Shown here one piece after another: positions 1 through 42,251 of a DNA stretch of 42,251 nucleotides. The position numbers were made by a program, and so were the translations under genes. Source of the DNA: Candidatus Hodarchaeota archaeon. GTDB taxonomy: Archaea; Asgardarchaeota; Heimdallarchaeia; Hodarchaeales; Hodarchaeaceae. The notes under the pieces were generated by a model. The model saw only the letters and a program-made list of their open reading frames with translations. It ran no database searches and had not been told where the DNA came from. The stretch covers positions 1 to 42,251 of the forward strand of contig JAEOTC010000055.1 in NCBI GenBank assembly GCA_016840035.1, read 5' to 3'. Within the stretch, counting starts at the first letter, position 1. Every line of letters begins with the position of its first letter.

Positions 1-245
1 AAAATCATACTCTTAGTTAGTTGCAACTTTTGACCTAAGTAATCAATTTCTGCTTTATAAACAGGATGATTGAGTGGATCTGTAATAGGAGACAGGATAA
101 CTGGCATAAGCTGAAGAAGGCCGTATTGATACAAAAAATCATGAATTGATTTCAGGATTACACTTTGAAACTTCAAAGTTATCGCTAAATCGTCACTGAT
201 AGAAAAACCTGATACTTTGGTACCATAAGCAGACTTTAGGGTCAT
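1..245 (-). CDS. asnA: Archaeal-type asparagine synthetase A (AsnRS/AspRS-derived), 5' part; runs off the left edge
   Basis: Not in the ORF track. Manual translation from ATG at 245 (GGTGA RBS at 251-255, minus strand) gives MTLKSAYG...FQSVILKSIHDFLYQYGLLQLMPVILSPITDPLNHPVYKAEIDYLGQKLQLTKSMI. The PVIxSPITDPL and LTxSMI motifs match the Pyrococcus-type archaeal asparagine synthetase. Confidence 0.85.
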   Translation of the reverse strand, partial: MTLKSAYGTKVSGFSISDDLAITLKFQSVILKSIHDFLYQYGLLQLMPVILSPITDPLNHPVYKAEIDYLGQKLQLTKSMI

Positions 246-376
246 TGGATTCACCGAATGATTGTGTTTTACATTCTTTCCATAATTTACCCTTTAATAT
301 AATAATATCGATTCAAAAGAGAATAAATTTTCCAAATTTAGCAAAATTTATATGTCGAATGAATTGAGGTACCCAT

Positions 377-847
377 ATGGTAAGAGACAAACAAATTCGG
401 GAGCTTGATGATAAGGACAAAAAAATTCTGGAACTTCTCAATGATAATTCCCGTCTGAATACTAACGAAATCTACAAACAAACGCAAATTCCGCAAACTA
501 CAGTATATAATCGAATCAAAAAACTTGAAATAGATGGTGTTATAGAAAAATTTACCATAAAAATAAATAAAAAGATTATTGGATTAGGGTTATCAGCTTA
601 TATTTTCTGTACGATATCTTATCGAACTTCAACGGGCGAGAAAATTAGTCAACCTAAAGTAGCACGAGAAATCAAAGCTCTTCCTGAAGTAGATGAGGTA
701 GCTATTGTGACAGGGGAAACCGATTTGATAATAAAAGTAACAGTAACCGATGTGGAAGAACTAAACTCCTTTGTGGTAAAGAAGCTCCGTGATATTGAAG
801 GTGTTGAAAAAACAGTGACAAGTGTTGTATTGTCTGAAATCGGGTGA
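377..847 (+). CDS. Lrp/AsnC family transcriptional regulator
   Basis: N-terminal HTH (LDDKDKKILELL...TTVYNRIKKLEIDGVI) and C-terminal RAM domain (IVTGETDLIIKV...LRDIEGVEKTVT). GAGGT RBS upstream. Divergent from asnA. Confidence 0.95.
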   Translation: MVRDKQIRELDDKDKKILELLNDNSRLNTNEIYKQTQIPQTTVYNRIKKLEIDGVIEKFTIKINKKIIGLGLSAYIFCTISYRTSTGEKISQPKVAREIKALPEVDEVAIVTGETDLIIKVTVTDVEELNSFVVKKLRDIEGVEKTVTSVVLSEIG

Positions 848-940
848 TGTGTATTCCCCATTCAGGTAGGAGACTTCAACTCTGTTTGTTTTAATCCATA
901 AAACTCTATCATTTATCACGTTAAGGTTAAATCATCTGGG

Positions 941-1510
941 ATGATTACATCATTCCTCATGTTTCTAGAAACAAATCGACTTAAAATTCGAAGATTTACT
1001 CCAGATGATTGGCTGCTACTATATGTATTAGTAATGAAGTGGGAGGAATCAGATTATGCAAAGTATGATCATGGTCCCTGGCCTGAAAACGAAGAAAAGT
1101 ACAAGGATATTACGAACGACCTTTCTAAAAGTGAAATCCTTCTTGCAGTCACCCTGAAACAGAATGATGTATTTATTGGATTCGTTGCTAAACCATTCAA
1201 GGAAGAAGGTGAATATGGACTTGGATTTAATTTTCATCCTGATTTCCACAGACAGGGTTATGCTTTCGAAGCATGTAGTGCTGTGGTTGCGTACATCTTC
1301 GAAAACTTAGGGGCTAAGAAAATAACTGATGGAACTGCTCTTCTTAATAAACCTGCATATAACTTATTAAAAAAATTGGGTTTCAAATCAGGGAATCACA
1401 AACAAATTTCCTTTAGAAAGGATAAGAATGGCGATCCAATCGAATTTACCGGTGTAGACTTTTCTCTGACAAGTGAAGATTATTTCAAGCATGCTTCTAA
1501 AGGTTCATAG
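941..1510 (+). CDS. GNAT family N-acetyltransferase (RimJ/RimL type)
   Basis: LETNRLKIRRF N-terminus, acetyl-CoA motif FHRQGYAFEA, and NKPAYNLLKKLGF. The start may be the ATG at 959. Confidence 0.9.
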   Translation: MITSFLMFLETNRLKIRRFTPDDWLLLYVLVMKWEESDYAKYDHGPWPENEEKYKDITNDLSKSEILLAVTLKQNDVFIGFVAKPFKEEGEYGLGFNFHPDFHRQGYAFEACSAVVAYIFENLGAKKITDGTALLNKPAYNLLKKLGFKSGNHKQISFRKDKNGDPIEFTGVDFSLTSEDYFKHASKGS

Positions 1511-1694
1511 CTATAAGCTTTCTTTTTCGTAAAATGAAAGTGAGGGGTGTGAAACTCACAATTATTCCATTTAATTCAAACACGAATTTCAAATCTCTCT
1601 TACTCAGAAGAACTCTTTAAATAGAATAATAAGATAACTTGTTAGACTATCTCTAATTAATGCATTCACTCAATCTAAACAGAGAATAATCACA

Positions 1695-4307
1695 ATGTCA
1701 ATCTTTGATCAATTAGGTCGATTTATTACTTCTTCTTTCACATTCAGAGGAAAAACTCTTAGAACAGCTTGGATTATTATTCTCATTTGGCTTATTATCT
1801 TTGTACCGATTACTGGATTCTTTTCGTCGAGGGTAATGGAAACGATGAGTACTGAATGGAGCTTTGTACCTGCTGGATCAGAATCTGATCAAGCTCTTAG
1901 TTTACTAGAGAGTGAGTTTCCTCCTTCTAATGAATCCCTTCTTATTGTTCTCCAATCAGAGACAGGTTATTCATTTGATGCAGAGCTGTTCAACAGTACG
2001 ATTCAATCTTCCAATAAAACAATGAACGATTTGATCAATGCTACCATTCAAGCTGCTGATGTAAATTTCCTTTATGGACTCCTACTTAGCTTTCACATCA
2101 ATGAATCGATCTATGAATATGAGATCAGCAGCTTTGATAAAATGATATCTCCCTTCATTTTGTTTCCAGGTTTAATCATGAGCTATCCGAATCAATCACA
2201 TATTTGGACGGATTTTTGGAATCAAATGTTCCTTGCAGACGACACAGTTTCGTTAATTATGGTTGAATTAGAAATCTCAAGTTCTGGGTTTTCAGCTCTC
2301 GGTGCTGGAGAGCAAGAAGAATTATTCGATTTTCTGATAGAATTAAGAGATTATATAGACGGTGGTATTAATTCTGAACTTCTACTTCTTGGTTTGACAA
2401 TGGAGTTAGGGATAATTAGATCTAATTCCGAAGCAAAAGTAACAGGCTCTCTAGCAATTTCATATGACAGTCTTATATCATCCGAACATGACAGAGAACG
2501 AATGGATATATTAACAATCGTTTTAGTCATAATTTTATTGCTTATAATTTTCCGATCATTAATCGCTCCACTAGTTCCTTTAATTTCAATGGCTCCAGCA
2601 CTTCTTCTAGCAAACTCGATATTATTCTTCTTAGGACAATATATTAAAATTGGTTCTTTTGCTCCGGTAATGGTAACTGTATTAGGACTAGGTGTGGGAG
2701 TAGATTATACCATTTTCATTCTAACTCGGTTTCTTGATGAGTTAAAGGAAGGAAAAACAAAAGAAGAGGCAGTCCTCATCTCTATGAGTATGAGTGGAAG
2801 GGCGATTTTATCTTCAGGATTGGTTGTTATCACTGGTTTTGGTGCATTACTTATTCCAAATCTTGAATTAATCCAAAGTATAGGTCTAGGTGTCATAATA
2901 GCAATTGGTTGTGGATTAGTTACCTCTTTTACGTTACTTCCCTCATTACTCTATGTCTTTGGAACAAATATTACTTGGCCACGGAAATTTCAGACTTCAA
3001 AGGAGATTAATCAAGCTAATAGGGCAAAAAATCGAGATATTTGGGGGATATTCGCAAGATTCTCCATTCGGTTTGCCTGGCCCATTATCATTTTTGCCAT
3101 CATAATTACAGTCCCGTTTTTATTATTAATCGCCTCCTATCAACCTTCCTATGATATTCTCTCAATGCTTCCTCCCAATGTAGATAGTAGTGAGGGATTT
3201 AAGATTTTGGAAGAATTAGGAATGAGTAGTGAACTATATGGAAATACTTTGATATTATCAGGGTTTACTGATTCTGAAGAATTATGGGTGAATAAAACAT
3301 TATATGCAGTGGAAAGATTAGTTACATGGTTACATACAGCTGAGGGTATATCTAGTGTTGAAACTATAACTCGGCCCTCACTAGGGTTAATTACATTAAA
3401 CATGGTCGATTTAGTGGGGAATTTACAAAACTCCAGTTCTCCAGAATTATCAATCACAGCATTTAAAGCAGTTTTACCCAGCGGTATCAACTTTGCAGAT
3501 ATTATGGTAAAATATGTGAATTGGTTCCAAGCAAACAATACTCTCCTTATTAAATTGATTTTCGATAACAATCCTATGGGAGCTGAAGCTATGAGTGTTT
3601 TAAGATTTCTAAGAGATGAAACAAAGGATCTATATAGATTTGATTTGCCAGCGAATGTTCAAGGCTTAATTTATGGAGGAACTTCGGTAAATGTGGATAT
3701 GTCAAATGAAATATATTCTGCATTTCCACTAATGGTTCTTTGGATAATGATAACAATCTTAATTATACTTACAATCTTTCTTGGATCTTTGACTGTGCCT
3801 ATCAGGCTAATAATTACAATTGCTACATCTGTGACTTGGACCCTAGGATTCTTAGTCTTAATGTTTCAATTTAACCTTGAAGAACTTACATTGGCACTTA
3901 TTAATCCAAACATCAATACAGAGGCGGGACTTTATTGGATCATTCCCCCAATTCTGTTCTGTATTCTCTTTGCATTAGGAATGGACTACGATATTTTTAT
4001 TACTTCACGAATTCGGGAAGAATATCTAAAAGGTAAATCAAATCATCAGGCAATTGAGAATGGATTGGTACATACAGCCTCAGTTGTTACAACCTGTGCA
4101 CTGATAATGGCAGGAGCTTTTTTTGCCTTATGGTTTTCTTTGATATTAATTCTGACAGAAATCGGCCTTGGTATGGTATTTGCTGTAATTATTGATGCTA
4201 CGATTGTAAGAGTATTTCTTGTTCCATCAGCAATGGCCATCATGGGTGATAAGTATAATTGGTGGCCAGAATGGATTAATAGGAGATTTGGAAAATTTAC
4301 TCACTGA
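1695..4307 (+). CDS. MMPL/RND family membrane transporter
   Basis: Two repeats of 1 TM + large loop + 5 TM, with GVGVDYTIF and ALGMDYDIF motifs. C-terminal DATIVRVFLVPSAMAIMGDKYNWWP is typical of MMPL proteins. Confidence 0.93.
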   Translation: MSIFDQLGRFITSSFTFRGKTLRTAWIIILIWLIIFVPITGFFSSRVMETMSTEWSFVPAGSESDQALSLLESEFPPSNESLLIVLQSETGYSFDAELFNSTIQSSNKTMNDLINATIQAADVNFLYGLLLSFHINESIYEYEISSFDKMISPFILFPGLIMSYPNQSHIWTDFWNQMFLADDTVSLIMVELEISSSGFSALGAGEQEELFDFLIELRDYIDGGINSELLLLGLTMELGIIRSNSEAKVTGSLAISYDSLISSEHDRERMDILTIVLVIILLLIIFRSLIAPLVPLISMAPALLLANSILFFLGQYIKIGSFAPVMVTVLGLGVGVDYTIFILTRFLDELKEGKTKEEAVLISMSMSGRAILSSGLVVITGFGALLIPNLELIQSIGLGVIIAIGCGLVTSFTLLPSLLYVFGTNITWPRKFQTSKEINQANRAKNRDIWGIFARFSIRFAWPIIIFAIIITVPFLLLIASYQPSYDILSMLPPNVDSSEGFKILEELGMSSELYGNTLILSGFTDSEELWVNKTLYAVERLVTWLHTAEGISSVETITRPSLGLITLNMVDLVGNLQNSSSPELSITAFKAVLPSGINFADIMVKYVNWFQANNTLLIKLIFDNNPMGAEAMSVLRFLRDETKDLYRFDLPANVQGLIYGGTSVNVDMSNEIYSAFPLMVLWIMITILIILTIFLGSLTVPIRLIITIATSVTWTLGFLVLMFQFNLEELTLALINPNINTEAGLYWIIPPILFCILFALGMDYDIFITSRIREEYLKGKSNHQAIENGLVHTASVVTTCALIMAGAFFALWFSLILILTEIGLGMVFAVIIDATIVRVFLVPSAMAIMGDKYNWWPEWINRRFGKFTH

Positions 4308-4350
4308 GAGACATATTATATCTAACCAAGAAGGATTATTTCGGGAGCTC

Positions 4351-5307
4351 CTACCAGTAATCATCAGAAGCCGTATAATCATCAATGTTATACTCCCTTG
4401 ATCTCATAAGAGCGATATTCAGCCCACAATGTAAACAAGACTCGTCTTCTAAGCTGAAAAAAGTACCACATTGCTTACACCTCATATTTTCTTTAGGAAT
4501 CGTCTTAAATATCCAGATAACGAAGAGTATAAACAAAATGACTGAAGCTAATAACAAAAGCCCAGCAAGCTGATATACCATCTCTTTGAGATCACCAGTC
4601 AGGATATTTTGAAAAATCAAGGGAACTAGAATGCCAATTAGGAATAATAGAATAATAAGTCCAAATCGAAATAGGACCTGTTTGATAAAACTTATTGGTG
4701 GATAGCGTACCTCATCAAGAGCTTTAAGGTGCGTATAAGGGATTTTTCGTTCTTCGAGTGCAGTGAGATCAATGATATCTTTTTTGTAGGTCTGGGATAA
4801 GTATTTTACTGTATCAATTGATTGTTGGTTTCCTGCATGTAAAATCTGTTCTTTCCCATCAAAATCGAAATAACCACAATAAAGATGGTATAATGGTGCT
4901 GGTGGACCTTCAGTTGTTTGGATAAAATGGATTTTTCGACTTAAAACAAACTTATCGATGGAATTGACCTCAAATTTTATACTTTTACCTTTGAACTTTC
5001 CATACAATGAACTTAACCCGAAATGACGGGAAATTATGCCTAATTCTGGATCGATGATTAGTTTATCTGGAGTTCTAGCCATTCTAAACATTACTAGAAT
5101 AACAAGAATTCCAATAAGTGTTAAAACTCCGCCGAATAAACCAGGAATACTAAGTATTGCTACACTCTCTAAAAATATTGCAATAAGTAAGAAAATACCT
5201 AATATAAGACAGGGAAGAGCAATTCCTAGAAGAAGAATTGCTGCTGCGGTTGTAAAGGGATATTCCAGTATAATCTGTTGATTTTCGTGTTTCACTTTCA
5301 AATACAA
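4351..5307 (-). CDS. Hypothetical membrane protein (2 TM, soluble beta-rich domain, 2 TM, C-terminal zinc ribbon)
   Basis: 318-aa ORF with four hydrophobic helices and C-terminal CKQC...CLHC. TTG start. Confidence 0.7.
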   Translation of the reverse strand: MYLKVKHENQQIILEYPFTTAAAILLLGIALPCLILGIFLLIAIFLESVAILSIPGLFGGVLTLIGILVILVMFRMARTPDKLIIDPELGIISRHFGLSSLYGKFKGKSIKFEVNSIDKFVLSRKIHFIQTTEGPPAPLYHLYCGYFDFDGKEQILHAGNQQSIDTVKYLSQTYKKDIIDLTALEERKIPYTHLKALDEVRYPPISFIKQVLFRFGLIILLFLIGILVPLIFQNILTGDLKEMVYQLAGLLLLASVILFILFVIWIFKTIPKENMRCKQCGTFFSLEDESCLHCGLNIALMRSREYNIDDYTASDDYW

Positions 5308-5546
5308 AACCCCAAACGTTGGTCTTATTTTACGTGAATTCTTGAGATATAAATCTTTACATCGGATTATTTTCCGTCCTACGCTATTTTTTCAAGAAAT
5401 CAATCCGTATATGAAAGAATGTTCTAGAGCTGATAACTAGAATTAAAGAATTCAGTACTCCGATTCACACAAAAAGGATTTAATTTCCTCAGTATTTCCG
5501 TCTGACTAAAGCGTATCTTTTCTAATCAACTAGGAAAGGAAGTAAA

Positions 5547-6830
5547 ATGGCACAAAAGAGCATATATGAATTTTCTGCTAAAAAACTGCTTATGACAGAA
5601 TTGCCGAAGTATTTCCCATCGTATAATTACCATGGGAAACTTGCTGTTATAACTCCCGAAACGGACTGGGATAAATTGGTTGCTGAACATCCTTGGCTCA
5701 ATACGGACAAGCTTGCTGCAAAACCAGACCAACTTTTCGGTAAGCGAGGAAAGGCCAATCTATTATTACTAGATGCCGATCTTAATGGATTGAAAGCATT
5801 CATTACTGAAAGAATGAACAAAAAGATCGAGCTCGGTGGTATTAAAGGTACTCTTACTCGCTTCCTCGTTGAACCGTTTGTACCTCATGAGAAAGAGTTC
5901 TATGTCTCAATCACTTCTGATATGGGCAATGACACTGTTCATTTCTCCTTTGAGGGCGGAATCTTTGTGGAAGAAAACTGGGACAAAGTAACCCATGTAC
6001 CAGTTCCTATAGGAACTGATATTGATTCCTTTGATCTGGCAAGCAAACTACCTGATCTTGGTGACTTAAAAGACACCCTAGTACCCTTTATTAAAGGTGT
6101 ATTAAAAGTTTATATTGATCAAGATTTTGCTTTTCTCGAAATTAATCCCTTTGCTGTAACTGCGGATAAAACCGTGGTTCCTCTCGATCTAAAAGCGAAA
6201 TTAGATGACACAGCTAGCTTTCAACATCTTGATTCATGGGGTAATCCAGACAATCCGATCCAATTCCCCCGAGCATTTGGTCAAGTTCTTTCCAAAGAGG
6301 AACAATTCATTGCCGATCTCGATGAAAAGACGGGCGCATCATTAAAATTTACAATACTAAATAGAGATGCCCGTGTATGGACCATGGTTGCTGGTGGTGG
6401 TGGTTCAGTTGTGTATACAGACACAATTGCTGATATGGGTTTTGCCAAGGACCTGGGAAACTATGGGGAATATTCTGGCAACCCTAATAGAGAACATACT
6501 GAGCTTTATGCACAAACAGTAATTGATGTACTTACAGAACGACCTGATCCTCAAGGTAGACCAAAGGTTCTTCTTATTGGTGGCGGTATTGCTAACTTTA
6601 CAGATGTTAAAGCTACCTTTTTGGGCATAGTAGCGGCCTTACGTAAATCAGCTGATAAGCTCAAAGCAGCAAATGTCAAGATTTATGTTCGAAGAGGTGG
6701 TCCTAACGAAAAAGAAGGATTAAAACTGATGGAAGATGTTGGTAAGGAGATTGGAGTACCAATCGAAGTGTACGATCGTTATACACATATGACGCGCATC
6801 GTTCCATTATCACTCAAAGGAGATAGCTAA
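5547..6830 (+). CDS. aclB: ATP-citrate lyase, ATP-grasp/citrate-binding subunit
   Basis: KPDQLFGKRGK, EINP, AKLDDTA, WTMVAGGGGSVVYTD, NYGEYSGNP, IGGGIANFTDV and VRRGGPN are diagnostic ACL motifs. Confidence 0.95.
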   Translation: MAQKSIYEFSAKKLLMTELPKYFPSYNYHGKLAVITPETDWDKLVAEHPWLNTDKLAAKPDQLFGKRGKANLLLLDADLNGLKAFITERMNKKIELGGIKGTLTRFLVEPFVPHEKEFYVSITSDMGNDTVHFSFEGGIFVEENWDKVTHVPVPIGTDIDSFDLASKLPDLGDLKDTLVPFIKGVLKVYIDQDFAFLEINPFAVTADKTVVPLDLKAKLDDTASFQHLDSWGNPDNPIQFPRAFGQVLSKEEQFIADLDEKTGASLKFTILNRDARVWTMVAGGGGSVVYTDTIADMGFAKDLGNYGEYSGNPNREHTELYAQTVIDVLTERPDPQGRPKVLLIGGGIANFTDVKATFLGIVAALRKSADKLKAANVKIYVRRGGPNEKEGLKLMEDVGKEIGVPIEVYDRYTHMTRIVPLSLKGDS

Positions 6831-6836
6831 AGGAGG
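6831..6836 (+). promoter_or_regulatory. Shine-Dalgarno site of aclA
   Basis: AGGAGG directly after the aclB stop codon, 7 nt before the aclA ATG at 6844. Confidence 0.75.
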
Positions 6837-6843
6837 ACTAGTA

Positions 6844-8685
6844 ATGACAAACGGATTATTTAATCGTAATACTAAAGCCATTATTTATGGTTTTCAAAGA
6901 AACGCCATTCAAAGAATGCTTGATTTTGATTTTGTATGTAAAAGAGATACACCCTCTGTAGCTGCAGTCATTCGACCCTCCCAAACCGGTGCTATCGGTT
7001 ACCACAAGGTTTTTTGGGGTGGTAAAGAGATTGTTATACCTATTTATCGGAAATTCGATCTTGCAGTTAAAAGACATCCTGATGCAGATGTTGTAATCAA
7101 CTTCTCATCCTTCAGAAGTGCTTATCCTACAACTATGGAAGCCCTGAAAGCAGACACTATTAAGACTGTTGCAGTTATTGCTGAAGGAATTCCCGAACGT
7201 AGAAGTCGTGAAATGAGAAAATTAGCCCAAGAGACAGGTAAAGTGATAATTGGACCAGCCACAGTTGGTGGAATCCAAGCTGGCGCTTTTAAAATTGGTA
7301 ATACAGCTGGAACTATCGAAAATGTTGTTCTTTCAAAGCTTTATCGACCTGGAAGTGTTGGTTTTGTATCCAAAAGTGGAGGTATGAGTAATGAAATGAA
7401 CTTCGCTATTGCGCAGAATTCTGATGGTGTCTATGAAGGGATAGCTATCGGTGGTGATCGATATGCAGGTTCAACATTACTTGAACATCTCCTTAGATAC
7501 GAAGCTAATCCCAAGATTAAGATGATGGTCTGTCTTGGAGAAGTTGGTGGTACTGGAGAGATCGATATTGTCAATGCCGTTAAAGATGGTCGAATCACAA
7601 AACCTTTAGTGATGTGGTGCATTGGTACTTCTGCTAAACTGCTTCCTGCAGGACTTCAATTTGGTCATGCTGGCGCAATGGCAGGTAGTGATATGGAAAC
7701 AGCCCATGCTAAGAACAAAGCCTTAAAAGATGTGGGTGTCATTGTTCCTGACTCGTACGACGACTTTGGTGACAAAATTAAGGAAACTTTTGAAAAGCTA
7801 AAAACTGAAGGTAAAATTGATCCCGTGGACGAATTTGAACCACCAAAACTCCCAATGGATTATGCTCAAGCTGCAAAGCTTGGTCTGGTTAGAAGACCAA
7901 CCAATGTGATCAGTACTATCTCTGATGAGCGAGGGGACGTGCCCATGTTTGGAGGAAGTCCTAAAGTTGGGCTTGATACCATTGTTGCTGAAAATAAATC
8001 CCTTGGTTATACTATTGGACTGCTTTGGTTTAAGAAAGAATTACCAAAATTCGCTCAAGATTATATTGAGATGGTTGTTAAGTTAACATCTGACCATGGT
8101 CCAGCAGTAAGCGGTGCTCATAATGCAATAATAACAGCTCGTGCTGGTAAAGATTTAATGTCTTCACTAGCCACTGGAATTCTCGCAATAGGTCCCCGCT
8201 TTGGTGGTGCCATTTCTGATGCAGCAAAGTATATAAAACTTGCACTGGATAAAAAGATGAATCCTCAAGAATTTGTAGACTACATGAAGAATGTAGTGGG
8301 TATTAATATTCCTGGAATTGGACATCGGATTAAATCAGTCCAGAATCCTGATGTTCGTGTTAAATTATTGAAGGAATTCGTCTTGAATAACTTTGAGAAG
8401 CATCCATTTTTGGATTACGCCCTTGAAGTAGAAAAGATCACCACTTCAAAACGAAATAATCTTATTCTTAATGTCGATGGTTGCATTGGTATCTGCTTCA
8501 TGGATCTACTAGAGAACCTAGACTTGTCTGAAGAAGAGAAAGCTGATGTGATCGCTACAGAAATGCTGAACGGATTCTTTGTTCTCGGTAGAAGCATTGG
8601 TATGATGGGTCATATCTTTGATCAAAAAAGACAAAGAGCAGCTTTGTACCGTCAACCCTGGGATGAAATTCTTTTCGCTGATTAG
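6844..8685 (+). CDS. aclA: ATP-citrate lyase, CoA-binding/phosphohistidine + citryl-CoA lyase subunit
   Basis: QRMLDFDF, IIGPATVGG, KLYRPGSV, SKSGGMSNE, phospho-His motif QFGHAGA, and citryl-CoA lyase domain DHGPAVSGAHN / IPGIGHRIKS / NLILNVDG / LYRQPWDEI. Confidence 0.96.
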   Translation: MTNGLFNRNTKAIIYGFQRNAIQRMLDFDFVCKRDTPSVAAVIRPSQTGAIGYHKVFWGGKEIVIPIYRKFDLAVKRHPDADVVINFSSFRSAYPTTMEALKADTIKTVAVIAEGIPERRSREMRKLAQETGKVIIGPATVGGIQAGAFKIGNTAGTIENVVLSKLYRPGSVGFVSKSGGMSNEMNFAIAQNSDGVYEGIAIGGDRYAGSTLLEHLLRYEANPKIKMMVCLGEVGGTGEIDIVNAVKDGRITKPLVMWCIGTSAKLLPAGLQFGHAGAMAGSDMETAHAKNKALKDVGVIVPDSYDDFGDKIKETFEKLKTEGKIDPVDEFEPPKLPMDYAQAAKLGLVRRPTNVISTISDERGDVPMFGGSPKVGLDTIVAENKSLGYTIGLLWFKKELPKFAQDYIEMVVKLTSDHGPAVSGAHNAIITARAGKDLMSSLATGILAIGPRFGGAISDAAKYIKLALDKKMNPQEFVDYMKNVVGINIPGIGHRIKSVQNPDVRVKLLKEFVLNNFEKHPFLDYALEVEKITTSKRNNLILNVDGCIGICFMDLLENLDLSEEEKADVIATEMLNGFFVLGRSIGMMGHIFDQKRQRAALYRQPWDEILFAD

Positions 8686-8687
8686 AA

Positions 8688-8711
8688 TTTCTTCCAACTT
8701 CTCTTTTTTCT
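8688..8711 (+). terminator. Pyrimidine/oligo-T archaeal terminator after aclA
   Basis: TTTCTTCCAACTTCTCTTTTTTCT immediately after the stop codon. Confidence 0.55.
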
Positions 8712-8888
8712 AAATTTGATGGTTAAACAAAGTCGGGCACATACAGGTGTATATATTCACCTAACGATAAATTCTGCAGTCGTTTCTTTCCTGCTACTTG
8801 ATCAATGACTTCTATCAGACCTGCTTTGTTGGCTACTTGAAATTATTAGCTAATCGAGTATTAATTTAGTTTTTGAAAGTTAATATAT

Positions 8889-9770
8889 TCAGGAGGCAAA
8901 AAGATCGTAAAATAATTGGATCATGGGAATCACATAACCCGTAACAAAGGCAAAAGCCATAATAAACGTGAGGGAGGCTAGTAGAAAACTTATAGCGGCA
9001 CCTGTTTGGGTTATAGCTCTGGTGAATATGAGAAAATGAATAAAAATTATAACGAATATTATCAATGTTGCAGTTGTAAGTATGTTACTAGCTTGAGAAT
9101 ATCCTCTGGAAGGTTGAAAGTAATTGATGTATAGGATCAAAGGAAGAATCACGAGATCTTTTACTATAAAAAGAGGTGCATAACTCCCCATTAATCTTAG
9201 AAAATGAAAATTACTAGTTTTTACTTGTAAGATTGAAGAGATTACATTCCCAAAGAATCCTATCGCGATTAAAATTGAACATTGAAAAATGGCACCTCCT
9301 ATATAAAGATCTGGTCGAAATGTAGCCCCTTTGGTAAATATCCAGTCAAGAAAATACGCAGATAACGCATAGGCGACACCAACAAGTACAATCAATACCA
9401 GTGCAACAAAAGAAAACGATTTACTATTCACAATACCTATTGTTGCTTCACGATTGAATTTTAAATTTGAAACTATGCGTTTTACGGTTACTTTTTCATC
9501 AGAAATTGCAAGCTCAATAGGAACGTGCTTTTCTGGTTTTTGTATTGTTGGAACGGTAATTGCTTCTTCTTGGATAATTGGTTTGATTTCTGAAACAGGA
9601 TACTGACAATAGGGACAATATTTTGGTTCGGGATCATCAATTGTATGATAGCATTGAGTACATCGAATGGGTTGAAACGTGGCTAGATTGCTTCCACAGC
9701 TGACACAAAAAAGCCAATGAGGTTTCAACTTGTACCCACAATTTTCACATAAAGTCTTAGTTTGCTCCAT
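8889..9770 (-). CDS. Double zinc-ribbon + Yip1-like five-TM membrane protein
   Basis: CENC/CVSC/CTQC/CPYC pairs followed by about 5 TM helices. ATG 9770 (MEQTK) is preferred over 9797 because a GGTGG RBS precedes it and it avoids overlap with the upstream gene. Confidence 0.7.
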   Translation of the reverse strand: MEQTKTLCENCGYKLKPHWLFCVSCGSNLATFQPIRCTQCYHTIDDPEPKYCPYCQYPVSEIKPIIQEEAITVPTIQKPEKHVPIELAISDEKVTVKRIVSNLKFNREATIGIVNSKSFSFVALVLIVLVGVAYALSAYFLDWIFTKGATFRPDLYIGGAIFQCSILIAIGFFGNVISSILQVKTSNFHFLRLMGSYAPLFIVKDLVILPLILYINYFQPSRGYSQASNILTTATLIIFVIIFIHFLIFTRAITQTGAAISFLLASLTFIMAFAFVTGYVIPMIQLFYDLFAS

Positions 9771-9789
9771 TTTTCTTCCACCGAGATAC

Positions 9790-10521
9790 TCATGCAAATC
9801 CTAATGGTAAATCAATTAAAATTTTAATAATAGAAAGAAGAAGAGTAGCTACTCCAAATATTACTGATGAGAGAATAAAAGCAATGAACACTTGTTTGTT
9901 GTAATCAGGATAACTCTTTTTTACCCTAGTGATAACCCTAGGCATGAAAAAAATGATGATGAAAAGGATGAATATTAAATATAAACCCAGATCATACAGA
10001 TCTATCATTTTAGCATAATATAAACGAAAATCCCAGCGTGACTGCCAAGCATATTCAGTCCCAATGCTTGGAAGGGGTTGAAGACAATAAAGCAAACTAT
10101 AACTTAGAAAGAGAATATCTTTTAACACGGAGATCTGTGAGACTAAAGCGACATCATGTATGATAAACGATCTTCCATTTGGTATGTTGGTTTGGAGATA
10201 TTGAAAAATTAGAAGCAAGATAAGAAAAAAAGTCATTTCGAGCACAGCAAATTCTAATCCTCTCAAGATGTTCAAAGAGAGATCATTAGGTATAAATCGT
10301 AGATTTGGATAATCACCTATTATTTCACCTGGATTATTTCTCATGGCATTAAAAGCGGCATGATACATACCACGTATTCCAGCGAAAAAACCAGTAACAG
10401 CAATTGAAATAATGAAGAAAAGAAGGGTTTTCTGGGGTTTGATTTCTTCATCAATTTCTCGATTTAATGCAGTAAAAATAAAATAATTCTTCAACGGTAC
10501 TACTTTGGTTTTTATTCCCAT
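9790..10521 (-). CDS. Hypothetical multi-pass membrane protein (possibly Yip1-like)
   Basis: 243 aa with about 5 hydrophobic helices; co-oriented with and adjacent to the zinc-ribbon membrane gene. Confidence 0.65.
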   Translation of the reverse strand: MGIKTKVVPLKNYFIFTALNREIDEEIKPQKTLLFFIISIAVTGFFAGIRGMYHAAFNAMRNNPGEIIGDYPNLRFIPNDLSLNILRGLEFAVLEMTFFLILLLIFQYLQTNIPNGRSFIIHDVALVSQISVLKDILFLSYSLLYCLQPLPSIGTEYAWQSRWDFRLYYAKMIDLYDLGLYLIFILFIIIFFMPRVITRVKKSYPDYNKQVFIAFILSSVIFGVATLLLSIIKILIDLPLGFA

Positions 10522-10734
10522 TCTTAATACCCAGATCCCATCTTTTGAAAATGCAATGAAATTTCGTAACTACTGCACTTCTGACATTCAAAAAGATTAA
10601 CATAACAATTGTTCAAGGACCTCTTCAATCTCCTCCCTTTTTCTTTTTATGATTATACCTCTAAACATTTTTAAAGAATTGAATTGTACTTACTTGTTTA
10701 TTCATGAGTGTCATAAGACGAGGAAGAATGAAAA

Positions 10735-11652
10735 TTGCCGATTGCGAAATTAAGGGATGGAATCGAAATTGATTATCGGTTCGAGAAGATTAATGAGGAT
10801 AAACCGCCTGTTATTTTTATCAATGGTTCAATTTTTAATTATCGACAATGGTTAGGTACCTATATCCCAGCATTTCGTGATTTCACCCAGAATCAATACT
10901 CATATATCCTGTATGATTATCAAGGAATTGGAAACTCCTCTCCTAAAACGGAACAATTTACCCTTCAAGGACTTGCTGATGAGCTACTACAATTACTTGA
11001 TTTTTTAAATATCGATAAGCTTCATTTATTTGGGGTTAGTAAAGGCTCTTTGGTAGGGCAAATCTTTACAGGTTTACATCCAGATAGAGTAGTAAGCTTA
11101 GCTGGATATGGTATAGTGAATCTGGTTAGTCCCAAAGCTAGGGAAGGACATAATCTGTTTACTAATCGTTTAAACGACCTTATGACTTTAGAGGATATTC
11201 TGGATGAGGACATCACTTCATCTAATTTCAAGAGGATTGTTCGTACAGTATATGTTCCAGCCATATTTGGAAAAAAGTATCCTGATTTAAACCTAAAAGA
11301 AAAATTTATTAGCTGGATTCTCCAGCGACGTACTTCTTCTCTTTTAGTTGGAACACCAGTACGAACACTCGAGTTGCTTTTCAGGTATTATTCCCAGGAG
11401 ATAGAAAAAGAAGTTGGTTTTTATGCTTCCTGCCTTAAATTGATCGGTATGAAGCCTGTATTACTTCTGAATGGCACTCAAGACGCAACTACTCCAATTG
11501 AACTAGCACGTGATTTGGTACCAAGATTAGCGAATGCAAAGTTAATTGAGTTTGATGGGTTTGAGCATGTAAGTCCAAATCTAAAGAAAAAGCAAGCAAG
11601 AGCTATTATGACGGCATATTCAAGCTTTTTATCAGATTTGGAAAGTAAATAA
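10735..11652 (+). CDS. Alpha/beta-fold hydrolase
   Basis: PPVIFING, YDYQGIGNS, nucleophile elbow GVSKG, acid in GTQDATTP, His in GFEHVS. TTG start with GAGG RBS. Confidence 0.9.
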   Translation: MPIAKLRDGIEIDYRFEKINEDKPPVIFINGSIFNYRQWLGTYIPAFRDFTQNQYSYILYDYQGIGNSSPKTEQFTLQGLADELLQLLDFLNIDKLHLFGVSKGSLVGQIFTGLHPDRVVSLAGYGIVNLVSPKAREGHNLFTNRLNDLMTLEDILDEDITSSNFKRIVRTVYVPAIFGKKYPDLNLKEKFISWILQRRTSSLLVGTPVRTLELLFRYYSQEIEKEVGFYASCLKLIGMKPVLLLNGTQDATTPIELARDLVPRLANAKLIEFDGFEHVSPNLKKKQARAIMTAYSSFLSDLESK

Positions 11653-11765
11653 GGAATGTAGCTTAGAAATCAAAGATCTAATCTACTATTTACAAATTAC
11701 TAAAGATCCACCTCTAACTAGAGTAGTCAATTCAATGCTTCTTTCTTTCAGAGAATGTTGAGGGT

Positions 11766-12167
11766 TTAGTATTCCTGTGTACTCATGATTTTGAGTAACT
11801 GTTCTGGTGGAATTACATTTAGTAAGGCAGCAGCTTTCTTAACACTATTAACACGTGACCATCTAACATATGCAACAAATATATTGATACAACCAAATAC
11901 AAGGCATATAAGTGCACCAATAACATGGTCCATGGCAGCATAAACTCCAGCAAGTACTGCGGGAAGGAAACCTATAAGAAATCCTTCAACTACATTAAAA
12001 AACATAGGAAAAACAAGTATTATTACCACCATGCTTTCTGAAGATTCTATCGGTCCATTCAGAAAGAAATAAATACCGAATAGGAGAAATAATATTCCCA
12101 TTATAAATTCTACAATAATCAAATACTTCTGTCTCATGGCCAATGGGCCACCTCTATACCCTGGCAT
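11766..12167 (-). CDS. Hypothetical membrane protein (3-4 TM)
   Basis: 133-aa hydrophobic ORF, 3 nt downstream of the preceding gene. Confidence 0.6.
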   Translation of the reverse strand: MPGYRGGPLAMRQKYLIIVEFIMGILFLLFGIYFFLNGPIESSESMVVIILVFPMFFNVVEGFLIGFLPAVLAGVYAAMDHVIGALICLVFGCINIFVAYVRWSRVNSVKKAAALLNVIPPEQLLKIMSTQEY

Positions 12168-12170
12168 AAT

Positions 12171-12392
12171 TCATGACTCTCCTTTGGTTAAAAAACTTCC
12201 GCATTCTTCACAATGGTACGCTTTGGTATACCCTATTGGGAGAGGGATAACCAAAAGTAATGCTATACGTAGTAAATGTGTTGCGCTACTAGCGGTATAA
12301 CATCTACACTCGGGACAATTAATAATTTCTGGTTTAAGAGATTTCCAAACCATAAATGAAAGGGTTCCTAATGCTACAGCCATAATCAACAC
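12171..12392 (-). CDS. Small membrane zinc-ribbon protein (zinc_ribbon_15/LITAF-like architecture)
   Basis: N-terminal hydrophobic helix, then CPEC - hydrophobic LLRIALLLVIPLPIG - YHCEECG. Confidence 0.6.
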   Translation of the reverse strand: MLIMAVALGTLSFMVWKSLKPEIINCPECRCYTASSATHLLRIALLLVIPLPIGYTKAYHCEECGSFLTKGES

Positions 12393-12405
12393 TTCTTTTT
12401 TTTCT

Positions 12406-12669
12406 TCAATTCATTCCTTTTGTTTTTCGTTCTTCGGCTTGTTTCTTAAAGTTCCTCAAGCTAGATGGAAAAACAACAATAAAAAGTATAAAAGCACCTA
12501 ATATCGGCGGAATAGGGGATGATCCCATTCCTTGCTCAAGAAATATATTTTCTATAACCGTCAAGGCGATAAATAACACAGTTGCGCCTGCAAGAGAGAT
12601 TATCAGAGGCAATCCATAAATAAACCATGTAGGGGTTTCTACAGTTTCTTTCTCCATTCTTTCAGTCAC
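12406..12669 (-). CDS. Small two-TM membrane protein
   Basis: 87 aa, two TM helices and a basic tail. GTG start with GAGGTGG RBS. Confidence 0.65.
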   Translation of the reverse strand: MTERMEKETVETPTWFIYGLPLIISLAGATVLFIALTVIENIFLEQGMGSSPIPPILGAFILFIVVFPSSLRNFKKQAEERKTKGMN

Positions 12670-12786
12670 ACTACCACCTCATAAAGATAATAACGATAGT
12701 TTAACCTGCTTGTCATAATCTGAAGCTTTTATATTTTTTGACTAAGAAAAATTGGGAGACCCATATCAAAAAAAGATATTAAACTT

Positions 12787-13785
12787 TTAACAGAACGCTT
12801 GAGAAAAATTAAATATGGAGGGACCCCCACCAGAGTGGAGAAAAAGAACCACTTCTTCATTAGAAAATTTTTGTGATTTAATCATATCAAACAAGCCCAC
12901 CATTGCTTTTCCATTGTATACTGGATCGAGGAATATCCCTTCTAATTGGGCTACTAATCTCACCGTATCGACCATTTCTTTACTTGCTATACCATATCCA
13001 GGTCCTTCATACCCAGTAACTACCTCTATAGGAATTCGATTTAATGCATTCATCACATTAAACATAAATCCGAACTCCTTTAAGATTTCTCTAGTTTCAA
13101 TCTTGAGATAATCAGCATTTACTCCGCCTGTAATAGAAATTATATTTGTACTCGGGTAATAAAACTCTTTTCCTATCAACATGCCAGCTTGAGTACCACT
13201 ACTACCTGCAGCGTGGACAAAATAGTCGAAATTTACATCCAACTCTTCAGCTTGTCCTTTTATCTCCGCTATGCAGTTGATATAACCCAATGCACCAAGA
13301 GCATTTGATCCTCCAGTAGGAATAATATATGGTTTTCTACCACTAGACTTCAGTTCTTCTTCCCTTTCTCTCATAAGATCCTTTCTTTTCTGTGAATCGT
13401 CAACTAAATGAATAGAAACTTCAAGAATTTTAAATAATAATAAATTTCCAGTAATATTCGAAGGTTCTTCTCCTGATAGGACCAGTTCACAATCAATTCC
13501 GAGCTTTGCTGCACAGGCTGCAGTTTGAAGACAATGATTGGAATTAATAGCTCCTTCCGTGATGATTATATCTGCACCCTTTTGAACAGCATCAGCTAGT
13601 AAATATTCCAGCTTTCGATTCTTATTTCCCCCAAATGCTACCCCGGTTAGATCATCTCGCTTCATATAGATACAAGGCCCATCTAAATGGTTTGAAAGCC
13701 GATTTAATGAAATGATCGGAGTTGGTAATAAGCATAAATCAATTTTTGACATACTATGCAGATCAAATGGCACTATTCTCTCCAA
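12787..13785 (-). CDS. dcyD: D-cysteine desulfhydrase / ACC deaminase family PLP enzyme
   Basis: LPTPI, MKRDDLTG, GGNKNRKLEYL (PLP lysine), SNHC, GSSGTQAG, EGIFLDPVYNGKAM, FLHSGG. Confidence 0.9.
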   Translation of the reverse strand: MERIVPFDLHSMSKIDLCLLPTPIISLNRLSNHLDGPCIYMKRDDLTGVAFGGNKNRKLEYLLADAVQKGADIIITEGAINSNHCLQTAACAAKLGIDCELVLSGEEPSNITGNLLLFKILEVSIHLVDDSQKRKDLMREREEELKSSGRKPYIIPTGGSNALGALGYINCIAEIKGQAEELDVNFDYFVHAAGSSGTQAGMLIGKEFYYPSTNIISITGGVNADYLKIETREILKEFGFMFNVMNALNRIPIEVVTGYEGPGYGIASKEMVDTVRLVAQLEGIFLDPVYNGKAMVGLFDMIKSQKFSNEEVVLFLHSGGGPSIFNFSQAFC

Positions 13786-13856
13786 GATAATTAATGAGGA
13801 GAGGATATAACAATCTTCTTTTTGTACCTCTTGTTCTCATACTGCAATAATTCAGT

Positions 13857-15062
13857 CTAATCTGGAGTGCTTTGGTACTTTTGACTCAAACTAGGTTTCT
13901 TCCAACGATTTGAAAAGAAAATGATTACCGAAGGAAGAAATATTATCACAGCGAAGAGACCTAATGATCCTGGAAATACAACCTCAATAAAAATGCCACC
14001 TATAACTGGTGTGAATATTTGGGAAAGACTCTGAAGAGAATCAGCCACACCCATGATTTTACCACGATTTCGAATATCAGTTTTACTGCTAATTTCACTT
14101 GTGAGAGTGGGTCTAATTATACCTGCACCTATGGAAAAGAAACCCATAATTACAAACATATACCATCCAGAAAGAACAAAGATAATTTGAGTAAAAGCTA
14201 AAACAAGAGATATTTGTCCTATAATGAAAAGTTTTTCTCTCGACATAACATTCACTAGTCTAGGAAAGAAAATCAATTGGAACAATATCCGAATCAGGCC
14301 TACAAACATAAGATATAAACCCACTGTATCAGGACCTACTTTCAATTGATATTCGGAAAATAGTGCCAAATTAGCTGTGATTAAGGAGAATGAAAGAACG
14401 AAAGACAAGAAATAAAATAGAACGAGTTGCAATGTTGGGTTCGAAAATCCCTCGACCACATCCTTAATCGGAATAAAATCGTTCCTTGAGATTTTAAATT
14501 CTTTATCGTTGGTTACTGTCTCTTCTAGTAAGAAGAAAATCATGAAGAGAGTTATTCCTGAAATACCAGCAGCTAAAAATGAGGGTATGCTATAATCGAT
14601 TGTGGCTAGATATCCTCCTAAAGCAGGACCAACGAAAAACCCAATACCAAATGCTGTACTCATGTATCCGAATGCTTTGGTTTGGGTCTTTTTATCCTCA
14701 TGTCGAATAATATCTCCTAGATATGCTCTTGAGAGAGTCATATTACTTCCTAATAAACCATCAACAACGCGGGATAGGAGTATTATAAACAAAGAATTTG
14801 CCACTCCCAATAATATAAAGCCAACTACTGTCGAAAATTGGCTAATCAATAACAATGGTTTACGACCAAATTTATCGCTTAATTTTCCAATAATAGGAGC
14901 GGAAATAAATTGACATAAAGAAAAAGAAGCGACGATAATCCCCACCGCTATTGGTGAAGCACCCAAATCCGTAGCTAGGTAGGGTAGAAAGGGTAGGATT
15001 AAGCTCCAACCAAGTACTTCAGTAAAAATTATCAAATAGATCGTTAAATATTCTTTTTTCAT
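13857..15062 (-). CDS. MFS transporter, TetA/DHA1 drug:H+ antiporter-like
   Basis: 12 TM helices, motif A GKLSDKFGRKPLL, motif C GFFVGPALGG. Confidence 0.92.
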   Translation of the reverse strand: MKKEYLTIYLIIFTEVLGWSLILPFLPYLATDLGASPIAVGIIVASFSLCQFISAPIIGKLSDKFGRKPLLLISQFSTVVGFILLGVANSLFIILLSRVVDGLLGSNMTLSRAYLGDIIRHEDKKTQTKAFGYMSTAFGIGFFVGPALGGYLATIDYSIPSFLAAGISGITLFMIFFLLEETVTNDKEFKISRNDFIPIKDVVEGFSNPTLQLVLFYFLSFVLSFSLITANLALFSEYQLKVGPDTVGLYLMFVGLIRILFQLIFFPRLVNVMSREKLFIIGQISLVLAFTQIIFVLSGWYMFVIMGFFSIGAGIIRPTLTSEISSKTDIRNRGKIMGVADSLQSLSQIFTPVIGGIFIEVVFPGSLGLFAVIIFLPSVIIFFSNRWKKPSLSQKYQSTPD

Positions 15063-15327
15063 TGGATTGACCGTTTCAGTGTTAATTAACTAGAAGATAG
15101 GACTTTGAAAACTGTGAAATTCTCTTGCCATCAAGATTAGCAATTCTAGAGATTAGGAAAAAATGTTTTGAACTTGTTCTCCTCTATGCAGAATCGGCAG
15201 ATAGCCCATTAATAGTAGTAATTTCAGGATTAAATTCAATCAAAAGCTTTGAATTTTATGTTGTATCCAATTTTGATTATATAACTAAAGTTAGAATAAC
15301 TAAAGCTAAAAATAATACTGGTGGATA

Positions 15328-16530
15328 ATGTTGACCGAAGAACAAGTTAAGAAAGCAACTGCACACTTTGAGAACTTAGTTCGAGAACAACTCGAACGAG
15401 TAGAGAGAATGAAGAAAGAACCTGATTGGACAGATTTTTCGAGTCTTGATAAAATCATCATCGGAGCCTGTAGTGGAGATGGTATTGGACCAGCTATCAC
15501 TGAAGCTGCGATTATCGTCCTTAACTTTTTACTCGACTCTGAAATTAAGTCGGGAAAAGTTGAGATTAGAAAAATTGATGGATTAACAATAGAGAATCGA
15601 GTAAAAGTAATGAAAGCTATACCTGATGATGTTCTTGCTGAATTAAAAGAGTGTCATACAATATTGAAAGGTCCAACCACTACTCCTTGGAAAGGAAACA
15701 AATATGGCTGGCCTAATATTGAAAGTGCTAATGTATCGATGCGACGTGAATTAGATCTCTTCGCAAATGTTCGTCCAGTTCGTGTTCCAGAGAAAAACAT
15801 TGATTGGATGTTTTACCGGGAAAATACTGAAGGAGCATATGTTTTGGGAAGTAAAGGAGTAGATGTATCAGAAGATCTCGCAGTTGACTTCAAAGTAATC
15901 ACAAATCAAGGTTCAGATCGGATTATTCGTGCTGCATTTGAGTATGCTAGCAAGAATAATATCAACAAAGTAACGGTAGTAACCAAGGCCAATGTTGTTA
16001 AGCGCACTGATGGTAAATTTCTAGCCATAGCTGAACAAGTAGCAAAGGATTATCCTCAAGTTGAATGGGATGATTGGTATATTGATATTATGACAGCTAA
16101 GCTTATCGATCCAGCTCGTCAGAGTTCATTCCGTGTTATTACTGCGCCAAACCTCTACGGAGATATAATAACAGATGAGGCTGCACAGATTCAAGGCGGT
16201 CTAGGTACTGCTGGAGCAGCAAATATCGGTAAGCGATATTCTATGTTTGAAGCAGTTCATGGTAGCGCTCTTAAGATGGTAGACGAGGGTCGTGAAAAAT
16301 ATGCTGACCCTACGAGTATGATTAAAGCAGCATCTATGCTCTTGAATCACATTGGCTTTACTGAGAAAGCAGCAATGTTGGATAAAGCCATTGAAGTCTG
16401 TTCTCAGTATGAAAAGAAACTAGTCATCACAGGCCGTGATACTGGGGCAACTGGTGAAGAAATGGCCAATTATATCATTGAAACTATAAAATCACCTGAT
16501 CTTGAACAAAAATGGCAAGGTTATCAATAA
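15328..16530 (+). CDS. icd: Isocitrate dehydrogenase (isocitrate/isopropylmalate dehydrogenase family)
   Basis: GDGIGP, LKGPTTTP, substrate loop ESANVSMRR (S-x-N-x-x-x-R as in IDH rather than IPMDH), FANVRP, RENTEGAY, TKANVVK, PNLYGDIITD, FEAVHGSA. GGTGG RBS. Confidence 0.85.
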   Translation: MLTEEQVKKATAHFENLVREQLERVERMKKEPDWTDFSSLDKIIIGACSGDGIGPAITEAAIIVLNFLLDSEIKSGKVEIRKIDGLTIENRVKVMKAIPDDVLAELKECHTILKGPTTTPWKGNKYGWPNIESANVSMRRELDLFANVRPVRVPEKNIDWMFYRENTEGAYVLGSKGVDVSEDLAVDFKVITNQGSDRIIRAAFEYASKNNINKVTVVTKANVVKRTDGKFLAIAEQVAKDYPQVEWDDWYIDIMTAKLIDPARQSSFRVITAPNLYGDIITDEAAQIQGGLGTAGAANIGKRYSMFEAVHGSALKMVDEGREKYADPTSMIKAASMLLNHIGFTEKAAMLDKAIEVCSQYEKKLVITGRDTGATGEEMANYIIETIKSPDLEQKWQGYQ

Positions 16531-16540
16531 TTTAGGATAT

Positions 16541-16563
16541 CCTTCCTCTCCCCTTTTTTCTCT
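16541..16563 (+). terminator. Pyrimidine/oligo-T terminator after icd
   Basis: CCTTCCTCTCCCCTTTTTTCTCT begins about 10 nt after the stop codon. Confidence 0.5.
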
Positions 16564-16577
16564 GGAATATTGTCAGG

Positions 16578-16988
16578 ATGTTCACCAACGTAATTTTTGA
16601 AGCTGGGCTTATCACCGAAGGTTTTTCGATTTTAAGAAAGCAGTTTATGAATCCTGATGACTTATCAGTAAACCCTATTCTTGTAGGTGAAATTCTATCA
16701 TCCATTCAAGGCTTAATTCCATCCGCTAGTGATCGTATTCCAAATGTTCTTGAAATTGAACAATTTATTATCCTTCTTCGGAGTTTTGAGTGTGGAAGCA
16801 ATAATACCAAGTTTTTACTTTATACAATTTGTCGTGCAAGCACCCAAAAGCTTCATGAAACCTTATCTGGGCTAGCTACAGACCTACAGTTATTTGATAA
16901 TATTCTCCTTAACTGGAATGTTGATACTGAATCTCTACGCAATCTTTATCCCATCTTTGAAGAAGCATTTTTACCTTTCAATGTCTAA
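16578..16988 (+). CDS. Longin-like domain protein (Asgard type)
   Basis: 136 aa with a beta-beta-alpha-beta-beta-beta-alpha-alpha pattern: GLITEGFSIL, NPILVGEILSSIQGL, VLEIEQFIILL, FLLYTIC and C-terminal LLNWNVD...IFEEAF. Recognised by pattern only. Confidence 0.6.
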   Translation: MFTNVIFEAGLITEGFSILRKQFMNPDDLSVNPILVGEILSSIQGLIPSASDRIPNVLEIEQFIILLRSFECGSNNTKFLLYTICRASTQKLHETLSGLATDLQLFDNILLNWNVDTESLRNLYPIFEEAFLPFNV

Positions 16989-17036
16989 TCCATTTTTCTC
17001 ACAAAAATTATCTCGCTAACGTGTGTCAAACTGTTT

Positions 17037-17843
17037 TCAGGAGTTTGGATCAATATGAAGATAGTGTTGTAAATAATGGTGAAAACTCTCTACAATCCCA
17101 GCATCGATATCCTTAGAAGATTTCGCTAACAATTCTTTTCCAAAGTCAGCTCCTACTTCAAATTCAAGGAGTACAGATTGTCCATTCTCAATCCGACCAT
17201 ATATTATATCTTTAACCTGAGCGGACTTTGTAGGAACGATATTATTGTACCATATTTGGATAAACTCCATACTAAAAGGTAATCCTTCAGTGATAAGAAG
17301 ATTCACCTCATCTTTCGGTCCGATTAAATGTACAAAATCGGATAGGATTTTCGCATAGTAAGTAGTAATGGATTCAGGAGATCTAAGCTTATGTGAGAGA
17401 AAATTGAGCATATAGTAATCTATCCTAGCTTTTTTACATACTTTCTTCATCTGAGAGTGGAGACTATCCTTAAAATCCCCACAATATTCATCATAACTAT
17501 CAGTCAGCAAAGCAATAATTACCTGGTCTTTTTTACCAAATTTCTTTAGAAAATTCTGTGCAAACGTCACTGGGAGATAATTAATTTTATTCCCGATTTT
17601 TACAATATCATAATGACCAAACAGGATAAGAGAGACCTTCCTTGGTTTTCGTTTCTGTTTCTCCTGCTCCACTGCTGCTTGGTAAAGTACGGGATAATTT
17701 CGATCCTGCATGATATTACTCATACAATTCATACAGAAATTTCCCGAACCCCTTGAAGATCGTCCACTCATTAAACCACCTGATACTACAGTGCCTGTAC
17801 TTCTTATATTCGATTCTCTTCCGCAAATTTCACATTTTGTCAA
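17037..17843 (-). CDS. N-terminal C4 zinc finger fused to a CARF-like (Csx1/DxTHG-type) Rossmann domain
   Basis: CEIC...CMNC, then KVSLILFGHY, DQVIIALLTDS, DEVNLLITEGLP and VKDIIYGRIE in CARF strand order. TTG start with GGTGG RBS. Confidence 0.55.
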   Translation of the reverse strand: MTKCEICGRESNIRSTGTVVSGGLMSGRSSRGSGNFCMNCMSNIMQDRNYPVLYQAAVEQEKQKRKPRKVSLILFGHYDIVKIGNKINYLPVTFAQNFLKKFGKKDQVIIALLTDSYDEYCGDFKDSLHSQMKKVCKKARIDYYMLNFLSHKLRSPESITTYYAKILSDFVHLIGPKDEVNLLITEGLPFSMEFIQIWYNNIVPTKSAQVKDIIYGRIENGQSVLLEFEVGADFGKELLAKSSKDIDAGIVESFHHYLQHYLHIDPNS

Positions 17844-18089
17844 TTAATTCCCACCTTACTCATTAAGGATCAATAAATTCTGTTGCATTTTATGCTTAAT
17901 CAAGATAGATTAGCTATCACATTGTTATAGAGAGCTATTTTTTATTATTTTTGCACCAAATTAGAGTTTGGATCTTCCCAGCCAAATATTTCTGCTTCGA
18001 GCTATATTTTCATTGCTAATGGAATTCGAAATTCGACTAAAAGATTCTTTGAATCGAAAATATTTTTGTCAAGCATGACTAACTAATCA

Positions 18090-18734
18090 ATGTTTGGATC
18101 CAATATGCTACCAAAGAAAATTGAAAGAGTTTTATCCTCCCTCGAGAATTATCGTGAGGAAGAAATCCAAAAAGAAACCCTTGGAGAAGATATACCAAAA
18201 GAGGATCAATCTTTAGCGATTCCCCGTGAAGAAGGGAAATTCCTCTATTTACTAGCAAAAGCTATGAAAGCTAAACATATCCTCGAAATTGGTACTTCAT
18301 TCGGCTATTCTACTATCTGGCTTACCGCTGCTGCAGAGGAACAAGAGGGTAAAGTCATCTCAGTAGATATCCTTCCAGAGAAAATTATACAAGCAACTGA
18401 GAATTTAAAAAAAACAAGATTAGAAGATAGTGTGGAACTAATTCTTGGAGACGCAAAAGAAGTTATACATAAACTCGTTAATCCATTAGATATTGTATTT
18501 TTAGATGCAGACAAACGTGATTACATAGATTTCATAAAACTTGCTCTGAAAAAATTGAGAATCGGGGGAATTATTTTATCCGATAATGTTTTGGACTGTC
18601 CAGATATTCACAAGGAGGATCCTGAGATCTGTGAAGAACTTATGGATTTTATTCGTAACCATCCTAAAGTCTCTAGCGTGACTATTCCTTTTCTGCCTAA
18701 TGGTCTTGAAATGACAATGAAAATTGCTGATTAA
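18090..18734 (+). CDS. O-methyltransferase (caffeoyl-CoA OMT/YrrM-like)
   Basis: EEGKFLYLL, ILEIGTSFGYSTIW, DIVFLDADK, GGIILSDNV. Confidence 0.92.
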   Translation: MFGSNMLPKKIERVLSSLENYREEEIQKETLGEDIPKEDQSLAIPREEGKFLYLLAKAMKAKHILEIGTSFGYSTIWLTAAAEEQEGKVISVDILPEKIIQATENLKKTRLEDSVELILGDAKEVIHKLVNPLDIVFLDADKRDYIDFIKLALKKLRIGGIILSDNVLDCPDIHKEDPEICEELMDFIRNHPKVSSVTIPFLPNGLEMTMKIAD

Positions 18735-18799
18735 TCGTTTGATTTTCAAGATTAAGGATTCATCGAGAGCTCTTTCTAATTCACATTAAAACCGAAGAA

Positions 18800-18826
18800 T
18801 TTAAATTTAACGTCATTAAATTTAAA
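18800..18826. repeat. Perfect 11-bp inverted repeat with 5-bp spacer
   Basis: TTTAAATTTAA-CGTCA-TTAAATTTAAA, in the gap between two convergent genes. Confidence 0.6.
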
Positions 18827-19022
18827 ATGGACTAATGAAACTATTTGATGAGTGAAATAGGAATGTTGACTGAGTTAAAAGTAACTAGAACTGAACAAAT
18901 AAGGTTAGTTGTAGTATTCTATTCCTAATTGGAAGTTGATTCTTCTCTGATAAAAGGGAAAAACTATCTATTTCTAGTCTCTAATTAGAACGATTACTCT
19001 AAAAATCTATATATGATTAGTG

Positions 19023-19343
19023 TTAATCCGTATTCTCAATTTGCATATGAATATGTGATTTACCAGCAGTAAGGGCTGAAATAACTTTCTTTCTCGCTTC
19101 TTGAAGAATTCGCCATAAAGATCCCCGTGAAATGTGCATTTGAGTAGCTGCCTGTTCTTGAGTTAATCCTTCTTTATCTACTAAACGGAGAGTCTCTAAC
19201 TCGACAGTTGTAAGCTTGAGGATCGTTTCACCAGTTGTTGAACTCCATTTACTGTCAACACGAGGTTGTATTCGTGGTCTTCCCCCTCTAAATCGACGTC
19301 CTCTTCCACCTCCTCTACCTCTACCTGGATAAGAATCTCTCAC
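19023..19343 (-). CDS. DUF134 (UPF0251) HTH protein with RG-rich N-terminus
   Basis: GRPR, then LTTVELETLRLVDKEGLTQEQAATQMHISRGSLWRILQEARKKVISAL. Confidence 0.9.
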   Translation of the reverse strand: MRDSYPGRGRGGGRGRRFRGGRPRIQPRVDSKWSSTTGETILKLTTVELETLRLVDKEGLTQEQAATQMHISRGSLWRILQEARKKVISALTAGKSHIHMQIENTD

Positions 19344-19388
19344 CTTTTATTTTCTCCGTATTATTGAATTAATTCAGCTACACTTTAT

Positions 19389-19408
19389 TAGAGAACGATT
19401 GCACAAAA
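19389..19408 (-). promoter_or_regulatory. Putative operator, degenerate copy upstream of the DUF134 gene
   Basis: Minus strand reads TTTTGTGCAATCGTTCTCTA; the first 11 nt are identical to the two copies at 19540 and 19571. Confidence 0.5.
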
Positions 19409-19539
19409 ATTTTTCTTCTGCTATTTTCTTCATTTTGTAAACTTAATTAAGTTTTCCCTCTCTATCACCGAATAGATTAAACCAAATCAGTGTTAATCTA
19501 AAATTTACACCTAGAACTTACCTGAAGTCGCGAGTTAAT

Positions 19540-19590
19540 TTTTGTGCAATAGCACAAAATATTTAAATTGTTTTGTGCAATAGCTCATTG
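19540..19590 (+). promoter_or_regulatory. Two palindromic operator copies flanking a TATA box upstream of the DUF5320 gene
   Basis: TTTTGTGCAATAGCACAAAA (19540-19559), TATTTAAAT (19560-19568), TTTTGTGCAATAGCTCATTG (19571-19590). Confidence 0.7.
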
Positions 19591-19599
19591 GTGATAAAA

Positions 19600-19938
19600 A
19601 TGCCAAAAGGAGATAGGACAGGTCCTTGGGGACAAGGATCTCGTACAGGTCGGGGTTTGGGATTTTGTTCAGGTCATTCTTCACCTGGATATACACACGG
19701 ATTTGGAATGGGTCGTGGCCGTGGATTTGGAAGAGGATATGGATGGGGACGAGGAAGAGGAAGATTTCAAGGATGGCCAATAGCTGCTTCAGATCCACGT
19801 TTAGTTGTTCCTCCAGTCATCAACCAAATTAAACCTGAAGATGAAATCCAGTATCTTGAAGAATCTATGAATATCTTGCGAAAAGAAATTGAAAATATTG
19901 AAAAAAGACTAGAGATTTTATCAAAGAAAGATGAATAA
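19600..19938 (+). CDS. DUF5320 family protein (Gly/Arg-rich, C-terminal coiled coil)
   Basis: MPKGDRTGPWGQGSRTGRGLGFCSG signature, GRGRGFGRG tract, coiled coil EIQYLEE...IEKRLEIL. GGTGA RBS supports ATG 19600. Confidence 0.9.
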   Translation: MPKGDRTGPWGQGSRTGRGLGFCSGHSSPGYTHGFGMGRGRGFGRGYGWGRGRGRFQGWPIAASDPRLVVPPVINQIKPEDEIQYLEESMNILRKEIENIEKRLEILSKKDE

Positions 19939-20051
19939 CTATCTATCTTTAATAGAGCTCTGCTTTTTCTACACAATTAATTCTTATTTATTGTCCTGAA
20001 GACCAAAGAACATACTCAAAGAAAGAAGGAACATTCGGTAGGGCGTAAAAT

Positions 20052-20597
20052 ATGAATCAGAAAAAATATGGACCAACATGGGCATTTAGAATGATGTCTT
20101 TGATTCACGATAATCCTATTCGGAGAAGATTTTCAAATCCCTATAAAAGATTGCAAGATGCAGGAATTTTAGAAGGTAAAACAGTTCTTGAAATAGGATG
20201 TGGCCCAGGTTTCTTCACAATTCCTTGTTCCAAAATGGTAGGTTCCGATGGTCTAGTGTATGCTTTGGATATTCATCCATTAGCGATCAAACGGGTAAAG
20301 AGAAAAATAAAAGAGAATTCATTAAATAATATTACTCTTATTGAAGCTAATGCTTCTGATACAGGTCTTCCTGACCAGAGTATTGACTTAGCATTTTTTT
20401 TCGGAGTTCCAAGATTATTACGAAATGAAACGTTATTTAAAACTGTTTTATTAGAATTACAACGGGTTTTACGTCATAAAGGTATAATATCAATAAAATC
20501 TTCGAAAAAAAGCCTAATCAATCTTCTTAAACAGTATTCTTTCAGTTTCGTTAAAGAAAGAAAAGGAATTCTAATTTTCAGTAAATCCTCGAAATAA
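20052..20597 (+). CDS. Class I SAM-dependent methyltransferase
   Basis: VLEIGCGPGFFT, VYALDIHP, TGLPDQSIDL, ELQRVLRHKG. Confidence 0.9.
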   Translation: MNQKKYGPTWAFRMMSLIHDNPIRRRFSNPYKRLQDAGILEGKTVLEIGCGPGFFTIPCSKMVGSDGLVYALDIHPLAIKRVKRKIKENSLNNITLIEANASDTGLPDQSIDLAFFFGVPRLLRNETLFKTVLLELQRVLRHKGIISIKSSKKSLINLLKQYSFSFVKERKGILIFSKSSK

Positions 20598-20669
20598 CTT
20601 CGGGAAATCGGTAGGTAAACCTACAATTTTATATACTGGTATTTGAGGCGAGAAGATAAGTGTATAAAG

Positions 20670-21077
20670 ATGCCTCGTCCAAGAAGTTCTCGAATCATCA
20701 AATGTGATCCAGTCCATCCGTATTTTAAACCTCGTGGTATACCTTTAAAGGATTTAGCAGGAGAAGTAGAGTTAACGTTAGAAGAACTTGAAACAATCAG
20801 ATTATATAATATGGAAGGACTTTCGCAAACCAAGGTGGGAGAAAATATGGGAATATCTCAAACTTCTGTCTCAAGGCACTTAAGTGAAGCACATAAGAAG
20901 CTAGCAACTGCCCTTGTACTTGGATTTGCGATTCGAATTAAACATCCTGTTGATATTTATCATTGTGAATCGTGTGGACATACTTGGAAGTATTTAGAGC
21001 AAGTAACACCTGAATCATCGTGCGAAAAGTGTAATTCTGAGAAAATTCATACTCATTTACACACATCTAAGAATTAA
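20670..21077 (+). CDS. DUF134 (UPF0251) HTH protein with C-terminal zinc ribbon
   Basis: MPRPR...YFKPRGIPL...LTLEELETIRL...MGISQTSVSRHLSEAHKKLATAL, then CESCGHTW...CEKCNS. Confidence 0.92.
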   Translation: MPRPRSSRIIKCDPVHPYFKPRGIPLKDLAGEVELTLEELETIRLYNMEGLSQTKVGENMGISQTSVSRHLSEAHKKLATALVLGFAIRIKHPVDIYHCESCGHTWKYLEQVTPESSCEKCNSEKIHTHLHTSKN

Positions 21078-21166
21078 TTAATTCCCCTTGTTTTTTCTCT
21101 TATGCCTTTTATTTCAACTCTCTTAATTTCCCTCATTAAAAATAAAATCACCGAGTCGATACATAA

Positions 21167-21376
21167 TTGAAAAACCTTTATCGCATCGCAATTGGTGCAT
21201 TCATGTTACTTATGGGAGTAATTTTCTTTATCGTCAATTTTCTTATTAGAGAAGGAGAATCTAGTGGAACAGCAGGGTCAGATGGACCTTATATAATCCT
21301 GATGATCATTATAGCGAGTCTTGTAGTAGTAATTGTCCCAAGTATCTTTATTCTGATACGATTAGTAAGACGCTAG
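21167..21376 (+). CDS. Small two-TM membrane protein
   Basis: 69 aa; two hydrophobic helices joined by a G/S-rich loop. TTG start. Confidence 0.5.
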   Translation: MKNLYRIAIGAFMLLMGVIFFIVNFLIREGESSGTAGSDGPYIILMIIIASLVVVIVPSIFILIRLVRR

Positions 21377-21551
21377 ACGAATCTAATCCTTTTTCTGTCA
21401 AAATTACTCTATCTGAATGTAAAACTATCCTGAATTCTCTCTCTTATCGAAATTTCGATTAATCAAAATTCTTATATAGAGAGGAAATTAGACAGGAAGA
21501 AACTCGTAACGGTTTTTTTGTGAAATAAACTCACTTGAGGGGTTACCTATA

Positions 21552-24026
21552 ATGAAGTACCTAAGGATTTGTAGAATCGATAAAATTATTTTGATAATTA
21601 GTGTTTTTCAGATATTTCTATTTTGTGTACAGTTTCCACCATCATCATTCATTACAATATCTTCTAGCAACCCATCTGAACAGCCCGATAGCATAAATGC
21701 ACCTGTAGAATGGACAATTATGATATATATGGCTGCTGATAATAATTTGGAAACAGCTGGGGTTGAAGATTTAGTTGAATTGAGGGTCGCTAATATCGAT
21801 AATACCAGCATATCTGTTGTTATAGAGTTTGATGGATGGGAATCTTGTGGCCCACAACCAGAGGATAATGCAATATATGCTGGATCAACCCGTTATTATG
21901 TACCTGGTAATAACCAACCGTTACAAGTACTAAACTCATCTGAAAAGAATATGGGTGATCCTAATAATCTAAGAGACTTTATTGATTTTTCAACAACAAA
22001 TTATCCAGCAAACTATTACTGTTTAATCTTGTGGAATCATGGCCTTGCTTGGGAAACTGGTGAAACTAGTTGGCAGGATTTTCTAGCAGCTCCCTCATCT
22101 CGATCGGAGTATACAGATCAACTCAATTCGAATAATTTGGGCAGAAAGAACATTTGCTGGGATGATAGATCTTTTGGCGATTCATTGTCTGATGCTGAAC
22201 TTCGTACAGCTTTACAAGGTTATTATTTTGATATTATTGCCTTTGATGCTTGCCTTATGGGATGTATAGAAACTGCTTATGGTATTAAAGACCATGCAGC
22301 ATATATGGTCTCTTCTGAAGAATCTATTGGTTTAAGTGGATTCTATTACACAGGAATATTGGAAACCTTACAAAGTGCAATGAACCTCGTACAGGATACT
22401 TCCCCAGCAGCATTCGGGACAATTATTGCTCAGGAATCATATAACAGACAATATTCAACCGGTGAAATTGGAGAAATGTGCGAGATCGCTGTAATAAATC
22501 TAACACAGATCTCGCAGGTGATTACACAGATAGAAAATCTTGTTCCTTATGTCACTGGAATGAGTTACTATGAGCGTCAAACTCTTTGTTCAAATACAGA
22601 ATCAATTGCGGAATTTGATATGCCTGAGCAGATTGATTTAACAGCATTAGCTAATCTAATTGTTGGAATAGATGCTTCTGCTAGTACAGTGGTAAATAAT
22701 TTAATTTCTGCCATAAATAATATAGTAGTTTGGGAGAATCACATTGTAGAATATTGGTCTTCTTCTACTGGTTTAACAATTTTTTTTCCGTGGAGAGAAG
22801 GCTTATCAGTATCAAATTACGTACAAGTTACCCGATTTGGGGCTGAGACAACATGGCCACAGGTAGTAAGCTCGATTAGTAGTTCTGTTGTACCTTTCGA
22901 TCAAATTGACCTCAGTGATCTATCTCCTACTAAACCAACAGCATCGGGATATTTATATGAGGGAGATTCATATTTTTATTGGGTTTGGTTATACCGAAAT
23001 GAACAGGTCTCTTTTAGGTTAACTGCAGACGGGGGAACAGATTTTGATTTATACTGTTACGATATCGACCTTGAACTCGTTGCAGAGTCAATTGAAACAA
23101 CCTATCCAGAACTTGTCTCCATAGGAAGCAATGAAGGGACTTGGGCTATTCTAGAAGTGTATTCTTATGCTGGTGCTGGATCTTACGATTTAACCAGTAC
23201 GTTTACAAGTTCAGCTGCAGAACTAGATGTTTTAGGGTGCATAGGGATGTTTCCTTTATATTCTGCAGATGGAATTAATGAAATGAGGGCGGTATTGTTT
23301 TTCGATTGTCCCGCTCAAACAGTTACATTCACACTTTCCGTATTAGGTGGGTCAATTCCCTTTGAATTGCAATGGGATCAAACCTTTATCCGTGGATATC
23401 AGAAAGCGATAATTTCCATCCCCTGTGATTACCTTTATCACTTCATGTCTGGTGAAGACACATCCTATCCTTATTCAAAAAGTTACTGGGACTGCTTTGG
23501 ATACCTAAGTGTCTCAGCTAGTAATGGAGGGTCATTTACCTATACGGATCCAATTCATTTAGCTTACCTAGTAAAACTAGAGGATTTAGACCCAAATTTA
23601 GATCAATTGGTGGATCCTATGGAATCTTATCCTTTGATTTTAGTTGATCCAATTGGAGGGGATCCAAGAATCGAAACAACAACAACCGAACCTCCTGATA
23701 TATCTCCTACTTCACATGGAAATCCTAATTCGTTTGATCCTAATTTCCTCAATGACCTTATTCCCGTCTTTTATGGCGTTGGGGGATTAGTAACTATAGG
23801 ATTAGTAGTGTGGAGAAAATTATCCCTCCGAAAAGCAGCAAGTAAAAACCTAGGCACTTCTCAGACCAGATTTCAGTATCAACCGCCTCGAGCTACACCT
23901 CAACCAAGAGTTAAAGTACCTCAAGCACCATTTATCTTCTGTGGAAATTGTGGGAATATGGCATTACGAACAGGGGATAATGTATATACCTGTACTAAAT
24001 GTGGAAAACAATATCGTTTCGTTTAA
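21552..24026 (+). CDS. Membrane-anchored clostripain-family (C11) cysteine peptidase with PPC-like domain and C-terminal zinc ribbon
   Basis: Signal/TM segment, WTIMIYMAADNNLE, NMGDP, catalytic His in LWNHG, catalytic Cys in FDACLMG, SSEE, PPC-like DFDLY, P/T linker, TM helix, CGNC...CTKC. Confidence 0.9.
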   Translation: MKYLRICRIDKIILIISVFQIFLFCVQFPPSSFITISSSNPSEQPDSINAPVEWTIMIYMAADNNLETAGVEDLVELRVANIDNTSISVVIEFDGWESCGPQPEDNAIYAGSTRYYVPGNNQPLQVLNSSEKNMGDPNNLRDFIDFSTTNYPANYYCLILWNHGLAWETGETSWQDFLAAPSSRSEYTDQLNSNNLGRKNICWDDRSFGDSLSDAELRTALQGYYFDIIAFDACLMGCIETAYGIKDHAAYMVSSEESIGLSGFYYTGILETLQSAMNLVQDTSPAAFGTIIAQESYNRQYSTGEIGEMCEIAVINLTQISQVITQIENLVPYVTGMSYYERQTLCSNTESIAEFDMPEQIDLTALANLIVGIDASASTVVNNLISAINNIVVWENHIVEYWSSSTGLTIFFPWREGLSVSNYVQVTRFGAETTWPQVVSSISSSVVPFDQIDLSDLSPTKPTASGYLYEGDSYFYWVWLYRNEQVSFRLTADGGTDFDLYCYDIDLELVAESIETTYPELVSIGSNEGTWAILEVYSYAGAGSYDLTSTFTSSAAELDVLGCIGMFPLYSADGINEMRAVLFFDCPAQTVTFTLSVLGGSIPFELQWDQTFIRGYQKAIISIPCDYLYHFMSGEDTSYPYSKSYWDCFGYLSVSASNGGSFTYTDPIHLAYLVKLEDLDPNLDQLVDPMESYPLILVDPIGGDPRIETTTTEPPDISPTSHGNPNSFDPNFLNDLIPVFYGVGGLVTIGLVVWRKLSLRKAASKNLGTSQTRFQYQPPRATPQPRVKVPQAPFIFCGNCGNMALRTGDNVYTCTKCGKQYRFV

Positions 24027-24075
24027 TAGAATAATATCTCCTAAGAAGGATTATTAGACAATTTGGTGAATAACT

Positions 24076-24432
24076 ATGGGTAGAACAAACCAAAGAGTAA
24101 GAAGAACTGGCCGGAATGTACCTACAGAAGAATACTGGGTATCAGATAAAAGTCGATTACTAATGCTAATTCTTTGTATATGTTTAGGATGGTTTGGAGT
24201 TCACTGGTTTTATGTAGGACGGAAAATAGAGGGAGGAATAACCTTAGTATTGTCCGTGTTTCTATTAATATCAATATTAGGAGGATCCGACGTATATTAT
24301 TCAATGATAGATTCAATGCCATGGGTTAGAATAATCTTTATGGTTATTATTCTTGCTTGGATAATTGGAATAGTGGGAATCTTAAGTGCATGGTTTACTG
24401 ATAATGAGGATGCATTAATTTATAACTGGTAA
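24076..24432 (+). CDS. TM2 domain membrane protein
   Basis: SDKSRLLMLILCICLGWFGVHWFYVGR matches the TM2 consensus. GGTGA RBS. Confidence 0.85.
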   Translation: MGRTNQRVRRTGRNVPTEEYWVSDKSRLLMLILCICLGWFGVHWFYVGRKIEGGITLVLSVFLLISILGGSDVYYSMIDSMPWVRIIFMVIILAWIIGIVGILSAWFTDNEDALIYNW

Positions 24433-24459
24433 AAATTTGGGGATTCCAGACTATTGTCT

Positions 24460-24480
24460 AAAAAAAAAAGAAAAGAAAGA
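24460..24480 (-). terminator. Oligo-T terminator after the aconitase gene
   Basis: Minus strand reads TCTTTCTTTTCTTTTTTTTTT about 20 nt after the stop codon. Confidence 0.6.
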
Positions 24481-24499
24481 GCTATACTCGCTCGTATGA

Positions 24500-26431
24500 T
24501 TACGAGGCACTAACAGTATAACTTAGTTTTCCACCAGCAAGGAGTATTTCTCGCTCTCGTTCAGAGAAATCATAAGAAGTCTGAACGTCAAAATTCTGTG
24601 TTCGATTATGAACAATGATAGGTTGATTCTCCTTTAAGGCAGTTCTTGCTCCTTTAATTTCCAGAACATCCCCATCATTTATTCGATCATAATCAGCATT
24701 ATCCTTGAACGTTAAAGGCAAGATTCCAAAGTTCACAAGATTATCTCGATGGATTCGAGCAAAAGATTTGGTAAGTACTGTTTTTATACCAAGATACATT
24801 GGAGCTAAAGCTGCATGTTCGCGACTAGAACCCTGTCCGTAATTTTCACCACCAATGATAATACCTCCGCCTTCTTCTTTGCTTTTGAGTGCACGTTCAG
24901 GGAAAGTAGCATCTACTTGTTCAAACACATGCTTACTGATTTCTGGGAGATTAGATCGAAGAGGAAGGATTTTCGAACCTGCAGGCATGATATGATCTGT
25001 CGTTACGTCATCTTCTGCTTTGATTAACACTTTGAATTCAAAATTATCTTGGAGGGGTTGAAATTCAGGTAAAGGAGCAATATTTGGCCCACGGATAATT
25101 GCCACCTCTCCTGGTGTTTCAGAGGGAGGTAGAATCATCGAATCGTCAATTTCAATCTCTTTTGGAATTTCGATCTTAGGATACTCACCTAATTTTTTAG
25201 GATCGGTAAATTCCCCAAAAATTGCTGCAGCAACAGCTACTTCAGGACTAACCAAGTATGCGTTAGCACTCTTTGTCCCAGTACGGCCAAAGAAATTACG
25301 ATTAAATGTTCGAACAGCCACTGCATCAGTCTTTGGTGCAAAACCCATTCCAATACACGGTCCACAAGCACTCTCCAAAATTCGTGCTCCTGCGGTGATC
25401 GCATCAGCTAGTGTCCCATTTTTAGCAAGCTCCATCAGGACCTGTCGTGATCCAGGTGAAATTCCTAAAACCGTGTCAGAATGAATCTTTCGTCCTTTTA
25501 ACAACGCAGATACAGTTAACATATCTTTGAGAGAACTATTCGTGCAGGATCCGATAGCAACTTGATCCACTTTCATTCCATAGAGTTCGGATAAAGGAAC
25601 GACCTTCCCTGGTGAATGGGGTTTAGCTACAAGTGGTTCTAATTCGGAAAGATTAATTTCAATGATCTCATCATAATCTCCATCTTCTCCAGCTGGAAGT
25701 TCAACCCAATCTTTTTCACGATTTTGCCATTTCAAGAAGTCTTTAGTTATTTCATCAGATGGAAATATTGAGGTAGTTGCCCCTGTTTCTGCTCCCATAT
25801 TAGTAATAGTAGCTCTTTCTGGAACAGAGAGAGTTTTTATTCCTGGACCATAATATTCCAGGATCTTACCCACTCCACCTTTGACATTTATCCGGCGGAG
25901 TACCTCAAGGATTACATCTTTTGCTGCAACATAGTCAGGTAGTGAACCTGTAAGTTTCACTCCAACAATTTTTGGAGTTTTCAGGTAGAACGGCCCCCCA
26001 CCCATTGCAACAGCAACATCTAATCCACCTGCACCGATTGCAATTGATCCCATTCCTCCAGCTGTTGGAGTATGAGAGTCAGACCCGATTAATGTCTTAG
26101 AGGGGGTAGCAAATCGTTCCAGAAAGACTTGGTGACATATTCCATTTCCTGGTCTTGAAAACTGTATACCATACTTCGCAGCAACCGATTGTAGATATCG
26201 ATGGTCATCAGGATTTTTGAAATCAGATTGAGTTGTATTATGATCTACGATAGAAACGGATAATTCCGTTTTAACCTTATCAAGTCCCATAGCCTCGAAT
26301 TGAAGATAGGCCATGGTGCCCGTTGCATCTTGTGTCAGGGTATGATCAATACGAATACCGATCTCTTCTCCAACTTCATACTTCCCTTCCACAAGATGAT
26401 CTTGTAGAATTTTTTTAGCAATGGAAACCAT
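24500..26431 (-). CDS. acnA: Aconitate hydratase (single-chain, about 640 aa, Aquifex/clostridial type)
   Basis: TQDATGTMA, DHN, GICHQ, GSDSHT, [4Fe-4S] ligands IGSCTNS and SACGPCIGMG, NRNF, TTDHI, NYGQGSSREHAA. Confidence 0.92.
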   Translation of the reverse strand: MVSIAKKILQDHLVEGKYEVGEEIGIRIDHTLTQDATGTMAYLQFEAMGLDKVKTELSVSIVDHNTTQSDFKNPDDHRYLQSVAAKYGIQFSRPGNGICHQVFLERFATPSKTLIGSDSHTPTAGGMGSIAIGAGGLDVAVAMGGGPFYLKTPKIVGVKLTGSLPDYVAAKDVILEVLRRINVKGGVGKILEYYGPGIKTLSVPERATITNMGAETGATTSIFPSDEITKDFLKWQNREKDWVELPAGEDGDYDEIIEINLSELEPLVAKPHSPGKVVPLSELYGMKVDQVAIGSCTNSSLKDMLTVSALLKGRKIHSDTVLGISPGSRQVLMELAKNGTLADAITAGARILESACGPCIGMGFAPKTDAVAVRTFNRNFFGRTGTKSANAYLVSPEVAVAAAIFGEFTDPKKLGEYPKIEIPKEIEIDDSMILPPSETPGEVAIIRGPNIAPLPEFQPLQDNFEFKVLIKAEDDVTTDHIMPAGSKILPLRSNLPEISKHVFEQVDATFPERALKSKEEGGGIIIGGENYGQGSSREHAALAPMYLGIKTVLTKSFARIHRDNLVNFGILPLTFKDNADYDRINDGDVLEIKGARTALKENQPIIVHNRTQNFDVQTSYDFSEREREILLAGGKLSYTVSAS

Positions 26432-26576
26432 TTTTAGAATCCCTTAATTTAAATTTATGAAATCAATAATTAATAGATTTGTTAAATTGTGATAAACGAG
26501 AAAAGACCCTAGTTCCAATTTTATTAATTTTTTCCCGACTAGTTACAGAATAGAGGCTAAAAAGTAACTAAAAATT

Positions 26577-26591
26577 GGAAAAAAGAAAAAA
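26577..26591 (-). terminator. Oligo-T tract after hdrA-mvhD
   Basis: Minus strand reads TTTTTTCTTTTTTCC about 25 nt after the stop codon. Confidence 0.5.
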
Positions 26592-26616
26592 CCGAAGGAT
26601 TGGATATTGCCTCTCT

Positions 26617-29007
26617 TCAGGCTGTAGCCTTTTCAGAAACATGTTTTGCCTTATGATTCTTTTTAGCGATTCCAGCCATCCTAGTAACAACATCAGCGAA
26701 CTTCTTTCCTTCAGCAGCGGACATCCATTCAATGATAAAGCGTTCGTCATCAATTCCTTGCTTTTTCATCCAGCGTCGTATCTTTCGTTCACGTTTTATT
26801 GCAAAATCGTTACCAGAAATATAGTGACAATCCTGAGGATGGCATCCTGTCAACATAACTGAACCTGCTCCAAGCTCAAACGCGCGCTTTATGAAATCAA
26901 CGTCAATACGACCAGAGCACATGACTCGAACAACTCTAGAATTCGTAGGATACTGGATACGACTCGTACCTGCTAGATCAGCACCTCCGTACGAACACCA
27001 ATTGCATGCGAAGATCATAACCTTTTCATCTGCATTATCACGTAGCGCGATATCAACTTGTCGTAATATCATCGCATCTGTGAAGTTCGTCATCATGATG
27101 GCATCTTGAGGACAATCTGCCGCACAAGTACCACATCCTTTACATAGAACGGGAATTACATGTGCTGGGGTCTTTTTCTTTTTATCTACAGTAATAGCGT
27201 TGTAGGGACATCGAGTAGCACAAATTCCACATGAATTACATAACTCTGCATTGACCACAGCGTATAAGGGCTCTACAGAAAATTCCCCTTTGGTTAAAAC
27301 TCTAGTAACTCGTCCAGCAGCTGCACTTGCTTGAGTAACTGCCTCACGAATATCTTTAGGTGATTCAGCTCCTCCAGCAATGAAGATTCCATCAGTTGGT
27401 GTGTCAACTGGTCGTAATTTCGGATGTGATTCAATATAATAATCATGAGTGTCTTTTGCTACAGGGAAGGGAATATTAGAACTTGGCCCCTCCGCACCAA
27501 TGGACAAGACCACCATTTCGAATTCACGATCTACTAGCTTTCCAATACGTGTATCTTCAACAGAGACAATTAAATTATTGTTCGGACCAACCTGTTCAAC
27601 TTGAGAAGGTCGTCCACGAACGTATTTAACACCCTCACGTCGTGAGCGTGTATAAAGTTCTTCAAATCCTTTTCCAAATGCACGAATGTCTATAAAGAAC
27701 ACAGAAACCTCTACATCAGGCCAATGTTCTTTTATCAGAAGTGTATCTTTGATACTCTCCATACAGCAGTAATTAGAACAGTATGGATTATACCGTTGAT
27801 CCCGTGAACCGACACACTGAATGAATGCTACACTCTTTGGTCGCTTCAAATCACTGGGACGAACGAGATCACCTGAAGTCGGACCTGCGGCGTTTATTAA
27901 TCTTTCAAATTCAAAAGTAGTGACTACATTTGGATATCGGCCCCAGCCATATTCGGGAATCTTGGAAGCATCGAACATTTCAAAGCCAGTAGAGATAATG
28001 ATGGTACCTACTTTATATTTATAGGTTTTAACTCTATCTTCATAATTAATGGCTTCTTTCTCACATGTACCCTTGCATTTCCCACAAGCTAGCACATCTA
28101 ATCCAAGACAATTGTCTGTGTCAATAATATAACTAGCTGGAACAGCTTGTGGATAAGGAATGTATATAGCTTTTCTCCAACCCAAATTACCAGAATACTC
28201 ATCTATTACATTAACGGGACAAATGTCTACACAATCGTTACAGGCTGTACACAAGTCTTCCTCTACATATCGGGGTTGTTTAGTGACTTCTACTTCAAAG
28301 TTCCCTACGTATCCAGAGATTTTTGTGACTTCAGCATTAGCAATTAGTGAGATATTATCGTGATTTCCAACATCAGCCATTTTAGGACCAAGAATACAGA
28401 TACTACAGTCCATTGTAGGGAATGTTTTGTCAATCAGTGCCATATTTCCCCCGATAGTGGGACTTTTTTCAACCATAACTACCTTATAATCATCTGCTAG
28501 ATCTAATCCAGCCTGAATCCCAGCAACGCCTCCACCAACAATTAAAACTCGTTTTTCAACTGGAACTACTGTAGCTTCTGCGGGTTCAAGCATTGCGGCT
28601 TTTGCAATCGCCATTTCAGTTAGCTCCATGGCTTTAACCGTAGCTTCTTCCTTCTCATGAAGATGTACCCATGAACATTGTTCTCGAATATTAGCAACTT
28701 CTACGACTTCTGGATTCATCCCACTTCTTTTCATCAATTTTTTCCATGTTGGTCCATGGAGACGGGGAGAACATGCAGAGACGACAATTTTTTCGATTCC
28801 TTGCTCCTTGATAGCAGTTTCAATCTCAACTTGACCCGGGTCAGAACAGGTGTAAGTATTTACTTGCACAAGTTCAACATTAGGCAAATCTTTGACTTCT
28901 TCTGCGATTTTGTCAATGTCCACTGATCCAGCTATGTTCTTTCCGCATTTGCAAAGGAATACTCCTACCTTTACATCTTGCTCAACATTATCTACGCTTT
29001 CTGTCAT
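26617..29007 (-). CDS. hdrA: Heterodisulfide reductase subunit A fused to MvhD (FAD, multiple [4Fe-4S], [2Fe-2S])
   Basis: HdrA motifs: VGVFLCKCG, ACSPRLH, NIREQCSWVH, GGGVAG, DKTFPTMDCSICIL, FEFERL, QCVGSRD..YCSNYCCMESIK, HPKLRPV, and ferredoxin motifs. MvhD motifs: CNWCSYGGADLAG, RVMCSGR, GCHPQDCHY. Confidence 0.95.
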   Translation of the reverse strand: MTESVDNVEQDVKVGVFLCKCGKNIAGSVDIDKIAEEVKDLPNVELVQVNTYTCSDPGQVEIETAIKEQGIEKIVVSACSPRLHGPTWKKLMKRSGMNPEVVEVANIREQCSWVHLHEKEEATVKAMELTEMAIAKAAMLEPAEATVVPVEKRVLIVGGGVAGIQAGLDLADDYKVVMVEKSPTIGGNMALIDKTFPTMDCSICILGPKMADVGNHDNISLIANAEVTKISGYVGNFEVEVTKQPRYVEEDLCTACNDCVDICPVNVIDEYSGNLGWRKAIYIPYPQAVPASYIIDTDNCLGLDVLACGKCKGTCEKEAINYEDRVKTYKYKVGTIIISTGFEMFDASKIPEYGWGRYPNVVTTFEFERLINAAGPTSGDLVRPSDLKRPKSVAFIQCVGSRDQRYNPYCSNYCCMESIKDTLLIKEHWPDVEVSVFFIDIRAFGKGFEELYTRSRREGVKYVRGRPSQVEQVGPNNNLIVSVEDTRIGKLVDREFEMVVLSIGAEGPSSNIPFPVAKDTHDYYIESHPKLRPVDTPTDGIFIAGGAESPKDIREAVTQASAAAGRVTRVLTKGEFSVEPLYAVVNAELCNSCGICATRCPYNAITVDKKKKTPAHVIPVLCKGCGTCAADCPQDAIMMTNFTDAMILRQVDIALRDNADEKVMIFACNWCSYGGADLAGTSRIQYPTNSRVVRVMCSGRIDVDFIKRAFELGAGSVMLTGCHPQDCHYISGNDFAIKRERKIRRWMKKQGIDDERFIIEWMSAAEGKKFADVVTRMAGIAKKNHKAKHVSEKATA

Positions 29008-29009
29008 CG

Positions 29010-29879
29010 TTACTTTCTCCTACTTTGGGCAGTCTCTCTAAGTCGCTTGATTTTCTGTGTGAATCCTTCCCGTGGATTATTTACAAACTCCCCACATACA
29101 ATCCTCCGTTTTTCGTGAGAATATTCTGCTTCATGAGGAGGACAGTCTTTATCAATCACAACTTGCTCTCGAAGCCATTCTAACATCTTAACAGCATCAC
29201 CTAATTTATTTTTCCGTCCATATTGAGTGAAACAGGGAGCTAAAATTTCGATGAAACTGAAACCGGGATTGTCCATGGCTTTAAAGATACTTTCTCTTAA
29301 ACGGAGAGTATCATATCCAGGCCAACGGGCTACAAAAGAAGCTCCTGCAGCAGCAGCTAATGAAACTAAGTTAAATGGAGGTTCAATATTTCCATATGGA
29401 GAGGTTGATGTGAAGTCTCCAATAGAGGTTGTCGGGGCTAATTGTCCACCAGTCATTCCGTAAATACCATTGTTATTACACAGGACATTGATCTCAATAT
29501 TTCGTCGACATGCATGTACAAAGTGGTTTCCACCAATTGCAAAGAGATCTCCGTCTCCTGATAGTACGAAGACTTCAAGATCAGGATTTGCCAATTTTAA
29601 TCCTGTGGCAAATGGAATGGCCCGGCCATGAGTTGCATGGAAGGCAGGTGCTTTGAAACATCCACTAGTTCTACCTGTACATCCGATTCCTGACACTATT
29701 GCATAATCCTTTGGTGTTAATCCTCTTTCGACTAAGCAAGTAGTAATCGAGGTAATAGCTGTTCCAATTAGACACCCTGCACAGAAAATAAAGCGATTAA
29801 GATTTAATCGGCCATGTAAAGGATGTTCCTCTGGGTAATCAAGTTCTGGAGTACCCCATTCTTCTTCTGATGATGTCAT
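29010..29879 (-). CDS. korB: 2-oxoacid (probably 2-oxoglutarate):ferredoxin oxidoreductase beta subunit
   Basis: FCAGC, SGIGCTGR, HATHGRA, TPP motif GDGD...NNGIYGMTGGQ, and PC. ATGA overlap with korA. Confidence 0.9.
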   Translation of the reverse strand: MTSSEEEWGTPELDYPEEHPLHGRLNLNRFIFCAGCLIGTAITSITTCLVERGLTPKDYAIVSGIGCTGRTSGCFKAPAFHATHGRAIPFATGLKLANPDLEVFVLSGDGDLFAIGGNHFVHACRRNIEINVLCNNNGIYGMTGGQLAPTTSIGDFTSTSPYGNIEPPFNLVSLAAAAGASFVARWPGYDTLRLRESIFKAMDNPGFSFIEILAPCFTQYGRKNKLGDAVKMLEWLREQVVIDKDCPPHEAEYSHEKRRIVCGEFVNNPREGFTQKIKRLRETAQSRRK

Positions 29880-31039
29880 CTGTTAACCTCCTTCATTAGA
29901 TTTTCATAGATGAAACTCGGAGCAAACGGTATCGTAGTCGGCACCAGTAATCCTGAAACTGAAAAACCGAGATGTCTAAAGCGTTCAACTTCTCGGATGA
30001 GTTGACCATAATTCATCTCCGTAACAAGAACTTTCTTAACTCCCAACTTCCCTAGCCTCTCCATAAGTTCATCAGGGAATGGCCATAATGTTTTAAGTCT
30101 AACTAAGCCGACTTTGTGACCCTTTTTCCGAGCTTGTTCAACTGCTTCTGGATTACCACGTGCATTGATACCATATGAGAGAATGACTGTTTCCGCATCC
30201 TCAACGTATAATTCTTCCCAATCATTAATATCAGGCCGTGCTCTTCTTATTTTGTCACACAGGCGTTTTACTAGGGTAATTTCCGTTTCAGGGGTCATAT
30301 CGGGACTCCCAGTGATATCATGAGTTAATCCAGTGACATAGAAGTTGTAATCAGTTCCTGCTGTTGCCATTCCGGGAATTAAGTCATCGTCAATAATTTC
30401 AAAGGGTTGGTACTTATCAGGAGGGACTTGTGGTGGTTTTCTATTGATTACTTCAAAATTTGAATGATAAGAAACTGGTTCCATCATCTGTCCAACTATA
30501 CCATCCGAAGCAACTATAACGGGTGTTCGATACTTTTCGGCTAAATTAAATGCCCTAACTGAAAAATCATAACATTCCTGAACAGTAGAGGGAGCGAGTA
30601 CAATTGTTTCATAATCTCCATGGGAAAGATAACGAGTTTGCATCACATCAGATTGTGAGGCTTTTGTAGGTTGACCAGTACTTGGACCACCCCGCATTAC
30701 GGTAACTATGACTAATGGAGCTTCTAACATAAATCCTAATCCAACAGTTTCTGCCATTAAAGATAATCCAGGACCAGAAGTTGCGGTCATGGCTTTTGCT
30801 CCCGCATAAGAAGCACCGACGACAGCCACAATTGAGGCTAACTCATCTTCCATCTGGACAAATGAACCTCCTACTTGAGGTAATCGTCTTGACATATAAT
30901 GGGCTATTTCAGAAGAAGGGGTAATTGGATAACCTGCAAAAAAACGACAACCAACGGCAATAGCTCCTTCCGCAGATGCATAATTTCCTGTGGTTAATAT
31001 TAATTTTGATTTAGAAGATTTCTTACTTGCACTAGCCAT
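29876..31039 (-). CDS. korA: 2-oxoacid (probably 2-oxoglutarate):ferredoxin oxidoreductase alpha subunit
   Basis: FFAGYPITPSSE, QMEDE, TATSGPGLSLM, RGGPSTGQPT, SQSD, TGLTHD, EMNYGQ. Confidence 0.92.
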   Translation of the reverse strand: MASASKKSSKSKLILTTGNYASAEGAIAVGCRFFAGYPITPSSEIAHYMSRRLPQVGGSFVQMEDELASIVAVVGASYAGAKAMTATSGPGLSLMAETVGLGFMLEAPLVIVTVMRGGPSTGQPTKASQSDVMQTRYLSHGDYETIVLAPSTVQECYDFSVRAFNLAEKYRTPVIVASDGIVGQMMEPVSYHSNFEVINRKPPQVPPDKYQPFEIIDDDLIPGMATAGTDYNFYVTGLTHDITGSPDMTPETEITLVKRLCDKIRRARPDINDWEELYVEDAETVILSYGINARGNPEAVEQARKKGHKVGLVRLKTLWPFPDELMERLGKLGVKKVLVTEMNYGQLIREVERFRHLGFSVSGLLVPTTIPFAPSFIYENLMKEVNR

Positions 31040-31321
31040 TTAATCATCCTCCTGTGGTACGTCCCTTTCGATTACCATAATAGATACTGTGGGACAAATC
31101 CGTTCGCATTGCTTGCACCCCGTACATTTATCTAGTGCTATTACCTTAACATAATGGAGCATACGACTATTGAAATTGTCCATGTCAATCTCTAAGACAT
31201 CGCATGGACAAAATTCGACACATAATTCACACCCATCACAAATTTCTGAATAGACCTTAATCTTATACTCTTTATCCGCTCGTGGTGGATCGAGCATGGG
31301 CGTTCTTTTGGAATTCAACAT
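31040..31321 (-). CDS. korD: 2x[4Fe-4S] ferredoxin, oxidoreductase delta subunit
   Basis: CDGCELCVEFCP and CTGCKQCERICP; its stop codon abuts the korA ATG. Confidence 0.9.
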   Translation of the reverse strand: MLNSKRTPMLDPPRADKEYKIKVYSEICDGCELCVEFCPCDVLEIDMDNFNSRMLHYVKVIALDKCTGCKQCERICPTVSIMVIERDVPQEDD

Positions 31322-31606
31322 TTACTTTCCTCTTTGTGGTATTTGAATCGTCAATTCTAATCTACTTGGCGAATTATAAATCCTCTATTTTCATCTTAAT
31401 TGTAATCAAGATTTGATGATGAGGTTTTTAAATCTGTTTCTCGATCAAAGACATATGATAGATTATTCAGATATGAGGAATCTACACTATAATTATGCAT
31501 ATTTACATTATAACTACTTACTAATCTCCAAAATGTTTAAATTTCTCAACAAAGTCCTCTATCTGAAAGCGTTAAACATGCTTTGTAACAAAGGAATGAC
31601 TGATTT

Positions 31607-32170
31607 ATGAAAGTAAAATTCCGTTTTTCGGGTCGAGGAGGGCAGGGTATCAAATTTCTAGGTAGCGCTCTTGTCCGTGTCGCGATGGCCGCTAACCTAA
31701 ATGCAACTCTTACTGTCGATTATACCCCATCTGTCCGTGGTGGACCTATTTTTAGTGATGTTGTGATAAGTTCAGATCCAATAGCTTACCCTTATTGTGA
31801 AGCTGACGCTGATTACTTCATTGCTCTTGATTCAAAGGGTTTCGAACGTGCTGCGGAATGCATATGTGAAAATACAACCTCTTATATTGATGCAGACTCA
31901 ATTGATGAAACCGCAGAAAAAATTATCACAAAGGGGAAAATGCACAGAGTTCCCATTACACGTCGAGCCGATGAACAAAAGGTTACAGGAGCAGTTAATG
32001 TTTTATCGTTAGGTTTTCTATCAGAACATCTTAAAACTACTGAAAAACCAAATTTTACGGAAGATCAATACATTCAAGTATTCAATAGTATGAGAAATCC
32101 GGAAAATAATATCAAGACTTTCCAATTCGGAAAAGATCTCTACTCAGAGACTATTAGCAGTCCTTCTTAA
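31607..32170 (+). CDS. korC: 2-oxoacid:ferredoxin oxidoreductase gamma subunit
   Basis: RFSGRGGQGI, YTPSVRGG, DVVISSDPIAYP, NVLSLG. Divergent from korD. Confidence 0.88.
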   Translation: MKVKFRFSGRGGQGIKFLGSALVRVAMAANLNATLTVDYTPSVRGGPIFSDVVISSDPIAYPYCEADADYFIALDSKGFERAAECICENTTSYIDADSIDETAEKIITKGKMHRVPITRRADEQKVTGAVNVLSLGFLSEHLKTTEKPNFTEDQYIQVFNSMRNPENNIKTFQFGKDLYSETISSPS

Positions 32171-32177
32171 TTGCACT

Positions 32178-33218
32178 TCATCGTGATAGTGTCTCCACTA
32201 ATTCTTCTATATTGAATTTGTAATCTACCCATGTTCGATAATGCTTGAAACCTAATCTTTTATTAATTCCAAGCATTGGCTTGTTCACTGTAGCAGATTC
32301 AGTAGCAACGACCTCCACATCAGGAAATCTGTCTTTGCAATAAAACAACATTTCTGCTTTCAACATTTTCCCCAAACCTCGTCCCTGAAATTTTTCACTT
32401 ACTCCAGTTAATCCTTGGAATAAGATTGTGGGTCGATCTTTAAACAAAAATGTTTCAGTTAATCCGCTTAAGGAACCAGTTTTTTCACGAGAAATAATAG
32501 TTGTTCTTATTGTCTTTAGTTTAGCAAAACGATCTTCTGTTGCTCTTCTTACGGCTGGAGTTTCCTTAGCTTCCCATTCTAACTCCTCTTTAGGAACAAG
32601 ATTCAATGTTTCAGAGAACAACTCACAAAATTCTTCTATATCTTCTTCTGGAATACGTTCGAATCGTTCAAGCGTCACATCTGGAGCCTGTACTTGACCT
32701 GTAGATTTCCATTCAGATAACATATTCCAATCTATGTTTTTAAATTTAAGACGACTTTCTTCTTCAACTATTGCCTTTTTCCCACCAAGAGCGGAACAAA
32801 AGGCTTTTCCTGACTCTATTTGACTTCCTCCTTGGAGAACAGAACGATGGTTGTGTTTTAACCAAATAACAATCTCTTTCAAGAGTGCTTTGGCAACTCC
32901 CTTTCTTCGATATCCTTTTCGGGTGGTGAGATATGAAAATGCGATATGGGCATTTGACTCATAATTTGGATGATGATTCTCGTACACCGATAAATAGGCG
33001 GACCCAATGATTTCTTCTTTCCCTTTTAACGTGGCGATCCAGTATTTAACCGTAAATCTTGGACTAGGAAACTGGAGAGATCGTTTTTTTTCCTCTTTCG
33101 AAGGTACAGGATCATCTGGATGCTCTTCATAATGTTTTTCTTCCTCTAAAGCTAAGAAACTCCTCCATAGTGCTTCTGATGTACTCATGGGGTCAAAACG
33201 TTTAATTGTGTACTGCAA
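32178..33218 (-). CDS. Tandem GNAT N-acetyltransferase
   Basis: Two acetyl-CoA motifs (YRRKGVAKALL; FQGRGLGKMLK), TGV, and NKPMLGINKRLGF. Confidence 0.88.
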   Translation of the reverse strand: MQYTIKRFDPMSTSEALWRSFLALEEEKHYEEHPDDPVPSKEEKKRSLQFPSPRFTVKYWIATLKGKEEIIGSAYLSVYENHHPNYESNAHIAFSYLTTRKGYRRKGVAKALLKEIVIWLKHNHRSVLQGGSQIESGKAFCSALGGKKAIVEEESRLKFKNIDWNMLSEWKSTGQVQAPDVTLERFERIPEEDIEEFCELFSETLNLVPKEELEWEAKETPAVRRATEDRFAKLKTIRTTIISREKTGSLSGLTETFLFKDRPTILFQGLTGVSEKFQGRGLGKMLKAEMLFYCKDRFPDVEVVATESATVNKPMLGINKRLGFKHYRTWVDYKFNIEELVETLSR

Positions 33219-33251
33219 TCAAAACCTATCCTTGACTTTTCTTCTCTCTAA

Positions 33252-35399
33252 CTATTTAAGATAGACAGTGTTTTCCTTAACTCTGATGGCTGATTCTTCT
33301 GGTAAAGACGATAACCAATCCAGGAATTCGACCGTATTAGAGAAACCCATGTAATCTATGAATTCATCCTTAGTAATTTTGTCAATTCTTTTCGAAAGTT
33401 TCTCCAGTTTAACATCGAGATTTGCATTAGATCTCTCTTTCTTTTGAGATGATTGATCTTCAAGGATGATAACATCCTCTTCGGATATATCAATTATTTC
33501 TGATGAATCAATTGTAGTTGTTTCAATCAGTCTTGGTTGGTCGGTACTTACTTCAGGTTGTTCGTCATCAATATAAAAAGAATCATCTACACCAGAAAGT
33601 AGAAGTTTTGGTTTAGAGTCGTCTTCTCCCTGTGTTAATACAAAATTTGGATTATCTTCAACTGCAAGGACATTTGACATACGGAAATTATAGTAGTCAT
33701 AAAATTTGGATTGAACTTTCATCATTCGATCTAAATCGTTAAGAATTGCTTGTTTGTTTCCTTCTGCCACATCTATCCCAAAAATTTTCAACATCAATCC
33801 TTTTGGGGTTTCTAAAGCTGATATAAAGGGCATATTAAGGGCAAAATAACGGCCTTCATGCTCTATTTCTGAAGCTGTGATGAAGGGCATTTTAATGTTA
33901 AAATATTTAGCTTCTTTATCATCAGGTAAGTCACGTTTCACGTCAATAGCTTCTATTGATCCCATTTTGAATAACATTGATTTTCCTTCTTCGATAACTT
34001 TAATCCCTGGAAAATTAAACTCGGTTTTGGATTCACTGATATTAAGGTTATAGCTGTTTTTCATCATCTGTAAATTCGATTCAAGCTTATCTATCCCCAT
34101 AGAATTAAACTTCTCTTTATAGATTTGAAAGGAGGATTTGACATTGTCAACCAATTCCTCTTTTGATGTAATTCCTAGATTAAGCTTTGTGATGTCAAGA
34201 GAATTAAGATTCTCTGAATTCATCCGCTTTGAAAGCGCGGTCCACTCTTTTTTGGGCAATATAAAGGTTGCTTTATTCGTAGCTTCCTTTTTTATTCGAC
34301 CAAGAGTATCTTTCACATTTATAGTCAAATCTCCTATTGCTTCAACTGTAACAATGTCTTGAGAAGAAGTAATAGGGACTAGTATCGAATTTTTTCCTGC
34401 AGAGAGATTAGAAGAACCCTTTTTTATTAATGTAAGCGATTTTTTAGGCGTAAACACATCCTCAGCAACTTGGAATTCTGACTGATTCAACTTCTCAGCC
34501 ATTTCCCTTGTCTTTAAAATTGATTTACTGTATAATTTCTCCAGATAAGGAACTTCGTTATCTCGGATGACAAACAGTATTATTGAAGCTAAGAACAGGA
34601 AAGGAATAAACGAATTCCAAAACGGATCCTTAAATTCTTTAAAAATGAATTCAAACACTATTAAAGTTAATGTTGCACCAAATGTATGATCTCGAAAACT
34701 CGCAAGAGAATTCCGTCGTTGAATGAAATTTGAGAGAGGATTATACGAGTAGGGTAATAATGAAACAATCAGATAAGCTACTAATGCATAAAAAATCGTT
34801 TCTTCCCATATTTCACCAAAAACGGGTGTTTCTTGTTTTAGGATATCAAATGCTACTAGAAGATAAAGTGTAATTCCCATCACCCAGAAACCTCGAAATA
34901 GACTCTTAATAAATGCCTGGTATCCATCAAATCCATAGTTCTTCAACAAAGATATCTTAAAACTATTTAGGAATATTCCAAACAGCAATGTGATAATTAG
35001 AATAAATGATTCAAAATCTAAATAAGATTGTTCAAATGGAAGTAAATACTGGAAAAGGATTTCTTCTTTTCCTACGAAAAAACCAATCAATAGAGAGATA
35101 ATAAACAGTTTAATGGTAGACCCTAGAATATGAATATCTGCTTTTATTCTCTTTCTTTCTATATTGCTTAAGACCAAGAAAAAAATGGTAAAGAAAAAAG
35201 AAAGGGCACGAAACATCGGTTCGACTTTGAAGAAGATTGATGTACAGAACCAGAAGGCAAGGGATAACAAATAGGCTCTATCCAAAGGCCCGCGTGGTTC
35301 AAGAAAATCAGTTACGGCTTTAGTTGAATATCTATTGAGATATTGTGCAGTATCAAAACTTGGAATACTCATTTGATCGTATCCTGCAATATGTGTCAT
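33252..35399 (-). CDS. Hypothetical polytopic membrane protein with beta-repeat region, acidic linker and small C-terminal domain
   Basis: 715 aa; about 8 N-terminal TM helices, repeated MPFIxAxE-like units, D/E-rich linker. Confidence 0.75.
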   Translation of the reverse strand: MTHIAGYDQMSIPSFDTAQYLNRYSTKAVTDFLEPRGPLDRAYLLSLAFWFCTSIFFKVEPMFRALSFFFTIFFLVLSNIERKRIKADIHILGSTIKLFIISLLIGFFVGKEEILFQYLLPFEQSYLDFESFILIITLLFGIFLNSFKISLLKNYGFDGYQAFIKSLFRGFWVMGITLYLLVAFDILKQETPVFGEIWEETIFYALVAYLIVSLLPYSYNPLSNFIQRRNSLASFRDHTFGATLTLIVFEFIFKEFKDPFWNSFIPFLFLASIILFVIRDNEVPYLEKLYSKSILKTREMAEKLNQSEFQVAEDVFTPKKSLTLIKKGSSNLSAGKNSILVPITSSQDIVTVEAIGDLTINVKDTLGRIKKEATNKATFILPKKEWTALSKRMNSENLNSLDITKLNLGITSKEELVDNVKSSFQIYKEKFNSMGIDKLESNLQMMKNSYNLNISESKTEFNFPGIKVIEEGKSMLFKMGSIEAIDVKRDLPDDKEAKYFNIKMPFITASEIEHEGRYFALNMPFISALETPKGLMLKIFGIDVAEGNKQAILNDLDRMMKVQSKFYDYYNFRMSNVLAVEDNPNFVLTQGEDDSKPKLLLSGVDDSFYIDDEQPEVSTDQPRLIETTTIDSSEIIDISEEDVIILEDQSSQKKERSNANLDVKLEKLSKRIDKITKDEFIDYMGFSNTVEFLDWLSSLPEESAIRVKENTVYLK

Positions 35400-35698
35400 T
35401 TATTTTAGACTGTAGAATACTTACAGTTATATTGAAGTATCCTATTCATATTTCGTCCAAAGTCAAAAACTTGCTAATAATCTTTTTTAGTCTGGCAAAA
35501 TATGATTTTAAGAGAATATGGATAGCTTTTCTAGTTCTTTCAAGGAATGTCTGATTCTTGGGTCATATTTCCTCTGGCTTTACCAATAAAAAAACTGCAG
35601 TTTTCTAATTCCTTTTAAATTCCATCGTTGTATTCTCTTAAGCAAGATAGAATTAGTATTACGAGAGACTGTATTGGAATTCCTGTAAAGTGAAATAA

Positions 35699-38452
35699 AT
35701 GTTAAGACTAGCAATAAGAAATGTTAAAAGATCAAGCTGGCGAACTTCTCTTTTAATATTTGGAATTCTAGTCACAATTGCACTTCAGACTGGTATAGTA
35801 GTAACAGTTGACACAATTTATGAGGAATTTATTTTTGACAATAGAAATCAAAATTATACTGATATTACTGTCAATCCTAAATCATGGATGGATTTAGAAT
35901 CACTTAAGGAATTAGTAGGGATCGTATCCTCTGTTCCTGGAGTAAGTGAAGCCTCTGAAGTGTACTATATCTCTTCAGATCTCATTGAGAATCAATCAGG
36001 GGGAATGATAGATATTATGATTTACGGAATCAATCCTCAAACCCATCCTGATTATTCATTGTTAAATATGTCAGCTGGATCATCTATAATAGAAGATGAC
36101 ACCATTCTTGTGTCTCAACCTTTTCAAAGATCTATAGATATCAAGTTAAGGGAGAAATTAAGTTTAGAGGAAAAACCTGAGATCGGTTTTAAAGGAACAG
36201 AACTAGCAGTAGGGGGAGTATTTACTATTCCACCCATATTTGGAAACAGAGATAGTCAGTTCATCGTACTTGTTGATATAAACTCTATTGGAGAGACTTT
36301 TCACAGTTCTTATCTCTCCCGTTCTCTGAAAGGTAAAATCGACATCAAAATTGGAAATTTACTAAAGATTGAAAGTATTGCAGATGAAATTATAGATACA
36401 ATTGGACCAGAGTATAATGTTTTTGTTGAGAAAAAAATTTCCGAAATCCAATCCCTAGGAATCTCTGCTTATACAACGGTCATAAATTTAATTATACTTG
36501 CATCCTTATTATTAGAATTCTTATTTTTAACAAATTTATTAACTATATCCATTCGTGACAGACGTAAGGAATATGGAATATTGAGGACTGTTGGAATCAG
36601 CTCCAAGCAACTAATAGTTACAATTATTTATGAAATTCTTATTTATTCTATAATAGGAATAATATTAGGGATTTTAGCTGGAATTGGTGTTGCCAACATC
36701 CTTGTAACGTTGATAGATCGGTTCTATTCAAGTTTTCATCTTGACCATTTGTCCTTAAAACCATCTTCCCTGGGGATTCTTATCGTTTCAGGATTGATAA
36801 TAACCTTATTAGCGGGAATATATCCTCTTTATCTAGCCCTCAAAGTACCTGTTATCAGAAATATACACTATCGTATGCGGAGCTCAGATAGCTCTCTTAT
36901 TAACAATTATTGGAAATATACGCTGATATTTGGATTTATTTTAACCATCTCAGGGTTTATTTTCTCTTTGTACGTTACTCCAGCAAAATTCATGGAGTTC
37001 TCCGTTTTTTCTAGTCATTTTCTAGTTATAATCTATATTTTTCTGGGAACATTGTTGATAGAGGCTGGAGTAATAATTTTACTCCCAAAAGTGGGAGAGA
37101 AAGTGTTAATTATGTTTGATATCGTTCCTCGCCAAATTTCCATGCGTAATATTGCACGAGAATTTCATAAATCACTTTTTACATTAATTTCTTCCTCCGT
37201 TGCCATAACATTCGTCATTTTACTAGCAATCATATCAAGTGTTATAATTTACAATGTTCCACAATATTTTGACGATCAATGGGGGGCCGTTGATCTAGTA
37301 GTTGAAACCTACGACAATGATCCCTTCCCTATTAATTTTACAAATGAACTTAAATCGAATGAAATGATTAAAGAAGTATCTTTTATACAAGAATCACGAA
37401 TTAAAATCGGTTCGATTAATACTAATATTTATGGAGTTGATCCTAGTCAATATGCGACCTTTCGGGAAAAATCGTATGAAAAAATCTCCTCTGAGCCTAC
37501 TCATATACTTTTGTTGAAAGAGACAAGTTCAAGAATCAATGTATTGGTTTCTGATATCCTCTTCAATTCTTTAAATATTCCTCTTGGTGGCAATCTGACA
37601 ATTCAATCTGCGTTAGATCATCCAATAACTGTTACCATTGCGGCAGTAATTAAAGGAAATAACTTCCTAGGGAATGGAAAATACTTGTATTTATCTTCAA
37701 CACATTTCCAACATATATTTAATACCACGACTGCGAACTTATTTATATGTGACATTTATGAGGAGTTTGATCTCCTAAAGGTCCAAAGGAATATAACTAG
37801 ATCTTATCCAAACCTAAGTGAGGTGTTTGGAGTAGATTTCTATCGGGACACCATTGAAAGAAGTCTCCAATTTCAAGCCAATCTTTTTCAAATACTATTT
37901 CTGCAATCCTTTGTTTTAGCTGGGATAGCTCAATTTATTAGCATGTTAATTTCAACAATTAATACGGAAAGAGAAATGGGTATAATACGCAGCATGGGAT
38001 TAACAAAATGGGGTGTATTCAGTACTTACTTAGCAGAGTCAACTATATTAGGTACATTTTCCATAATTTTTGGTTTACTGGACGGTTTACTAGGAACTGT
38101 ATTATTAATCTGGTATCTATCCGATAGCATCCCTATTCAACTCATTTTTCCTATAGATCAAATAGTTCTGTGGTTACTGTTCTCTTTCATATTAATTTTG
38201 ATAAGTACAATTTATCCAGCTCTTAAATCAAGTAAAAAAGAAATTTCAGCCACTATATCAGCAAGACCAGACTCATTATTACCAAAACATAGAAGAAAAG
38301 ATCCATTCATTATTAGAGTGGGAAATAAAATACTTAGTTTTATATTCTATATAGCCCTACTCATAATAGCATACTTCGTCCTTGTAATCTCAATCCTGAT
38401 AATCGGATACATAATTGTATTCATTATGTGGGTTTTCAACGATATATTCTAA
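35699..38452 (+). CDS. ABC transporter permease, duplicated FtsX/MacB-like
   Basis: LAIRNVKRSSWRT, RRKEYGILRTVG, MRNIAR, EREMGIIRSMG; two FtsX repeats with large extracytoplasmic domains. Confidence 0.92.
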   Translation: MLRLAIRNVKRSSWRTSLLIFGILVTIALQTGIVVTVDTIYEEFIFDNRNQNYTDITVNPKSWMDLESLKELVGIVSSVPGVSEASEVYYISSDLIENQSGGMIDIMIYGINPQTHPDYSLLNMSAGSSIIEDDTILVSQPFQRSIDIKLREKLSLEEKPEIGFKGTELAVGGVFTIPPIFGNRDSQFIVLVDINSIGETFHSSYLSRSLKGKIDIKIGNLLKIESIADEIIDTIGPEYNVFVEKKISEIQSLGISAYTTVINLIILASLLLEFLFLTNLLTISIRDRRKEYGILRTVGISSKQLIVTIIYEILIYSIIGIILGILAGIGVANILVTLIDRFYSSFHLDHLSLKPSSLGILIVSGLIITLLAGIYPLYLALKVPVIRNIHYRMRSSDSSLINNYWKYTLIFGFILTISGFIFSLYVTPAKFMEFSVFSSHFLVIIYIFLGTLLIEAGVIILLPKVGEKVLIMFDIVPRQISMRNIAREFHKSLFTLISSSVAITFVILLAIISSVIIYNVPQYFDDQWGAVDLVVETYDNDPFPINFTNELKSNEMIKEVSFIQESRIKIGSINTNIYGVDPSQYATFREKSYEKISSEPTHILLLKETSSRINVLVSDILFNSLNIPLGGNLTIQSALDHPITVTIAAVIKGNNFLGNGKYLYLSSTHFQHIFNTTTANLFICDIYEEFDLLKVQRNITRSYPNLSEVFGVDFYRDTIERSLQFQANLFQILFLQSFVLAGIAQFISMLISTINTEREMGIIRSMGLTKWGVFSTYLAESTILGTFSIIFGLLDGLLGTVLLIWYLSDSIPIQLIFPIDQIVLWLLFSFILILISTIYPALKSSKKEISATISARPDSLLPKHRRKDPFIIRVGNKILSFIFYIALLIIAYFVLVISILIIGYIIVFIMWVFNDIF

Positions 38453-38459
38453 TTAATGA

Positions 38460-38885
38460 TTAATATTGATCTTTTATTAAGAATTCATTAATTAAAACAC
38501 CAAACATAGTACCTAATACGTATAGTGGGAACATCAAAAAGAATAGGGGGAGTGTTTCACCAATTTGCTGATATGCAAATACATCACTACCACTAGGAAA
38601 AATTCCAAGCAAGCCAGGTACGATTCTAGCAAATGAAATTAGAATTAGAGAACCAAAAATCGCAATTAGCATCGCATACATCGCTTCTTGGATTTCATCA
38701 TTAAGCAAACCAATAAAGATTGCAGGAATGATGATGACAATTCCTGCGGTGGTTTGTGTTAAGGGGATAACTTTTGTGTATGAACTGTGAATAATTGCAC
38801 TAGTTACAATTGTTCCCCCGATTGAACTTAGTAGAAAATCTTTTTTCTTAACTAGTAACTTTAATGCATTAATTTGACGACTCAT
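38460..38885 (-). CDS. Hypothetical four-TM membrane protein
   Basis: 141-aa hydrophobic ORF, 18 nt downstream of dppB and co-oriented with it. Confidence 0.7.
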   Translation of the reverse strand: MSRQINALKLLVKKKDFLLSSIGGTIVTSAIIHSSYTKVIPLTQTTAGIVIIIPAIFIGLLNDEIQEAMYAMLIAIFGSLILISFARIVPGLLGIFPSGSDVFAYQQIGETLPLFFLMFPLYVLGTMFGVLINEFLIKDQY

Positions 38886-38903
38886 TGATGTATCACAGAT
38901 TAC

Positions 38904-39911
38904 TCAAAGATATTTTATTCTAGGATCCAATATTCCATATAAAAGATCTGCGAGAATGTTGGCTACTATAACTGTTATCGAAATTAACCAGAACAGAGCT
39001 TGAGAGACTGGCCAATCATTTTCTATAAGCGATGTGAAAAGAAGTCGCCCCATTCCATACCAAGCAAATACTGTTTCAGTTAAAATTGCACCACTCACAA
39101 TGTACGCAAAACTAATAGCAATCACTGTGATCAGTGGTAAAAATGCATTACGTACAGCGTGTTTGTACAGGACGGTACGCTCCTGAAGTCCTTTAGCTTT
39201 AGCTGTTAATATATAATCCTCGTTTAGAACGTCAACCAGGGTATTTCGCATAAGAAGCATATACCCACCAAAGAAAGCTAATGTCAGAGTCACAACAGGC
39301 AGAGTAAGATGCCAAATGAGATCCATAAACCGCTCAAATCCATTCATAGTCCGAACTATATCTGGAGAACTCATAGAATGTCCTAATGGAAAGATCGGAA
39401 AGATATATGCAAAGACTAAAAGTAACATCATTCCTAACCAAAAAACTGGGAAACTATACAATGAAAGGCCCACAGTAATTAAACCCGTATCAAGTTTCCC
39501 ACCATGACGACTCGCAGCCCAAATACCCGCAACAACCCCAACAATGATTGCGAAGATAGTAGAAGTGCCCATAAGTAAAAGAGTATTTGGAAGGCGTTCT
39601 GTTATTTCAGTTGTGACAGGACGAAAGGAAGTAAAACTTTGACCGAAGTTTAGAGTTAACATATTCTGCATATATTTGATAAAATGATCAAACCAGGGCC
39701 AAAATCCAGCACCTCGTTCTGGAATTCCATAAATTACTCGTAACCGTTCAACTACCCAAGGATCCATTTGAGGATCTGTATACAAAGTCATTGGATCTCT
39801 ACCTAAGAGAAAAATTGGTAATCGAAAGATGAAGAAATTGAAAACCAACACTGCTAGAAACAGAAATACTGCAATTGTTACACGCTTTAACAAATAGCTT
39901 CGTAAACTCAT
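38904..39911 (-). CDS. dppB: Peptide/nickel ABC transporter permease, DppB/OppB type
   Basis: YLLKR, NFGQSF, ERLPNTLLL, PVFWLG, HLTLP, EAA-like EDYILTAKAKGL, HAVRNA, ETVFAWYGMG, LDPRIK. GAGGTGA RBS. Confidence 0.93.
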   Translation of the reverse strand: MSLRSYLLKRVTIAVFLFLAVLVFNFFIFRLPIFLLGRDPMTLYTDPQMDPWVVERLRVIYGIPERGAGFWPWFDHFIKYMQNMLTLNFGQSFTSFRPVTTEITERLPNTLLLMGTSTIFAIIVGVVAGIWAASRHGGKLDTGLITVGLSLYSFPVFWLGMMLLLVFAYIFPIFPLGHSMSSPDIVRTMNGFERFMDLIWHLTLPVVTLTLAFFGGYMLLMRNTLVDVLNEDYILTAKAKGLQERTVLYKHAVRNAFLPLITVIAISFAYIVSGAILTETVFAWYGMGRLLFTSLIENDWPVSQALFWLISITVIVANILADLLYGILDPRIKYL

Positions 39912-40012
39912 AATATCACCTCTACGTTTTACTCACGGGTATTAAATATAACAAACATCATTAAAGGGGAAAGGTATAAAAGGATATAGTTTCATGCAAT
40001 TTTTACTTGGAT

Positions 40013-40249
40013 ATGATAGAAATGACTGCAGAACATGAAGGAAGAGCTATTGTTGCAACACATGCCACACTGAAATGGCTAATAGTGATTAGTGTTGTCC
40101 TTGGAGTCATCGGAATTGGAATTTACTGGTTTATCACTCCTTTCATTGGCTCTGTTCTATTCTTAATCGGAATTATTCTCCTTGCTCTGTGTACTGTCTC
40201 TTTGCTTTTTCTCTGGTTAACAGAGAGAATGCTTCCACATCCTAAGTAA
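40013..40249 (+). CDS. Small two-TM membrane protein
   Basis: Two hydrophobic helices. The start is uncertain (40007, 40013 or 40022). Confidence 0.55.
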   Translation: MIEMTAEHEGRAIVATHATLKWLIVISVVLGVIGIGIYWFITPFIGSVLFLIGIILLALCTVSLLFLWLTERMLPHPK

Positions 40250-40381
40250 AATATCATAATAATGATATTTTTTCTTAGATGAGACACTACTAGGGTTTCC
40301 TATAATTAGGAGACTATCCAAGGTTAAATTCCGTTACGATACGCATTTTACATGAGGTTATAAGGTTTAAATTATTGGCAA

Positions 40382-40882
40382 TCATATATCACTCATTGTG
40401 ACACCTATGAACTCTTGTGATCGATCATATTTGCTGGTTCCAAGTAAACTAGATTCTACACTCACTCTAATTGTAAGACTCCAATTCCAGGTAGTAGATG
40501 TATTTGATGCTTCAAAAATTTCAAGATCTTGTGGTAAAATTACATAAGTCATGCTTATCGATCTATGCGATTGAGCTGAAATCATCACAACAAACCAATG
40601 GGCTTTTTGAAGGTATTCTGATCCTTGACCGTTTAATACAACAACACTTTCAATAGATTGTAGTCTTACCGATGAAAATAATGAAGGATTCCAAAAATCT
40701 CCAGTGATTCTGAATCGATCAAAATGACCAGTCTCATTCCGAAATATGGATATGTCCAAGATTTGGAATCGAAAATCGAGTACTGTTTGATAAGAGTCAA
40801 TTTCGTAAATTGTAGAGTATGCTAACATCACAGATGAAACAACGACGATGATACTCCAAGTGACAAAGATAATCCTTCTCAT
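40382..40882 (-). CDS. Membrane-anchored extracellular beta-sandwich protein (LEA_2/WHy-like)
   Basis: N-terminal TM helix, FWNPS...VRLQSIESVVVLNG pattern, N-x-S/T sequons (NET, NTS, NWS). Confidence 0.55.
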   Translation of the reverse strand: MRRIIFVTWSIIVVVSSVMLAYSTIYEIDSYQTVLDFRFQILDISIFRNETGHFDRFRITGDFWNPSLFSSVRLQSIESVVVLNGQGSEYLQKAHWFVVMISAQSHRSISMTYVILPQDLEIFEASNTSTTWNWSLTIRVSVESSLLGTSKYDRSQEFIGVTMSDI

Positions 40883-41136
40883 CCTATCAAACTCTGTTTA
40901 CTTTTCAAGTGTATATCAACTAATGATATGATATATCTAGATCACACTCTTCCAGAATGTACTATTAATAAGCTTTTGAATGGTGCAATAAGCCACTATT
41001 GTACTTCAGAATTCTTTGTCACTATCTATAGATTAATAAATAGGCTTTAGACAACGCTACAGCCTGATAATATTGATATTATTGGGTAAGCCTACAACTT
41101 CGGTTTACTATCTACATTGGATTTGTGGTGTTATTC

Positions 41137-42251
41137 TTGCAGAAACGGAAAATTATTCATCGTAGAAGTCGAAAAGATCAGTTTATTGGAGTTTGGAAGC
41201 GATATTATGAAATAAAACATGGTATTGTGGGACTTTTCATTGTAGTTGTCTTTGTTGCAATGGCAATAAGTGCACCAATTTTCTTTCCTCGATACCCAGG
41301 AGAATTAGCACGTGTTGGGCCAAATTATGCTGCTCCTGACTGGACTCGATTTACAGATCCAAATGCTCCCCCTGTAAAAAATTATCTGGCAGATTCAAAT
41401 TTTGAAGATGAATCAGCCTGGAATATTTCCTCAACAAACTTCTACACAGGTGCACCAGATGATCATGGTTCATTTGAGTTTGATTCTTCTGATTACACCT
41501 CTGGATCAAAATCGATTAAATTAACACTTACAGATAATAGTACAAGTTCATATTCCCCGACATCGATTAAAGCAGTAACTAATTTCCAATATGAATATTC
41601 CACACCATTATGGGTGATGGTGAAATATAAGATGAAATCTAACATCACAGGAGATATGAACCCAAATTCAGTTATCCCTTACATTCGTTTCATTATGCCT
41701 CCTGATAACCCGTTGGGGCCTGTAGCTGATTATCTTGCTAGAATTGATGTTAGACCACGATATCCAACCGAATGGGCAACTTACACCCGTAATATAACAT
41801 ACCTCGCATTTGTCTATGTATTCGAACCTAATTCAACTGTAAATTTCGAATTTGGATTAGAATATTCCCGAACTAATATTAACTCAAGTGAAACTGGAGT
41901 AGCAAGCTTTTGGTTCGATGATTTCGAAGTAGTATGTTTTTCTTCCTTCTGGGGTCCACTCGGAACAACTGATAAAGGTCAGGATGTAATGGCCCAGTTG
42001 TTTTGGGGATGTCAAGTCTCATTGTATGTAGGGATAATTGCTACAGCTATAGGGGTGATTGTTGGCCTTATAGTTGGATTAGTTGCAGGGTATTTTTCTG
42101 GGGTTATAGATGAACTATTAATGCGTATAGTGGATTTCTTTTTGATAATCCCTACTTTACCAATTATGATGGTGCTTGCAGCGGTCCTAAGTCCGAGTAT
42201 AGAAGTAACTACGATGATAATCGCCATATTCGCATGGCCTGGACCTTCAAG
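41137..42251 (+). CDS. dppC: Peptide/nickel ABC transporter permease, DppC/OppC type, with a large extracellular insert; runs off the right edge
   Basis: Not in the ORF track. The frame is open from TTG 41137 (GTGGTG RBS) to the window end: WKRYYEIKHGIVGLFIVVVFVAMAISAP...PLGTTDKGQDVMAQLFWGCQVSLYVG...GLVAGYFSGVIDELLMRIVDFFLIIPTLP. Confidence 0.9.
   Translation, partial: MQKRKIIHRRSRKDQFIGVWKRYYEIKHGIVGLFIVVVFVAMAISAPIFFPRYPGELARVGPNYAAPDWTRFTDPNAPPVKNYLADSNFEDESAWNISSTNFYTGAPDDHGSFEFDSSDYTSGSKSIKLTLTDNSTSSYSPTSIKAVTNFQYEYSTPLWVMVKYKMKSNITGDMNPNSVIPYIRFIMPPDNPLGPVADYLARIDVRPRYPTEWATYTRNITYLAFVYVFEPNSTVNFEFGLEYSRTNINSSETGVASFWFDDFEVVCFSSFWGPLGTTDKGQDVMAQLFWGCQVSLYVGIIATAIGVIVGLIVGLVAGYFSGVIDELLMRIVDFFLIIPTLPIMMVLAAVLSPSIEVTTMIIAIFAWPGPS

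Follow-up and report, generated by a model that had tools for sequence, protein, structure and literature searches.

Gene clusters for enzymes of the TCA cycle are already known in Asgard archaea, and Santana-Molina et al. (2025, PMC11976288) report ATP-citrate lyase (ACL) from various members of the Asgardarchaeota. The ACL, isocitrate dehydrogenase (IDH) and 2-oxoglutarate-type ferredoxin oxidoreductase (KOR) of Lokiarchaeia were interpreted as a reductive TCA (rTCA) cycle (Bulzu et al., 10.1101/385732), and the ACL, acn and idh genes of ANME-1/2c as a partial oxidative branch in which ATP is made by ACL (Chadwick et al. 2022, PMC9012536). The Hodarchaeum locus described here encodes the same four proteins as the acn-aclBA-idh clusters known from Asgard archaea and other archaeal anaerobes (58-78% identity), and those clusters share their gene order with the relatives of our locus and are equally ambiguous in direction. 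Unlike them, the cluster studied here has been pulled apart. It differs further in that, within the genus, it adjoins sdhCDAB and kor-hdrA2, and in that Hodarchaeum is the sole ACL-bearing genus of Heimdallarchaeia; the organism also has a complete cycle and a respiratory chain of the aerobic type.

The window, a 42,251-nt stretch of contig JAEOTC010000055.1 analysed as a whole, carries intact aclBA, icd, acn, korDAB and korC genes. An earlier note on this DNA had placed four enzyme sets (ACL, IDH, aconitase and KOR) within positions 5547-32170; the coordinates and open reading frames (ORFs) confirmed this, and the sets are spaced by 5-8 kb of unrelated genes. Pfam scans of window ORFs of at least 100 aa found no citrate synthase, sucCD, sdh/frd, fumarase or mdh, in agreement with the claim that the other cycle enzymes are missing from the window.

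The 427-aa ACL beta subunit is encoded by aclB (5547..6830, + strand; Pfam Citrate_bind, 261 bits; Citrate_synth_N, the ACL ATP-grasp, 229 bits), which is followed after 13 nt by aclA (6844..8685, +), encoding a 613-aa alpha subunit with CoA_binding, Ligase_CoA and a citrate-synthase-like C-terminal domain. Orthologs of aclB (66-92% identity) adjoin aclA in 78 of 80 related loci. AclA aligned end to end with its closest solved relatives, Methanosaeta (Methanothrix) concilii ACLY-A/B (PDB 6HXI/6ZNW; ACLY-B, 774 bits) and human ACLY (737 bits), and matched the Chlorobium-type AclA far more weakly (426 bits). The catalytic His and citryl-CoA lyase Asp of those enzymes are conserved, His275 (GHAG motif) and Asp545 (NVDG motif) being invariant in the AclA alignment. 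By these likenesses, the Hodarchaeum ACL is of the archaeal/eukaryote-like type.

The icd product (15328..16530, +; 400 aa; Iso_dh, 220 bits), an ACL-linked IDH with a conserved N-terminal extension of ~40 aa, reached no NCBIfam family cut-off; its closest solved structures are the NAD-IDHs 6lky/6ltf, and it shares 64-74% identity with aclA-adjacent IDHs of Lokiarchaeia, Thermoplasmata, Bathyarchaeia and Chloroflexota. This protein carries the Ser-x-Asn substrate motif (ESANVSMRR) and both paralogs (contigs C148 and C193) lack it, which points to an isocitrate rather than a homoisocitrate or isopropylmalate dehydrogenase. The 643-aa product of acn (24500..26431, -) is an aconitate hydratase of the TIGR01342/NF005558 type, exceeding the cut-offs of both families (NF005558, 968.8 bits against 612; TIGR01342, 958.8 bits against 719), and its nearest solved chain is mitochondrial aconitase, matched over the full length. 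The label acnA given earlier had to be dropped, as this protein is mitochondrial-like and not AcnA-type; a true 904-aa AcnA is encoded on another contig of the genome.

The KOR genes proved to be organised differently from what had been assumed. On the minus strand, korD (31040..31321; 93-aa 2x[4Fe-4S] delta subunit; Fer4 dicluster families) lies 0 nt from korA (29876..31039; 387-aa alpha subunit; POR_N and PFOR_II; NF006412, 491 bits, cut-off 411), which overlaps korB by 4 nt (29010..29879; 289-aa TPP-binding beta subunit; TPP_enzyme_C). The gene for a 796-aa hdrA2-type HdrA-MvhD fusion (26617..29007, -; NF040770 HdrA2, 1078 bits, cut-off 1100) starts 2 nt past korB and is the last gene of the operon, so korDAB is not the standalone unit envisaged earlier, and korC (31607..32170, +; 187-aa gamma subunit; Pfam POR, 74 bits) is divergent from it. 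The acn gene is probably a unit of its own, because the 185-nt hdrA2-acn spacer contains oligo-T tracts followed by an A/T-rich box upstream of acn. The window korC is 60-62% identical to the korC heading korCDAB-hdrA2 operons in a Lokiarchaeia family (f20). The substrate of this KOR is putatively 2-oxoglutarate, the best-matching 2-oxoglutarate families being hit below their cut-offs (korA, alpha family NF007206, 371 bits against 579; korB, beta family NF007207, its best NCBIfam match, 235 bits against 364); solved relatives of korA are 1yd7, 8ys5 (2-oxoglutarate synthase) and 6n2n. Three two-subunit OFORs encoded in the genome could likewise use 2-oxoglutarate.

The HdrA-MvhD protein aligns through residues 11-659 with the entire HdrA chain 5ODC_A (724 bits) and through residues 660-778 with MvhD chains, so that Hodarchaeum HdrA2, like its counterpart in MvhAGD-HdrABC (PDB 5ODC), is a full-length HdrA, here with MvhD fused. 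In two other lineages (G006 and G108) the likeness extends to hydrogenase-containing korDABC-hdrA-mvhD-mvhG-mvhA operons. The Fdh-Hdr-Fmd supercomplex of Methanospirillum hungatei (PDB 7BKB) wires a bifurcating HdrA to a CO2-reducing enzyme, and Hodarchaeum hdrA2 is similarly co-operonic with a low-potential CO2-handling enzyme, a parallel seen here at the level of genes. In contrast to these systems, the kor-hdrA2 operon contains no hdrBC, and the partner is KOR instead of formylmethanofuran dehydrogenase. Among genomes with a close KorA, hdrA2 adjoins korB in 11 of 15 from the same genus and in 35 of 39 from the Lokiarchaeia family; conservation of the kor-hdrA linkage extends across the Asgard archaea, and our literature search found no paper describing it. 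In such a putative partnership, KOR would hand low-potential electrons to HdrA2 and not only to free ferredoxin.

Comparison with relatives showed that the genes are linked there and more tightly than in the window. The closed genome G057 and G062 share the order sdhB-A-D-C, larA-like, aclB-aclA-idh, acn, hdrA2-korB-korA-korD, and in G057 this supercluster, from sdhCDAB to korDAB-hdrA2, spans ~22 kb; aclB-aclA-idh is contiguous in 12 same-genus genomes. G065 keeps the same order with the kor-hdrA2 operon ~13 kb past acn and other genes between, and G052, the nearest relative of the window (91-96% identity), has the same spread-out order as the window. The spread-out order of these two is a derived, loosened state produced by unrelated genes, which bears out the eroding island proposed in the earlier note. 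By rough arithmetic, the chance of three further loci falling within ~27 kb of the first in a 4.3-Mb genome is of the order of 1e-6; together with the tighter linkage in the genus, this indicates that the co-location is not due to chance.

AclA was found in 122 of 400 Asgard genomes. Within Heimdallarchaeia it occurs in 19 of the 21 Hodarchaeum genomes and in none of the 62 from the other six families, and the ACL-linked IDH type follows with 16 of 21 against 0 of 62. The acn-aclB-aclA-idh order, or parts of it, recurs in Thermoplasmata, Bathyarchaeia, Chloroflexota, Methanomicrobia, Myxococcota, Thor- and Lokiarchaeia, and the module frequently forms a single operon. Per-gene trees placed Hodarchaeum among other Asgard ACL-cluster sequences throughout: its clade and Lokiarchaeia are sister groups in the AclA tree (support 94) and in the IDH tree, and its aconitase groups with Thor-type sequences. 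The lineage most likely gained the ACL/IDH/aconitase module laterally from other Asgard archaea, as the position of its ACL and IDH beside Lokiarchaeia suggests, so the horizontal acquisition proposed earlier gains support for aclBA-idh(-acn). ACL may instead have been inherited from an Asgard ancestor and lost in all other Heimdallarchaeia, since in the AclA tree the Hodarchaeum sequences branch beside Lokiarchaeia as a sister clade and not from within them.

A genome inventory located sucCD, fumAB, sdhCDAB and a gene for an LDH-like malate dehydrogenase on other contigs. The genome also encodes three POR/VOR-type OFORs, glutamate dehydrogenase (GDH), a haem-copper oxidase (COX1) and an mvhG-mvhA-hdrA(mvhD)-hdrC-hdrB operon (C114). 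A single strong citrate synthase, likewise on another contig, is encoded as a CS-PTAC fusion within a BMC/EutN shell (microcompartment) operon. Acetyl-CoA synthase (CdhC, the Wood-Ljungdahl marker), a PYC/OadA-type carboxylase (PYC_OADA) and archaeal PEPC (PEPcase_2) had no match in this 87% complete genome, for which such absences are soft.

Since each of the four enzymes (ACL, NAD(P)-IDH, aconitase and KOR) can run either way, sequence cannot give the direction of flux or separate the autotrophic, glutamate-derived and citrate-forming alternatives of the earlier note. We nevertheless consider it reasonably probable that the window is a loosened copy of a supercluster ancestral in the genus, made of two building blocks, and that its four sets form the amphibolic, reversible limb of a complete citric-acid cycle rather than a dedicated CO2-fixation island. 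In the Desulfobacter-type oxidative cycle ACL forms citrate and KOR is ferredoxin-dependent. Hodarchaeum likewise combines ACL and KOR in a complete cycle, and a free citrate synthase was not found in the window's genome, G062 or G050. It differs in having an oxygen reductase and in the free 384-aa citrate synthase of some relatives (G057, G065 and G061), where ACL is not needed for citrate synthesis and a cleaving role is equally plausible.

Such cleavage, supplying cytosolic acetyl-CoA and oxaloacetate in a reductive or shuttle-like manner, is rather unlikely as the reading of this locus. The citrate could come from glutamate through GDH, 2-oxoglutarate and putative reductive carboxylation by IDH, or from the encapsulated citrate synthase, in a counterpart of the citrate shuttle of eukaryotes; the presence of GDH, the microcompartment fusion, the proposed exit of citrate from an archaeal microcompartment (preprint 10.1101/2025.11.08.687404), the retention of ACL beside free citrate synthase in relatives and the archaeal/eukaryote-like ACL type all fit. 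Against this, G062 (96% complete), G050 and G065 have ACL and no match to the microcompartment-type citrate synthase, which shows that ACL can occur independently of the compartment; many lineages without a reported microcompartment commonly have the module, and citrate synthase and ACL together without separation would form an ATP-wasting loop.

A full rTCA cycle fixing CO2, in which HdrA2 would use flavin-based bifurcation to supply KOR with low-potential electrons drawn from H2, is improbable and the least favoured of the earlier alternatives. Candidate genes exist for every step (ACL, aconitase, IDH, KOR, SucCD, Sdh/Frd, FumAB, MDH and the POR/VOR-type OFORs), the C114 operon and the kor-hdrA-mvhDGA operons of other Asgard archaea could serve it, and rTCA was proposed for Lokiarchaeia (10.1101/385732); the same gene set, however, serves the oxidative cycle. 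The haem-copper oxidase and membrane-anchored SdhCD suggest respiration, CdhC and both carboxylases were unmatched, a Lokiarchaeia kor-hdrA2 operon (G154) runs on into methylmalonyl-CoA mutase, and published reconstructions describe Hodarchaeales as aerobic chemoheterotrophs (10.1101/2024.07.04.601786). That the sets are accidental neighbours or a binning or assembly chimera, as the unrelated DNA between them and the failure to find a common flanking repeat or recombination site might suggest, is highly improbable and already contradicted by the tight linkage in a closed genome and many relatives, the recurrence of the module across phyla and the 79-96% identity of orthologs inside the genus.

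In the amphibolic reading, the ACL/IDH/aconitase module and the four-subunit KOR operon ending in the HdrA-MvhD flavoprotein would together encode the reversible route acetyl-CoA + oxaloacetate <-> citrate <-> isocitrate <-> 2-oxoglutarate <-> succinyl-CoA, with ACL acting at the citrate node. Our preference is for flux that is chiefly oxidative or biosynthetic, in which ACL could make citrate and generate ATP and the route could reverse under anoxia. The host would be a facultatively aerobic heterotroph that uses the segment for amphibolic carbon flow.

The window is the entire contig C281 of a 4.3-Mb assembly that is 87% complete, and its genes were called from the ORF listing together with Pfam and NCBIfam scans. 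On the plus strand, aclB (5547-6830) and aclA (6844-8685) were recognized by Pfam domains of ATP-citrate lyase (ACL). AclB matched the ACL-type ATP-grasp model PF24948 with 229 bits (cut-off 83) and the citrate-binding model PF16114 with 261 bits, and AclA carried CoA-binding, CoA-ligase and citrate-synthase-like (citryl-CoA lyase) Pfam domains and aligned end to end over its full length with Methanosaeta concilii ACLY-B (6HXI_B) and human ACLY. His275 (GHAG) and Asp545 (NVDG) of AclA, which we take to be catalytic from general knowledge of ACLY, were invariant across a 12-sequence alignment. By its domains and catalytic residues, the predicted product of aclBA is a two-subunit ATP-citrate lyase.

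The next gene of the pathway on the plus strand, idh (15328-16530), was assigned by Pfam to the Iso_dh family, and its product scored below every curated cut-off: 245 bits (509) and 225 bits (510) with the isocitrate dehydrogenase (IDH) models and 245 bits (410) with LEU3_arch. Its subfamily, the ACL-linked IDHs, has no NCBIfam model of its own. In isocitrate dehydrogenases the gamma-carboxylate of isocitrate is bound by a Ser-x-Asn pair (Ser113/Asn115 in E. coli), while isopropylmalate and homoisocitrate dehydrogenases use other residues. The window IDH carries this motif (ESANVSMRR), which was kept in 14/14 aligned ACL-linked IDHs; the two Iso_dh paralogs of the same genome read RSPIVRLR and ANIVLGLR. 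The subfamily is tightly conserved and always lies beside aclA, with 64-94% identity across phyla (window 15328-16530, loci L066-L140), and its members have in common some 40 extra, helical residues at the N-terminus, a KWQSYQ tail at the C-terminus and an Arg/Lys-Met cofactor site. In the window IDH this site is Lys-Met, in place of the Lys-Tyr of E. coli NADP-IDH. The nearest solved chains were NAD-IDHs. Solved relatives, motif and subfamily together point to isocitrate as the substrate, and the earlier note's reading of an isocitrate- rather than a homoisocitrate- or isopropylmalate-type dehydrogenase was upheld by a motif that both paralogs lack. The 643-aa aconitase gene acn (24500-26431, minus strand), called by NCBIfam, matched NF005558 with 968.8 bits (cut-off 612) and TIGR01342 with 958.8 bits (cut-off 719) over its full length, and its closest solved structure was mitochondrial aconitase. 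The name acnA given to it earlier has to be dropped; a separate 904-aa AcnA is encoded on contig C51.

All four subunits of a candidate 2-oxoglutarate:ferredoxin oxidoreductase (KOR) are present. The genes korD (31040-31321), korA (29876-31039) and korB (29010-29879) form a minus-strand operon with hdrA2 (26617-29007), and korC (31607-32170, plus strand) diverges from it. Junctions within the operon are tight (korD/korA 0 nt, korA/korB a 4-nt overlap, korB/hdrA2 2 nt); downstream of hdrA2, acn is preceded by oligo-T tracts and an A/T-rich box. KorA exceeded the cut-off only of the generic 2-oxoacid family NF006412, and the 2-oxoglutarate-specific models were the best specific matches, below their cut-offs (371 vs 579 for KorA, 235 vs 364 for KorB). 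Since the other 2-oxoacid:ferredoxin oxidoreductases (OFORs) of the genome resemble different types (three POR/VOR-like, one IOR-like and three two-subunit OAFO-like), KorDABC is its best candidate for the 2-oxoglutarate enzyme, a role that the two-subunit OFORs could also fill. The 796-aa HdrA2 aligned to HdrA (5ODC_A) over residues 11-659 and to MvhD chains over residues 660-778; it is a complete HdrA fused to MvhD. A ferredoxin-type KOR is hence genetically wired to HdrA in this genome. Full HdrA with MvhD is shared with the electron-bifurcating HdrABC-MvhAGD complex, but hdrBC is not encoded with hdrA2; neither hdrB nor hdrC was found in the window, and both lie on contig C114 beside a different hdrA paralog.

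The genes between these units are unrelated to the cycle: they encode a zinc-ribbon protein, an alpha/beta hydrolase, a PLP enzyme, an MFS transporter, methyltransferases, DUF134 and DUF5320 proteins and, as an unrelated insertion between idh and acn, an 824-aa clostripain-family (Peptidase_C11) protein (21552-24026). The earlier note had suspected an eroding pathway island, and synteny within the genus Hodarchaeum bears this out. AclA was found in 19/21 other Hodarchaeum genomes, and idh directly follows aclA in 12 of those. The closed genome G057 (CP070695.1) and the same-genus genome G062 share the order sdhB-sdhA-sdhD-sdhC, larA-like, aclB-aclA-idh, convergent acn, one or two unrelated genes and hdrA2-korB-korA-korD, spanning about 22 kb in G057. 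The order is the same in G065, with the kor-hdrA2 operon about 13 kb past acn, behind other genes. Because the relatives are compact and G052, the nearest relative (91-96% identity), shares the stretched order, the compact cluster is the ancestral state of the genus, of which the window is an eroded form; in the window's genome, other contigs carry sdhCDAB and larA. The ACL/IDH module is built into a supercluster of cycle genes beside complex II and KOR. Repeats or recombination sites were sought as an explanation of the insertions that separate the modules, and only short, chance-level repeats turned up.

The larA-like gene belongs to the lactate-racemase-like, nickel-pincer LarA family and keeps its place between sdhCDAB and aclBA in genomes of the genus (L051:2610-4073 in G057; also L064, L065, L068, L069 and the window genome's own contig C154), and the substrate of its product might be a cycle-related hydroxyacid. 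Two further AclA copies were noticed in the genus: G065 has an additional aclA-idh pair that is divergent (74% and 67% identity) and lies at the end of a contig (C19:448-2934), and there is an only 59% identical AclA within a 782-aa open frame in G056 (C1:751789-753585). Both could be second acquisitions or contamination.

A module scan that took a single genome for each species gave 80 named loci. Co-directional acn-aclB-aclA-idh occurred in Thermoplasmata, Bathyarchaeia, Chloroflexota and Methanomicrobia, acn-aclBA in Myxococcota and Thorarchaeota, and aclBA-idh in Lokiarchaeia; on one Thermoplasmatales contig (L124), hdrA-korB-korA adjoins acn-aclBA. Among 400 Asgard genomes AclA was detected in 122, belonging to Hodarchaeum, two families with records titled Promethearchaeia/Lokiarchaeota, one Thorarchaeota family and one small family. 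AclA was found in 0/62 genomes of the other six Heimdallarchaeia families, two same-order genomes included, and the ACL-linked IDH had the same distribution, so that within this class both ACL and the IDH linked to it are confined to Hodarchaeum. In quick IQ-TREE analyses (LG+G4), AclA formed an Asgard clade (support 100) in which Hodarchaeum (100) was sister to Lokiarchaeia (94), with Thor-type sequences basal and Myxococcota outside. The IDH of Hodarchaeum likewise paired with Lokiarchaeia, and its Acn grouped with Thor-type sequences. These placements are roughly congruent and suggest a common Asgard origin of the three genes, in keeping with the shared origin that gene trees were meant to check. 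The Hodarchaeum ancestor probably acquired ACL and IDH together, as one module, from elsewhere among the Asgard archaea, a single lateral gain being more parsimonious than six or more losses, and the horizontal acquisition proposed before is accordingly probable for acl-idh. Some record titles conflict with the gene trees: L101 (DATKTW010000007.1) bears the title 'Nanopelagicaceae bacterium' although its acl-idh cluster is of the Lokiarchaeia type, and among the JBHL* records L068, L070, L075, L092, L095 and L116 some MAGs titled Hermod-, Thor-, Odin- or Hodarchaeota group elsewhere, which looks like mis-binning or mislabelling. Public AclA entries are also often named 'citrate/2-methylcitrate synthase'.

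The kor-hdrA linkage extends well beyond the window. Close KorA orthologs (66-94% identity) occurred in the genus, two same-order genomes and one Lokiarchaeia family, and HdrA2 directly follows korB in 11/15 genus genomes and 35/39 genomes of that family; the remaining HdrA2 orthologs lie at contig breaks or on other contigs. KorA and HdrA2 trees agreed with full support on (same-order genomes, (Hodarchaeum, Lokiarchaeia family)), and these matching topologies imply that the operon was exchanged between classes. In two distant Asgard lineages, represented by G006 of the Heimdallarchaeia (L152:6906-14724) and G108 (L153:594-8219), korD-korA-korB-korC-hdrA-mvhD-mvhG-mvhA is one co-directional operon without hdrBC, its hydrogenase subunits being identified by Pfam. 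In G154 of the Lokiarchaeia family f20 (L155:92-9068), korC-korD-korA-korB-hdrA2 is followed by thiolase-like, OB-fold (ChsH2_C) and methylmalonyl-CoA mutase genes, and ORFs of similar size follow kor-hdrA2 in G167 and G168. Because these genes would consume succinyl-CoA, the G154 operon suggests that 2-oxoglutarate is oxidized to supply a route from succinyl-CoA to methylmalonyl-CoA, a hint of the oxidative direction in that genome. HdrA-MvhD fusions in Asgard archaea are already known (PMC11237513), and our literature search found no description of a kor-hdrA operon linkage. We tentatively raise the possibility, itself rather doubtful, that KorDABC and HdrA-MvhD form one complex, an undescribed Asgard-wide redox module that would couple the 2-oxoglutarate/succinyl-CoA + CO2 step directly to flavin-based bifurcation or confurcation and, via MvhD, to [NiFe] hydrogenase, needing neither free ferredoxin nor HdrBC.

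The inventory suggested in the earlier note was run on the window's genome and yielded sucCD, sdh, fum, a malate dehydrogenase candidate, several OFORs and a citrate synthase fusion, so that the genome holds a complete cycle gene set with ACL at the citrate node. The genes fumA-fumB-sucC-sucD form one cluster on C210, sdhCDAB lies on C278, C54 carries another sdhAB pair (a third flavoprotein is NadB), glutamate dehydrogenase is encoded on C289, a haem-copper oxidase on C69 and an mvhG-mvhA-hdrA(mvhD)-hdrC-hdrB operon on C114. The single Ldh_1-family gene (C126, L014:1063-2031) scored as L-lactate dehydrogenase with NCBIfam; since its product has Arg (KNRSPGETR) at the position of LDH Gln102, a specificity position, the gene probably encodes a malate dehydrogenase and would be given the wrong name by automatic annotation. 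Neither an Ldh_2-type malate dehydrogenase nor CdhC (acetyl-CoA synthase) was found, soft absences in an 87%-complete genome. The sole strong citrate synthase forms part of a 618-aa protein on C184 (L016:132-6170, minus strand), in which it is fused to a PduL-type phosphotransacylase (CS-PTAC). Its operon also encodes an aldehyde dehydrogenase, a Nuo51-like flavoprotein and the shell proteins BMC-H and EutN and matches the archaeal microcompartment of a preprint (10.1101/2025.11.08.687404). An open frame of about 720 aa that matches citrate synthase weakly over the full length (about 117-119 bits) occurs in G057 (C1:4060144-4061148), G065 (C6:280662-281666) and G062 (C9:105800-106804) and is absent from the window's genome. 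Citrate cleavage of the CCS/CCL type was considered for the 259-aa citryl-CoA-lyase-like gene on C196 and set aside, as tblastn with AclA returned only one SucCD pair.

We propose that the locus would give a heterotroph a reversible limb of its cycle, with a lean towards oxidative use. An oxidative or amphibolic role fits the respiratory chain and the membrane-anchored complex II that relatives encode beside the cluster; a free citrate synthase was not found in the window's genome, G062 or G050, and in ANME the acn-aclBA-idh genes have been interpreted as a partial oxidative branch (PMC9012536). Hodarchaeales have also been published as aerobic chemoheterotrophs (10.1101/2024.07.04.601786) with a complete cycle. 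Citrate cleavage by ACL is plausible too, as relatives having a free citrate synthase retain ACL and the microcompartment enzyme could supply citrate; a strict microcompartment citrate shuttle was rejected as the main reading because G062, G050 and G065 have ACL without a CS-PTAC gene. Autotrophic carbon fixation by a reductive cycle is improbable: it draws only on the gene set itself and on hydrogenase and Hdr genes, but a search of the 87%-complete genome for two kinds of anaplerotic carboxylase, the PYC/OadA type (PF02436) and archaeal PEPC (PF14010), gave no match. Candidates for ACL, KOR, fumarate reductase and pyruvate synthase are all present, and such a set fits reductive and oxidative use alike. 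As CO2 fixation does not follow from possession of these genes alone, they are no sufficient basis for claims of a reductive cycle in Asgard archaea.

Asgard ACL clusters have been published before (PMC11976288, 10.1101/385732), eukaryotic ACL is placed with other archaea in published trees (PMC11976288), and our literature search found nothing on ATP citrate lyase in Hodarchaeales. Added here are the genus-restricted ACL in Heimdallarchaeia, the ancestral supercluster with complex II and the breadth of the kor-hdrA(-mvh) linkage. The genus restriction, the probable gain from Asgard archaea and the supercluster constrain arguments for inheritance of eukaryotic ACL from the host lineage. The breadth of the linkage is the part that could prove new biology, and the operon is a concrete candidate for low-potential electron handling at the 2-oxoglutarate step in Asgard archaea. 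If the KOR-HdrA-MvhD complex exists, it could drive the citrate-to-succinyl-CoA limb of Hodarchaeum either way, depending on H2.

Follow-up and report, generated by a model that had tools for sequence, protein, structure and literature searches.

The DNA analyzed in this work (hereafter referred to as the window) is a stretch of 42,251 nt, i.e., contig JAEOTC010000055.1 of the assembly GCA_016840035.1 (Candidatus Hodarchaeota archaeon; Hodarchaeales; Hodarchaeaceae), and the genome it belongs to is 87% complete. Its minus strand carries, in this order, korD, korA, korB, and a gene encoding an HdrA-MvhD fusion. No nucleotide separates the korD stop codon from korA, korA and korB share a 4-nt overlap (ATGA), and the ATG of hdrA-mvhD lies 2 nt past the TAA of korB, with a GGAG located within the 3' end of korB ahead of this start. 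An oligo-T tract, likely an archaeal transcription end, begins 26 nt past the hdrA-mvhD stop codon. The spacings between the genes, as well as the presence of the tract, had been reported in an earlier note on this DNA and were found again on re-reading. Judged from the gene layout, the four genes probably constitute a single transcription unit. The same note gave the locus as korDAB only and overlooked korC, which is placed divergently upstream of korD. The features are as follows.

31607..32170, plus strand: korC, gamma subunit, 187 aa (P0005), divergent from korD
31322..31606, no strand: korD/korC divergent intergenic region, 285 nt (read from sequence)
31040..31321, minus strand: korD, delta subunit, 2x[4Fe-4S] ferredoxin-like, 93 aa (P0001)
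29876..31039, minus strand: korA, alpha subunit, 387 aa (P0002)
29010..29879, minus strand: korB, beta (TPP-binding) subunit, 289 aa (P0003)
26617..29007, minus strand: hdrA-mvhD fusion, 796 aa (P0004)
about 26571..26591, minus strand: oligo-T tract, T6-C-T6 then T5 (read from sequence)
24500..26431, minus strand: aconitate hydratase, 643 aa (NF005558, 969 bits, cut-off 612)
15328..16530, plus strand: isocitrate/isopropylmalate dehydrogenase family gene (LEU3_arch and NADP-IDH models best, all under cut-off)
5547..8685, plus strand: aclB/aclA-like ATP-citrate lyase pair (SucC-like protein of 427 aa and a 613-aa protein)

Within the korD/korC intergenic region, a putative promoter is marked by the sequence TTTATAA (31380-31374), which precedes the korD ATG by about 55 nt. 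The korC gene is likewise divergent in two other loci (L039 and L041) and co-directional in the Loki-type loci, where the operon sits among catabolic genes. The aconitate hydratase gene, which is the next one downstream, starts beyond the T tract, 185 nt past the hdrA stop codon, and is a transcription unit of its own. The acl pair, whose 613-aa protein combines a SucD-like N-terminus with a C-terminus resembling citryl-CoA lyase/citrate synthase, and the icd-family gene are localized 10-21 kb from the operon, in separate transcription units.

Family assignment of the Kor subunits and the HdrA-MvhD fusion

Domain and NCBIfam matches upheld the earlier assignment of the four proteins to the Kor and HdrA-MvhD families. 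KorA contains the POR_N and PFOR_II domains, exceeds the curated threshold of NF006412 (491 bits, cut-off 411), and has the 2-oxoglutarate synthase alpha subunits 1YD7 and 8YS5 as its closest solved structures. KorB carries TPP_enzyme_C, and its top model is the OorB-type NF007207 (235 bits, below the cut-off of 364). KorC matches PF01558 (1.8e-20), with the 2-oxoacid:Fd oxidoreductase gamma and OorC models at the top of its NCBIfam matches, under cut-off. KorD has two CxxCxxCxxxCP motifs, all eight cysteines being invariant among 31 orthologues, and its top NCBIfam models (OorD and OGOR_delta) were both matched under cut-off. Oor-type models rank first for the beta and delta subunits and second for gamma, all below their cut-offs. 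The alpha, beta (TPP), gamma, and delta (2x[4Fe-4S]) subunits are all encoded, as in a four-subunit KorDABC/OorDABC enzyme. Since only the alpha subunit reaches its equivalog cut-off, whereas beta, gamma, and delta fall short of theirs, we infer the 2-oxoglutarate specificity of Kor from family matches, mostly sub-equivalog ones, combined with the gene context, i.e., the aconitase, icd, and acl genes in the window, a methylmalonyl-CoA mutase in the Loki-type loci, and a TfrA-like flavoprotein in the operons of families f3 and f4. The nearest solved structures of KorD are the polyferredoxin modules FwdF/FmdF/MvhB, and several of the matching polyferredoxin chains come from entries that also contain HdrA and MvhD (7BKB, 9SW6, and 9SFI).

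The P0004 protein comprises HdrA (about residues 1-659) and an MvhD domain (about residues 660-783; about 27030-26660). Residues 11-659 align with residues 3-654 of the solved HdrA 5ODC_A (E 2e-216), and 8RVU, 9SFI, and 7BKB are matched similarly; the alignment spans the N-terminal, thioredoxin-reductase-like, inserted ferredoxin, and C-terminal ferredoxin domains of HdrA. As previously noticed, the protein keeps the FAD motif, the Fe-S ligands, and the FEFER and CCMESIK segments: the GxGxxG motif (G158-G163), all HdrA cysteine motifs, E368 (in FEFER), and K420 (in CCMESIK) are invariant among 66 sequences. The latter two residues align with E356 and K409 of 5ODC_A, a Glu/Lys pair sited near the flavin. 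The MvhD part matches FlpD/MvhD (PF02662) over residues 663-778 (E 1e-42), aligns to solved MvhD chains, and has invariant cysteines (C668, C671, C697, C722, and C727). By a wide margin, the top NCBIfam model of P0004 is HdrA2 (NF040770), with 1078 bits, just under the cut-off of 1100. On these alignments, the HdrA flavoprotein is complete and canonical, and putatively bifurcating.

Searches with CCG and NiFe families and tblastn matched hdrB, hdrC, mvhA, and mvhG on other contigs only, which bears out the reported lack of these genes in the 42 kb; tfrAB/frdAB, flxABC, and hdrBC were likewise not found in the window. The description of HdrA as an orphan therefore holds for the locus and fails for the genome: another contig (C114) encodes two hdrC/hdrB sets, mvhG/mvhA, and further HdrA paralogues. 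This is the sole HdrCB/MvhAG set found in the genome, it is accompanied by an HdrA-MvhD paralogue of its own (34% identity), and its HdrC and HdrB are only 39-43% identical to the kor-linked ones of a same-genus genome (G017). At least seven further OFOR paralogues are present in the genome, none of them hdrA-linked. The cultured relatives of this archaeon are peptide-fermenting syntrophs with highly expressed OFORs.

Conservation of the kor-hdrA link and complex prediction

The earlier note had proposed to look for this synteny across Asgard genomes. Among the orthologous loci (HdrA of at least 70% identity and upstream sequence present; n = 33), korB lies directly upstream of hdrA/mvhD in all 33, and in 32 of them the two genes overlap or are separated by 22 nt at most. 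These loci belong to Hodarchaeales and to MAGs labelled as Loki, Thor, or Hermod; their proteins are 70-96% identical and the flanking genes vary. With such tight gaps despite the divergence of the proteins and the changing flanks, the adjacency is far beyond chance. Being so strongly conserved, it does not succumb to the objection, raised together with the original proposal, that it might be unique to this genome. In a sample of 400 genomes, an orthologue of the fused clade was detected in 15 of 21 and 2 of 2 genomes of Hodarchaeales-type families and in 37 of 135 genomes of another Asgard family. Within the genus, KorA and HdrA orthologues were both present in 14 genomes and both missing in five, with three mismatches, located at contig ends.

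The link is also kept, in a reordered form, in other families of Heimdallarchaeia, other Asgard families, and several bacteria, and the reordered operons are extended by hdrC/hdrB, by either mvhDGA or the genes of an NAD(P)H module, and by a gene for a TfrA-like fumarate reductase. The gene orders are korDABC-hdrA-mvhD-mvhG-mvhA-hycI-hdrC-hdrB-FeS-TfrA-like (family f4), korABC-mvhD-FeS-ShyB/ShyC-like NAD(P)H module-hdrA-hdrC-hdrB-FeS-flavoprotein (f3), korD-korA-korB::korC-hdrA/mvhD-hdrC-hdrB (f6), hdrCB-hdrA/mvhD-korDABC (f9), korDAB-hdrA/mvhD-hdrC-hdrB (G017, the korC of which is placed beside hdrCB-hdrA-mvhDGA), and korDAB(C)-large HdrA-mvhD-hdrCB-hdrA/mvhD (five bacterial MAGs). The high-potential partner postulated as being encoded elsewhere (HdrBC or a thiol:fumarate-reductase-like enzyme) is thus found in the same operon in f4, f3, f6, and G017. 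The NAD(P)H module occurs in a kor-hdr operon only in f3; none of the three proteins of this module was matched in the 87%-complete genome studied here. Among the kor-less relatives, hdrA/mvhD-hdrC-hdrB operons are present in two Asgard families, and the fusion adjoins a polyferredoxin in 30 Bathyarchaeia-type loci. As closely related HdrA-MvhD fusions occur without Kor, free ferredoxin could mediate.

The suggested modelling of Kor with HdrA-MvhD was carried out for HdrA-MvhD and KorD. The pair reached an ipSAE of 0.55 (0.57, 0.50, and 0.55 in the individual runs) versus 0.00 for the best of three controls, with contact agreement of at least 71% and partner pLDDT of at least 78, although this score falls where passes are wrong more often than right. 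In the calibration, 58 of 80 solved complexes reached the ipSAE mark, as did 2 of 110 mismatched pairs, and the passes scoring 0.60 or less comprised just 7 of the 80 solved complexes and both mismatches. The score may echo the solved HdrA-polyferredoxin complexes, and the prediction lends weak support to a physical docking of HdrA-MvhD to Kor via KorD.

Possible role of the operon

We consider it fairly probable that Kor is the low-potential arm of an HdrA-based bifurcating or confurcating system, and we infer its electron flow, the docking of KorD, the partners in this species, and the direction as follows. KorDAB together with the divergently encoded KorC would form a four-subunit 2-oxoglutarate-type 2-oxoacid:ferredoxin oxidoreductase coupled to HdrA-MvhD, with the FAD of HdrA as a flavin-based bifurcation/confurcation center serving three arms. 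The low-potential arm would lead to Kor, most simply via the 2x[4Fe-4S] protein KorD replacing free ferredoxin, similarly to the polyferredoxin FmdF/MvhB, which wires formylmethanofuran dehydrogenase to HdrA in the solved methanogen supercomplexes. The high-potential arm would be an HdrC/HdrB disulfide-reductase module, linked in the relatives to a TfrA-like fumarate reductase, and the middle arm, via MvhD, either an [NiFe] Mvh hydrogenase or an NAD(P)H module. The operon of this species keeps Kor and HdrA-MvhD only, the candidate HdrCB and MvhAG being those of contig C114; the HdrA-MvhD paralogue accompanying these candidates and the low identity of their HdrC and HdrB to the kor-linked ones of G017 speak against the proposal. 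The system may run in either direction. In the reductive mode, H2 or NAD(P)H would drive the reduction of fumarate together with the carboxylation of succinyl-CoA (1:1); in the oxidative mode, electrons from 2-oxoglutarate and from a high-potential donor would be confurcated to H2. The synthase direction named in the earlier note is one of these two possibilities, in view of the peptide-fermenting relatives and of the catabolic genes around the operon in the Loki-type loci. The maintenance of the link in dozens of genomes suggests that a TCA-cycle enzyme is perhaps wired to a bifurcation system.

A possible, though clearly less probable, explanation is co-regulation without a complex, in which HdrA-MvhD and HdrBC encoded elsewhere form a soluble (hetero)disulfide reductase that depends on ferredoxin, like the Methanosarcina HdrA2B2C2, and re-oxidises or supplies the free ferredoxin of Kor, while co-transcription just balances expression. 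The top curated family of P0004 (HdrA2, 1078 bits), the weak prediction of the Kor/HdrA complex, and the closest kor-less clades, with their hdrA/mvhD-hdrC-hdrB operons and polyferredoxin-hdrA/mvhD pairs, all fit this explanation, and the Methanosarcina hdrA2 is presumably also encoded away from hdrB2C2. Nevertheless, the persistence of the kor link through at least five gene orders in archaea and bacteria and the joint loss of the Kor/HdrA pair within the genus exceed what is expected for a generic ferredoxin user, and none of the seven or more other OFOR paralogues of the genome is hdrA-linked. Moreover, an HdrA2 reaction that depends on F420H2 seems unlikely in this archaeon, because neither CofH (TIGR03551) nor FrhB-type F420 proteins (FrhB_FdhB_C, PF04432) were found in the 87%-complete genome.

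It seems improbable that HdrA-MvhD is a non-bifurcating acceptor subunit, the flavin of which takes up two electrons from Kor, one at a time, and hands both on to one acceptor, so that the whole would be a 2-oxoglutarate:X oxidoreductase. Analogues are the flavoprotein subunits of the NADP-dependent KorABC of Azoarcus, the NADH-dependent phenylglyoxylate dehydrogenase PadEFGHI, and pyruvate:NADP oxidoreductase. Such a role would suit an operon composed, here and in most orthologous loci, of Kor and HdrA-MvhD alone, as well as the fermentative life of the cultured relatives and their high OFOR expression. It accords poorly with an HdrA retaining all cluster ligands of the bifurcating enzymes, both ferredoxin domains, and E368/K420, with the lack of any fused or adjacent NAD(P)-binding module, and with the gain of HdrCB and a third redox module in the kor-hdrA operons of the relatives. 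That the adjacency is nothing but inherited gene order, functionally meaningless, is very improbable, since the link is kept at 45-75% protein identity with changing flanks and reordered operons, the pair is lost jointly within the genus, and it also occurs in bacteria.

Comparison with known systems

FlxD is an MvhD-type protein. Neither the kor-hdrA-(flxD) order nor the bifurcation hypothesis is new, both having been published earlier for gammaproteobacterial rTCA clusters (PMC6315080; PMC11636981). In tubeworm symbionts (Ca. Endoriftia and the Escarpia symbiont) and Thioflavicoccus mobilis, the arrangement is frdBA-hdrCB-korDABC-hdrA-flxDCBA-aclBA-idh; co-expression was reported, and it was proposed that OGOR receives electrons from bifurcation, the exergonic partner being thiol:fumarate reductase (PMC6315080; PMC11636981). 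The present locus resembles this cluster (Rubin-Blum 2019) in having kor genes followed by hdrA and an MvhD/FlxD-type gene, a likeness of gene order as given in the table of that paper, and in the nearby aclBA and idh-type genes, which here lie 10-21 kb away in separate units. It differs in the archaeal (Asgard) host, the fusion of MvhD to HdrA, the inverted korC, and an operon without flxABC, hdrBC, and tfr/frd, whereas its relatives carry hdrCB and a TfrA-like gene. Unlike the autotrophic rTCA hosts, the relatives of this archaeon are peptide-fermenting syntrophs.

With the methanogen MvhAGD-HdrABC and Fdh/Mvh-Hdr-Fmd(Fwd) supercomplexes (5ODC, 7BKB, 8RVU, 9SW2-9SW6, and 9SFI), the locus shares a full-length HdrA with all cofactor ligands, an alignable MvhD domain, and a KorD resembling FmdF, FwdF, and MvhB. 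These polyferredoxins carry the low-potential electrons of HdrA straight to the CO2-reducing enzyme. Here, a TPP-dependent 2-oxoacid oxidoreductase is co-encoded in place of formylmethanofuran dehydrogenase, the operon is without hdrBC or a hydrogenase, and the organism is a non-methanogen.

The C-terminal MvhD fusion is shared with HdrA2 of Methanosarcina acetivorans (NF040770; HdrA2B2C2). In contrast to HdrA2, the score of P0004 lies under the 1100-bit cut-off, the upstream neighbor is Kor and not a polyferredoxin as in the Bathyarchaeia-type loci, and searches of the 87%-complete genome returned no genes for F420 biosynthesis or F420 binding. Finally, the delta, alpha, beta, and gamma subunits have the domains expected for OorDABC/KorABDG (8YS5/8YS6; NF006412, NF007205-7), from which the locus is distinguished by a gamma gene that is detached and inverted and by a 796-aa flavoprotein gene following korB.

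The kor-hdrA locus and its flavoprotein

The locus under study occupies the minus strand of the window, and its components, together with the other genes relevant to the interpretation, are listed below.

Genes of the kor-hdrA locus and related genes in the window
31321..31040 (-): korD, two-cluster ferredoxin, nearest OorD (Pfam, NCBIfam)
31039..29876 (-): korA, above the cut-off of the curated 2-oxoacid:acceptor oxidoreductase alpha model; 0-nt gap from korD
29879..29010 (-): korB, TPP domain; ATGA overlap with korA
29007..26617 (-): hdrA-mvhD fusion, 796 aa, with a clear MvhD domain; ATG 2 nt past the korB stop
31607..32170 (+): korC, divergent from korD
24500-26431 (-): aconitase, 3' of hdrA on the same strand, beyond the T tract
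5547-8685: ATP-citrate lyase (ACL)-like pair aclB/aclA
15328-16530: isocitrate-dehydrogenase-family gene

Re-measurement of the gaps and the overlap reproduced exactly the four-gene layout described in the earlier note, and the gene content korD-korA-korB-hdrA/mvhD was borne out as well, but the note had overlooked korC on the other strand. As korC lies divergently at 31607-32170, the idea that HdrA stands in for a missing gamma subunit was rejected for the window. In some other Hodarchaeales loci no korC was found within 7 kb, and c31, a family of small upstream ORFs there, is not KorC-like. A GGAG motif inside the 3' end of korB precedes the ATG of hdrA-mvhD, and a T6-C-T6/T5 tract is located 26 nt past the hdrA stop. 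The ACL-like pair and the isocitrate-dehydrogenase-family gene are 10-21 kb distant from kor. Three other window ORFs, of 715 aa (33252-35399, -), 302 aa (8889-9797, -) and 318 aa (4351-5307, -), had no NCBIfam match, and the first of them had no Pfam match either.

By far the best match of the fusion protein was the NCBIfam HdrA2 model (1078 bits, under the cut-off of 1100). The protein can be aligned over its whole length with the structure of Methanothermococcus HdrA (5ODC_A, E 2e-216), and its C-terminal domain with MvhD chains of known structure. Among 66 aligned relatives no variation is seen in the FAD motif, in any cysteine motif, in five cysteines of the MvhD domain, or in E368 and K420, which correspond to E356 and K409 of 5ODC. 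The claims that the FAD motif, the Fe-S ligands and the FEFER and CCMESIK segments are retained therefore hold, and the window's HdrA is, by sequence, a complete and canonical enzyme. In bacterial and some Heimdallarchaeia homologues (loci L078, L079, L081-L083, L090, L115, and also L118), a single in-frame TGA occurs at about codon 195-200 of hdrA/mvhD, at or beside the second cysteine of the DCSIC motif, where the window's protein has cysteine; this TGA probably encodes selenocysteine.

Conservation and rearrangement of the kor-hdrA linkage

Among public genomes, korB was directly upstream of hdrA in all 33 loci with HdrA of at least 70% identity and available upstream sequence, with a gap of no more than 22 nt or an overlap in 32 of them, which rules out that the adjacency proposed for comparison across Asgard archaea is unique to one genome. 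In Hodarchaeales loci korC is inverted or not nearby. Many Promethearchaeota/Promethearchaeia-, Thor- and Hermodarchaeota-labelled MAGs (Loki-type loci) have the order korC-korD-korA-korB-hdrA/mvhD, flanked by methylmalonyl-CoA mutase and an opposite-strand gene for the alpha subunit of ADP-forming acyl-CoA synthetase; in these loci, genes of Ras/Roc-family small GTPases are a recurrent feature a few kb 5' of the kor genes (3967-4524 in locus L053; cluster c10). Within 400 sampled genomes of the phylum, an orthologue of the fused clade was present in 15 of 21 and 2 of 2 genomes of two Hodarchaeales-type families and in 37 of 135 genomes of another family. Within the genus, KorA and HdrA orthologues were both found in 14 genomes and neither in 5 (71-93% complete), and the three mismatches involve genes truncated at contig ends. 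The pair thus behaves as a unit within the genus, these relatives being non-independent samples.

Two contigs labelled as bacterial carry the Asgard-type korCDAB-hdrA/mvhD unit. The Nanopelagicaceae-labelled one (L067) was probably mis-binned, since its flanking genes are shared with Loki-type MAGs; the Desulfobacterales-labelled one (L068), with 70% identity, a 267-nt korB-hdrA gap and unique flanks, could represent either mis-binning or transfer.

In a range of relatives the kor-hdrA link survives rearrangement, and these genomes display the partners missing from the window.

Gene orders at kor-linked hdrA loci of relatives
f4 (Heimdallarchaeia family): korD-korA-korB-korC-hdrA-mvhD-mvhG-mvhA-hycI-hdrC-hdrB, followed by genes for an Fe-S protein and a flavoprotein
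f3 (Asgard family): korA-korB-korC-mvhD, Fe-S protein, sulfhydrogenase beta/gamma-like NAD(P)H module, hdrA-hdrC-hdrB, same Fe-S/flavoprotein pair as in f4
f6 (Asgard family): korD-korA-(korB fused to korC)-hdrA/mvhD-hdrC-hdrB, genes overlapping
f9 (Asgard family): hdrCB-hdrA/mvhD-korD-korA-korB-korC
G017 (another species of the same genus): korD-korA-korB-hdrA/mvhD-hdrC-hdrB
Five bacterial MAGs (including Phycisphaerae, Anaerolineales and Thermoanaerobaculia): korDAB(C), 950-aa HdrA-like protein, mvhD, hdrCB fusion, hdrA/mvhD

The best model for the f4 flavoprotein is the thiol:fumarate reductase TfrA. The apparent KorB-KorC fusion of the overlapping korD-korA-korBC-hdrA/mvhD-hdrC-hdrB operon is exemplified by a 504-aa ORF (L140, G050:C9, 4935-6449). 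On the other side of the G017 locus, korC is located 485 nt upstream of a second set, hdrCB-hdrA-mvhD-mvhG-mvhA (L145, G017:C59:7000-24573, at 8655-15834), and the same arrangement was found in G001, also of this genus (L144, C7, 7090-14203); in both, hdrCB (390 aa) and hdrA (668 aa) are followed by mvhD-mvhG-mvhA. No hdrC or hdrB was recognized 3' of hdrA in those fused-clade loci that were sampled, the downstream ORF families (c45, c46, c51, c19, c16, c25, c32 and c52) being without Hdr, Mvh or Frd similarity.

Relatives of HdrA-MvhD also occur without Kor. In two Asgard families hdrA/mvhD-hdrC-hdrB stands alone, and in 30 loci within L080-L114, mostly of Bathyarchaeia and including two Thorarchaeota-labelled MAGs, a 311-aa polyferredoxin gene is placed directly upstream of hdrA/mvhD instead of Kor, an arrangement shared with Methanosarcina hdrA2. 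The upstream family c1 of Bathyarchaeia, considered as HdrB, was ruled out, as it is this polyferredoxin.

In a quick maximum-likelihood HdrA tree (LG+G4), rooted with this genome's own Mvh-linked paralogue and built without methanogen or gammaproteobacterial sequences, the Hodarchaeales and Loki-type fused proteins formed one clade (SH-aLRT 100) with the bacterial group as its sister (91); the polyferredoxin-linked clade branched next, and the kor-linked proteins of f3 and f4 fell outside. This leaves two histories for the linkage with Kor, an ancient origin followed by losses or repeated recruitment, and the tree does not choose between them.

Candidate partner genes elsewhere in the genome

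Contig C281, which makes up the window, belongs to a 4.3-Mb MAG (87% complete), and the nearest public relatives of the window's HdrA, with 96% identity, are those of "Candidatus Hodarchaeota" MAGs (Asgard, class Heimdallarchaeia). The HdrA described earlier as an orphan is one at its locus but not genome-wide, as hdrC/hdrB and mvhG/mvhA are present on contig C114, which carries three Hdr gene sets.

Hdr gene sets on contig C114
Set 1: hdrC-hdrB-hdrCB-large HdrA-mvhD
Set 2: hycI-mvhG-mvhA-hdrA/mvhD-hdrC-hdrB, its hdrA/mvhD 34% identical to the kor-linked protein
Set 3: a further mvhD and a truncated hdrA

Close orthologues of the kor-linked hdrC/hdrB and the second Mvh set of G017 were not found in this 87%-complete genome, the best matches (39-43% identical) being on C114. 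A lone 390-aa HdrC/HdrB-like fusion (Fer4_8 and two CCG domains) is encoded on C292 (22504-23676), beside a CN-hydrolase gene and with no hdrA near. At least seven paralogues of 2-oxoacid:ferredoxin oxidoreductases (OFORs) besides Kor are present, none of them adjoining hdrA. An F420-dependent HdrA2 function is unlikely, since neither CofH nor FrhB was found in this incomplete genome. SdhCDAB is located on C278, and SdhAB with fumarase on C54; together with the ACL-like pair, the isocitrate-dehydrogenase-family gene and aconitase of the window, these give the MAG the larger part of the genes for a TCA or reverse-TCA cycle.

Proposed mechanism, direction and known systems

The conserved unit would pair an enzyme working near the potential of ferredoxin with a bifurcating flavoprotein able to generate or use up electrons of that potential. 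The operons of relatives add a disulfide reductase module, often with a fumarate-reductase-like enzyme, and a mid-potential module that is a hydrogenase in some and binds NAD(P)H in others. Most simply, Kor would occupy the low-potential arm of an HdrA system with three arms. The earlier interpretation is supported in part, and the observation beneath it is confirmed.

The best solved relatives of KorD are the polyferredoxin modules FwdF, FmdF and MvhB, which bind to HdrA in methanogen supercomplexes of known structure. When HdrA-MvhD was modelled together with KorD, the ipSAE score was 0.55 (runs 0.57, 0.50 and 0.55) versus 0.00 for the best of three controls, with contact agreement of at least 71% and partner pLDDT of at least 78. 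This passes a mark that 58 of 80 solved complexes and 2 of 110 mismatched pairs also attain; of these, only 7 of the 80 solved complexes and both mismatched pairs lie at 0.60 or below. The prediction lends weak support and may reflect the polyferredoxin complexes already solved, and KorD docking therefore stays an inference. A bolder reading, which we consider rather unlikely, is that in Asgard archaea Kor and HdrA-MvhD are physically joined in a supercomplex, with KorD taking the place of free ferredoxin on the low-potential arm, HdrCB serving as the high-potential arm (in some lineages feeding a soluble TfrA-like fumarate reductase), and the Mvh hydrogenase or NAD(P)H module as the middle arm.

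The Kor-HdrA system could be used reductively, as suggested by the ACL, icd and aconitase genes of the window and the TfrA-like enzyme of the f3 and f4 operons; fumarate reduction and succinyl-CoA carboxylation would then balance 1:1. It could also be confurcating and oxidative: the Hodarchaeales and Lokiarchaeia in culture live as syntrophs that ferment peptides, produce H2 and express OFORs at high levels, and the Loki-type loci lie among genes of the route from succinyl-CoA to propionate.

Synthesis of 2-oxoglutarate demands electrons of very low potential and anaerobic succinate oxidation demands energy, and how anaerobes pay for them is a long-standing question. If the supercomplex reading is true, the two redox steps flanking succinate in the TCA cycle would be energetically coupled 1:1, and by running the system backwards syntrophic Asgard archaea would be able to oxidise both succinate and 2-oxoglutarate, with H2 as product and no need for membrane-driven reverse electron transport. 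Among archaea, the closest kin of eukaryotes are the Hodarchaeales and Lokiarchaeia, and the operon is widespread in both; the Kor-HdrA hypothesis also bears on hydrogen-syntrophy models of eukaryote origin. Both groups now have cultured members, which makes it directly testable, and for these reasons we regard its interest as moderately high. The natural variants (minimal, or with HdrCB, Mvh, the NAD(P)H module or the Tfr-like reductase) offer a ready reconstitution series.

A comparable cluster is known from gammaproteobacterial rTCA genomes, in the order frdB-frdA-hdrC-hdrB-korD-korA-korB-korC-hdrA-flxD-flxC-flxB-flxA-aclB-aclA-idh; its co-expression was shown, and a complex of Flx-Hdr, Kor and thiol:fumarate reductase shuttling bifurcated electrons to 2-oxoglutarate oxidoreductase (OGOR) was proposed (Rubin-Blum et al. 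2019, PMC6315080; Mitchell et al. 2024, PMC11636981). The Kor-Hdr idea is therefore already published, as genomic and transcriptomic inference (PMC6315080; PMC11636981). A full-text literature search found no report of the kor-hdrA link in Asgard archaea, and neither Hdr nor oxoglutarate is listed in the supplementary text that accompanies the preprint on the isolation of Hodarchaeales. Judged by its genes, the Asgard unit is a new, pared-down archaeal form of this proposed kind of system. A bifurcating flavoprotein wired to a TPP-dependent oxoacid oxidoreductase would constitute a new type of bifurcating enzyme system, and such a directly wired Kor-HdrA, if real, would find its parallel in the supercomplex of Hdr with formylmethanofuran dehydrogenase.
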